From contig NC_135898.1 in the NCBI RefSeq assembly GCF_964194155.1, positions 24,428,001 through 24,492,000 of the forward strand: DNA of 64,000 nt, given 5' to 3'. Shown piece after piece: positions 1 through 64,000 of this stretch. The translations under genes and the position numbers were made by a program. The notes beneath the pieces were generated by a model that was given only the letters and a program-made list of their open reading frames with translations, was not told the DNA's origin and did not search any database. Source of the DNA: Cetorhinus maximus. Its lineage: Eukaryota. How positions within the stretch are numbered: position 1 is the stretch's first letter; each line of letters opens with the position of its first letter.

Positions 1-486
1 AATGTTAGCCTTGAATATACTCAACGATTGACCCTCCACGGTTTTCTAGAGAATTCCAAATATTCACAACCCTTTGAGTGAAGAAATTTCTCCTCATCTC
101 AGTCCTAAATGGCCATTCCCTTACCCTGAGACTGACCCCCTAGTTCTAGGATTTCCAGTCACAGGAAACAGCCTCTTAGCATCTCCCCTGTCAGCATCTT
201 ATGATTGGGCAATTCAATCGCTATGGAGGCCTAGCGCTGGTTTTGTAGGCACCTTGCAGCACCTCTTGATTCTTGCATGACCTGTATTTCACCTGAGAGG
301 AAGGGCACACGCACTGAAAATCTTTCAATAGGCACGATGCGAAATTTGCAGGTCCAGGAAGCGTGTTTGCACATCATCCTGCAAACAACAAGCGTTTTGC
401 TACACTAATAATGTTTAACGGGTCATGCACCCAAATTGGAGCTAATGTCATTGCTAAGAGCTTTCTTCGATGACCAAGGCTCTGGA

Positions 487-621
487 AGTTCTGTTGAAGA
501 GTCATACGGACTCGAAACGTTAACTGTGTTCCTCTCCGCAGATGCTGTCAGGCCTGCTGAGTTTTTCCAGGTATTTTTGTTTTTGTTTTGGATTTCCAGC
601 ATCCGCAGTTTTTTGCTTTTA
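487..621 (+). mobile_element. Short Penelope-tail repeat with a hammerhead-like motif
   Basis: Matches the tail of the Penelope copies (GAAACGTTAACTGTG...CAGATGCTG...CCTGCTGAGTTTTTCCAG) and continues into CCAGCATCCGCAG. Confidence 0.75.
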
Positions 622-1889
622 TCTGGAAGTGTCGTGTGTGTCATCAAGATTTAAGACACCAATTGCTCATAAGGGATTGTGCAAATATGTTATGAGGGGG
701 GCAAATGGACAGAAAGCTTGAAGACGTCAGAGCTTCAAAGCTGTGTGTGTATGTGCTCTGCTCCAGGCCAAAGTGACACACTTCCCTTAAAGATATTGCA
801 TGCTGCTACCCCTCAAAGGCATATTACAACAAGAAGCACTCTGGAGTGTCTTAGAAGGTGCTGTGGCAAGTTCCTGGATTAGCCAGAGAGTGTTGCTGTA
901 TCCTCACAGGCAGGGCAGAGGCCTAGCTGATATATCCACATACAACAGGTAACAGGTATGGGGGCAGCAGTGTCAGCACCCCTGCGTCTGCAGGATGACA
1001 GGGAGATGGCGCAGGGGCTTTGGAGAGGGAAAGCTCTACATGATTCCCTTTGCCAGTTTCTAACCGGACTGCTTCATACTCCTTAACTGTGTCAGCAGGC
1101 TGTCTGAAAAGCGAGCCAATTTACCCAGCGTCTCACTGCACCCGCCCATCAACACTTTCCTATATGCCATCCCCACTGAGGCTCTCACATGAGGCCTCTT
1201 TAGGAGATCTTATTTGTGACCTCGCCCTGTGGTGAGCTGGCACACAAGCCATCCTTTCCCTGTGGCCTGGCTGTGACCCACTCAGGCCCTGAAGACTCAC
1301 CATGTGCAGACCCTAACCCTGTGGAACCTTTCAAAGCATACATAACCTGAGGTTTGTGTGAGGGATGACTTGTGGAATGAGAAGCGCAAGCTCCTGTGTT
1401 AACACCATAAGCAGCTTCCTCATCATGCCAGGTCGCAGGGTGAGGGTGAGCTGGATGATGAGTTGGTGTGTTAGGCTGGAAAATACACTACTGTCAACAT
1501 TCACAGGCATGCTGGATGCCAGGGCCCATAGGCACCATGATGCAGGGAACCATCTCCTCTGTGGGGTTTAGGAGATGCAGGCACCCTTGTCCCCATTATG
1601 TCTTCTATTATGCACCGCCTTGTCCTGCAAGAGGGAGGGCAGAATGTCAGTGAATGCATCGCACAGTGTTTGGGGGTTGCGCCTGTCACAGTTGAATATC
1701 TGGAGGCATGTGGATGCAGCTAGAGGTGGATATGAAGCTGGCATAATTGTTAGGTGCATGAGGGTGAATTGGGGCATCTGGATGTTATTCCTGAATCCTG
1801 ATTTTCAGGGAGTACATCTAGGTGAATGATAGGGGTGTGGTGTACTGACAAGATTGAAAGATTGGTTGAATGGCAGGCGGGAGATGTCA

Positions 1890-2135
1890 GATGAAGATGT
1901 ATTCACTGACCTTGACCACCTACATAAGGTCATTAAACTTCTTGTGGCACTGCTGCCAACTCCTCCAGACTCTGGGGGTTGACCTTGCTGGCCACCCACT
2001 CCCACTGCCTTCTCTGAGGGCCTCCTGGTTCTCTGCAAAACCATGGTGCCTCTCCTCCTGTATACCTCCACCGCTAAGGCCTGCAGCCGTCACCCTGGAA
2101 TCCTCCCTCTGCCCTCCTGCTCACTCTGCCATCAT
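1890..2135 (-). mobile_element. Decayed Myb/SANT-like ORF, probably part of a PIF/Harbinger-type DNA transposon relic (the relic may span about 900-2430)
   Basis: Minus-strand fragments translate, across frameshifts, as RQWEWVASKVN...WQQCHKKFNDLM*VVKV, the trihelix W..C.KKFNDL motif. No terminal inverted repeats were identified. Confidence 0.5.
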
Positions 2136-3109
2136 TTACATTGCAGCAATATTCTTCAGTGCAGCTTCCCTTTAAGAGGGACAGGCTGCCTTTAAGAAGA
2201 GAAGGCTGGCTACTCCACATGATTTTTGAACAACACTACTGGGCTCCCCTGCTGAGCGCAAAGGCAGCACCAAGAAGAAGGCAGCAGTGTTGGCCCAGCT
2301 GGGCCAAACATGGCAATCGTGGAGGTGAGGTGGGTGTGCCAAAGTTATTTGCTGCACATTTCGATCTGAGTGGGTAGGTCAGAAATCGAGACTGCTATGC
2401 CCAAAACACAGGGCACATGAATTCATATACCTACAATGCTTCCCATTCCCTCCCCTTTAATTGATTGCAGTGAATACAGATTCAATTAATCTTTCAAAAA
2501 GTCAAAGCTGTTTCTGAATTAACAGGAAGAGGAGAACATGACTGATACCAAGAGAGGAGTTTATGACGACATTTAACATCCCCAGGATTTACTTAACTGT
2601 GACTTTGGCTGTTGAGAATGTTGATCCAATGAATTACATACTGTCATGACTTTAATAACAGATTGTTGAAATTGGTATTGCGTAAATGAGATTTGCCATC
2701 AACTTGGAACAGTTCCAGAGAAGCTGAAACTATACACAGTGCTGAATGATAAGCTGAAATATTTTAATAATGTATTATCCGCAATTTACATTTTAAAACA
2801 AAGGAATTTCAGCCATGCAGCACTCATTTTTCAGGCACTCAACAGTCTCCTAAGTGCCTGATAAGGCAGACAGTAAGCGCAGGCTCCTTACCAGTCAGAA
2901 GTAGACCACTTGCCATCTTCATATGGGCAGTTCTGTTATGACAGGAGCACTTGTTGGAATAATACAAAGTGCTGATATTTTATGTTAATTATGGAACCAG
3001 TACAAGACTCGTTGTGTGCTGAACTCACCCAGCAACACTTAACACTAATTGGGGAGAAGGGCCCTTCGCCAGTGCTCTTTAAAGGTTCCTGCGCCACTAA
3101 TTAGAGTCA

Positions 3110-3630
3110 TTCTTAGCACAAAGGAAGATGATTGTGGTTGTTGGAGACCAATCATCTCAGCCCTAGGACATCACTGCAAGAGTTCCTCAGACTAGTGTCC
3201 TAGTCCCAGCCATCTTCAGCTGCTTCATCACTGACCTTCCCTCCATCATAAGGTCAGAAGTGGGGATGTTCACTGATGATTGCGGTGTTCATTCACAATT
3301 CCTCAGATAAAGATGACAATGCTTGGGTCTGAGAAGAGGTAGATTTCTGTACACAAATGCCATGCAATGACCATCCCAACAAGATTCTAATCGCCTCCCC
3401 ATGACAGTCAATGGCACTATCATTGTTGAATCCACTACTGGGCTCACTATTGATAAGAAATGGAACTGGACCAGCTAATGAACATTGAGCAGGTTGGGAA
3501 TGGGGCATCCTGTGGCAAAAGATTCACCTCCTGACTTCCAACTCCTCCAATTAGGCACAACTCAGGAGTGGATGGGCACTAAATGCTGACCTAACCAGTG
3601 AGGCCCACATCCCATGAATGAATAAATATC
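3110..3630 (+). mobile_element. Degenerate CR1-type LINE 3' fragment
   Basis: GTTCCTCAGACTAGTGTCCTAGTCCCAGCCATCTTCAGCTGCTTCATCACTGACCTT...GGGATGTTCACTGATGAT is a remnant of VPQGSVLGP..F..FINDL..MFADD; ends in a CCCACATCCCATGAATGAAT tail. Confidence 0.75.
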
Positions 3631-5067
3631 TTTTAAAATTAGAGCTTAGCAACTGTTTTGCCATTTCAGTATGCTGGTTAACTTCTGACCTGATTCTGTA
3701 TTAGTTTCTGAGAGAAGTCACTGGACAGTAATCAGGAACACTAATCTTAGCTAATTCTCTTCTATAATTCAGGACCACTGCAACTTTGGTGAAAATCAAC
3801 TAACACAGCAAAGAAAAATGGTCAAATCTTAACTGTAAGTCATTGGATGCCACCCTCATTTTCATGCATTAAGTTATTGAGTATAAAATACACATTGCTA
3901 CATCAAGCAAAGTGCTTCTTCCAAAGCTATTGTAACAACCTAGACAGTTCACTAGACCGTATCTGACGATCTGAGTTTAGACCTTAAGGCGCCTTTTCTG
4001 TAGTTACAGTTCATCTTTTTTTAAAAAAGCTCACGAGTGCTTCTAGAAGAATCCCCTGATTTAAAAGCTCTTTAGGGGCAGAAATGTTGAGGATGTGCAA
4101 AACAAACCTATTTCCTGTGAAAGAGCTTTGCAATGGACGATACTTGTGTTTCACTTCCTTTTAATCTGCTTTCCCAATTTGTGTTCTTTTCTGATTCAGA
4201 GTTAGCTAGCATCAGGAATGACGACTGGGAAATTACCGGATTGTTGTAAAATCCATTTGGTTCGCTGAAGGAAATCGGCCATCTTTACCCCATTTGACCT
4301 ACATGTGACTTGGAGACGCACTGCAATGTTGGTTGACCCCTAACTGGCCTAGCAGACTTATTGCAATGACGATCTCGATGTGCGGCTTGCAACTGACGGG
4401 CGGAGTGGACCATTTGCAAATTGGTTTCATGATGTCGTGAAACAGATTTTTGGCCTCCCTGCCATAATGTCTGCTCACGCCCGGCGCCAGAGGGCATGGA
4501 AAATTCCTATGGGTGAATAGCTCCACTGCCTCGTGGATACCTTGGGAGAGTTGAGCACTAGGGGAGTGAACCCTGATAAAAAATCTGAAGTGGAACCCAA
4601 AGGATGACTGATGTCTAAATAAGTCATCTTTCCAGCAACATCTGCAACTAAGCCGGTGCCAAGCATAGTGCTCTACATTCCTTTGGATTCAACCGGGGAG
4701 GTCAAGAGGGGGACCCTAACATCTGGGAAACCCAGGGTCACCATCAATTTTGCCCACACTTGTGTTCTGAAGAGAACAATCCAGTTTAGCTGCAGAGCAT
4801 TAACACAACACAGGAGGCAACAGTTATGAGTGGTAAGCCCAAATTGATTGGCATAGAGGATGGGCGCTGTGGACCGTCTCTGATGGTGAGAAGGACCACT
4901 GTGTCCCACTGACCAGCCACTGCCCACCTCAAATCAGGCAGCCCCCAACTAGTAAAGATGCTGACCCGCCACAGTCCATCTGCTTAGAATCATTGTTCAG
5001 TAAGTGGATAGAATCGGATCCACGATTGCTCGCGCCCACTCCCACTCTGCCAACCTCCCACCACCAT

Positions 5068-5122
5068 GCACCCCACCCCCCCACCCCCGCACCCCCCCCC
5101 CCCCCCCCACCCCCCGACCCCC
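5068..5122. repeat. C-rich low-complexity tract (G-runs on the minus strand)
   Basis: Interrupted poly-C; this accounts for the poly-Pro and poly-Gly ORFs in the track. Confidence 0.85.
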
Positions 5123-5364
5123 ACTCCATCAAATGGAAAATTCAGGCCATAGATGTTTACAGCACAGAAGGAGGACATTCGGCCCATCGTGTCCACGCTG
5201 GTCAACAAAGATCTGACAACACTAATCCCATTTTCTAGTGCTTGGCCCATAGCCCCGGAGGCTATGACAACGCAAACGAATGTCTAAAACCTTTTAAATG
5301 TTACGAGAGTTTCTGACTCAACCACCTTTTGAGGCAGTGAGTTCTAGACTCCCACCATCCTCTG

Positions 5365-6965
5365 GGTGCAATTATTTACAATATATATTAATGACTTGGA
5401 TGAGGGAAATGAATGTACTAATGCCAAGTTTGCGGATGACACAAAAATCGGTGGGAAGGCAAGTGGTGAGGATGACACAGAGAATCTACAGAGGGGTATA
5501 GACAGGCTAAGTGGGTGTGCAAAAACTTGGCAGATGTAATTGTTGACTCTGTCTTTGAGTACAACTGACGTACGGATCAACAAGTCTTATTACCGGTAGT
5601 GCGTTTTAAGTCAACATTATTATATCACACAGACTTACTTAAAAGTGCTCTACCAAAATAATTCTAAAAGCGTACACAGTTTGGAATGTAGTGATACTAC
5701 CCGTTCAAGGAGAGGTGATCAGTCTCTGGCTTGGCCGTAGATCTTGTCACTAAGCCCCTTACTCAGGGTCCACTTTGCGAGGATTTTTCCTGCAGCTCTT
5801 CATTGTCCAAATCTCCGAAGTTCCTTCTTTTATACAGTTGCACCCAGCATTGAGAGCATTCTTAATCACAAACTCGTGTGAGTCGTGGTCATCCACTTAC
5901 TGAGTGATAAGTGTAAAACAGGTTACATCTGTTACATTGTTCCATTAAGTTAGTTTCTCATTTGTGTTGATTCATCCAGTGGAGGGGTGGGTGGGTACCT
6001 TCTGTCCCCTGCAATCAACCGCCCCTTCCCGTTTTGCTGATAGCACACATTCCATTCCTGCGCACTGCTCCTATGTTGACATCCTTTACCATCAAGCTCC
6101 ATGAATGTTGCAGCTTGCTTAGTCTTTCCGGCTACAGAATATAATGTGGGAAAATGTGCGGTTATGCGCTTTGGCAGGAAGAATAGAGGAGCTGAATATT
6201 ATTTAAATGGAGAAAGGCTGCAGCACAGAGGGATTTGGGGGTCCTCGGGCATGAATCCCAAAAAGCAGTATACAAAAAGCTGTATACACGTTCAGCAGGT
6301 AATAGGAAAGGCAAATGGGATGTTGGCCTTTATTCCAAAGGGAATGGAATATAAAAATAGGGAGGTCTTGCTAAAACTATACAAGGCACTAGTTAGACCA
6401 CATCTAGAATACTGTGAACAATTTTGGTCCCCTTATCGGAGGAAAGATATACTGGCAGTGGAGGCAGTCCAGAGAAGGTTCACTAGGTTGATCCCGGGTA
6501 TGGCAGGATTTTCTTATGAGGAGAGGTTGAGTAGGTTGGGCCTGTATTCATTGGAGTTTAGAAGAATGAGAGGCGACCTCATTAAAACATATCCGATTCT
6601 TAGGGGGCTTAACAGGGTAGATGCTGAGAGGTTGTTTCCTCTTGTGGGAGAGTCTAGGACCAGAGGGCATAATCTAGAGTAAGGGGTCACCCATTTAAGA
6701 CAGAGGTGAGGAGGAATTTCTTCTCTCAGAGGGTAGTCAATCTGTAGAATTCTTTACCGCAGAGGGCTGTAGAGGCTGGGTCATTAAGTATATTCAAGGC
6801 TGAGATGGATAGATTTTTAATCAGTAAGGGCATCAAGGGTTATGAGGAAAAGACAGGAAAGTGGAGTTGAGGATTATCGGATCAGACATGATCTCATTGA
6901 ATGGCGGAGCAGACTCGATGGGCCAAATGGCCTACTTCTGCTCTTACTTCTTATGGTCCCATGGT
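5365..6965 (+). mobile_element. CR1 LINE 3' fragment (RT C-terminus and 3' UTR) interrupted by a solo LTR
   Basis: Encodes FTIYINDLD...KFADDTK and, in ORF 6101-6682, LYKALVRPHLEYC..FWSP...VQRRFTRLIPGM..SYEERL..LGLYSLEFRRMRGDLI. Confidence 0.92.
5541..6136. mobile_element. Solo LTR (596 bp) inserted in CR1
   Basis: TGT...ACA termini flanked by TAAT/GAAT (4-bp TSD with one mismatch). Removing it restores the CR1 sequence TGGCAGATG-GAATATAATGTGGG. Confidence 0.72.
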
Positions 6966-7275
6966 ACTCTATGCCCCCATTAATAAAGCCTAAGATACTG
7001 TATGCATTATTAACCTGGCTCTCAACCTGTCCTGCCACCTTCAATGATTTATACACATATGCACACACGTCCCTCTGCTCCTGCACCCACTTTAGAATTG
7101 TACCCTTTATTTTATATTGTCTCCCCCATGTTCTTCCTACCAAAATGAATTACTTCACATTTCTCCGCATTGAACTTCATCTGCCACTTGTCCGCCCTTT
7201 CCACCAACCTGTCTGCGTTCTTTTAAAGTTCTTCACAATCCTCCTCAGAGTTTATAATGCTTCCAAGTTTCATAT
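6962..7275 (-). mobile_element. CR1 LINE fragment, opposite orientation
   Basis: ORF 6874-7143 reads YKIKGTILKWVQEQRDVCAYV...NNAYSILGFINGGIEY. Confidence 0.8.
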
Positions 7276-7961
7276 CAACCACATCTCATATCATCTTCTC
7301 AGCCCATTGTCTTCCTCTACAGTAAATGTGACAGTGACTGCCATGCCAGAGTGAAGCTCCTGAGCTACACCAGAATCACAGAATCACACAGTGTAGAAAA
7401 GGCCCTTCGGCCCATCGAGTCTGCACCGACACGTGAGAAACACCTGATCTACCTACCTAATCAGGCGATGCTTAACACAGAGTTGGCCATCACGGTGTAA
7501 AATATTGTCTTACCAGACAGAAGGCTGCCACAATCCTTAACAATATTGAGAAAATGTGTCAAAGGCCTAGCTTCGTTTGACAGGACAAATCCTGAGGACA
7601 AATAAAATGAGCAAGGCACAACCAGAGTTGTAAAGCAGCGGTTCCCAAACCATGGATTATGCAGAAACAGCAAATGAGGTTGTGAGCTCCCCATTCTTCG
7701 AGACTACGCCCTACACCAGCTCCGAGGCTCAGGCAGCCATGCCCTCGCCTGGCTCATCTCTCAGTCTTTTTCTCCGGGCCAAGGGCTCCTGCTCATGGTC
7801 CTTCACTGGGACTTCTGGGGAGCTTGGCTGAAACCTCAGTGGCCAGTAGCTCTTGCGCATTATGTGCTAACCCTGTTTAGAAGCGCTCCTCTTTCTTCAT
7901 TAAGTCTGTTCCCGACCATGAACCTGGCTGCGATGCCTCTGCTGAGCTGCAGCCTGTCTGA

Positions 7962-8081
<120 letters not shown>

Positions 8082-9769
8082 TGAAGTAATGGCCTGATGA
8101 GTACATAAAATAATAACATTTTTACAAAGTATTTTAAGAACACAGATTTTCATATTTGTGTGATATTTGATATGTTGATCTACAATATGCAAACTTTAAT
8201 ATTAAATACTTCATGTTACTATGCTGCTTTATTGCTGTTTTGTTTTGGTTGGTGCCTGGGGCCATGTTAATTTTCAAGTATCAAAATGGGGTCATGTTGG
8301 AAATCAATTTAGGAAGCGATGCTGCAAAGTGTGGGAGATGAGAGAAGACTAGTCAAAAAATTGTGATCAGGGGAGATAAAGAGGTCTATAGTCTGGAAAA
8401 ATACCTGTGAGAAAATGCAGGTGAATCTTTGCATCATTGTGTAATAAAATTGTGAACACATCCCGCATAAATCTGTTTACAGTTTCACTACACAGCAAGC
8501 ACTCCTACTAAATCTCCATGAATAGGTGAGAAAGAAGGTCTATGATTTGGCAACTCAAGGTGAGTGAGAGGGGAGAGCTCAGAGCAGGGATCAAGGTAGT
8601 GTAGGGAAAATAGAGGAACCAAAAGCAACTGAGAGAAGTTGCAAAGCAAACAGGGAAGAGGGTTGTGTAGTGCTGTGAGGACAGAGCGTAGAGGTAACTG
8701 CCACAACAGCTGCAGCTTAGTTTGGGCATGAGTTGCACTTTGTACTGGAACAATATGACCTAAACTTTCCACAAACCAGAACCACTTCACCACTCCAAAT
8801 CTCTCTGATTTCAGTTCTGAAACTGTGCCCTCGGATAAGCAGTGGCCCTTCCAGTGTGGCCTCTTCCATCCAGACTGCGCTTGATCAAACTGTAGCAAAC
8901 AATTAGCCAGTCTTTGTGGTCTTGTTGAACTATCTTCGCTGAGCCTTTTAGATGGCTCAAAGCAGCTGGGAGGAGAATGCCAGATTTGTTGGCGATGTCC
9001 GAATTCCCACTCCCTTACAGCTGCCAGCCTGACTTCATTCCTGTGTGCTTCAGGTGGGAAGTGGATTTGGAACTTGAAATGAAGCCAACAGGACAGTTTC
9101 CAATTGTGGGCTTTAGTGTGTTAGTTAGTCCCCCTAACTAATGCCAGAATGCTTGCTAATGAAATCTCAGGGTTAACTTTAATTCAGGGGCGATCAGTGC
9201 ATGAGCTGGGGTGCTCAAAGCAAGGGGTGCAACTATGAGGAAGTGAAGTCTGGATGCTTTTAATGGACGGACCTCACTTTAAACTTGTCTCCTGCCTTAA
9301 ACGGGCAGGAATGGGATCAGGGCTGGAGCAGTAGTGGGAAATTCAGGTGGGAGCCAGACATCATCAGGGACCACAGGGAACGATCCCCAGTGTCATGCAT
9401 GCTGGAGAGCTGAGGGTCCATAGACAAATGGTGGTGTGAGGATGGAGGTGGAGGGCAGTGAACAAAGAGGCCTAAGGATTCTTTCAGGGTCCCAGGGGAG
9501 CACCTCTTGCACCTCCTATCTCCCAAGGAAGCAAAGAATCGATCTGAGCTTGGCTTCTGCTGACAACTGTGCTGCCTCCTGCCAGGTTTCTCTGATAGCT
9601 TAGTCCCAGCAGTCCTCACTCTGAGTCAGAGTTAAAATAGCATCAAGGGATTGATTCAAAATGAGGCCCCCAACACTTTTAACAAGAACCTCAACCAGCT
9701 CGAAAGTCAGGGGAAGTGACGATGAATGGAGACCAGGAAGGGAACTGCTGCAGGGTAATTGTTTTTTCT

Positions 9770-10190
9770 CGTGATATGAGCATGACTGGTAAGGCCAGAA
9801 TTCATCACCCATCCCTAATTGCCCCTTCTTGAACCACTCCAGTCCATGAAGCGTTTTTTTCTGCAGTGGTTTGATACAACTGAGCGGCTTGCTAGGCCAT
9901 TTCAGAGGGCAGTTAAGTGTCAACAACATTGTTGTGGGTCTGGAGTCACATGTAGGCCAGACCACGTAAGGGTGGCAGATTTCCTTCCCTAAAGGGCATT
10001 AGCGTACCGCATGTGTTTTATAATAATTCGGTAGTTTCATGATCATTATTAATAAGACCCGCATTTTATTCCAGATTCACTAATTATTTGAATTTAAATT
10101 CTTGCACCCACTGTGGTGACATTTGAACTCATGTCTCCAAAGCATTCATCCAGGCCTCTGGTTTACTAGTCCAGTTGACTGTGCTACTGT
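9770..10190 (-). mobile_element. tRNA-headed SINE with a CR1-like tail; other copies at about 13790-14150 and the equivalent position in each unit
   Basis: Shared core CCCATCCCTAATTGCCC...GTGGGTCTGGAGTCACATGTAGGCCAGACC...GAATTTAAATT. B-box-like (T)TTGAACTC at the right end. Confidence 0.7.
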
Positions 10191-11465
10191 TCTTCTAAGT
10201 GGACTCATCCAATTTTAAACCCTCACTGTTCCTACCCAGGTTTTGAGCCATTTGCTTCAGTCTAGCTCCCACAATCGTAAAGGCAACATGTAGCTGAGAA
10301 GTAGAGACCATGAAGGCCTCAGTTTGTGCTGAGTTAGTTGCCCTCACCAGGGGTAGCCGCAGAGATGCTATGATTGGCCTCAAGGCCCCAGCATTCGGAA
10401 GAAGAACGTCATTCAGACAGAGTTCCCATTCCTGTTTGCTGGCCGACAAAGTTGCTAAGGGGTGGGATGAGTTGTTACCATTCGATGCTACCAGGATACA
10501 ATGGTGGTGATGCTCCCTCCATTCCAGCTGACACTCACTATCTCAGATCACCCACGAGGCCATGAGGCAGGTTATATGCATAGAATCGAGCAAGATCGCA
10601 CAAAAGCAGGAATTAATTCAGACATGTAAAAACACAAAGGTTTAGGGGGTAAACCTTCTGACTTTGTATTCCAAACCTCAGCCTCAACAAGCTGGGGATC
10701 AAATAGTTTTTGCACGGTTTACCAACCATCTACTTTATTAGTTGGATAATTAAGCACAGTGCGTCCCAGATTTTCGGTCACATCATTTTATTCGTTATCA
10801 TAGATGGATTATGTAAACCCCTCTAGCAATAAATTGCATATGTTTCCTCATTTCATGCTGTGAAATAACCTCTCATGTTGTATTCTGTTGAGCAGAGACT
10901 AGAAAATGCACTTAAAACTTTCGTTTAGGAAAGGAGCAGGTTTTCTAGCAGCCTGAGTGATTGCCTTAAAGGATGTAGGACCGGGTGTATGTGAATATTG
11001 AGCAAAGCAGGTCCAGTCATGAACTCTTTCGCCACCATTGACCCTGATTTTAACTCTTACAGAATTGTTTGGGCTGGGATTGAGCTGAATGAAAACCCCC
11101 TGACCTTGAAACCCAGCAGGTTTCAACTCACAGACTTATCAGCATTGGCCCCAAAATGGATGGCCACTGGGTAGTGGGATACCGTGGGGCAGGAGGATGG
11201 GTAAGAAGCTGGTGAAAGGATCCTGCCAGTTTCCACCAGGCACGCAGGGTTCAAAACGCCACTGAAGATTTAGATGCTGCCTCCACGTGCAATAAAAACC
11301 AGAAAATATTGTAATTATTCAGCAGCTCTGCTTGGACAGGTTATGGGAAAGGATAGGTTAAACCTGCAGGAGCTCAGCAGTATGTGGAAATTTAACTTGT
11401 CCTTTCTCACTGCAGGATCTGATAGATGTGATGAGTTTTTCCAACGTTTCTATTTCCTTTGATGA

Positions 11466-12440
11466 GTGTCAGCCCTGGCCTCTCGCCTCTGAATCGCAAG
11501 GTTCCAGGTTATCTAAATGGTGAGGGATTGCAGAGCTCTGAGATGCGGAGGGATCTGGGTGTCTTAGTGCATGAATCACAAATGGTTAGTATGCAGGTGC
11601 AGCAGGAAATTAGGAAAGCTAATAGAATGTCATCATTTACTGTGAGGGAAATTGATTACAAAAGGAGAGAGGTTTTGCTTCCGTTGTACAGGGCATTGGT
11701 GAGGTCACATCTGGAGTCTTGTGTACAGTACTGGTTTCCTTATTTAAAGAAAGATGTAAATGCATTACAAGCGGTTCAGAGAAAGCTTACTAGACTAATG
11801 CCAAGAATGGATGGGTTGTCTTATGAGGAAAGGTTGGACAGGTTAGGCTTGTACCTACTAGAATTTAGAAAAGTAAGAGGCGACTTAATTGAAACCTTTA
11901 AGATCCTGAGGGGTCTTGACAGGGTGGATGTGGAGAGGATGTTTCCTCTTGTGGGAGAATCTAGAACTAGGGGTCACTGTTTAAAAATAAGGGGTCACTC
12001 ACTTAAGGCAGAGATGAGGAGAATTTTTTTCTCTCAGATGGCAGTGAGTCTTTGGAACTCTCTTCATCAAAAGGCGGTGGAAGCAGAACCTTTGAATATT
12101 TTTAAGGCAGAGCTAAGATAGATTCTTGATTAACAAGGGGATGAAAGGTTGTCGGGGGTAGGCAGGAATTTGGGGTTGAGGTTACATTCAGATCAGGCAT
12201 GATCTTATTGAATGGCAGAGAAGGTTCAAGCAGCCTACTCCTGCTATTAATTCGTATGTGCGCATGTACAAGTTCTACTCCAGGGCTCGAACACAAAAGT
12301 CAAGACTGACACTCCAGTGCAGTACTGAAGGTGTGCTGCACTGTCAGAAGTACCAGCTTTCAGATACGACAATAAACTGAGGGCCCCATCTGCCTGTTAG
12401 TGTGGATGTAAAAGATCCAATGGCACGACTTCAAAGAAGT
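11466..12440 (+). mobile_element. Deu-domain-like tRNA SINE split by the CR1 insertion
   Basis: The head (GTGTCAGCC...CTCGCCTCTGAATCGCAAGGTTCCAGGTT, 11466-11510) resumes at about 12269 with CAAGTTCTACTCCAG...AAACTGAGGCCCC...GTAAAAGATCCAATGGCAC. Family assignment is from recalled consensus. Confidence 0.6.
11511..12268 (+). mobile_element. CR1 LINE 3' fragment
   Basis: ORF 11459-12121 reads RDLGVLVH...LYRALVRSHLESCVQYW...SYEERLDRLGL...RGDLIETFKIL...RTRGH, followed by a CR1-type 3' UTR. Confidence 0.92.
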
Positions 12441-12444
12441 GTAG

Positions 12445-13459
12445 ATTTGAAAACAGGAATGAAAATCTAAGCGACCACAGAGGGGTGATAGGGGAACAGG
12501 ACTTGGTGTGAGTTAAGACATGGGGGCAGAGTTTTGGATGAGCTCAAGTTCACAGACGGTAGAACGTGGGAGACCAGCCAGCATTGTGTTGGAATAGTCG
12601 ATTCTTGAGGTAACGAAGGCAGGGATGAGGGTTTCAGCAGCAGATGAGCTTGGACAAGGTCAGAGTCAGGCAATGTTATAGAAATGGAAATAGATGATCG
12701 TAATGATGGCACAGGAATATGATCAGAAGCTCATCTCAAGGCCAAATGTGACAGCTGAATCACAAACAGATACTGGAGAGAGGGATGGCATGACTGGGGA
12801 ACAAAGTTCATGGAGGCAACCAAAGACAATGAATTTGGTCTTCTGAATATTCAATTGAAGGAGATTGCTGCTCATGCAGCACTGGATGCCAGACAAGCAG
12901 TCAGTGAAGGAGTCGAGAGGGATGGTGGTGAGTGGAGCTGGAAATGATCAACATACATGTGAAAACTAACACTGTTACTTTGGATGATGTCACCGAGAGT
13001 ATGTAGGTGAGAAATAGGTGGGGCCAAGGATAGATACTTGGGGGACAGCAAAGGTAACGGTGCGGGAGCAGGAAGAAAAGCCAATATAGGTGATTTTCTG
13101 GCTATGATTAGATAGATAAGAATAGAAGCAGGGGAGAGGAGTCCCACTCAGCTGGACGACAGTGTAGAGGCATTGGAGGAGGATGGTGAAGTCAACCATG
13201 TCAAATGGCACAGAGAGGTGGAGAAGAATAAGGAGGAACTTATCATCATCGCAGTCACGTAGGATTTCATTTGTGACTTTGATAAAAAACCTTTTCAGTA
13301 CTGTGGAGCCGGGAGTGGGGGGTGCAAAACCTGATTGGAGGATTCAAACATGGAGTTGTGTGACAGGTAATTGGTAGGTGACATCACATGCAAGGACATT
13401 GGAGATGAAAGGGAGGTTGGAGAGGGGATAGCAGCTTGTAGGGACAGAGAGGTCAAGAT
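12445..13459 (-). mobile_element. Degenerate L2-clade LINE reverse transcriptase fragment
   Basis: Minus-strand fragments read FDMVDFTILLQCL...SYLSNHSQ...VPQVSILGP and LGDII....SFHMYVD(H)FQL, remnants of the RT motifs VPQGSVLGP and YADD. Confidence 0.8.
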
Positions 13460-13591
13460 AAAAGCAAAATACTGCGGATGCTGGAAATCAAAAACAAAAA
13501 CAGAAAATGCTGGAAAAACTCAGCAGATCTAACAGCATTTGTGGAGAGATAAACAGAGTTAACGTTTCGAGTCCGTATGACTCTTCTTCTT
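13460..13591 (-). mobile_element. Short Penelope-tail repeat at the unit junction (also at about 25873, 39388 and 51829)
   Basis: AAAAGCAAAATACTGCGGATGCTGGAAAT...AACGTTTCGAGTCCGTATGACTCTTC is the reverse complement of the 487-621 family. Confidence 0.78.
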
Positions 13592-16220
13592 TCACCCAAT
13601 GTGAATAAATTTAGTGCCTTGACCTTTCTTCACAAAGCTAATCTCCTTTCCATTGTTTCCCGGTATTTTCAGCAATTTGGGGAGACAAGTGTCAAGAATG
13701 AGTAAAGAACATTAAAAATTATCTTCCAGAGGAAATCTTTCCCCATGCCATCAAACACCAGAAGCCTTGCCTTTCAATTTTTTTCACTTTATTTGTTCTT
13801 GGGATGTGAGCATCGCTGGCAAGCCCAGCATTTGTTGCCCATCCCTAATTGTGCTTGAACTGAGTGGATTGCTAAGGCTACCTCAGAGAGAAGGTAAGAG
13901 TCAACACATTGCTGTGGGTCTGGAGTCATGTAGGCCAGACCGGGTAAGGACAACAGCTTTCCTTTCCTGAAGAGCATTGCTGATGGGTTTTTGTAACAAT
14001 CTGGTAGTTTCATGATCATCATTACCAAGACTGGCAGTTAAATCCATATTTATTAATTAATTGAATTTAAATTCCCCCACCCCCCACTCCCATAGTGGGA
14101 TTCAAACTCATGTCTCCTGTCCTAGTAACATTACCACTATGCTACCATCTCCATGGGTTATGTCATATGGACTATCCAGTCACTTATAAATAACAGATAA
14201 TAACAGGCTAACCACGACTCTATGAACATTTACACAGGTTGGGATGAATTTACACATGAGCAGGGAACCCACAACAAGTGATATTGTATCGCTCTCCAGT
14301 TCAAAACTTGGTGCAATATTCAATTCCACTGCCTGTTTTGGAAAACTGAAAACTGAATATAATGTGTGTCTTGTAATGCTCATCAAATCCCAATTACCAC
14401 AACTGCCCCCCAAACTCCTGTCAACGTGTGATGCAACTGCTCACAGTGTGAGCTGAGAAAGCTTATTTTACATGAGGTTACTGAGCTCATAGTGAAATGG
14501 CATGCCACAGTTTCCTGGGAACATTCCCTCAGGGTAAGTGAGGTCTGCATTGTTCACTCCGTCATCTCACTTAAAGGAAGTTAATACCACTGACCACTCT
14601 GTGCAAAGTTGAAACCAGGGCTGATTATTCAGTACTGAGCCATATAGTGTTGGATTACACAGGTGGGGACACCATGGTTTGCATTTTTGCAAGATCCTTC
14701 CCTATTTGTACAAGAGACCGGATACATTTCCAGTCCTTTGCAAGCATGAAACATTACCTCAGGGAACGTGATCTAACGCAAGAACACACACAGCTCAGGA
14801 AATGTGTCACTCCTTTTTTCTACCTGTGCGATTGTACTTTTAGCGTCTCATCTTTTGTCTCCAGGTTTAGTGTATCAGGAAGAAATAGGGAAGCATAAAC
14901 TCATGGAATCGTACAACACAGAAGGAAGCCACTTGGCCCATCGTGCCTGTGTCTTTGGAAGAGCGATTCAATTGGTCCCACTCCTCTACTCCTTCTCTCT
15001 AACCTTGAAAATTTTGCCTTTTTTAAGTATTTATCCAATGGCCTTTTGAAAGATATTATTGAATCTGCTTCCACATATCTTACAGAGAGTGCATTCCAGA
15101 TCATGACTCACTGTGTTTATAAATACAAAATCTTCTCATCTTCCCTCTGGTTCTGTTGCCAATTATCTTAATTCTCTGCCGTCCCTCCACCTTATGAAGT
15201 ATCAATCCTACCTTGGCCAATGCATGTTCATCCCGGGCATAGGTAAATTTGCAGCCCCTGAGACGAGCTGAATTGAGAAACAGACTACAGCTGTTCCCAT
15301 GTGCGTGCACTGAGCTAAACATCAGCTGCTGCTGAAAGACCGTCAACTCAGTGCAAGACGTTTTTGATCTTCTTTAAACTTCATAGAAGTCACAGAAAGT
15401 TTACAGCACAGAAAGGGGTCACTCTGCCCATCATATCTGTGCTGGTCAAAAGCGACCCCCCCACCCCTCCCCTCCCCCAGCCTCATCCCACTTTCCAGCA
15501 TTCGGTCCGTAGCCCTGCAGGTTACAATTGAGGTGCGCATCCAGGCACCTTTTAAATGAGTTGGGTGTTTCTGCCTTCACTTCCTTTTCAGGCAGTGAGT
15601 CCCAGACCCCCAGCATCCCTCTAGGTGAAAAAAGGTTTCTTCATTCCCCACTGTAATCTTTCTACCAATCACTTTAAATCTGTCCACTAGTCTGCTTGCT
15701 GATCTCCCAGTGCAAATGGCAGTTATCAAGTGTTGCAGGCTGGCACATTCCAAGGTCCAGGGCTATGTGCTGAGGAACATACTTGGGGCAGCCAGTGCAA
15801 TGTTTCACTGGTGAAAGGACATGGTCTAAGGCCCCCCCACCATAGTACAGCAAGGGGCTGGTACCTGTGTAAAACCTCTCGGGTTGTATGCAAGAGAGAA
15901 TGTTTGACATGAGATGTAAATGTACATTGTAAATACAACTTGTAATGGCAAGTGTAGTGAGGTACCTCATGCACTGTATTGAAAGAAACTGACCTGTATT
16001 GCATTTTATCTCATGCTAAATGTGAAACGTCATGTATTGAGGCTTCACAATTTTTGTGATTAAAGTATATTTCTGAAGGAAAAAATCTGAATTGAGAAAC
16101 AGAAAGAAACATGCTACAGGTGCAAATGGAAATCTGTAAACTCATCGGTTGAAAATAAGATGTCAACGTTTCAGCAGATGGGTTAGAGGAACATTGAGCA
16201 CATGGGACTAGGAATTGCAG

Positions 16221-17130
16221 AACAAAAATAAAAATACCTGGAAAAACTCAGCAGGTCTGACAGCATCTGCGGAGGGGAACACAGTTAACGTTTCGATTCC
16301 ATATGACTCTTCAACAGAACTAAGGAAAAATAGAAAAGAGGTGAAATAAGGGGGGCTGGGACAAGTAGAGCTGGATAGAGGGCCAGCGATAGGTGGAGAT
16401 TGCCCTTTTGTCTATGACATCTTTTGGCTAAGACGTGTTGAAGGTGGTGATATTATCTAAGGAATGTGCTAACAGGTGACATTGAGGATAGAAAGCAGGA
16501 TGAGCAACGTACAGATAGCCCTAGTGGGGGTGTGGTGGGGGTGCGGGGAAGGGAGCAAAATAGGCTAATAGGTAGAGATAAAACAATGGATGGAAATACA
16601 TTTAAAAATAATGCAAATAGTTGGCAAAAGAAAAATCTATATAAATTATTGTAAAAAAGGGGGATCGGAAAGGGGGTTAGGATGGAAGAGAGAATTCATG
16701 ATCTAAAATTGTTGAACTCAAAATTCAGTCCGGAAAGCTGTAAAGTGCCTAGTCGGAAGATGAGGTGCTGTTCCTCCAGTCTGGGTTGAGCTTCACTGGA
16801 ACAATGCAGCAAGCCAAGGACGCACATGTGGGTATGAGAGCAGGGTGGAGTGTTGAAATGGCAAGCGACAGGGAGGTCTGGGTCATGCTTGCTCACAGAC
16901 CGAAGGTGTTCCAGTCTGCGTTTGGTCTCTCCAATGTAGAGGAAACCGCATTGGGAGCAGCGAATGCAGTAGACTAAATTGAGGGAAGTGCAAATGAAGT
17001 GCTGCTTCACTTGAAAGGAGTGTTTGCGCCCTTGGACGGTGAGGAGAGGGGAAATAAAGGGGCAGGTGTTGCACCTTCGGCGGTTGCATTGGAAGATGTG
17101 GTGGGAGGGGGTTGAAGTGTAGGGGGTGAT
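16221..17130 (-). mobile_element. Truncated Penelope-like element (GIY-YIG endonuclease region plus tail) with target-site duplication
   Basis: ORF 16696-17010 reads NLVYCIRCSQCGFLYIGETKRR...HFN, a GIY-YIG motif. Flanked by the direct repeat GAATTGCAG at 16212-16220 and 17131-17139. Confidence 0.88.
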
Positions 17131-17296
17131 GAATTGCAGTGATCGTCCGTGGTCGGACTAGTTTCCCAGCATTGTTACGCTCAATACATTACACTGCGGT
17201 GTTAAAATAACAGCCAGGTACCATCAAAAATACCTGAACTTTGTTTTTTAAATCTTCTCGATTTTCAAACTTTGGGTGGGTGCCAACAACTAATTT

Positions 17297-17417
17297 GGGA
17301 ATATGCGCTAAACTGAGGAACTTTTCAGAACCCACTACGCAATCATAAAATTTCCAACCACAAAAAGGAACAGCAAGCTCAAAGGGGCGGAGCATGTGGA
17401 ACACACAATGTATAAAA
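17297..17417 (+). promoter_or_regulatory. Proximal promoter of il1b copy 1: kappaB-like, ETS/PU.1-like and C/EBP-like motifs, GC box, TATA
   Basis: GGGAATATGC 17297-17306; AACTGAGGAACTT about 17311-17323; CTACGCAAT 17335-17343; GGGGCGGAG 17384-17392; TATAAAA 17411-17417, which is 98 bp upstream of the ATG. These are motif matches only. Confidence 0.7.
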
Positions 17418-17508
17418 GGAGGGCTGAGGGCTGGTTGTGTGTAGAACGATACAGCAAGATATAACTCAAACAAGTGATAGGTTCAAACTTACCGTGGACA
17501 TAAGAGAG

Positions 17509-20500
17509 ATGAGAACTGAAGTAGGACCTGTGACCATTCCAATGGTTGAGAATGAATCGCGAAGGTAAGATGATGGATTTATTTAATGTTTATATGCAAA
17601 CTGAGTGATCATAGTCTCTCTCCCTCTCTAACCTGGATATGTTTGCAGCTGCAAACTACAGAATACTTTTCTGTGATTTTTCTTATCACAGAGAAAGTTT
17701 GGAGAAATGATTTGGTTTTAGCAGGGCTTGACTGACCTCATGTTAAAATTTTAAGGCATAGTTTATATTCCAGCCGTCGGGCTAAGAAATGGAGATGTGG
17801 GGAGTTCCCCTGGGACGTTGATTATCCATAACATTAGCGGCAAAGCTTAGAGTTTTGTGAAGAAACTGTAATAATTTCCGAAAACAAAAACAAAAAAACA
17901 GCCTCTCGTTTTATGAGAAATAGCCGTAAAAGGAATTCTTCCTGCCCACACCTACCCACCACCTGTAAAATCCCAGTCTGGTTCTGTGATCACCACCAGC
18001 AGCAGCTGTGTGCATGTGGTGCAGCGGTCACTCTCTTCCTTTCATCCCCTTCCTGTACAATACTCCTGGCCTTCACGGTCACACAGGTGGTTGAGGAGTG
18101 CAAGGGATAGTTAGTGCGGATTCTGCGTGTGTATACGCCATCACACTGCTCTTAACACCACAATGGAATAAGTGTATATTTCAAACTACATTACCAGACA
18201 CCAACAGAAGAGTGTTTTATATTTACCGTTGAACCAGCTGGTTGCAGCTTTCCTGTGTTAATCAGCCAAGGAAGCCAAATTTAGCTTCTTTCATATAAGC
18301 TGACTGTGATGTTTGCTCTATCCACAGAACCCTCGGTTACAAATGCAACAAGGATTCACGTCTCACTTCTCCGACTCTCTGCCCCCAGATCAAGGTAAGA
18401 ATCTTTCACTGCAATTCCATCAGACTGATATTGGGAGGGGGAGAACATGCATTGGGCTAAAGTTAGAGTAAACTTGAGTCAGTAAATGTTCAACTCCTCT
18501 GAAAGAGCAGAATTCACGAAGCAACCCTGGGAAAAGCACCTTGACAGTGCAGGGTTTGAATTCCCAGGCCCACAGCTCATCTTTCATGGAGTAATCTTTC
18601 ATTTCGAGGCCCTTTTACAAGTAGGTTGGAGGCTCGGCTGACATGAAAGGAATCCGCAAGATCTGATCGCACTCTCTCATTTTCACAGAGCCCTTTTCAA
18701 GAGACTGCACCCAACCTAATGGAGACCAGCAGCGCCAGCAGCGCCAGTTGCCAAGCAGAGCGAGTGAGTTACCAGCTGCAAATCAGCAGCACATCCTCAG
18801 CCATCACGGCAGTTGGCAATGCCAGCCTCTCACTGGAACAGGCTGTCATGTTAGTCCTGGCTGTTGAGAAATTCAAACAGAAATTGAAGCAGCCCTCTGG
18901 TGACGGCTGGGAATACGATGGCGGCTCTTTCATGGACACTGACTTGCTGGGGAACTTCAGTGCGATCATCGAAGGTAAGATGTGCTTTCCCCTTCAGTGT
19001 TGCCTTTCTGTTAATGCTGACCTCGGGGTCGGGGTAGGGTGGTGTCCGACTTGGTAGTTGTGCGGGGGGCGGGGGGGGGGGTGGGTGTGGGGGAGGGTGG
19101 AGGAGGGCACAACTTCCACTGACCAACGTGGCATCTGGGCTCATCGCCACCTGCCGCTGGTGGCTTCAGTGTTTCTGTTGATGGTGATCCTGAGTCCCAG
19201 GGAGAAGCCATCTCCTGGTAACTCAGGCCGGGCATCGAGCATGGCCTTATGCAGCAGCGCCCGGCAACAAATACTAAAGAAAAGTAGTGGCCTGAGGGTT
19301 CATTTAGGCTGATTCGTCTCCGCTCACCCGCACTGGTGAATAAACCGTTTGGATTTGTGCCCACAGAAGCCACCACCTGCAGCAGCTATGATGCTGCTGA
19401 AAATGTGAGCAGCACTTACAGATTCGTGTCGAGCGAATGCCACCAGATGAAGGATGATCAAGACAGATCCCTGATCCTCTCGGAGAATCTCCAGCTCCTG
19501 GCCATGTCCTTGCAGCAGCCAAAGAATGCAGGTGGGTACATCTCAGCTAGTGTCCCTCTCTGCAGCAGTGAAAATAAGAGGAAAGTTGGTGGCGGTGTGT
19601 GGGGAGGGTGCGGGCAGGACAAAGGATCCGGAGATTCCCTTGACTCCCCCATTGGGCAGGCGCTGACCCTTGGCTGGGATGCAGGGGTCACTTGAGCTCA
19701 GTATCTCACTCGCATGGGCCATTGGTAATGTGAGGCAAAAGTGTCATCAAGCCATTGTGGCATTGTGTGGGCACGGCCATGCCTAACTAATGAGCATGCA
19801 CAGGGAGCCCCTGACTCATTTCCCTTGGCCAAGCAGTGCTGAGACCAATTGCAATGCTCCTGTGACTGGTTTGGTTAGCCTGAACCTGATGACCAGCTGG
19901 TCTGCAAAGCTCCCAAATGCTGCGACGATGCATTTGCCCAGTTAAAACTGGAGAGCCGCACTTCTATTCACCTTGCTCGCAATGTGCATTGACTACTGTG
20001 CTAAAATGGTGCTTCTTTGATTTCCAGTTCAATTGGATATGAGGTACTACAAGACAGCTGCAGGCAATGACGTTGAAGGTTTGCCTGTTGTTCTGAAAAT
20101 CAGCAGCCAGAATCTGTACCTCTCATGCACGGGACCACAAGACAGACCCATCATGCAGCTGGAGGTAAGAGATCCCACAAGTGCACACAGTTAACTGACA
20201 GGTGGCAGTGGTGGTGAGCCACAGTTCAGCCAGGGAGTCCAGGTTGCTTTGGCAGGCATGTCATATTCTAGAGCTATGGATAGTGGAGGCTCCAATTTTC
20301 TCTCCATCACCAGGAATCTCTCCTGCTCTTAACCACCTTGGTGGTACCACTATTAGTGTGTGTTGGAAGGATTTGCAGGATGATACTCTATCTGTTTAGC
20401 CATGCTATGAACACACCTTCTTTGGTCATCAAGGCCTGGGGTGGGAATTGAACCTGGAGCTTCTCAGAGGCAGGGATGTTACCCACTGCACCACATGACC

Positions 20501-21187
20501 TTCTAGCTGACAAATAGACAGTCGCATATCATTGCTATCTTGAGGATCTGCCCGTTTGCCCTTGTTCATACCATACAAGCTGCATGTATCAGAGGACTCA
20601 GTCCCTGTTCCCTTCACTCTGGCTGTGAGCCCATCCACGGGGTCCCTGTGAATTCTGGCTCCGCAGCCTCGGGAAGCCTCCTCCCACTGGGATATGGGTT
20701 CCACGGATGATGACCACAACTCATGTACTTCAAGGAGTCTGGGCAGAGCCCTAATATCAGGGCACCAGCCCTCGCATTCACACGAGTTGACTGCCCCCAG
20801 GAAAGAAAAGGGATGGTAACAGGATTAGGGTTAAATTCGCTCAAATATTGCAGGCTCGGAACCATCAGCCCTTGTTCAGGAATCGGGCCTGAAATGAAAC
20901 CAGCCGCATCTCCCTCTCGTCAGATATAGAATGGCATTTAACTTTGTCCATTTTTTTTGTTTCTCTTTGCACAGAAATGGGACCAGAATCTGAAGAATAT
21001 CAACGGCGCCACTGACCTGCTTCGATTTGTGTTCTTTAAGAAGGTCTTCAGCTCTGGCCTGCACTTTGAGCTTGAATCAGCCAAGTACCACGGCTGGTAC
21101 ATCAGCACATCCAAAAAGAACAGACAGCCTGTCGAGATGGATGAGAAGGAGAACCACAAGCGAATCACAGTCTTCACAGCTGATTGA
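17509..21187 (+). CDS. il1b: Interleukin-1 beta-like precursor, copy 1 (A type); 6 coding exons, 307 aa
   Basis: Exons 17509-17564, 18328-18394, 18689-18974, 19367-19531, 20028-20164 and 20975-21187. All introns are GT-AG with phases 2,0,1,1,0, as in mammalian IL1B coding exons. The 924 nt spliced CDS is open: MRTEVGPVTIPMVENESRR...LEQAVMLVLAVEKFK...MKDDQDRSLILS...LPVVLKISSQNLYLSC...LLRFVFFKK...FELESAKYHGWYISTSKKNRQPV...VFTAD*. It has an IL-1 family signature-like motif, no signal peptide, an upstream TATA box and an AU-rich 3' UTR. Confidence 0.93.
17800..17809. promoter_or_regulatory. Consensus NF-kappaB site in il1b intron 1 (also at 31348, 43764 and 57309)
   Basis: GGGAGTTCCC, within GGGGAGTTCCCC, matches GGGRNWYYCC exactly and is identical in all four copies. 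Confidence 0.6.
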
Positions 21188-21590
21188 GACCATCTCAGTC
21201 TCAGCACAGTTCACAACCCAAATCAGAAGTAGTTGGTTTAGAGAGAGAGTGTGTATGTACAAAGTACAGAATTTTAAATCCATTGGGGTCAGATGAGTCT
21301 AATGGGTAGCTGATAAAATTGTCATTTAATTAAAACCTAACCAAAATAATTTATGTAAAATCGTCAGTGAAGTACAGGTGGCAATATTTGCTACTGTTTT
21401 TCGTGTGTGTTATTTACATTTAAACTTGAGTGAGTCTAAGCTGTCATGTTTGGTAACTTGAATATAAGTAATTATTTAATTTTTTAAATATTTAATATTA
21501 TTATTATTTAAATTCTTCATTAATTTATTACTGTACTGGATACAGTCTCTTCCTTTCTTGATTAAATTAAGTTATTTTTCAAACACATTG
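21188..21590 (+). promoter_or_regulatory. il1b copy 1 3' UTR with AU-rich instability elements and a probable polyA signal
   Basis: Multiple ATTTA pentamers between about 21320 and 21530, including TTATTTAA contexts; ATTAAA at 21561-21566. The same block follows each of the other copies. Confidence 0.75.
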
Positions 21591-22422
21591 GGTTCCATGT
21601 ACATTTTTACACATTTCCATGAAAGTTTTGTTGATACAGAAGAAAATGTGGAAGATCACAGCATCTCTGCAGTGTAAAAAGCTGCCCCATTCCCTTAGAC
21701 TCTTTGGAATCTCCGTTGTTTATTCATTTCCCACTTCCCTCACACTCTGTTGGATAACCCCTGAATGTTTTTCATCCAGTCCTGGGGACAAGGTTCGTTA
21801 AGAACCAAAAAACAGGCACAGTGACCGCAATCCACAATTAACGCGCTGCTTGCTCATCTAAACGATTGCATCAGGTTACAAGTGCCATCCGCATGCCTCA
21901 GCATCCCACTCACACTGAGCAAAATTTTACAATGATAACCAACTGTCAATCACTCCTCCCTGACTCGCTAATTTGTAAGAGTCCCGGGGTTGAGCCGATT
22001 AACCCTTTCACTCTCCAGTTCCAAAATGATATCAAGTGGTAATCCTTATTGGTGACAGTGGTTGGAATTTATTCAGTATAAATAAGACTTGACACATGCT
22101 AATGCCTGAGCAGTGGAATGAAGACCCAACAATTGCACTGCCCATTACTCCCTGCTTAGAAGTGTGATCTACACGTGACTACCTTCCGGCCCTGCACCAA
22201 TGACCATGCCCGAGGTTCCATTGCCCCTCAGTATGCCATACGTACTCACTCCACCTGGGTCCTTCCACCCGGGATCAACTACAGAATGGCCCCAATCCCC
22301 CAGTCAAATGCATCTACACCTTAGGTGCTTCGGGAATCCTTTCTTCACTTCACCCACACTGCAACGTCTATGGTGACTGACGGAATGCAATCATTGGCTT
22401 GTTATTGTCCAATTATAAGACA

Positions 22423-22825
22423 TGTTTTCCTCGGAGAAGGGAAGGTTGCGAGGTGATTTGATAGAGGTGTTCAAAATCATGAGCGGTCTGGACAGAATAG
22501 ATAGGGAGAAACTGTTCCCATTGGTGGCAAGAGCGTGAATGAGAGAGCACAGATTTAAGATCATTCGCAAAAGTGATACGAGGAAAGCTTTATCACACAG
22601 CAAGTTGTTAAAGTCTGCAATGCACTGCCTGAGAGTGTGGTGGAGACAGGTTCAATCCATGGTATTCTAAAGGGAATTGGATTGTTAAGTGAAAAGTAGG
22701 AGTGTGCAGGGTTATAGGGAGAAGGCGGGAGAATGGCACTCGGTGAATTGCTCATTCGAAGAGCTGATGCAGGCACAATGGGCTGAATGGCCTCGGTCTG
22801 TGCTGTAACCATTGTGTGATTCTGT
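22423..22825 (+). mobile_element. CR1 LINE 3' end (repeated in each unit)
   Basis: TTTTCCTCGGAGAAGGGAAGGTTGCGAGGTGATTTGATAGAGGTGTTCAAAATCATG (RLRGDLIEVFKIM), ending with GGCTGAATGGCCTC...TGTGCTGTAACC. Confidence 0.82.
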
Positions 22826-23074
22826 CATGTAGCCATCTACCAGTCCAGATCAGGTCGGTGTTCAGTCATCTGTTTTCCCACCCTCGACCGTTGTCAGCTA
22901 GTAAACATACCAAAGAAACTCAATAACCGCACATGGGCAGTCAAGGTCAGTCAATTCATTCTCAAATGCCATATCGTACCAACTGCACCAGCAGCCTCAC
23001 ACCCTGCTCAATGGAGTACACCCGCATCACTCAGCTACCAACAGTAGCTATCACTCACAATGCATCACTCACAT

Positions 23075-24510
23075 TCACAAGTCGGTGGACAGGCTTTGGG
23101 GTGTCAGGAGGTGAGTAACTTGCTGTAGAATTCTCAGCATTGCTGACCCGCTTTTGTAGCCAGCGTATTTCGATGGCTGGTCCAGTTCAGTTTCAATGCT
23201 AAGCCCCCAGGAAGTTGATAGTGGAGGATTCGGTGAGGATAATTCCATTGAATGTCAAGGGACGATGATTAGATTCTCTCTTGTTGAGATGGTCATTGAC
23301 TGTCTCATAAAAATATAATAATTTTCCTGAGATTATTGTGATTTACTATAAAAGTGGGATAATAGTGGGGTTTGGAGCATTTTCTCTGTGTCTATGTGTT
23401 TGGAGGATTTAATTGAATGGAAACAGCTGGCCTGGAGGTTTTGAGTTATCAACAACAACTTAGGCTTGAAATGCTAAATACATGAACATGGCTGAAGTTT
23501 TGTAATGTGAGGTGTGAGGAACATTTGCATTTTTAGATAAATTAGAGTAGTTTGAATTTCAAAGAGATGGTAAGATCTTCCACTTAGTCAGAAGAAGCTA
23601 AGCCAAACAGTGTGTTTAGTTATCCCAAAGGTTACTGATAAAATTAGTACTATGAAAGATTTATATTATGAGAACAGCAAAGATGCAAAGATACATTGGA
23701 ACAACGGAATTTGCATTAAAAATGGAGAAACATGTATAAAGGAGATGAGGCTATGTGTAAGAGGAGAAGGCTATTTAAGAACTAGCACAAATCTGAAAAG
23801 CCTCTAGCCTCTGTGGATCAAGTTGCTGTCCACAGGAGCCGTAACTGAGAAAGCTCATTTCAAATGCGACTGTCCAGGGTATTGTGTTGCTTTACCTGGG
23901 GCTTTTTAAATCTGTTTGTTCTTACTGTTGCCTTAACGGACGTCCATCTGGAGTCAGGTTAATTTGGGGTTTTGGAAGTTATTATAATAGTAATTTATAG
24001 ACTTTTGTATCTGCTTGAAATCTTTTCTTTTAATAAGTGTTTAATTTAGTTTTCTAAAAACCTCTGAAGTCGTGGTAGTCTCATTACTTCTGAATTCAAG
24101 GCACGCATCTTGTAATTAAATACAAATTGCAAAACAGTTGTGACCACGTGATCAAGTTTCTCTGGTGGATTTGACCAATGTGGCATGCATCATCTGCCAC
24201 ACCTGGCACTTGTGGCACTTGTTACTTGCCACTTATCAGTCCAAGCCTGAATGTTGTCTAGTGCTTGATGGATATGGGCACAAACTCCTTCAGCATCTGA
24301 GGAGTGGTGAATGGTGCTGAACATTGTGCAATCAGCAGAACACACCCCTACTTCTGACATTATGATGGAGGGAAGGTCACTAATGAAGCAGCTGAAGATG
24401 GTTGAGTCTAGCACACTGCCCTGAGGAACTCCTGCAGTGATGTCCTAGGGCTGAGATGATTAGTCTCCGACAACCATAACTATCTTCCTTTGTGCTCGAT
24501 TTGACTTCTT
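23075..24510 (-). mobile_element. CR1-type LINE fragment interrupted by a 0.9-kb insert (repeated in each unit)
   Basis: The minus ORF 24190-24414 reads FSCFISDLPSII..EVGV.SADC...DNIQAWTDKWQVT; same family as 3110-3630. Confidence 0.75.
23301..24201. mobile_element. LTR-like 0.9-kb insert (also at 36829-37715, 49258-50157 and 62790-63676)
   Basis: TGT...ACA termini; it splits the LINE sequence GGTCATTGCC|TGGCACTTG with a short CC/CCTG duplication. No coding motifs were found. Confidence 0.55.
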
Positions 24511-25245
24511 TCAAATACCCAGTAACTGCAACCTGGCCAGGCTGCAGTAGGGGAGCTACATGTCATCAAGGAAGAACAGACTGATGATGACGAAACACCG
24601 TCATTCACTTACACAATCACAGCGACCAGATCAAGTGCTAACACTTTGTGTGCTTTATAAGATAGCTTAGAAGTTGGATGTGCATGTGGTGAGATTCATT
24701 CAAACACTGCCTAATGAAGTGTCCCAATGGGGCTCAATGCAAGTTTGAGGAACAGCACCTTGTCTTTTGATTGGGCACTTAACAGCCTTCTAGACTCAAC
24801 ATTCAGTTCAACAATTGCAGACTGTATCCTCTGTTCACCCGCTTTGGTTCCTTTTCTTTGCATGTGTCAGCCTTAATCTTCTTGTTTCTTGCTTTTGCTT
24901 TTGTTCATCATTCTGCCATTGACATCTCCTCCAGACTCATCCTTTCTTAATTTGCTTGTTTCATTGACACTCCTTTTGGCCCTGCCCCACCCACTCTTTC
25001 ATCAGTTGATATCTCCCATCTTCTGCCCTGTCACAGACAATCCTTTTTCTTTTTTATCCACTCTTGGCCCATTTCACTTGTTGAAGATCTTTTGAATCTC
25101 TAACTTTTCACACTTCTCATGCAAGGCTGTTGGCCTGAAATGTTAACTCTGTTTTTTACCTAACAACTGTTTAGAATTTGAAATGCACTGTCGGCACAGG
25201 TGGGGGATTCAATAGTAGAATTCAAAGGGAATTGGGTAAATACTT

Positions 25246-25830
25246 TGTTAAGGGGAAATAAAGGAATACAGTAATGGTCAAGGGACATGAGTTAACATAT
25301 CCCAGCATGCAAAAACCATAATTGCTAAGTAGTTGACATTTAAAGTTCAGGCTGTGACAGAGTGAATGCTGAACCTTGCACATTCTCAGGGCTTGCGAGC
25401 ATCAGCAAGGCCATATTGGGCGAAGAAGAATGAAAATATGGTAACTTGGGAGTTTTGGGAGTTAGACTGGAGTCAGGGGATGGCAATAACATAGATTAAG
25501 TGTGCTTTTCAACAGTTAGGGGAAGGACAGATGGTCCCAGCTTAGATAGGAAGGCAGGTCTCTGCCTGGGTGAAGGTGGGGTCAGATAATGCATGTACCT
25601 TTGTACCAGGGACTTGTCTGTTTAATATAAACCTATATGTTGATGAGATCGAAATCTGGAAACTGTTCTTGTACGCGACCAATAATGTATAAATATGATG
25701 AACACTTGTAGTTTAGTAGAGTACTGTCTCAAGCTGCATTGAGATGGTGCCCTCCTTGCAATTGCTCAAATAAACGAATGTAATCTGAACCTGACTCTCC
25801 TGTGGTCTGTTCATCAAAGACACCACAACA
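25246..25830 (+). mobile_element. Solo LTR, 585 bp
   Basis: TGTT...AACA termini with a perfect ACTT target-site duplication (25242-25245 and 25831-25834). Internal TATAAATA at about 25688 and AATAAA at about 25769. Inserted in a CR1 3' remnant. Confidence 0.85.
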
Positions 25831-27932
25831 ACTTAAAGTAGCAAAATTGACATGGACATGAGGCAAGGGGTTAAAAGCAAAATACTGCGGATGCTGGAAA
25901 TATGAAACAAAAATAGAAAATGCTGGAAAAACTCAGCAGATCTAACAACATCTGTGGAGAGAGAAACAGAGTTAACGTTTCGAGTCCATATGACTCTTCT
26001 TCTTTCACCCAATCTGTATAAATTTAGTGCCATGACCTTTCTTCACAAATCTAATCTCCTTTCCATTGTTTCACTGTATTTTCAGCAATTTGGGGAGACA
26101 AGAGTCAAGAATGAGTAAAGAACATAAAAAATTATCTTCCAGAGGAAATCTTTCCCCATGCCATCCAACACCAGAAGCCTTGCCTCCCAATTTTTTTCAC
26201 TTTATTTGTTCTTGGGATGTGAGCATCGCTGGCAAGCCCAGCATTTGTTGCCCATCCCTAATTGCCCTTGAACTGAATGGCTTGCTAAGGCTACTTCAGA
26301 GAGAAGTTAAGAGTCAACCACATTGCTGTGGGTCTGGAGTCACATGTAGGCCAGACTGGGTAAGGACAACAGCTTTCCTTTCCTGAAGACTATTGCTGAT
26401 GAGTTTTTGTGACAATCTGGTAGTTTCACGATCATCATTACCAAGACTTGCAATTAATTCCAGATTTTTTAATTAATTGAATTTAAATTCCCCCACCCCC
26501 CCACTCCCACATTGGGATTCAAACTCATGTCTCCTATCCTAGTAACATTACCATTATGCTACCATCTCCATGGGTTATGTCATATGGACTATCCAGTTGC
26601 TGAGAAATAACAGATAATATCAGGCTAACCACGACTCTATGAACATTTACACAGGTTGGGATGAATTTACACATGAGCAGGGAACTCACAACAAGTGATA
26701 TTGTATCGCTCTCCAGTTCAAAACTTGGTGCAATATTCAATTCCACTGCCTGCTTTAGAAAACTGAAAACTGAATATAATGTGTGTCTTGTAATGCTCAT
26801 CAAATCCCAATTACCACAACTGCCCCCAGACTCCTGTCAACGTGTTATGCAACTGCTCACAGTGTGATCTGAGAAAGCTTATTTTACATGAGGTGACTGA
26901 GCTCATAGTGAAATGGCATGCCACATTTTCCAATGAACATTCCCACAGGGTAAGTGAGTTCTGCATTGTTCACTCCGTCATCTCACTTAAAGGAAGTTAA
27001 TACCACTGGCCACTCTGTGAAAAGTTGAAACCAGGGCTGATTATTCAGTACTGAGCCATATAGTGTTTGATTACACAGGTGGGGACACCATAGTTTGCAT
27101 TTTTGAAAGATCCTTCCCTACTTGTACAAGTGACCGGATATATTTCCAGTCTTTTGCAAGCATGAAACATTACCTCAGGGAATGTCATCTAACGCATGAA
27201 CACACACAGCTCAGGAAATGTGTCACTCCTTTTTTCTACTTGTGCAATTGTACTTTTGGCGACTCATCTTTTGTCTCCAGGCTTAGTGTATCCGGAAGAA
27301 ATGGGGAAGCATAAACTCATGGAATCGTACAACACAGAAGGAAGCTACGTGGCCCATCGTCTCTGCGTCTTTGGAAGAGCGATTCAATTGGTCCCACACC
27401 TCTACTTCTTCTCTCTAACCTTGAAAATTTTGCCTTTTTTAAGTATTTATCCAACTGCCTTTTAAAAGATATCATTGAATCTGCTTCCTCATATCTTACA
27501 GAGAGTGCATGCCCGATCATGACTCACTGTGTTTATAAAAACAAAATCTCCTCATCTTTCCTCTGGTTCTGTTGCCAATTATCTTAATTCTCTGCCGTCC
27601 CTCCACCTTATGGAGTATCAATCCTACCTTTGCCAATGCATGTTCATCCCGGGCATGGGTGAATTTGCAGCCCCTGGGATGAACTGAATTGAGAAACAGA
27701 CTACAGCTGTTCCCATGAACGTGCACTGAGCTAAACATCAGCTGCTGCTGAAAGACCGTCAACTCAGTGCAAAACGTTCTTTGATCTTCCTGAAACTTCA
27801 TAGAATAGAAGTCACAGAAAGTTTACAGCACAGGAAGGGGCCACTCTGCCCGTCATGCCTGTGCTGGCCAAAAGCGAGCCCCCCACCCACCCTCCCCTCC
27901 CCCAGCCTAATCCCACTTTCCAGCATTCGGTC

Positions 27933-29205
27933 TGATGACGCCACTTTCAAAAACGGTTACTCTGACATGTCTTCCTTCTTCGTTAACCGAGGTTTTCCAC
28001 CCACGGTGGTTGACAGGACCCTCAACTGTGTCCGGCCCATCTCCCGTGCATCCACTCTCACACCTTCTTCTCCCTCTCAGAAACATGATAGGGTCCCCCT
28101 TGTCCTCACTTATCACCCCACCAGCCTCCGCATTTAAAGGATCATCCTCCGCCATTTCCGCCAACTCCAGCATGATGCCACCACAAAACACATCTTCCCT
28201 TCAACCCCCCTAGCGTCATTCTGCAGGGATCATTCCCACCGGGACACCCTGGTCCACTCCTCCATCACCCCCTACACCTCAAACCCCTCCTACGGCACCT
28301 TCCCATGCAACCGCAGAAGGTGCAACACCTGCCCCTTTACTTCCCCTCTCCTCACCGTTCAAGGGCCCAAACACTCCCTTCAAATGAAGCAGCATTTCAC
28401 TTGCACTTCCCTCAACTTAGTCTACTGCATTCGTTGCTACCAATGCGGTTTCCTCTACATTGGAGAGACCAAACGCAGACAGGGAGACCGCTTTGCAGAA
28501 CACCTGCGGTCTGTCCACAAGCATTACCCAGACCTCTCTGTCGCTTGCCATTTCAACACTCCACCATGCTCTCATGCCCACATGTCCGTCCTTGGCTTGC
28601 TGCATTGTTCCAGTGAAGCTCAACGCAAACAGGAGGAACAGCACCTCATCTTCCCACAAGGCACTTTACAGCCTCCCAGACTGAATATTGAGTTCAACAA
28701 TTTTAGATCATGAACTCTCTATTCCATCCCCACCCCCTTTCCGATTTTCCTCCTCCTTTTTGTTTTTTCCAATAATTTATATAGATTTTTCTTTTTCCAC
28801 CTACTTCCATTATTTTTAAGTATATTTCCATCCATTGTTTTATCACTTCCTTTTAGCCTATTTCGATCCCTTCCCCCCACCCCACCCCCACTAGGGCTAT
28901 CTGTACCTTGCTCATCCTGCTTTCTACCCTTAATTAGCATGTTCCTTTAGATAATATCATCACCTTCAACACCTCTTTGGCCTTTTGTCTGTGCATCTTT
29001 TGGTTATCTCCACCTATCACTGGCCCTCTATCCAGCTCTTCTTGTCCCACACCCCCACCCCCTCCCCTTAAACCAGCTTATATTTCACATTTCTTCTATT
29101 TTTACTTAAATCTCTTCAAGGGTCATTCGGACTCAAAACGTTAACTGTGCTCCTCTCCGCAGATGCTGCCACACCTGCTGAGTTTTTCCACGTATTTTTG
29201 TTTTT
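27933..29205 (+). mobile_element. B-unit-specific Penelope-like insertion (linker, GIY-YIG region and tail)
   Basis: Encodes FVNRGFP...DRVPLVLTYHP, PCNRRRCNTC and LVYCIRC..CGFLYIGETKRRQGDRFAEH. Absent from A units, where 163 bp (15508-15670) occupy the site. Confidence 0.9.
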
Positions 29206-29763
29206 ACTTTAAATCTGTCCCCTAGTCTGCTTGCTGGTCTCCCAGTGCAAATGGCAGTCATCAAATGTTGCAGGCTGGCACATTCCAAGGTCCAGGACTA
29301 TGTGCTGAGGAACATACTTGGGGCAGCCAGTGAAAGTTTCACAGGTGAAAGGACATGGTCTAAGGCCCCCCCCCCCCCCGCCATAGTACAGCAAGGGGCT
29401 GGTACCTGTGTAAAACCTCTCGGGTTGTATGCAAGAGAGAATGTTTGACATGAGATGTAAATGTACATTATAAATACAACTTGTAATGGCAAGTGTAGTG
29501 AGGTACCTCATGCACTGTATTGAAAGAAACTGACCTGTATTTCATTTTATCTCGTGCTAAATGTGAAACGTCATGTATTGAGGCTTCACAATTTTTGTGA
29601 TTAAAGTATATTTCTGAGGGGAAAAAATCTGAATTGAGAAACAGAAAGAAACATGCTACAGGTGCAAATGGAAATCTGTAAACTCATCGGTTGAAAATAA
29701 GATGTCCACGTTTCAGCAGGTGGGTTAGAGGAACATAGAGCACACCGAACTAGGAATTGCAGT

Positions 29764-30674
29764 CCAAAAATAAAAATACCTGGAAAAACTCAGCACGTCT
29801 GACAGCATTTGCGGAGAGGAACACAGTTAATATTTCAAGTCCGTATGTCTCTTCAACAGAACTAAGGGAAACTAGAAAAGAGGTGAAATATAAGCTGATT
29901 TGGGGTGTGGGGGGGTGGGGCAAGTAGAGCTGGATAGAGGGCCAGTGATAGGTGGAGATAGCCAAAAGATGTCATAGATAAAAGGAAAAAGAGGTGTTGA
30001 AGGTGGTGATATTATCTATGGAAAGTGCTAATAGGTGACATTGAGGGTAGAAAGCAGGATGAGCAAGGTACAGATAGCCCGAGTGGGTGTGGGGAAGCGA
30101 TCGAAATAGGCTAAAATGTAGAGATAAAACAATGGATGGAAATACATTTAAAAATAATGGAAATAGGTGGGAAAAGAAAAATCTATATAAATTATTGTAA
30201 AAAAGGGGGATCGGAAAGTGGGTGGGGATGGAAGAGAGAGTTCATGATCTAAAATTGTTGAACTCAATATTCAGTCAGGAAAGCTGTAAAGTGCCTAGTC
30301 GGAAGATGAGGTGCTGTTTCTCCAGTTTGCGTTGAGCTTCACTGGGATAATGCAGCAGGCCAAGGACGCACATGTGGGTATGAGAGCAGGGTGGTGTGTT
30401 GAAATGGCAAGCGACAGGGAGGTCTGGGTCATGCTTGCTCACAGACCGAAGGTGTTCCAGTCTGCGTTTGCTCTCTCCAACGTAGAGGAAACCGCATTGG
30501 GAGCAGTGAATGCAGTAGACTAAATTGAGGGGAGTGCAAATGAAGTGCTGCCTCACTTGAAAGGAATGTTTGGGCCTTTGGACGGTGAGGAGAGGGGAAA
30601 TAAAGGGGCAGGTGTTGCACCTTCTGCGGTTACATGGGAAGATGTGGTGGGATGGGGTTGATGTGTAGGGGGTG
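29764..30674 (-). mobile_element. Penelope-like element, the same insertion as duplicated in unit B
   Basis: GIY-YIG ORF 30275-30556; TSD AGGAATTGCAGT at 29752-29763 and 30675-30686. Confidence 0.88.
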
Positions 30675-30842
30675 AGGAATTGCAGTGATCGACCGTGGTC
30701 TGACTAGTTTCCCAGCATTGTTACGCTCAATACATTACACTGCGGTGTCAAAATGACAGCCAGGTACCATCAAAAATACCTGAGCTTTGTTTTTTAAATC
30801 TTCTCGATTTTCAAACTTTGGGTGGGTGCCAACAACTAATTT

Positions 30843-30965
30843 CGGAATATCCGCTAAACTGAGGAACTTTTCAGAACCCACTACGCAATCATAAAATTTC
30901 CAACCACAAAAAGGAACAGCAAGCTCAAAGGGGCGGAGCATGTGGAACACACACAATGTATAAAA
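30843..30965 (+). promoter_or_regulatory. Proximal promoter of il1b copy 2
   Basis: Same layout as copy 1; TATAAAA at 30959-30965. Confidence 0.68.
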
Positions 30966-31056
30966 GGAGGGCTGAGGGCTGGTTGTGTGTAGAACGATAC
31001 AGCAAGATATAACTCAAACAACTGATAGGTTCAAACTTACCGTGGACATAAGAGAG

Positions 31057-34000
31057 ATGAGAACTGAAGTAGGACCTGTGACCATTCCAATGGTTGAGAA
31101 TGAATCTCGAAGGTAAGATGATGGATTTATTTAATGTTTATATGCAAACTGAGTGATCATAGTCTCTCTCCCTCTCTAACCTGGATATGTTTGCAGCTGC
31201 AAACTACAGAATACTTTTCTGTGATTTTTCTTATCACAGAGAAAGTTTGGAGAAATGATTTGGTTTTAGCAGGGCTTGACTGACCTCATGTTAAAATTTT
31301 AAGGCATAGTTTATATTCCAGCCGTCGGGCTAAGAAATGGAGATGTGGGGAGTTCCCCTGGGACGTTGATTATCCATAACATTAGCGGCAAAGCTTAGAG
31401 TTTTGTGAAGAAATTGTAATAATTTCCGAAAACAAAAAAACAGCCTCTCGTTTTATGAGGAATAGCCGTAAAAGGAATTCTTCCTGCCCACACCTACCCA
31501 CCACCTGTAAAATCCCAATCTGGTTCTGTGATCACCACCAGCAGCAGCTGTGTGCATGTGGTGCAGCGGTCACTCTCTTCCTTTCATCCCCTTCCTGTAC
31601 AATATTCCTGGCCTTCACGGTCACACAGGTGGTTGAGGAGTGCAAGGGATAGTTAGTGCGGATTCTGCGTGTGCATATGCCATCACACTGCTCTTAACAC
31701 CACAATGGGATAAGTGTATATTTCAAACTACAGTACCAGACACCAACAGAAGAGTGTTTTATATTTACCGTTGAACCAGCTGGTTGCAGCTTTCCTGTGT
31801 TAATCAGCCAAGGAAGCCAAATTTAGCTTCTTTCATATAAGCTGACTGTGATGTTTGCTCTATCCACAGAACCCTCGGTTACAAATGCAACAAGGATTCA
31901 CGTCTCACTTCTCCGACTCTCTGCCCCCAGATCAAGGTAAGAATCTTTCACTGCAATTCCATCAGACTGATATTGGGAGGGGGAGAACATGCATTGGGCT
32001 AAAGTTAGAGTAAACTTGAGTCAGTAAATGTTCAACTCCTCTGAAAGAGCAGAATTCACGAAGCAACCCTGGGAAAAGCACCTTGACAGTGCAGGGTTTG
32101 AATTCCCAGGCCCACAGCTCATCTTTCATGGAGTAATCTTTCATTTCGAGGCCCTTTTACAAGTAGGTTGGAGGCTCGGCTGACATGAAAGGAATCCGCA
32201 AGATCTGATCGCACTCTCTCATTTTCACAGAGCCCTTTTCAAGAGACTGCACCCAACCTAATGGAGACCAGCAGCGCCAGCAGCGCCAGTTGCCAAGCAG
32301 AGCGAGTGAGTTACCAGCTGCAAATCAGCAGCACATCCTCAGCCATCACGGCAGTTGGCAATGCCAGCCTCTCACTGGAACAGGCTGTCATGTTAGTCCT
32401 GGCTGTTGAGAAATTCAAACAGAAATTGAAGCAGCCCTCTGGTGACGGCTGGGAATACGATGGCGGCTCTTTCATGGACACTGACTTGCTGGGGAACTTC
32501 AGTGCGATCATCGAAGGTAAGACGTGCTTTCCCCTTCAGTGTTGCCTTTCTGTTAATGCTGACCTCGGGGTCGGGGTAGGGTGGTGTCCGACTTGGTAGT
32601 TGTGCGGGTGGGGGGTGTGGGGGAGGGTGGAGGAGGGCACAACTTCCACTGACCAACGTGGCATCTGGGCTCATCGCCACCTGCCGCTGGTGGCTTCAGT
32701 GTTTCTGTTGATGGTGATCCTGAGTCCCAGGGAGATGCCATCTCCTGGTAACTCAGGCCGGGCATCGAGCATGGCCTTATGCAGCACCGCCTGGCAACAA
32801 ATACTAAAGAAAAGTAGTGGCCTGAGGGTTCATTTAGGCTGATTCGTCTCCGCTCACCCGCACTGGTGAATAAACCATTTGGATTTGTGCCCACAGAAGC
32901 CACCACCTGCAGCAGCTATGATGCTGCTGAAAATGTGAGCAGCACTTACAGATTCTTGTCGAGCGAACGCCACCAGATGAAGGATGATCAAGACAGATCC
33001 CTGATCCTCTCGGAGAATCTCCAGCTCCTGGCCATGTCCTTGCAGCAGCCAAAGAATGCAGGTGGGTACATCTCAGCTAGTGTCCCTCTCTGCAGCAGTG
33101 AAAATAAGAGGAAAGTTGGTGGCGGGGTGTGGGGAGGGTGCGGGCGGGGACAAAAGATTCGGAGATTCCCTTGACTCCCCATTGGGCAGGCGCTGATCCT
33201 TGGCTGGGATGCAGGGGTCACTTGAGCTCAGTATCTCACTCGCATGGGCCATTGGTAATGTGAGGCAAAAGTGTCATCAAGCCATTGTGGAATTGTGTGG
33301 GCACGGCCATGCCTAACTAATGGGCATGCACAGGGAGCCCCTGACTCATTTCCCTTGGCCAAGCAGTGCTGAGACCAATTGCAATGCTCCTGTGACTGGT
33401 TTGGTTAGCCTGAACCTGATGACCAGCTGGTCTGCAAAGCTCCCAAATGCTGCGACGATGCATTTGCCCAGTTAAAACTGGAGCGCCACACTTCTATTCA
33501 CCTTGCTCGCAATGTGCATTGACTACTGTGCTAAAATGGTGCTTCTTTGATTTCCAGTTCAATTGGATATGAGGTACTACAAGACAGCTGCAGGCAATGA
33601 CGTTGAAGGTTTGCCTGTTGTTCTGAAAATCAGCAGCCAGAATCTGTACCTCTCATGCACGGGACCACAAGACAGACCCATCATGCAGCTGGAGGTAAGA
33701 GATCCCACAAGTGCACACAGTTAACTGACAGGTGGCAGTGGTGGTGAGCCACAGTTCAGCCAGGGAGTCCAGGTTGCTTTGGCAGGCATGTCATATTCTA
33801 GAGCTATGGATAGTAGAGGCTCCAATTTTCTCTCCATCACCAGGAATCTCTCCTGCTCTTAACCACCTTGGTGGTACCACTATTAGTGTGTGTTGGAAGG
33901 ATTTGCAGGATGATACTCTATCTGTTTGGCCATGCTATGAACACACCTTCTTTGGTCATCAAGGCCTGGGGTGGGAATTGAACCTGGAGCTTCTCAGAGG

Positions 34001-34718
34001 CAGGGATGTTACCCACTGCACCACATGACCTTCTAGCTGACAAATAGACAGTCGCATATCATTGCTATCTTGAGGATCTGCCCGTTTGCCCTTGTTCATA
34101 CCATACAAGCTGCATGTATCAGAGGACTCAGTCCCTGTTCCCTTCACTCTGGCTGTGAGCCCATCCACGGGGTCCCTGTGAATTCTGGCTCCGCAGCCTC
34201 GGGAAGCCTCCTCCCACTGGGATATGGGTTCCACGGATGATGACCACAACTCATGTACTTCAAGGAGTCTGGGCAGAGCCCTAATATCAGGGCACCAGCC
34301 CTCGCATTCACACGAGTTGACTGCCCCCAGGAAAGAAAAGGGATGGTAACAGGATTAGGGTTAAATTCGCTCAAATATTGCAGGCTCGGAACCATCAGCC
34401 CTTGTTCAGGAATCGGGCCTGAAATGAAACCAGCCGCATCTCCCTCTCGTCAGATATAGAATGGCATTTAACTTTGTCCATTTTTTTTTGTTTCTCTTTG
34501 CACAGAAATGGGACCAGAATCTGAAGAATATCAACGGCGCCACTGACCTGCTTCGATTTGTGTTCTTTAAGAAGGTCTTCAGCTCTGGCCTGCACTTTGA
34601 GCTTGAATCAGCCAAGTACCACGGCTGGTACATCAGCACATCCAAAAAGAACAGACAGCCTGTCGAGATGGATGAGAAGGAGAACCACAAGCGAATCACA
34701 GTCTTCACAACTGATTGA
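31057..34718 (+). CDS. il1b: Interleukin-1 beta-like precursor, copy 2 (B type); 307 aa, intact
   Basis: Exons 31057-31112, 31870-31936, 32231-32516, 32897-33061, 33558-33694 and 34506-34718, with splice sites intact. Differs from copy 1 by V157L, C161R and A306T. Confidence 0.92.
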
Positions 34719-37700
34719 GACCATCTCAGTCTCAGCACAGTTCACAACCCAAACCAGAAGTAGTTGGTTTAGAGAGAGAGTGTGTATGTACAAAGTACAG
34801 AATTTTAAATCCATTGGGGTCAGATGAGTCTAATGGGTAGCTGATAAAATTGTCATTTAATTAAAACCTAACCAAAATAATTTATGTAAAATCGTCAGTG
34901 AAGTACAGGTGGCAATATTTGCTACTGTTTTTCGTGTGTGTTATTTACATTTAAACTTGAGTGAGTCTAAGTTGTCATGTTTTGTAACTTGAATATAAGT
35001 AATTATTTAATTTTTTAAATATTTAATATTATTATTTAAATTCTTCATTAATTTATTACTGTACTGGATACAGTCTCTTCCTTTCTTGATTAAATTAAGT
35101 TATTTTTCAAACACATTGGGTTCCATGTACATTTTTACACATTTCCATGAAAGTTTTGTTGATACAGAAGAAAATGTGGAAGATCACAGCATCTCTGCAG
35201 TGTAAAAAGCTGCCCCATTCCCTTAGACTCTTTGGAATGTCCGCTGTTTCTTCATTTCCCACTTCCCTCACACTCTGTTGGATAACCCCTGAATGTTTCT
35301 CATCCAGTCCTGGGGACAAGGTTCGTTAAGAACTAAAAAACAGGCACAGTGACTGCAATCCACAATTAGCGCGCTGCTTGCTCATCTAAACGATTGCATC
35401 AGGTTACAAGTGCCATCCGCATGCCTCAGCATCCCACTCACACTGAGCAAAATTTTACAATGATAACCAACTGTCAATCACTCCTTCCTGACTCGCTAAT
35501 TTGTAAGAGTCCCGGGGTTGAGCCGATTAACCCTTGCACTCTCCAGTTCCAAAATGATGTCAAGTGGTAATCCTTAAGGGTGACAGTGGTTGGAATTTAT
35601 TCAGTATAAATAAGACTTGACACATGCTAATGCCTGAGCAGTGGAATGAAGACCCAACAATTGCACTGCCCATTACTCCCTGCTTAGAAGTGTGATCTAC
35701 ACGTGACTACCTTCCGGCCCTGCACCAATGGCCATGCCCGAGGTTCCATTGCCCCTCAGTATGCCATACGTACTCACTCCACCTGGGTCCTTCCACCCGG
35801 GATCAACTACAGAATGGCCCCAATCCCCCAGTCAAATGCATCTACACCTTAGGTGCTTCGGGAATCCTTTCTTCACTTCACCCACACTGCAACGTCTATG
35901 GTGACTGACGGAATGCAATCATTGGCTTGTTATTGTCCAATTATAAGACATGTTTTCCTCGGAGAAGGGAAGGTTGCGAGGTGATTTGATAGAGGTGTTC
36001 AAAATCATGAGCGGTCTGGACAGAATAGATAGGGAGAAAAAGTTCCCATTGGTGGCAGGAGCGTGAATGAGAGGGCACAGATTTAAGATCATTCGCAAAA
36101 GTGATACGAGGAAAGCTTTATCACACAGCAAGTTGTTAAAGTCTGCAATGCACTGCCTGAGAGTGTGGTGGAGACAGGTTCAATCCATGGTATTCTAAAG
36201 GGAATTGGATTGTTAAGTGAAAAGTAGGAGTGTGCAGGGTTATAGGGACAAGGCGGGAGAATGGCCCTCGGTGAATTGCTCATTCGAAGAGCTGATGCAG
36301 GCACAATGGGCTGAATGGCCTCGGTCTGTGCTGTAACCATTGTGTGATTCTGTCATGTAGCCATCTGCCAGTCCAGATCAGGTCGGTGTTCAGTCATCTG
36401 TTTTCCCACCCTCGACCGTTGTCAGCTAGTAAACATACCAAAGAAACTCAATAACCGCACATGGGCAGTCAAGGTCAGTCAATTCATTCTCAAATGCCAT
36501 ATCATACCAACTGCACCAGCAGCCTCACACCCTGATCAATGGAGTACACCCGCATCACTCAGCTACCAACAGTAGCTATCACTCACAATGCATCACTCAC
36601 ATTCACAAGTCGGTGGACAGGCTTTGGGGTGTCAGGAGGTGAGTAACTTGCTGTAGAATTCTCAGCATTGCTGACCCGCTTTTGTAGCCAGCGTATTTCG
36701 ATGGCTGGTCCAGTTCAGTTTCAATGCTAAGCCCCCAGGAAGTTGATAGTGGAGGATTCGGTGAGGATAATTCCATTGAATGTCAAGGGACGATGATTAG
36801 ATTCTCTCTTGTTGAGATGGTCATTGCCTGTCTCATAAAAATATAATAATTTTCCTAAGATTATTGTTATTTACTATAAAAGTGGGTTAATAGTGGGGTT
36901 TGGAGCATTTTCTCTGTGTCTATGTGTGTGGAGGATTTAATTGAATGGAAACAGCTGGCCTGGAGGTTTTGAGTTATCAACAACAAGTTAGGCTTGAAAG
37001 GCTAAATACGTGAACATGGCTGAAGTTTTGTAATGTGAGGTGTGAGGAACATATGCATTTTTAGGAAAATTAGAGTAGTTTGAATTTCAAAGAGATGGTA
37101 AGATCTTCCACTTAGTCAGAAGAAGCTAAGCCAAACAGTGTGTTTATTTTTCCCAAAGGTTACTGATAAAATTAGTACTATGAAAGATTTATATTATGAG
37201 AAAAGCAAAGATGCAAAGATACATTGGAACAATGGAATTTGCATTAAAAATGGAGAAACATTTATAAAGGAGATGAGGCTATGTGTAAGAGGAGAAGGCT
37301 TTCTAAGCCTCCGGCCTCTGTGGATCAAGTTGCTGTCCACAGGAGCCGAAACTGATAAAGCTCATTTCAAATGCGACTGTCCAGGGTATTGTGTTGCTTT
37401 ACCTGGGTCTTTTTAAATCTATTTGTTCTTACTGTTGCCTTAACGGAGGTCCGTTATCTGGGAGTCAGGTTAATTGGGGGTTTTAGAAGTTATTATAACA
37501 GTAATTTATACACTTATGTATCCGCTTGAAATCTTTTCTTTTGTTAATAAATGTTTAATTTAGTTTTCTAAAAACCTCTGAAGTCGTGGTAGTCTCATTA
37601 CTTCTGAATTCAAGGCACGCATCTTGTAATTAAATACAAATTGCAAAACAGTTGTGACCACGTGATCAAGTTTCTCTGGTGGATTTGACCAATGTGGCAT

Positions 37701-38760
37701 GCATCATCTGCCACACCTGGCACTTGTGGCACTTGTTACTTGCCACTTATCAGTCCAAGCCTGAATGTTGTCCAGTTCTTGATGGATATGGGCACAAACT
37801 CCTTCAGCATCTGAGGAGTGGTGAATGGTGCTGAATATTGTGTAATCAGCAGAACACACCCCTACTTCTGACATTATGATGGAGTGAAGGTCACTAATGG
37901 AGCAGCTGAAGATGGTTGAGTCTAGCACACTGCCCTGAGGAAATCCTGCAGTGATGTCCTAGGGCTGAGATAATTGGTCTCCAACAATGACAACTATCTT
38001 CCTTGGTGCTTGATTTGACTTCTTTCAAATGCCCAGTAACTGCAACCTGGCCAGGCTGCAGTAGGGGAGCTACGTGTCATCAAGGAAGAACAGACTGATG
38101 ATGACGAAACACCATCATTCACTCACACAATCACAGCGACCAGATCAAGTGCTAACACTTTGTGTGCTTTATAAGATAGCTTAGTAGTTGGATGTGCATG
38201 TGGTGAGCTTCATTCAAACACTGCCTAATGAAGTGTCCCAATGGGGCTCAATGCAAGTTCGAGGAACAGCACCTTGTCTTTTGATTGGGCACTTAACAGC
38301 CTTCTAGACTCAACATTCAGTTCAACAATTGCAGACTGTATCCTCTGTTCACCCGCTTTGGTTCCTTTACTTTGCATGTGTCAGCCTTAATCTTCTTGTT
38401 TCTTGCTTTTGCTTTTGTTCATCATTCTGCCATTGACACCTCCTCCAGACTCATCCTTTCTTAATTTGCTTGTTTCATTGACACTCCTTTTGGTCCTGCC
38501 CCACCCACTCTTTCATCAGTTGATATCTCCCATCTTCTGCCCTGTCACAGACAATCCTTTTTCTTTTTTTATCCACTCTTGCCCCATTTCACTTGTTGAA
38601 GATCTTTTGAATCTCTAACTTTTCACACTTCTCATGCAAGGCTGTTGGCCTGAAATGTTAACTCTGTTTTTTACCTAACAGCTGTTTAGGATTTGAAATG
38701 CACTGTCGGCACAGGTGGTGGATTCAATAGTAGAATTCAAAGGGAATTGGGTAAATACTT

Positions 38761-39345
38761 TGTTAAGGGGAAATAAAGGAATACAGTAATGGTCAAGGGA
38801 CATGAGTTAACATATCCCAGCATGCAAAAACCATAATTGCTAAGTAGTTAACATTTAAAGTTCAGGCTGTGACAGAGAGATTGCTGAACCTTGCACATTC
38901 TCAGGGCTTGCGAGCATCAGCAAGGCCATATTGGGCGAAGAAGAATGAAAATATGGTAGATTGGGAGTTTTGGGAGTTAGACTGGAGTCAGAGGATGGCA
39001 ATAACATAGATTAAGTGTGCTTTTCAACAGTTAGGGGAAGGACAGATGGTCCCAGATTAGATAGGAAGGCAGGTCTCTGCCTGGGTGAAGGAGGGGTCAG
39101 ATGAAGCATGTACCTTTGTACCAGAGACTTGTCTGTTTATTATAAACCTATATCTTGATGAGATCGAAATCTGGAAACTGTTCTTGTACGCAACCAATAA
39201 TGTATAAATATGATGAACACTTGTAGTTTAGTAGAGTACTGTCTCAAGCTGCATTGAGATGGTGCCCTCCTTGCAATTGCTCAAATAAACGAATGTAATC
39301 TGAACCTGACTCTCCTGTGGTCTGTTCATCAAAGACACCACAACA
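38761..39345 (+). mobile_element. Solo LTR, copy in unit B
   Basis: Same termini and ACTT TSD as 25246-25830. Confidence 0.85.
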
Positions 39346-42184
39346 ACTTAAAGTAGCAAAATTTACATGGACATGAGGTAAGGGGTTAAAAGCAAAATAC
39401 TGCGGATGCTGGAAATCTGAAACAAAAACAGAAAATACTGGAAAAACTCAGCAGATCTAACAACATCTGCGGAGAGATAAACAGAGTCAACGTTTCGAGT
39501 CTGTATGACTCTTCTTTCACCCAATGTGAATAAATTTAGTGCCTTGACCTTTCTTCACAAACCTAATCTACTTTCCATTGTTTCCCTGTATTTTCAGCAA
39601 TCTGGGGAGACAAGAGTCAAGAATGAGTAAAGAACATTAAAAATTATCTTCCAGAGGAAATCTTTCCCCATGCCATTGAACACCAGAAGCCTTGCCTTTC
39701 CATTTTTTTCACTTTATTTGTTTTTGGGATGTGAGCATCGCTGGCAAGCCCAGCATTTGTTGCCCATCCCTAATTGCCCTTGAACTGAGTGGCTTGCTAA
39801 GGCTACTTCAGAGAGAAGTTAAGAGTCAACCACATTGCTGTGGGTCTGGAGTCACACGTAGGCCAGACCGTGTAAGGACAACAGCTTTCCTTTCCTGAAG
39901 AGCATTGCTGAGGGGTTTTTGTAACAATCTGGTAGTTTCACGATCATCATTACCAAGACTTGCAGTTAATTCCAGATTTAATAATTAATTGAATTTAAAT
40001 TCCCCCATCCCCCACTCCCATAGTGGGATTCAAACTCATGTCTCCTGTCCTAGTAACATTACCATTATGCTACCATCTCCATGGGTTATGTCATATGGAC
40101 TATCCAGTCGCTTATAAATAACAGATAATATCAGGCTAACCACGACTCTATGAACATTTACACAGGTTGGGATGAATTTACACATGAGCAGGGAACCCAC
40201 AACAAGTGATATTGTATCGCTCTCCAGTTATAAACTTGGCGTAATATTCAATTCCACTGCCTGCTTTAGAAAACTGAATATAATGTGTGTCTTGTAATGC
40301 TCATCAAATCCCAATTACCACAACTGCCCCCCAAACTCCTGTCAACGTGTGATGCAACTGCTCACAGTGTGAGCTGAGAAAGCTTATTTTACATGAGGTT
40401 ACTGAGCTCATTTTGAAATGGCATGCCACAGTTTCCTAGGAACATTCCCTCAGGGTAAGTGAGGTCTGCATTGTTCACTCCGTCATCTCACTTAAAGGAA
40501 GTTAATACCACTGACCACTCTGTGCAAAGTTGAAACCAGGGCTGATTATTCAGTACTGAGCCATATAGTGTTGGATTACACAGGTGGGGACACCATGGTT
40601 TGCATTTTTGAAAGATCCATCCCTATTTGTACAAGAGACCGGATACATTTCCAGTCCTTTGCAAGCATGAAACATTACCTCAAGGAACGTCATCTAACGC
40701 AAGAACACACACAGCTCAGGAAATGAGTCACTCCTTTTTTCTACCTGTGCGATTGTACTTTTAGCGTCTCATCTTTTGTCTCCAGGCTTAGTGTATCAGG
40801 AAGAAATAGGGAAGCATAAACTTATGGAATCGTACAACACAGAAGGAAGCTACTTGGCCCATCGTGCCTGTGTCTTTGGAAGAGCGATTCAATTGGTCCC
40901 ACTCCTCTACTTCTTCTCTCTAACCTTACAAATTTTGCCTTTTTTAAGTGTTTATCCAATTGCCTTTTGAAAGATATTATTGAATCTGCTTCCACATATC
41001 TTACAGAGATTGCATTCCAGATCATGACTCACTGTGTTTATGAATACAAAATCTTCTCATCTTTCCTCTGGTTCTGTTGCCAATTATCTTAATTCTCTGC
41101 CGTCCCTCCACCTTATGGACTATCAATCCTACCTTGGCCAATGCATGTTCATCCGTGGCATAGGTAAATTTGCAGCCCCTGAGACGAACTGAATTGAGAA
41201 ACAGACTACAGCTGTTCCCATGTGCGTGCACTGAGCTAAACATCAGCTGCTGCTGAAAGAACGTCAACTCAGTGCAAGACATTTTTGATCTTCCTGAAAC
41301 TTCACAGAAGTCACAGAATGTTTACAGCACAGGAAGGGGTCACTCTGCCCATCATGTCTGTGCTGGTCAAAAGCGAGCCCCCCACCCACTCCCCTCCCCC
41401 AGCCTAATCCCACTTTCCAGCATTCGGTCCGTAGCCCTGCAGGTTACAAGACTTGAGGTGCGCATCCAGGCAATTTTTAAATGAGTTGGATGTTTCTGCC
41501 TTTACTTCCCTTTCAGGCAGTGAGTCCCAGACCCCCAGCATCCCTCTAGGTGAAAAAAAGTTTCTTCATCCCCACTCTAATCTTTCTACCAATCACTTTA
41601 AATCTGCCACTAGTCTGCTTGCTGGTCTCCCAGTGCAATTGGCAGTCATCAAGTGTTGCAGGCAGGCACATTCCAAGGTCCAGGACTATGTGCTGAGGAA
41701 CATACTTGGGGCAGCCAGTGGAACGTTTCACTGGTGAAAGGACATGGTCTAAGCTGCACCTCCGCCCCCCCCACCCCCACCCCCAACCTTCGCACCCCCA
41801 GCCATAGTACACCAAGGGGCTGGTACCTGTGTAAAACCTCTCGGGTTGTATGCAAGAGAGAATGTTTGACATGAAGTGTAAATGTACATTGTAAATACAA
41901 CTTGTAATGGCAAGTGTAGTGAGGTACCTCATGCACTGTATTGAAAGAAACTGACCTGCATTGCATTTTATCTCGTGCTAAATGTGAAACGTCATGTATT
42001 GAAGCTTCACAATTTTTGTGATTAAAGTATATTTCTGAGGCGAAAAATTCTGAATTGAGAAACAGAAAGAAACATGCTACAGGTGCAAATGGAAATCTGT
42101 AAACTCATCGGTTGAAAATAAGATGTCAATGTTTCAGCAGGTGGGTTAGAGGAACATTGAGCACACAGGACTAGGAATTGCAGT

Positions 42185-43092
42185 ACAAAAATAAAAATAC
42201 CTGGAAAAACTCAGCAGGTCTGACAGCATCTGCAGAGAGGAACACAGTTAACGTTTCGAATCCATATGACTCTCCAACAGAACTAAGGAAAAATAGAAAA
42301 GAGGTGAAATAAGGGGGGCTGGGACAAGTAGAGCTGGATAGAGGGCCAGTGATAGGTGGAGATATCCAAAAGATGTCATAGACAAAAGAGCAAAGAGGTG
42401 TTGAAGGTGGTGATATTATCTAAGGAATGTGCTAACAGGTGACATTGAGGATAGAAAGCAGGATGAGCAAGGTACAGATAGCCCTAGTGGGGGTGTGGTG
42501 GGGGGGGGGGAAGGGATCAAAATAGGCTAAAAGGTAGAGATAAAACAATGGATGGAAATACATTTAAAAATAATACAAATAGTTGGCAAAAGAAAAATCT
42601 ATATAAATTATTGGGAAAAGGGGGGATCGGAAAGGGGGTTAGGATGGAAGAGAGAATTCATGACCTAAAATTGTTGAACTCAATATTCAGTCCGGAAAGC
42701 TGTAAAGTGCCTAATCCGAAGGTGAGGTGCTGTTCCTCCGGTTTGGGTTGAGCTTCACTGGAAAAATGCAGCAGGCCAACGACAGACATGTGGGTATGAG
42801 AGCAGGGTGGTGTGTTGAAATGGCAAGCGACAGGGAGGTCTGGGTCATGCTTGCAGACAGACCGAAGGTGTTCCAGTCTGCGTTTGCACTCTCCAATGTA
42901 GAGGAAACTGCATTGGGAGCAGCGAATGCAGTAGACTAAATTGAGGGAAATGCAAATGAAGTGCTGCTTCACTTGAAAGGAGCGTTTGGGCCCTTGGACG
43001 GTGAGGAGAGGGGAAATAAAGGGGCAGGTGTTGCACCTTCTGCGGTTGCATGGGAAGATGTGGTGGGAGGGGGTTGAGGTGTAGGGGGTGAT
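42185..43092 (-). mobile_element. Penelope-like element, the same insertion as duplicated in unit A'
   Basis: ORF 42658-43101 contains PCNRRRCNTC and LVYCIRC...LYIGE. Confidence 0.87.
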
Positions 43093-43258
43093 AAATTGCA
43101 ATGATCGTCCGTGGTCTGTCTAGTTTCCCAGCATTGTTACGCTCAATACATTACACTCCGGTGTTAAAATGAGAGCCAGGTGCCATCAAAAATACCTGAG
43201 CTTTGTTTTTTAAATCTTCTCGATTTTCAAACTTTGGGTGGGTACCAACAATTAATGT

Positions 43259-43381
43259 GGGAATATCCGCTAAGCTGAGGAACTTTTCAGAACCCACTAC
43301 GCAATCATAAAATTTCCAACCACAAAAAGGAACAGCAAGCTCAAAGGGGCGGAGCATGTGGAACACACACAATGTATAAAA
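43259..43381 (+). promoter_or_regulatory. Proximal promoter of il1b copy 3
   Basis: Same layout as copy 1; TATAAAA at 43375-43381. Confidence 0.68.
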
Positions 43382-43472
43382 GGAGGGCTGAGGGCTGGTT
43401 GTGTGTAGAACGATACAGCAAGATATAACTCAAACAACTGATAGGTTCAAACTTACCGTGGACATAAGAGAG

Positions 43473-46400
43473 ATGAGAACTGAAGTAGGACCTGTGACCA
43501 TTCCAATGGTTGAGAATGAATCGCGAAGGTAAGATGATGGATTTATTTAATGTTTATATGCAAACTGAGTGATCATAGTCTCTCTCCCTCTCTAACCTGG
43601 ATATGTTTGCAGCTGCAAACTACAGAATACTTTTCTGTGATTTTTCTTATCACAGAGAAAGTTTGGAGAAATGATTTGGTTTTAGCAGGGCTTGACTGAC
43701 CTCATGTTAAAATTTTAAGGCATAGTTTATATTCCAGCCGTCGGGCTAAGAAATGGAGATGTGGGGAGTTCCCCTGGGACGTTGATTATCCATAACATTA
43801 GCGGCAAAGCTTAGAGTTTTGTGAAGAAACTGTAATAATTTCCGAAAACATAAACAAAAAAACAGCCTCTCGTTTTATGAGAAATAGCCGTAAAAGAAAT
43901 TCTACCTGCCCACACCTACCCACCACCTGTAAAATCCCAGTCTGGTTCTGTGATCACCAGCAGCAGCTGTGTGCATGTGGTGCAGCGGTCACTCTCTTCC
44001 TTTCATCCCCTTCCTGTAACAATACTCCTGGCCTTCACGGTCACACAGGTGGTTGAGGAGTGCAAGGGATAGTTAGTGCGGATTCTGCGTGTGCATATGC
44101 CATCACACTGCTCTTAACACCACAATGGAATGTGTATATTTCAAACTACATTACCAGACACCAACAGAAGAGTGTTTTATATTTACCGTTGAACCAGCTG
44201 GTTGCAGCTTTCCTGTGTTAATCAGCCAAGGAAGCCAAATTTAGCTTCTTTCATATAAGCTGACTGTGATGTTTGCTCTATCCACAGAACCCTCAGTTAC
44301 AAATGCAACAAGGATTCACGTCTCACTTCTCCGACTCTCTGCCCCCAGATCAAGGTAAGAATCTTTCACTGCAATTCCATCAGACTGATATTGGGAGGGG
44401 GAGAACATGCATTGGGCTAAAGTTAGAGTAAACTTGAGTCAGTAAATGTTCAACTCCTCTGAAAGAGCAGAATTCACGAAGCAACCCTGGGCAAAGCACC
44501 TTGACAGTTCAGGGTTTGAATTCCCAGGCCCACAGCTCATCTTTCATGGAGTAATCTTTCATTTCGAGGCCCTTTTACAAGTAGGTTGGAGGCTCGGCTG
44601 ACATGAAAGGAATCCGCAAGATCTGATCGCACTTTCTCATTTTCACAGAGCCCCTTTCAAGAGACTGCACCCAACCTAATGGAGACCAGCAGCGCCAGCA
44701 GCGCCAGTTGCCAAGCAGAGCGAGTGAGTTACCAGCTGCAAATCAGCAGCACATCCTCAGCCATCACGGCAGTTGGCAATGCCAGCCTCTCACTGGAACA
44801 GGCTGTCATGTTAGTCCTGGCTGTTGAGAAATTCAAACAGAAATTGAAGCAGCCCTCTGGTGACGGCTGGGAATACGATGGCGGCTCTTTCATGGACACT
44901 GACTTGCTGGGAAACTTCAGTGCGATCATCGAAGGTAAGATGTGCTTTCCCCTTCAGTGTTGCCTTTCTGTTAATGCTGACCTCGGGGTCGGGGTAGGGT
45001 GGTGTCCGACTTGGTAGTTGTGTGGGGGGGCGGGGGGGGGGCTGTGGGGGAGGGTGGAGGAGGGCACAACTTCCACTGACCAACGTGGCATCTGGGCTCA
45101 TCGCCACCTGCCGCTGGTGGCTTCAGTGTTTCTGTTGATGGTGATCCTGAGTCCCAGGGAGATGCCATCTCCTGGTAACTCAGGCCGGGCATCGAGCATG
45201 GCCTTATGCAGCAGCGCCCGGCAACAAATACTAAAGAAAAGTAGTGGCCTGAGGGTTCATTTAGGCTGATTCGTCTCCGCTCACCCGCACTGGTGAATAA
45301 ACCGTTTGGATTTGTGCCCACAGAAGCCACCACCTGCAGCAGCTATGATGCTGCTGAAAATGTGAGCAGCACTTACAGATTCGTGTCGAGCGAATGCCAC
45401 CAGATGAAGGATGATCAAGACAGATCCCTGATCCTCTCGGAGAATCTCCAGCTCCTGGCCATGTCCTTGCAGCAGCCAAAGAATGCAGGTGGGTACATCT
45501 CAGCTAGTGTCCCTCTCTGCAGCAGTGAAAATAAGAGGAAAGTTGGTGGCGGTGTGTGGGGAGGGTGCGGGCAGGACAAAGGATCCGGAGATTCCCTTGA
45601 CTCCCCCATTGGGCAGGCGCTGACCCTTGGCTGGGATGCAGGGGTCACTTGAGCTCAGTATCTCACTCGCATGGGCCATTGGTAATGTGAGGCAAAAGTG
45701 TCATCAAGCCATTGTGGCATTGTGTGGGCACGGCCATGCCTAACTAATGGGCATGCACAGGGAGCCCCTGACTCATTTCCCTTGGCCAAGCAGTGCTGAG
45801 ACCAATTGCAATGCTCCTGTGACTGGTTTGGTTAGCCTGAACCTGATGACCAGCTGGTCTGCAAAGCTCCCAAATGCTGCGACGATGCATTTGCCCAGTT
45901 AAAACTAGAGAGCCGCACTTCTATTCACCTTGCTCGCAATGTGCATTGACTACTGTGCTAAAATGGTGCTTCTTTGATTTCCAGTTCAATTGGATATGAG
46001 GTACTACAAGACAGCTGCAGGCAATGACGTTGAAGGTTTGCCTGTTGTTCTGAAAATCAGCAGCCAGAATCTGTACCTCTCATGCACGGGACCACAAGAC
46101 AGACCCATCATGCAGCTGGAGGTAAGAGATCCCACAAGTGCACACAGTTAACTGACAGGTGGCAGTGGTGGTGAGCCACAGTTCAGCCAGGGAGTCCAGG
46201 TTGCTTTGGCAGGCATGTCATATTCTAGAGCTATGGATAGTAGAGGCTCCAATTTTCTCTCCATCACCAGGAATCTCTCCTGCTCTTAACCACCTTGGTG
46301 GTACCACTATTAGTGTGTGTTGGAAGGATTTGCAGGATGATACTCTATCTGTTTGGCCATGCTATGAACACACCTTCTTTGGTCATCAAGGCCTGGGGTG

Positions 46401-47144
46401 GGAATTGAAACTGGAGCTTCTCAGAGGCAGGGATGTTACCCACTGCACCACATGACCTTCTAGCTGACAAATAGACAGTCGCATATCATTGCTATCTTGA
46501 GGATCTGCCCGTTTGCCCTTGTTCATACCATACAAGCTGCATGTATCAGAGGACTCAGTCCCTGTTCCCTTCACTCTGGCTGTGAGCCCATCCACGGGGT
46601 CCCTGTGAATTCTGGCTCCGCAGCCTCGGGAAGCCTCCTCCCACTGGGATATGGGTTCCACGGATGATGACCACAACTCATGTACTTCAAGGAGTCTGGG
46701 CAGAGCCCTAATATCAGGGCACCAGCCCTCGCATTCACACGAGTTGACTGCCCCCAGGAAAGAAAAGGGATGGTAACAGGATTAGGGTTAAATTCGCTCA
46801 AATATTGCAGGCTCGGAACCATCAGCCCTTGTTCAGGAATCGGGCCTGAAATGAAACCAGCCGCATCTCCCTCTCGTCAGATATAGAATGGCATTTAACT
46901 TTGTCCTTTTTTTTTGTTTCTCTTTGCACAGAAATGGGACCAGAATCTGAAGAATATCAACGGCGCCACTGACCTGCTTCGATTTGTGTTCTTTAAGAAG
47001 GTCTTCAGCTCTGGCCTGCACTTTGAGCTTGAATCAGCCAAGTACCACGGCTGGTACATCAGCACATCCAAAAAGAACAGACAGCCTGTCGAGATGGATG
47101 AGAAGGAGAACCACAAGCGAATCACAGTCTTCACAACTGATTGA
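43473..47144 (+). CDS. il1b: Interleukin-1 beta-like precursor, copy 3 (A type); 307 aa, intact
   Basis: Exons 43473-43528, 44288-44354, 44649-44934, 45324-45488, 45985-46121 and 46932-47144, with splice sites intact. Differs from copy 1 by G22S and A306T. Confidence 0.92.
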
Positions 47145-50100
47145 GACCATCTCAGTCTCAGCACAGTTCACAACCCAAACCAGTAGTAGTTGGTTTAGAG
47201 AGAGAGTGTGTATGTACAAAGTACAGAATTTTAAATCCATTGGGGTCAGATGAGTCTAATGGGTAGCTGATAAAATTGTCATTTAATTAAAACCTAACCA
47301 AAATAATTTATGTAAAATCGTCAGTGAAGTACAGGTGGCAATATTTGCTACTGTTTTTCGTGTGTGTTATTTACATTTAAACTTGAGTGAGTCTAAGTTG
47401 TCATGTTTTGTAACTTGAATATAAGTAATTATTTAATTTTTTAAATATTTAATATTATTATTATTTAAATTCTTCATTAATTTATTACTGTACTGGATAC
47501 AGTCTCTTCCTTTCTTGATTAAATTAAGTTATTTTTCAAACACATTGGGTTCCATGTACATTTTTACACATTTCCATGAAAGTTTTGTTGATACAGAAGA
47601 AAATGTGGAAGATCACAGCATCTCTGCAGTGTAAAAAGCTGCCCCATTCCCTTAGACTCTTTGGAATGTCCGCTGTTTCTTCATTTCCCACTTCCCTCAC
47701 ACTCTGTTGGATAACCCCTGAATGTTTCTCATCCAGTCCTGGGGACAAGGTTCGTTAAGAACCAAAAATCAGGCACAGTGACTGCAATCCACAATTAGCG
47801 CGCTGCTTGCTCATCTAAACGATTGCATCAGGTTACAAGTGCCATCCGCATGCCTCAGCATCCCACTCACACTGAGCAAAATTTTACAATGATAACCAAC
47901 TGTCAATCACTCCTTCCTGACTCGCTAATTTGTAAGAGTCCCGGGGTTGAGCCGATTAACCCTTGCACTCTCCAGTTCCAAAATGATGTCAAGTGGTAAT
48001 CCTTAAGGGTGACAGTGGTTGGAATTTATTCAGTATAAATAAGACTTGACACACGCTAATGCCTGAGCAGTGGAATGAAGACCCAACAATTGCACTGCCC
48101 ATTACTCCCTGCTTAGAAGTGTGATCTACACGTGACTACCTTCCGGCCCTGCACCAATGGCCATGCCCGAGGTTCCATTGCCCCTCAGTATGCCATACGT
48201 ACTCACTCCACCTGGGTCCTTCCACCCGGGATCAACTACAGAATGGCCCCAATCCCCCAGTCAAATGCATCTACACCTTAGGTGCTTCGGGAATCCTTTC
48301 TTCACTTCACCCACACTGCAACGTCTATGGTGACTGACGGAATGCAATCATTGGCTTGTTATTGTCCAATTATAAGACATGTTTTCCTCGGAGAAGGGAA
48401 GGTTGCGAGGTGATTTGATAGAGGTGTTCAAAATCATGAGCGGTCTGGACAGAATAGATAGGGAGAAAAAGTTCCCATTGGTGGCAGGAGCGTGAATGAG
48501 AGGGCACAGATTTAAGATCATTCGCAAAAGTGATACGAGGAAAGCTTTATCACACAGCAAGTTGTTAAAGTCTGCAATGCACTGCCTGAGAGTGTGGTGG
48601 AGACAGGTTCAATCCATGGTATTCTAAAGGGAATTGGATTGTTAAGTGAAAAGTAGGAGTGTGCAGGGTTATAGGGACAAGGCGGGAGAATGGCCCTCGG
48701 TGAATTGCTCATTCGAAGAGCTGATGCAGGCACAATGGGCTGAATGGCCTCGGTCTGTGCTGTAACCATTGTGTGATTCTGTCATGTAGCCATCTACCAG
48801 TCCAGATCAGGTCGGTGTTCAGTCATCTGTTTTCCCACCCTCGACCGTTGTCAGCTAGTAAACATACCAAAGAAACTCAATAACCGCACATGGGCAGTCA
48901 AGGTCAGTCAATTCATTCTCAAATGCCATATCGTACCAACTGCACCAGCAGCCTCACACCCTGCTCAATGGAGTACACCCGCATCACTCAGCTACCAACA
49001 GTAGCTATCACTCACAATGCATCACTCACATTCACAAGTCGGTGGACAGGCTTTGGGGTGTCAGGGGGTGAGTAACTTGCTGTAGAATTCTCAGCATTGC
49101 TGACCCGCTTTTGTAGCCAGCGTATTTCGATGGCTGGTCCAGTTCAGTTTCAATGCTAAGCCCCCAGGAAGTTGATAGTGGAGGATTCGGTGAGGATAAT
49201 TCCATTGAATGTCAAGGGACGATGATTAGATTCCCCCTTGTTGAGATGGTCATTGCCTGTCTCATAAAAATATAATAATTTTCCTGAGATTATTGTGATT
49301 TACTATAAAAGTGGGTTAATAATGGGGTTTGGAGCATTTTCTCTGTGTCTATGTGTTTGGAGGATTTAATTGAATGGAAACAGCTGGCCTGGAGGTTTTG
49401 AGTTATCAACAACAACTTAGGCTTGAAAGGCTAAATACGTGAACATGGCTGAAGTTTTGTAATGTGAGGTGTGAGGAACATATGCATTTTTAGATAAATT
49501 AGAGTAGTTTGAATTTCAAAGAGATGGTAAGATCTTCCACTTAGTCAGAAGAAGCTAAGCCAAACAGTGTGTTTAGTTATCCCAAAGGTTACTGATAAAA
49601 TTAGTACTATGAAAGATTTATATTATGAGAACAGCAAAGATGCAAAGATACATTGGAACAATGGAATTTGCATTAAAAATGGAGAAACATGTATAAAGAA
49701 GATGAGGCTATGTGTAAGAGGAGAAGGCTTTTTAAGAACTAGCACAAATGTGAAAAGCCTCCAGCCTCTGTGGATCAAGTTGCTGTCCACAGGAGCCGTA
49801 ACTGAGAAAGCTCATTTCAAATGCGACTGTCCAGGGTATTGTGTTGCTTTACCTGGGGCTTTTTAAATCTATTTGTTCTTACTGTTGCCTTAATGGACGT
49901 CCATCTGGAGTCAGGTAATTGTGGGTTTTGGAAGTTATTATAATAGTAATTTATAGACTTATGTATCTGCTTGAAATCTTTTCTTTTAATAAGTGTTTAA
50001 TTTAGTTTTCTAAAAACCTCTGAAGTCGTGGTAGTCTCATTACTTCTGAATTCAAGGCACGCATCTTGTAATTAAATACAAATTGCAAAACAGTTGTGAC

Positions 50101-51201
50101 CACGTGATCAAGTTTCTCTGGTGGATTTGACCAATGTGGCATGCATCATCTGCCACACCTGGCACTTGTGGCACTTGTTACTTGCCACTTATCAGTCCAA
50201 GCCTGAATGTTGTCTAGTGCTTGATGGATATGGGCACAAACTCCTTCAGCATCTGAGGAGTGGTGAATGGTGCTGAACATTGTGCAATCAGCAGAACACA
50301 CCCCTACTTCTGACATTATGATGGAGGGAAGGTCACTAATGAAGCAGCTGAAGATGGTTGAGTCTAGCACACTGCCCTGAGGAACTCCTGCAGTGATGTC
50401 CTAGGGCTGAGATGATTAGTCTCCGACAACCATAACTATCTTCCTTTGTGCTCGATTTGACTTCTTTCAAATACCCAGTAACTGCAACCTGGCCAGGCTG
50501 CAGTAGGGGAGCTCCATGTCATCAAGGAAGAACAGACTGATGATGACGAAACACCGTCATTCACTTACACAATCACAGCGACCAGATCAAGTGCTAACAC
50601 TTTGTGTGCTTTATAAGATAGCTTAGAAGTTGGATGTGCATGTGGTGAGCTTCATTGAAACACTGCCTAATGAAGTGTCCCAATGGGGCTCAATGCAAGT
50701 TTGAGGAACAGCACCTTGTCTTTTGATTGGGCACTTAACAGCCTTCTAGACTCAACATTCAGTTCAGCAATTGCAGATTGTATCCTCTGTACACCCGCTT
50801 TGGTTCCTTTTCTTTGCATGTGTCAGCCTTAATCTTCTTGTTTCTTGCTTTTGCCTTTGTTCATCATTCTGCCGTTGACATCTCCTCCAGACTCATCCTT
50901 TCTTAATTTGCTTGTTTCATTGACACTCCTTTTGGCCCTGCCCCACCCACTCTTTCATCAGTTGATATCTCCCATCTTCTGCCCTGTCACAGACAATCCT
51001 TTTTCTTTTTTATCCACTCTTGCCCCATTTCACTTGTTGAAGATCTTTTGCATCTCTAACTATTCACACTTCTCATGCAAGGCTGTTGGCCTGAAATGTT
51101 AACTCTGTTTTTTACCTAACAACTGTTTAGAATTTGAAATGCACTGTCGGCACAGGTGGGGGATTCAATAGTAGAATTCAAAGGGAATTGGGTAAATACT
51201 T

Positions 51202-51786
51202 TGTTAAGGGGAAATAAAGGAATACAGTAATGGTCAAGGGACATGAGTTAACATATCCCAGCATGCAAAAACCATAATTGCTAAGTAGTTGACATTTAAA
51301 GTTCAGGCTGTGACAGAGTGAATGCTGAACCTTGCACATTCTCAGGGCTTGCGAGCATCAGCAAGGCCATATTGGGCGAAGAAGAATGAAAATATGGTAG
51401 CTTGGGAGTTTTGGGAGTTAGACTGGAGTCAGAGGATGGCAATAACATAGATTAAGTGTGCTTTTCAACAGTTAGGGGAAGGACAGATGGTCCCAGCTTA
51501 GATAGGAAGGCAGGTCTCTGCCTGGGTGAAGGAGGGGTCAGATGATGCATGTACCTTTGTACCAGAGACTTGTCTGTTTAATATAAACCTATATGTTGAT
51601 GAGATCGAAATCTGGAAACTGTTCTTGTACGCGACCAATAATGTATAAATATGATGAACACTTGTAGTTTAGCAGAGTACTGTCTCAAGCTGCATTGAGA
51701 TGGTGCCCTCCTTGCAATTGCTCAAATAAACGAATGTAATCTGAACCTGACTCTCCTGTGGTCTGTTCATCAAAGACACCACAACA
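51202..51786 (+). mobile_element. Solo LTR, copy in unit A'
   Basis: Same termini and ACTT TSD as 25246-25830. Confidence 0.85.
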
Positions 51787-53888
51787 ACTTAAAGTAGCAA
51801 AATTTACATGGACATGAGGCAAGGGGTTAAAAGCAAAATACTGCGGATGCTGGAAATATGAAACAAAAATAGAAAATGCTGGAAAAACTCAGCAGATCTA
51901 ACAACATCTGTGGAGAGAGAAACAGAGTTAACGTTTCGAGTCCATATGACTCTTCTTCTTTCACCCAATCTGTATAAATTTAGTGCCTTGACCTTTCTTC
52001 ACAAACCTAATCTCCTTTCCATTGTTTCCCTGTATTTTCAGCAATTTGGGGAGACAAGAGTCAAGAATGAGTAAAGAACATAAAAAATTATCTTCCAGAG
52101 GAAATCTTTCCCCATGCCATCCAACACCAAAAGCCTTGCCTCCCAATTTTTTTCACTTTATTTGTTCTTGGGATGTGAGCATCGCTGGCAAGCCCAGCAT
52201 TTGTTGCCCATCCCTAATTGCCCTTGAACTGAATGGTTTGCTAAGGCTACTTCAGAGAGAAGTTAAGAGTCAACCACATTGCTGTGGGTCTGGAGTCACA
52301 TGTAGGCCAGACCGGGTAAGGACAACAGCTTTCCTTTCCTGAAGAGCATTGCTGATGGGTTTTTGTGACAATCTGGTAGTTTCACGATCATCATTACAAA
52401 GACTGGCAATTAATTCCAGATTTTTTAATTAATTGAATTTAAATTCCCCCACCCCCCACTCCCACATTGGGATTCAAACTCATGTCTCCTATCCTAGTAA
52501 CATTACCATTATGCTACCATCTCCATGGGTTATGTCATATGGACTATCCAGTTGCTGAGAAATAACAGATAATATCAGGCTAACCACGACTCTATGAACA
52601 TTTACACAGGTTGGGATGAATTTACACATGAGCAGGGAACTCACAACAAGTGATATTGTATCGCTCTCCAGTTCAAAACTTGGTGCAATATTCAATTCCA
52701 CCGCCTGCATTAGAAAACTGAAAACTGAATATAATGTGTGTCTTGTAATGCTCATCAAATCCCAATTACTACAACTGCCCCCCAAACTCCTGTCAACGTG
52801 TGCTGCAACTGCTCACAGTGTGAGCTGAGAAAGCTTATTTTACATGAGGTGACTGAGCTCATAGTGAAATGGCATGCCACATTTTCCAATGAACATTCCC
52901 ACAGGGTAAGTGAGTTCTGCATTGTTCACTCCGTCATCTCACTTAAAGGAAGTTAATACCACTGGCCACTCTGTGAAAAGTTGAAACCAGGGCTGATTAT
53001 TCAGTACTGAGCCATATAGTGTTTGATTACACAGGTGGGGACACCATAGTTTGCATTTTTGAAAGATCCTTCCCTACTTGTACAAGTGACCGGATATATT
53101 TCCAGTCTTTTGCAAGCATGAAACATTACCTCAGGGAATGTCATCTAACGCATGAACACACACAGCTCAGGAAATGTGTCACTCCTTTTTTCTACTTGTG
53201 CAATTGTACTTTTGGCGACTCATCTTTTGTCTCCAGGCTTAGTGTATCCGGAAGAAATGGGGAAGCATAAACTCATGGAATCGTACAACACAGAAGGAAG
53301 CTACGTGGCCCATCGTCTCTGCGTCTTTGGAAGAGCGATTCAATTGGTCCCACACCTCTACTTCTTCTCTCTAACCTTGAAAATTTTGCCTTTTTTAAGT
53401 ATTTATCCAACTGCCTTTTAAAAGATATCATTGAATCTGCTTCCTCATATCTTACAGAGAGTGCATGCCCGATCATGACTCACTGTGTTTATAAAAACAA
53501 AATCTCCTCATCTTTCCTCTGGTTCTGTTGCCAATTATCTTAATTCTCTGCCGTCCCTCCACCTTATGGAGTATCAATCCTACCTTTGCCAATGCATGTT
53601 CATCCCGGGCATGGGTGAATTTGCAGCCCCTGGGATGAACTGAATTGAGAAACAGACTACAGCTGTTCCCATGAACGTGCACTGAGCTAAACATCAGCTG
53701 CTGCTGAAAGACCGTCAACTCAGTGCAAAACGTTCTTTGATCTTCCTGAAACTTCATAGAATAGAAGTCACAGAAAGTTTACAGCACAGGAAGGGGCCAC
53801 TCTGCCCGTCATGCCTGTGCTGGCCAAAAGCGAGCCCCCCACCCACCCTCCCCTCCCCCAGCCTAATCCCACTTTCCAGCATTCGGTC

Positions 53889-55160
53889 TGATGACGCCAC
53901 TTTCAAAAACGGTTACTCTGACATGTCTTCCTTCTTCGTTAACCGAGGTTTTCCACCCACGGTGGTTGACAGGACCCTCAACTGTGTCCGGCCCATCTCC
54001 CGTGCATCCACTCTCACACCTTCTTCTCCCTCTCAGAAACATGATAGGGTCCCCCTTGTCCTCACTTATCACCCCACCAGCCTCCGCATTTAAAGGATCA
54101 TCCTCCGCCATTTCCGCCAACTCCAGCATGATGCCACCACAAAACACATCTTCCCTTCAACCCCCCTAGTGTCATTCTGCAGGGATCATTCCCACCGGGA
54201 CACCCTGGTCCACTCCTCCATCACCCCCTACACCTCAAACCCCTCCTACGGCACCTTCCCATGCAACCGCAGAAGGTGCAACACCTGCCCCTTTACTTCC
54301 CCTCTCCTCACCGTTCAAGGGCCCAAACACTCCCTTCAAATGAAGCAGCATTTCACTTGCACTTCCCTCAACTTAGTCTACTGCATTCGTTGCTACCAAT
54401 GCGGTTTCCTCTACATTGGAGAGACCAAATGCAGACAGGGAGACCGCTTTGCAGAACACCTGCGGTCTGTCCACAAGCATTACCCAGACCTCTCTGTCGC
54501 TTGCCATTTCAACACTCCACCATGCTCTCATGCCCACTGTCCGTCCTTGGCTTGCTGCATTGTTCCAGTGAAGCTCAACGCAAACAGGAGGAACAGCACC
54601 TCATCTTCCCACAAGGCACTTTACAGCCTCCCAGACTGAATATTGAGTTCAACAATTTTAGATCATGAACTCTCTATTCCATCCCCACCCCCTTTCCGAT
54701 TTTCCTCCTCCTTTTTGTTTTTTCCAATAATTTATATAGATTTTTCTTTTTCCACCTACTTCCATTATTTTTAAGTATATTTCCATCCATTGTTTTATCA
54801 CTTCCTTTTAGCCTATTTCGATCCCTTCCCCCCACCCCACCCCCACTAGGGCTATCTGTACCTTGCTCATCCTGCTTTCTACCCTTAATTAGCATGTTCC
54901 TTTAGATAATATCATCACCTTCAACACCTCTTTGGCCTTTTGTCTGTGCATCTTTTGGTTATCTCCACCTATCACTGGCCCTCTATCCAGCTCTTCTTGT
55001 CCCACACCCCCACCCCCTCCCCTTAAACCAGCTTATATTTCACATTTCTTCTATTTTTACTTAAATCTCTTCAAGGGTCATTCGGACTCAAAACGTTAAC
55101 TGTGCTCCTCTCCGCAGATGCTGCCACACCTGCTGAGTTTTTCCACGTATTTTTGTTTTT
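53889..55160 (+). mobile_element. B-unit-specific Penelope-like insertion, copy in B'
   Basis: Near-identical to 27933-29205 with the same junctions; ORF 54169-54639. Confidence 0.9.
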
Positions 55161-55724
55161 ACTTTAAATCTGTCCCCTAGTCTGCTTGCTGGTCTCCCAG
55201 TGCAAATGGCAGTCATCAAATGTTGCAGGCTGGCACATTCCAAGGTCCAGGACTATGTGCTGAGGAACATACTTGGGGCAGCCAGTGAAAGTTTCACAGG
55301 TGAAAGGACATGGTCTAAGGCCCCCCCCCCCCCCCCCCCCAGCAATAGTACAGCAAGGGGCTGGTACCTGTGTAAAACCTCTCGGGTTGTATGCAAGCTA
55401 GAATGTTTGACATGAGATGTAAATGTACATTATAAATACAACTTGTAATGGCAAGTGTAGTGAGGTACCTCATGCACTGTATTGAAAAAACTGACCTGTA
55501 TTTCATTTTATCTCGTGCTAAATGTGAAACGTCATGTATTGAGGCTTCACAATTTTTGTGATTAAAGTATATTTCTGAGGGGAAAAAATCTGAATTGAGA
55601 AACAGAAAGAAACATGCTACAGGTGCAAATGGAAATCTGTAAACTCATCGGTTGAAAATAAGATGTCCACGTTTCAGCAGGTGGGTTAGAGGAACATAGA
55701 GCACACGGGACTAGGAATTGCAGT

Positions 55725-56635
55725 CCAAAAATAAAAATACCTGGAAAAACTCAGCACGTCTGACAGCATTTGCGGAGAGGAACACAGTTAATATTTCAAG
55801 TCCGTATGTCTCTTCAACAGAACTAAGGGAAACTAGAAAAGAGGTGAAATATAAGCTGATTTGGGGTGTGGGGGGGTGGGGCAAGTAGAGCTGGATAGAG
55901 GGCCAGTGATAGGTGGAGATAGCCAAAAGATGTCATAGATAAAAGGAAAAAGAGGTGTTGAAGGTGGTGATATTATCTATGGAAAGTGCTAATAGGTGAC
56001 ATTGAGGGTAGAAAGCAGGATGAGCAAGGTACAGATAGCCCGAGTGGGTGTGGGGAAGCGATCGAAATAGGCTAAAATGTAGAGATAAAACAATGGATGG
56101 AAATACATTTAAAAATAATGGAAATAGGTGGGAAAAGAAAAATCTATATAAATTATTGTAAAAAAGGGGGATCGGAAAGTGGGTGGGGATGGAAGAGGGA
56201 GTTCATGATCTAAAATTGTTGAACTCAATATTCAGTCAGGAAAGCTGTAAAGTGCCTAGTCGGAAGATGAGGTGCTGTTTCTCCAGTTTGCGTTGAGCTT
56301 CACTGGGATAATGCAGCAGGCCAAGGACGCACATGTGGGTATGAGAGCAGGGTGGTGTGTTGAAATGGCAAGCGACAGGGAGGTCTGGGTCATGCTTGCT
56401 CACAGACCGAAGGTGTTCCAGTCTGCGTTTGCTCTCTCCAACGTAGAGGAAACCGCATTGGGAGCAGTGAATGCAGTAGACTAAATTGAGGGGAGTGCAA
56501 ATGAAGTGCTGCCTCACTTGAAAGGAATGTTTGGGCCTTTGGACGGTGAGGAGAGGGGAAATAAAGGGGCAGGTGTTGCACCTTCTGCGGTTGCATGGGA
56601 AGATGTGGTGGGATGGGGTTGATGTGTAGGGGGTG
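55725..56635 (-). mobile_element. Penelope-like element, the same insertion as duplicated in unit B'
   Basis: GIY-YIG ORF 56236-56517; TSD AGGAATTGCAGT on both sides. Confidence 0.87.
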
Positions 56636-56803
56636 AGGAATTGCAGTGATCGTCCGTGGTCTGACTAGTTTCCCAGCATTGTTACGCTCAATACATTACA
56701 CTGCGGTGTCAAAATGACAGCCAGGTACCATCAAAAATACCTGAGCTTTGTTTTTTAAATCTTCTCGATTTTCAAACTTTGGGTGGGTGCCAACAACTAA
56801 TTT

Positions 56804-56926
56804 GGGAATATCCGCTAAACTGAGGAACTTTTCAGAACCCACTACGCAATCATAAAATTTCCAACCACAAAAAGGAACAGCAAGCTCAAAGGGGCGGAGC
56901 ATGCGGAACACACACAATGTATAAAA
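56804..56926 (+). promoter_or_regulatory. Proximal promoter of il1b copy 4
   Basis: Same layout as copy 1; TATAAAA at 56920-56926. Confidence 0.65.
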
Positions 56927-57017
56927 GGAGGGCTGAGGGCTGGTTGTGTGTAGAACGATACAGCAAGATATAACTCAAACAACTGATAGGTTCAAACTTA
57001 CCGTGGACATAAGAGAG

Positions 57018-60000
57018 ATGAGAACTGAAGTAGGACCTGTGACCATTCCAATGGTTGAGAATGAATCGCGAAGGTAAGATGATGGATTTATTTAATGTTT
57101 ATATGCAAACTGAGTGATCATAGTCTCTCTCCCTCTCTAACCTGGATATGTTTGCAGCTGCAAACTACAGAATACTTTTCTGTGATTTTTCTTATCACAG
57201 AGAAAGTTTGGAGAAATGATTTGGTTTTAGCAGGGCTTGACTGACCTCATGTTAAAATTTTAAGGCATAGTTTATATTCCAGCCGTCGGGCTAAGAAATG
57301 GAGATGTGGGGAGTTCCCCTGGGACGTTGATTATCCATAACATTAGCGGCAAAGCTTAGAGTTTTGTGAAGAAATTGTAATAATTTCCGAAAACAAAAAA
57401 ACAGCCTCTCGTTTTATGAGGAATAGCCGTAAAAGGAATTCTTCCTGCCCACACCTACCCACCACCTGTAAAATCCCAATCTGGTTCTGTGATCACCACC
57501 AGCAGCAGCTGTGTGCATGTGGTGCAGCGGTCACTCTCTTCCTTTCATCCCCTTCCTGTACAATATTCCTGGCCTTCACGGTCACACAGGTGGTTGAGGA
57601 GTGCAAGGGATAGTTAGTGCGGATTCTGCGTGTGCATATGCCATCACACTGCTCTTAACACCACAATGGGATAAGTGTATATTTCAAACTACAGTACCAG
57701 ACGCCAACAGAAGAGTGTTTTATATTTACTGTTGAACCAGCTGGTTGCAGCTTTCCTGTGTTAATCAGCCAAGGAAGCCAAATTTAGCTTTTTTCATATA
57801 AGCTGACTGTGATGTTTGCTCTATCCACAGAACCCTCGGTTACAAATGCAACAAGGATTCACGTCTCACTTCTCCGACTCTCTGCCCCCAGATCAAGGTA
57901 AGAATCTTTCACTGCAATTCCATCAGACTGATATTGGGAGGGGGAGAACATGCATTGGGCTAAAGTTAGAGTAAGCTTGAGTCAGTAAATGTTCAACTCC
58001 TCTGAAAGAGCAGAATTCACGAAGCAACCCTGGGCAAAGCACCTTGACAGTTCAGGGTTTGAATTCCCAGGCCCACAGCTCATCTTTCATGGAGTAATCT
58101 TTCATTTCGAGGCCCTTTTACAAGTAGGTTGGAGGCTCGGCTGACATGAAAGGAATCCGCAAGATCTGATCGCACTCTCTCATTTTCACAGAGCACCTTT
58201 CAAGAGACTGCACCCAACCTAATGGAGACCAGCAGCGCCAGCAGCGCCAGTTGCCAAGCAGAGCGAGTGAGTTACCAGCTGCAAATCAGCAGCACATCCT
58301 CAGCCATCACGGCAGTTGGCAATGCCAGCCTCTCACTGGAACAGGCTGTCATGTTAGTCCTGGCTGTTGAGAAATTCAAACAGAAATTGAAGCAGCCCTC
58401 TGGTGACGGCTGGGAATACGATGGCGGCTCTTTCATGGACACTGACTTGCTGGGGAACTTCAGTGCGATCATCGAAGGTAAGATGTGCTTTCCCCTTCAG
58501 TGTTGCCTTTCTGTTAATGCTGACCTCGGGGTCGGGGTAGGGTGGTGTCCGACTTGGTAGTTGTGAAGGGGGGGGGGTGTGGGGGAGGGTGGAGGAGGGC
58601 ACAACTTCCACTGACCAACGTGGCATCTGGGCTCATCGCCACCTGCCGCTGGTGGCTTCAGTGTTTCTGTTGATGGTGATCCTGAGTCCCAGGGAGATGC
58701 CATCTCCTGGTAACTCAGGCTGGGCATCGAGCATGGCCTTATGCAGCAGCGCCCGGCAACAAATACTAAAGGAAAGTAGTGGCCTGAGGGTTCATTTAGG
58801 CTGATTCGTCTCCGCTCACCCGCACTGGTGAATAAACCGTTTGGATTTGTGCCCACAGAAGCCACCACCTGCAGCAGCTATGATGCTGCTGAAAATGTGA
58901 GCAGCACTTACAGATTCTTGTCGAGCGAACGCCACCAGATGAAGGATGATCAAGACAGATCCCTGATCCTCTCGGAGAATCTCCAGCTCCTGGCCATGTC
59001 CTTGCAGCAGCCAAAGAATGCAGGTGGGTACATCTCAGCTAGTGTCCCTCTCTGCAGCAGTGAAAATAAGAGGAAAGTTGGTGGCGGTGTGTGGGGAGGG
59101 TGCGGGCAGGACAAAGGATCCGGAGATTCCCTTGACTCCCCCATTGGGCAGGCGCTGACCCTTGGCTGGGATGCAGGGGTCACTTGAGCTCAGTATCTCA
59201 CTCGCATGGGCCATTGGTAATGTGAGGCAAAAGTGTCATCAAGCCATTGTGGCATTGTGTGGGCACGGCCATGCCTAACTAATGGGCATGCACAGGGAGC
59301 CCCTGACTCATTTCCCTTGGCCAAGCAGTGCTGAGACCAATTGCAATGCTCCTGTGACTGGTTTGGTTAGCCTGAACCTGATGACCAGCTGGTCTGCAAA
59401 GCTCCCAAATGCTGCGACGATGCATTTGCCCAGTTAAAACTGGAGAGCCGCACTTCTATTCACCTTGCTCGCAATGTGCATTGACTACTGTGCTAAAATG
59501 GTGCTTCTTTGATTTCCAGTTTAATTGGATATGAGGTACTACAAGACAGCTGCAGGCAATGACGTTGAAGGTTTGCCTGTTGTTCTGAAAATCAGCAGCC
59601 AGAATCTGTACCTCTCATGCACGGGACCACAAGACAGACCCATCATGCAGCTGGAGGTAAGAGATCCCACAAGTGCACACAGTTAACTGACAGGTGGCAG
59701 TGGTGGTGAGCCACAGTTCAGCCAGGGAGTCCAGGTTGCTTTGGCAGGCATGTCATATTCTAGAGCTATGGATAGTAGAGGCTCCAATTTTCTCTCCATC
59801 ACCAGGAATCTCTCCTGCTCTTAACCACCTTGGTGGTACCACTATTAGTGTGTGTTGGAAGGATTTGCAGGATGATACTCTATCTGTTTGGCCATGCTAT
59901 GAACACACCTTCTTTGGTCATCAAGGCCTGGGGTGGGAATTGAACCTGGAGCTTCTCAGAGGCAGGGATGTTACCCACTGCACCACATGACCTTCTAGCT

Positions 60001-60680
60001 GACAAATAGACAGTCGCATATCATTGCTATCTTGAGGATCTGCCCGTTTGCCCTTGTTCATACCATACAAGCTGCATGTATCAGAGGACTCAGTCCCTGT
60101 TCCCTTCACTCTGGCTGTGAGCCCATCCACGGGGTCCCTGTGAATTCTGGCTCCGCAGCCTCGGGAAGCCTCCTCCCACTGGGATATGGGTTCCACGGAT
60201 GATGACCACAACTCATGTACTTCAAGGAGTCTGGGCAGAGCCCTAATATCAGGGCACCAGCCCTCGCATTCACACGAGTTGACTGCCCCCAGGAAAGAAA
60301 AGGGATGGTAACAGGATTAGGGTTAAATTCGCTCAAATATTGCAGGCTCGGAACCATCAGCCCTTGTTCAGGAATCGGGCCTGAAATGAAACCAGCCGCA
60401 TCTCCCTCTCGTCAGATATAGAATGGCATTTAACTTTGTCCATTTTTTTTTGTTTCTCTTTGCACAGAAATGGGACCAGAATCTGAAGAATATCAACGGC
60501 GCCACTGACCTGCTTCGATTTGTGTTCTTTAAGAAGGTCTTCAGCTCTGGCCTGCACTTTGAGCTTGAATCAGCCAAGTACCACGGCTGGTACATCAGCA
60601 CATCCAAAAAGAACAGACAGCCTGTCGAGATGGATGAGAAGGAGAACCACAAGCGAATCACAGTCTTCACAACTGATTGA
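57018..60680 (+). pseudogene. il1b: Interleukin-1 beta-like copy 4 (B type) with premature stop Q193*; probable pseudogene or null copy
   Basis: Exons 57018-57073, 57831-57897, 58192-58477, 58859-59023, 59520-59656 and 60468-60680. Exon 5 reads cag|TT TAA TTG (TAA at 59522-59524) where copies 1-3 read cag|TT CAA TTG. Also carries P43T, V157L, C161R and A306T. Confidence 0.8.
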
Positions 60681-63600
60681 GACCATCTCAGTCTCAGCAC
60701 AGTTCACAACCCAAATCAGAAGTAGTTGGTTTAGAGAGAGAGTGTGTATGTACTAAGTACAGAATTTTAAATCCATTGGGGTCAGATGAGTCTAATGGGT
60801 AGCTGATAAAATTGTCATTTAATTAAAACCTAACCAAAATAATTTATGTAAAATCGTCAGTGAAGTACAGGTGGCAATATTTGCTACTGTTTTTCATGTG
60901 TATTATTTACATTTAAACTTGAGTGAGTCTAAATTGTCATGTTTTGTAACTTGAATATAAGTAATTATTTAATTTTTTAAATATTTAATATTATTATTAT
61001 TTAAATTCTTCATTAATTTATTACTGTACTGGATACAGTCTCTTCCTTTCTTGATTAAATTAAGTTATTTTTCAAACACATTGGGTTCCATGTACATTTT
61101 TACACATTTCCATGAAAGTTTTGTTGATACAGAAGAAAATGTGGAAGATCACAGCATCTCTGCAGTGTAAAAAGCTGCCCCATTCCCTTAGACACTTTGG
61201 AATCTCCGCTGTTTCTTCATTTCCCACTTCCCTCACACTCTGTTGGATAACCCCTGAATGTTTTTCATCCAGTCCTGGGGACAAGGTTCGTTAAGAACCA
61301 AAAAACAGGCACAGTGACCACAATCCACAACGCGCTGCTTGCTCATCTAAACGATTGCATCAGGTTACAAGTACCATCCGCATGCCTCAGCATCCCACTC
61401 ACACTGAGCAAAATTTTACAACGATAACCAACTGTCAATCACTCCTCCCTGACTCGCTAATTTGTAAGAGTCCCGGGGTTGAGCCGATTAACCCTTGCAC
61501 TCTCCAGTTCCAAAATGATGTCAAGTGGTAATCCTTAAGGGTGACAGTGGTTGGAATTTATTCAGTATAAATAAGACTTGACACATGCTAATGCCTGAGC
61601 AGTGGAATGAAGACCCAACAATTGCACTGCCCATTACTCCCTGCTTAGAAGTGTGATCTACACGAGACTACCTTCCGGCCCTGCACCAATGGCCATGCCC
61701 GAGGTTCCATTGCCCCTCAGTATGCCATACGTACTCACTCCACCTGGGTCCTTCCACCCGGGATCAACTACAGAATGGCCCCAATCCCCCAGTCAAATGC
61801 ATCTACACCTTAGGTGCTTCGGGAATCCTTTCTTCACTTCACCCACACTGCAATGTCTATGGTGACTGACGGAATGCAATCATTGGCTTGTTATTGTCCA
61901 ATTATAAGACATGTTTTCCTCGGAGAAGGGAAGGTTGCGAGGTGATTTGATAGAGGTGTTCAAAATCATGAGCGGTCTGGACAGAATAGATAGGGAGAAA
62001 AAGTTCCCATTGGTGGCAGGAGCGTGAATGAGAGGGCACAGATTTAAGATCATTCGCAAAAGTGTTACGAGGAAAGCTTTATCACACAGCAAGTTGTTAA
62101 AGTCTGCAATGCACTGCCTGAGAGTGTGGTGGAGACAGGTTCAATCCATGGTATTCTAAAGGGAATTGGATTGTTAAGTGAAAAGTAGGAGTGTGCAGGG
62201 TTATAGGGAGAAGGCGGGAGAATGGCCCTCGGTGAATTGCTCATTCGAAGAGCTGATGCAGGCACAATGGGCTGAATGGCCTCGGTCTGTGCTGTAACCA
62301 TTGTGTGATTCTGTCATGTAGCCATCTACCAGTCCAGATCAGGTCGGTGTTCAGTCATCTGTTTTCCCACCCTCGACCGTTGTCAGCTAGTAAACATACC
62401 AAAGAAACTCAATAACCGCACATGGGCAGTCAAGGTCAGTCAATTCATTCTCAAATGCCATATCGTACCAACTGCACCAGCAGCCTCACACCCTGCTCAA
62501 TGGAGTACACCCGCATCACTCAGCTATCAACAGTAGCTATCACTCACAATGCATCACTCACATTCACAAGTCGGTGGACAGGCTTTGGGGTGTCAGGAGG
62601 TGAGTAACTTGCTGTAGAATTCTCAGCATTGCTGACCCGCTTTTGTAGCCAGCGTATTTCGATGGCTGGTCCAGTTCAGTTTCAATGCTAAGCCCCCAGG
62701 AAGTTGATAGTGGAGGATTCGGTGAGGATAATTCCATTGAATGTCAAGGGACGATGATTAGATTCTCTCTTGTTCAGATGGTCATTGCCTGTCACATAAA
62801 AATATAATAATTTTCCTGAGATTATTGTGATTTACTATAAAAGTGGGTTAATAGTGGGGTTTGGAGCATTTTCTCTGTGTCTATGTGTGTGGAGGATTTA
62901 ATTGAATGGAAACAGCTGGCCTGGAGGTTTTGAGTTATCAACAACAAGTTAGGCTTGAAAGGCTAAATACGTGAACATGGCTGAAGTTTTGTAATGTGAG
63001 GTGTGAGGAACATATGCATTTTTAGGAAAATTAGAGTAGTTTGAATTTCAAAGAGATGGTAAGATCTTCCACTTAGTCAGAAGAAGCTAAGCCAAACAGT
63101 GTGTTTATTTTTCCCAAAGGTTACTGATAAAATTAGTACTATGAAAGATTTATATTATGAGAAAAGCAAAGATGCAAAGATACATTGGAACAATGGAATT
63201 TGCATTAAAAATGGAGAAACATTTATAAAGGAGATGAGGCTATGTGTAAGAGGAGAAGGCTTTCTAAGCCTCCGGCCTCTGTGGATCAAGTTGCTGTCCA
63301 CAGGAGCCGAAACTGAGAAAGCTCATTTCAAATGCGACTGTCCAGGGTATTGTGTTGCTTTACCTGGGTCTTTTTAAATCTATTTGTTCTTACTGTTGCC
63401 TTAACGGAGGTCCGTTATCTGGGAGTCAGGTTAATTGGGGGTTTTAGAAGTTATTATAACAGTAATTTATACACTTATGTATCCGCTTGAAATCTTTTCT
63501 TTTGTTAATAAATGTTTAATTTAGTTTTCTAAAAACCTCTGAAGTCATGGTAGTCTCATTACTTCTGAATTCAAGGCACGCATCTTGTAATTAAATACAA

Positions 63601-64000
63601 ATTGCAAAACAGTTGTGACCACGTGATCAAGTTTCTCTGGTGGATTTGACCAATGTGGCATGCATCATCTGCCACACCTGGCACTTGTGGCACTTGTTAC
63701 TTGCCACTTATCAGTCCAAGCCTGAATGTTGTCCAGTTCTTGATGGATATGGGCACAAACTCCTTCAGCATCTGAGGAGTGGTGAATGGTGCTGAATATT
63801 GTGTAATCAGCAGAAAACACCCCTACTTCTGACATTATGATGGAGTGAAGGTCACTAATGGAGCAGCTGAAGATGGTTGAGTCTAGCACACTGCCCTGAG
63901 GAAATCCTGCAGTGATGTCCTAGGGCTGAGATAATTGGTCTCCAACAATGACAACTATCTTCCTTGGTGCTTGATTTGACTTCTTTCAAATGCCCAGTAA

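Follow-up and report, generated by a model that had tools for sequence, protein, structure and literature searches.

The IL1B locus of the basking shark (Cetorhinus maximus) was found to contain six IL-1β genes arranged head-to-tail over ~83 kb, four of which lie in the window, that is, the whole 64,000-nucleotide stretch of DNA analyzed here. With a probability of roughly 70%, these tandem copies arose by unequal recombination at 130-bp repeat ends, and the genes have been kept uniform by conversion. IL-1β is usually regarded as a one-gene, tightly controlled cytokine. The original prediction, made from the window alone, described a whole-gene tandem amplification of IL-1β with at least four copies in a probable shark and suggested that more copies may follow. 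The six-exon genes are indeed complete in all four window copies, on the plus strand, two further copies lie to the right, bringing the total to six, and the proteins of this genome are labelled Cetorhinus maximus by NCBI.

Organization of the array

A search of the assembly yielded six matches for every exon scored, all within the single array. No IL1B gene was found elsewhere in the assembly, where one further PF00340 match lies on C2, and no degenerate additional copy was detected in a search of 213 kb surrounding the array; the 264 kb that include the array contain no N bases. Self-BLAST aligned positions 13459–38039 with 39387–64000 at 98.2% identity, and adjoining units at 96.2%. The units are not uniform, because a 1.27-kb Penelope-like insertion is present in three of the six (type B), giving the order A-B-A-B-B-A. 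Units 2, 4 and 5 are mutually within 0.8–1.2%. The units and repeats are as follows (window coordinates):

13459..13589, minus strand: left array boundary, a ~130-bp Penelope-like retroelement end fragment at which unit homology starts
13459..25871, plus strand: unit 1 (type A, 12,413 bp)
16222..17131, minus strand: older Penelope-like fragment upstream of the promoter, in all six units (at most 7.4% diverged between units)
25872..26002, minus strand: junction 1/2, with right-flank sequence, the common 130-bp repeat end, then left-flank sequence
25872..39386, plus strand: unit 2 (type B, 13,515 bp)
27933..29205, plus strand: Penelope-like insertion restricted to type B, carrying a GIY-YIG-like frame, in place of 163 bp of type A (other copies at 53889–55160 and in unit 5)
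39387..51827, plus strand: unit 3 (type A, 12,441 bp)
51828..64000, plus strand: unit 4 (type B), extending 1.3 kb past the window edge
39387, 51828 and two positions outside the window: other junctions, in identical register
Right of the window, in order: unit 5 (type B, copy 5 intact), unit 6 (type A), whose copy 6 is interrupted by a stop at codon 66, a nest of Penelope-like sequence 6.1 kb long, and the repeat end that bounds the array on the right

All five junctions change from right-flank-like to left-flank-like sequence at the 130-bp repeat end, which also marks both array boundaries. This one register of the five junctions, at a repeat end that recurs at the array bounds, points to repeat-mediated unequal recombination. 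The right array edge differs from the internal junctions at 30–33 of 407–408 sites. We take the boundary repeats to be Penelope-like elements from their domain content (reverse transcriptase and GIY-YIG endonuclease); in decayed copies these domains score below the Pfam cut-offs (RVT_1, E=3.3e-5; GIY-YIG, E=0.004–0.1), and Atlas matches of the element at 0.96–0.97 are to clusters with GIY-YIG on 12–44% of members. Between units, the B insertion shows 2–7 differences in 1,272 bp.

Identity and integrity of the gene copies

Several lines of evidence support the assignment of the array genes to IL-1β, as originally predicted. The C-terminal IL-1 domain (Pfam PF00340) was detected at residues 186–304 with 68.4 bits (cut-off 25), and among PDB sequences IL-1β scored highest (62 bits), followed by “IL-1 family member 5” (36), IL-37 (27) and IL-1α (25.5). 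In a tree built without other IL-1 family members, the Cetorhinus proteins nest among shark and ray IL-1β. Linkage to CKAP2L is a criterion for IL1B (PMC5861070, PMC7144542), and a CKAP2-family gene was located at C21:24553440-24572281, 39 kb beyond copy 6, with a PurA-family gene at C21:24728452; from their positions, these are presumably CKAP2L and PURB. The propeptide family PF02394 (cut-off 24.9) reached 17 bits on the exon-3 frame and 18.7 bits on the Carcharodon protein, and P0001 gave no match to it; ~150 residues lie upstream of the part matching solved IL-1β. A β-trefoil fold is predicted solely from that match, the AlphaFold2 model of the protein being unusable (mean pLDDT 35, pTM 0.20). 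A shark IL-1 was not cleaved by human caspase-1, according to the available text of PMC9382457. The gene features, described for copy 1 where recurrent, are as follows:

17411..17417, plus strand: TATA box, 98 bp upstream of the ATG, in 6/6 copies
17509..21187, plus strand: IL-1β copy 1, intact, 307 aa (coding exons 17509–17564, 18328–18394, 18689–18974, 19367–19531, 20028–20164 and 20975–21187)
17800..17809, plus strand: candidate kappaB site (strict consensus, by sequence) in intron 1, in 6/6 copies
21188..21600, plus strand: AU-rich 3′ UTR with 8 ATTTA and two ATTAAA signals
31057..34718, plus strand: IL-1β copy 2, intact
43473..47144, plus strand: IL-1β copy 3, intact
57018..60680, plus strand: IL-1β copy 4, premature stop Q193*

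In all four window copies the five introns are GT-AG, and the coding sequence comprises 307 codons and a stop. As read in the assembly, four of the six copies (1, 2, 3 and 5) are intact and two (4 and 6) carry premature stops. The coding sequences in the window differ at 4–6 of 924 nt; the earlier statement that the copies differ at 2–4 of 307 residues was right in that differences are few, but the range is 2–5 codons and includes the nonsense change Q193* of copy 4, which had been overlooked. This stop lies at the start of exon 5, ~130 nt ahead of the last junction, so the product is predicted to be either a decay target or truncated ahead of most of the cytokine domain. Copy 6 carries R66* together with an in-frame 9-bp deletion in exon 1. 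Sites that tell the copies apart lie at codons 10, 22, 157, 161, 303 and 306, among them the alternative forms Val157/Cys161 and Leu157/Arg161.

The promoter, the intronic kappaB site and the AU-rich 3′ UTR described for each copy were recovered in all six. ATTTA occurs 8 times in 480 nt of 3′ UTR in every copy (0.9 expected), whereas the kappaB count by itself does not exceed chance, with a background of 0.16 per kb, or ~2 per unit.

Run X20, guessed to be RNA, yielded one 189-bp contig within exon 6, together with low depth in exon-bearing bins and zero in unique intergenic bins, a hint at most that was not counted. In capture run X21, from another sample, a few off-target reads fell over the gene and nearly none in unique flank, too few to count.

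Divergence within the array and between species

In unit 1, a homogenized tract extends over 17320..22050, from the proximal promoter to ~500 bp beyond the poly(A) signal, with equivalents in the window at 30866–35578, 43282–48007 and 56827–61539. Between deeply split units, this ~4.7-kb tract, introns included, differs by 0.7–1.0% compared with 3–6% in the flanks; mean pairwise divergence between units is 0.85% in introns, 0.54% in coding sequence and 3.6–5.3% in flanks. The contrast between introns and flanks holds for transversions and at non-CpG sites, where 38 of 2,504 intron sites and 348 of 4,534 flank sites segregate, although the Fisher p of 1e-32 is overstated because sites are not independent. 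Two-changepoint fits placed the start of the low tract at 17320–17600 in seven of eight pairs tested, with a log-likelihood gain of 63–116 against at most 9.6 in the best of 30 permutations (run on a coarser grid than the fits); the eighth pair, units 2 and 4, is young throughout. The tract is not uniformly flat, since six segregating sites of intron 5 fall in one 191-bp stretch. Trees of the units from upstream, gene and downstream sequence conflict.

The related species used for comparison (organism B) differs from unit 1 at 210 of 4,064 sites in the gene region (5.2%) and at 114 of 2,016 in unique flank (5.7%). Its gene region is thus about as diverged as its unique flank, which indicates that the introns are not constrained, and the low-divergence dip over the gene seen inside the array is absent between species. 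In a matched upstream interval, units are up to 5.3% apart and organism B 4.5%.

As the DNA between the genes has diverged far more than the genes themselves, the array is likely to be an old one maintained by conversion and not a new formation, and gene conversion is the likely best explanation of the near-identical genes. Judged from divergence levels only, the first duplication would be about as old as the split from the related species; repeat-rich flanks may mutate faster, which would inflate this age. The ages are relative, as no usable date was found for the Cetorhinidae-Lamnidae split, and absolute dating with the epaulette shark rate of 7e-10 per generation was set aside because a rough hand estimate gave implausibly old ages. 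The original term “recent” accordingly suits just the expansion of the type-B units and not the root of the array.

Depth ratios for organism B were 2.0, 2.7, 3.2 and 3.3 in its four runs, in line with about three copies; copy-number variation was not read from them, as the low value belongs to the shallowest run. Among its 32 listed pieces, no contig crossed a junction. Its alleles match unit 6, or units 3 and 6, at 4 of 13 positions, which may be ancestral and was not taken as shared polymorphism. The Cys/Arg difference at residue 161 in both lamniforms was likewise rejected as evidence, being at a CpG site, with Cys also in Pristis.

Proposed history and comparison with known systems

In the proposed history, misaligned recombination between same-orientation Penelope-like ends around a single ancestral gene would probably have produced the first duplicate, no later than roughly the time at which the related species split off. 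Later unequal crossovers, the step held with most confidence, would have enlarged the array, the Penelope-like insertion marking a B lineage whose spread would be ~ten times younger. Promoter, exons, introns and UTR would very probably have stayed within ~1% of one another through gene conversion between non-allelic copies, or through paired crossovers to the same effect, as the repeat-rich spacers drifted apart. Last, with nearly an even chance, four intact copies with near-identical promoters may raise inducible IL-1β output, and selection for a uniform product may help homogeneity; that two of the six copies are broken argues against strong selection on every copy.

Only this last step is contested by a neutral account, somewhat short of even odds in our judgment, in which origin and conversion are the same but copy number drifts and dose is not selected. 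Conversion would survive over the gene because no other stretch poor in repeats and free of insertions is as long, or because recombination is concentrated there. The stops in two copies agree with this, as does the tract itself, which begins ~190 bp past the Penelope-like fragment and stops where repeats resume; conversion is known to be ended by insertions and divergence (PMC3924837, available text). Yet the tract also spans the functional unit, from proximal promoter to beyond the poly(A) signal, additional IL-1β proteins recur in at least seven other shark and ray species, and part of one source offers a precedent for similarity retained under dosage selection.

That all six copies are young and their flanks differ through hypermutable repeats is very improbable. 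The few coding differences in the window and the closeness of units 2, 4 and 5 would suit such an origin, but flank divergence of 3–8% includes non-CpG sites and transversions, lineage-specific insertions are present, and approximately equal gene and flank rates between species make the 5-fold gap inside the array unexpected, which largely refutes it. Purifying selection on introns and UTRs would equally hold old copies alike, and enhancers can sit in cytokine introns, as the kappaB-consensus site in intron 1 might suggest; it is nevertheless highly improbable, because, across the same intron-rich intervals, divergence from organism B is 3.9–6.3% and that between the units no more than 0.5–2.0%. 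We give almost no credence to a false assembly duplication of one or two real copies: near-identical tandem copies beside a large satellite block are where assemblies generally fail, and none of the listed contigs spans a whole unit, but the closest two units are 0.76% apart and most 2–5%, X1 contigs and the assembly disagree at 1 of 4,349 bases in unique flank, and non-unit-1 alleles occur on contigs at intermediate depth. Read depth, proposed originally as the check on this point, makes an artefact unlikely, contig depth (a rough proxy for copy number) over the gene being 6.9x (X1) and 4.5x (X2) that of unique flank in one sample, possibly the source of the assembly.

NCBI lists five Cetorhinus “interleukin-1 beta-like” proteins (XP_078421459.1 and four more), four of 307 aa and one of 213 aa. 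The Cetorhinus proteins are 98.4–99.3% identical among themselves and 90.5–92.1% to Carcharodon, and the protein tree groups by species (Cetorhinus 99/95, Carcharodon 96/94), so that over the gene paralogues are closer to each other than to orthologues. Independent duplications would yield the same tree, which therefore does not establish a shared origin of the array. It is conceivable, though unlikely, that IL1B is recurrently multi-copy in sharks and rays, with a mackerel-shark array predating the basking/white-shark split and re-homogenized in each species by conversion under dose selection, individuals still varying in copy number.

Multiple IL-1β copies are not unique to the basking shark. 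For several further shark and ray species (at least seven), databases hold 2–3 IL-1β-like proteins, for which a tandem layout is suggested by the protein records and some records may be alleles or haplotigs; in Rhincodon, both accessions represent a single sequence, placed on two contigs of which the larger measures 78 kb. Hypanus, Hemitrygon and Mobula have two such proteins each, the records of each pair lying on contigs of equal size. These pairs are 88–90% identical and cluster by paralogue across species (96/88, 99/95), which indicates an old duplication that escaped conversion, a fate opposite to that of the Cetorhinus array. Duplications of the same kind can be compared here in two fates, homogenized in mackerel sharks and diverged in stingrays, and at the present locus the tract is bounded and the breakpoint can be recovered. 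The mechanism is already known, and nothing new is claimed on protein function.

A 2002 catshark paper reportedly described six exons and a Southern blot hint of two or more IL-1β copies. The literature search found no publication on a six-copy shark IL-1β array. The catshark protein (Q802S3/XP_038641593) is of the same family and locus, the Cetorhinus protein being 70% identical to it, but the database records of chondrichthyan IL-1β, unlike the present locus analysis, do not treat array structure, origin or conversion. Most anamniote genomes have one IL1 gene, and trout and carp have two copies, according to the text available of a 2022 paper (PMC9382457). For cartilaginous fishes, the six copies here and the 2–3 proteins in several sharks and rays alter the one-gene picture; in practice, shark IL-1β qPCR, RNA-seq and phylogenies may sum or mis-date several genes.

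The original premise that IL1B is single-copy in mammals does not hold in the pig, which has an IL1B1/IL1B2 tandem pair (PMC5777074, in the part available). IL1B is thus duplicated in the pig, as in trout and carp and in teleosts (type I/II IL-1β), but each of these is a pair whose members have diverged in sequence or expression, or come from genome duplication, whereas the Cetorhinus copies are six and near-identical. Further likenesses are the mammalian KRTAP1 tandem genes, which are concerted over the gene with diverging flanks and for which the accessible portion of the report invokes gene conversion (bioRxiv 10.1101/282418), and Arabidopsis halleri HMA4, with tandem copies and gene conversion (PMC3749932, as far as its accessible text goes). 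Set against these systems, the Cetorhinus tract takes in ~190 bp 5′ of the ATG, 2.7 kb of introns and ~500 bp beyond the poly(A) signal, and, unlike either, the array encodes a pro-inflammatory cytokine.

Gene copies and identity of the array

In a self-comparison, the repeat spanned position 13459 to the end of the window, with 96.2% identity between adjacent units and 98.2% at a spacing of two units. The four complete genes of the original prediction were recovered within the window. Each comprises 307 codons in six coding exons, and the introns are GT-AG; a stop at codon 193 of copy 4 had been overlooked. Near-identity also stood (4–6 of 924 nucleotides differ among window copies), at 2–5 codons rather than the 2–4 residues claimed. 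As anticipated, further copies lie to the right, giving six in total.

Units of the IL-1β array (numbering continues past the window edge; position on the contig, C21, is the number + 24,428,000)
Unit 1: starts at 13459
Unit 2: starts at 25872; 1.27-kb insertion (B type)
Unit 3: starts at 39387
Unit 4: starts at 51828; 1.27-kb insertion (B type)
Unit 5: starts at 65347; 1.27-kb insertion (B type); copy 5 at 70551–74222, beyond the edge, intact
Unit 6: starts at 78871; copy 6 at 82963–86627, beyond the edge, with a premature stop (codon 66) and 9 bp deleted in frame from exon 1

A genome search with exon 4 gave six matches, every one on C21, and a protein search gave 30 exon matches, five per copy, with none outside the array. 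The predicted intronic kappaB site (a consensus match in intron 1) and AU-rich UTR were present in all six copies, as was a TATA box; ATTTA was enriched in the UTR (8 observed vs 0.9 expected), the kappaB site count was not enriched over expectation, and the kappaB-like promoter site of copy 6 is altered.

The six-copy IL1B array is real. No gaps occur in the 264 kb of sequence examined around it, and the units differ by 0.76–5.4%, plus private insertions, which exceeds what two haplotypes could supply. Long gene contigs were 6.9x and 4.5x deeper than unique-flank contigs in two runs of one sample; contig depth is not copy number, and the sample may be the source of the assembly, so this ratio tests the assembly rather than the population.

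Of 30 candidate proteins, 15 were matched by the last exon, and every one of these is named as IL-1β or IL-1β-like from a shark, ray or chimaera. The match at 100% was a Cetorhinus maximus protein; its cluster comprises three Carcharodon proteins and five from Cetorhinus, of which four are 307 aa long and one is 213 aa. Variant residues pair the four 307-aa proteins with copies 1, 2, 3 and 5, and the 213-aa protein is likely the record of the copy 6 product. The Pfam IL1 score was 68 bits, solved IL-1β structures scored above every other IL-1 family chain, and a CKAP2-family and a PurA-family gene lie 39 kb and 214 kb downstream, in agreement with the IL1B neighbourhood in the accessible parts of PMC5861070 and PMC7144542. 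Because of these matches and neighbours, the array is identified, at the level of sequence, as the IL1B locus itself. Elsewhere, a weak PF00340 match (E=0.034; G000:C2:223204447-223204623, on another contig) is possibly another IL-1 family gene.

Architecture and surroundings

The 130-bp end of one repeat stands at both outer edges in the same orientation (13459–13589 and 96824–96953). Its family shows weak reverse-transcriptase and GIY-YIG matches, hence the label Penelope-like. A single unequal recombination between the two edge repeat ends would leave the junctions observed, and is proposed because all five share one register: about 45 bp of right-flank sequence, the repeat end, then left-flank sequence. 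A further 586 bp, repetitive by depth, is present at the internal junctions and absent from the right edge. The insertion of B units replaced 163 bp, and a 6.1-kb nest (90315–96411) with an 11-bp target-site duplication interrupts unit 6 at 90314, the unit resuming at 96412.

The new insertion of the B units pairs with an older upstream element as a ~950-bp inverted repeat, 85% identical (28261–30678 and 54217–56639), whose end lies about 300 bp upstream of the TATA box. Two decayed fragments in the unique left flank (6080–6963 and 11435–12266), 70% alike, are presumably LINE-like. Farther left, a satellite block of at least 50 kb with a 23-bp unit (L020-L015, G000:C21:24348001 to ~24398400) ends ~43 kb from the array, and the interval from there to the window contains more minisatellite-like repeats. 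Downstream of the CKAP2-family gene is a second local duplication (L010-L012, G000:C21:24584376-24612000; period ~15 kb, with 96% identity across 12.4 kb). It contains decayed retrotransposon-like frames, and none of its content was recognised as a host gene.

Divergence along the unit and age

Divergence was uneven along the unit, as profiled after removal of columns within 5 of a gap, misaligned positions 15500–15690 and all columns past 24870.

Mean pairwise divergence among units
Far upstream: 4.0%
Old repeat upstream: 5.3%
Proximal upstream: 2.4%
CDS: 0.54%
Introns: 0.85%
UTR: 0.9%
Downstream: 2.0%, then 3.6% farther out

The contrast between gene and flank persisted without CpG sites and in transversions. 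Changepoint fits, covering eight of the 15 unit pairs, placed a low tract from 17320–17600 to 22020–22120 in four unit-6 pairs, which differ by 0.7–1.0% inside the tract and 3.1–6.4% outside; two pairs have a tract that runs on to ~23250, and in one it reaches 21137.

Constraint on the gene region was weighed against conversion using organism B, a relative sharing a fifth of sampled words. Divergence of its contigs from unit 1 was 5.2% for the gene region and 5.7% for unique flank (run X11; substitutions only, longest pieces among those listed). Between species, introns thus keep pace with the flanks; within the array, their divergence is about one fifth that of the flanks. Conversion rather than constraint therefore likely explains the uniform introns, and the units are mosaics, since regional trees conflict. 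Conversion gives duplicates a young appearance, a mechanism described in the accessible part of PMC3924837.

Within the array, flank divergence at its deepest equals or exceeds that to organism B: 5.3% vs 4.5% in one matched interval, with ~6% downstream of copy 6 and 7.4–8.1% at the right edge. The first duplication probably predates the split from organism B (roughly two chances in three). The amplification had been called recent; this holds for the B units, which are young (2–7 differences in the 1,272-bp insertion), whereas the six-copy array is likely older than coding identity implies, given its species-level flank divergence.

Other species, dose and comparison with known systems

Among the 10 of 15 matched clusters looked up, three proteins were found in Carcharodon (98–99% alike) and in Mustelus (99.3–99.7%), two full-length proteins in Chiloscyllium punctatum, and two each in Hypanus, Hemitrygon and both Mobula species; no second gene was found in the clusters of both catsharks, Heterodontus, skates, Narcine, Hemiscyllium or Callorhinchus. 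A catshark Southern blot reportedly hinted at two or more IL-1β copies. Depth ratios in organism B were 2.0–3.3. Tandem arrangement in the other species is inferred, from protein records alone. In a protein tree of 37 rows, from which the 213-aa protein was left out, the lamniform copies of each species clustered together, and those of stingrays and mantas fell into two paralogue groups that run across species. The two paralogues retained in stingrays and mantas have diverged to 88–90% identity (proteins P0008, P0010, P0026-P0030, P0040). Four Pristis pectinata "isoforms" (P0005, P0035-P0037) are equal in length and 93–99% alike, with substitutions scattered as a mosaic; annotation may here have merged at least two genes.

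Promoters and UTRs are nearly identical among the four intact copies, and the encoded proteins, 98–99% alike, come in two forms that differ at residues 157/161, close to where the cytokine domain begins. All four copies would be co-induced and feed a single IL-1β pool. Decay is predicted for copy 4, because its stop lies ~130 nt upstream of the last junction, and copy 6 might, given translation restart, yield a 213-aa product with the entire cytokine domain. Recurrence of the multi-copy state across lineages would favour selection on IL-1β dose, and the presence of two broken copies counts against it.

The copies are already in the NCBI annotation, and a search that lay mostly outside subscription journals turned up no publication on multiple IL1B copies in sharks or on conversion at this locus. 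Most anamniotes have one IL1 gene according to the accessible text of PMC9382457, that of PMC13736523 describes a screen of 11 chondrichthyan genomes for a different IL-1 subfamily, and those of PMC6795676, PMC11886822 and bioRxiv 10.64898/2026.07.03.736391 do not mention IL1B copy number. The mechanism is known and the gene is unexpected for it: the array pattern matches that of the mammalian tandem KRTAP1 genes, as far as the accessible text describes it (bioRxiv 10.1101/282418), but the homogenised pattern here, unlike that one, takes in introns and promoter.
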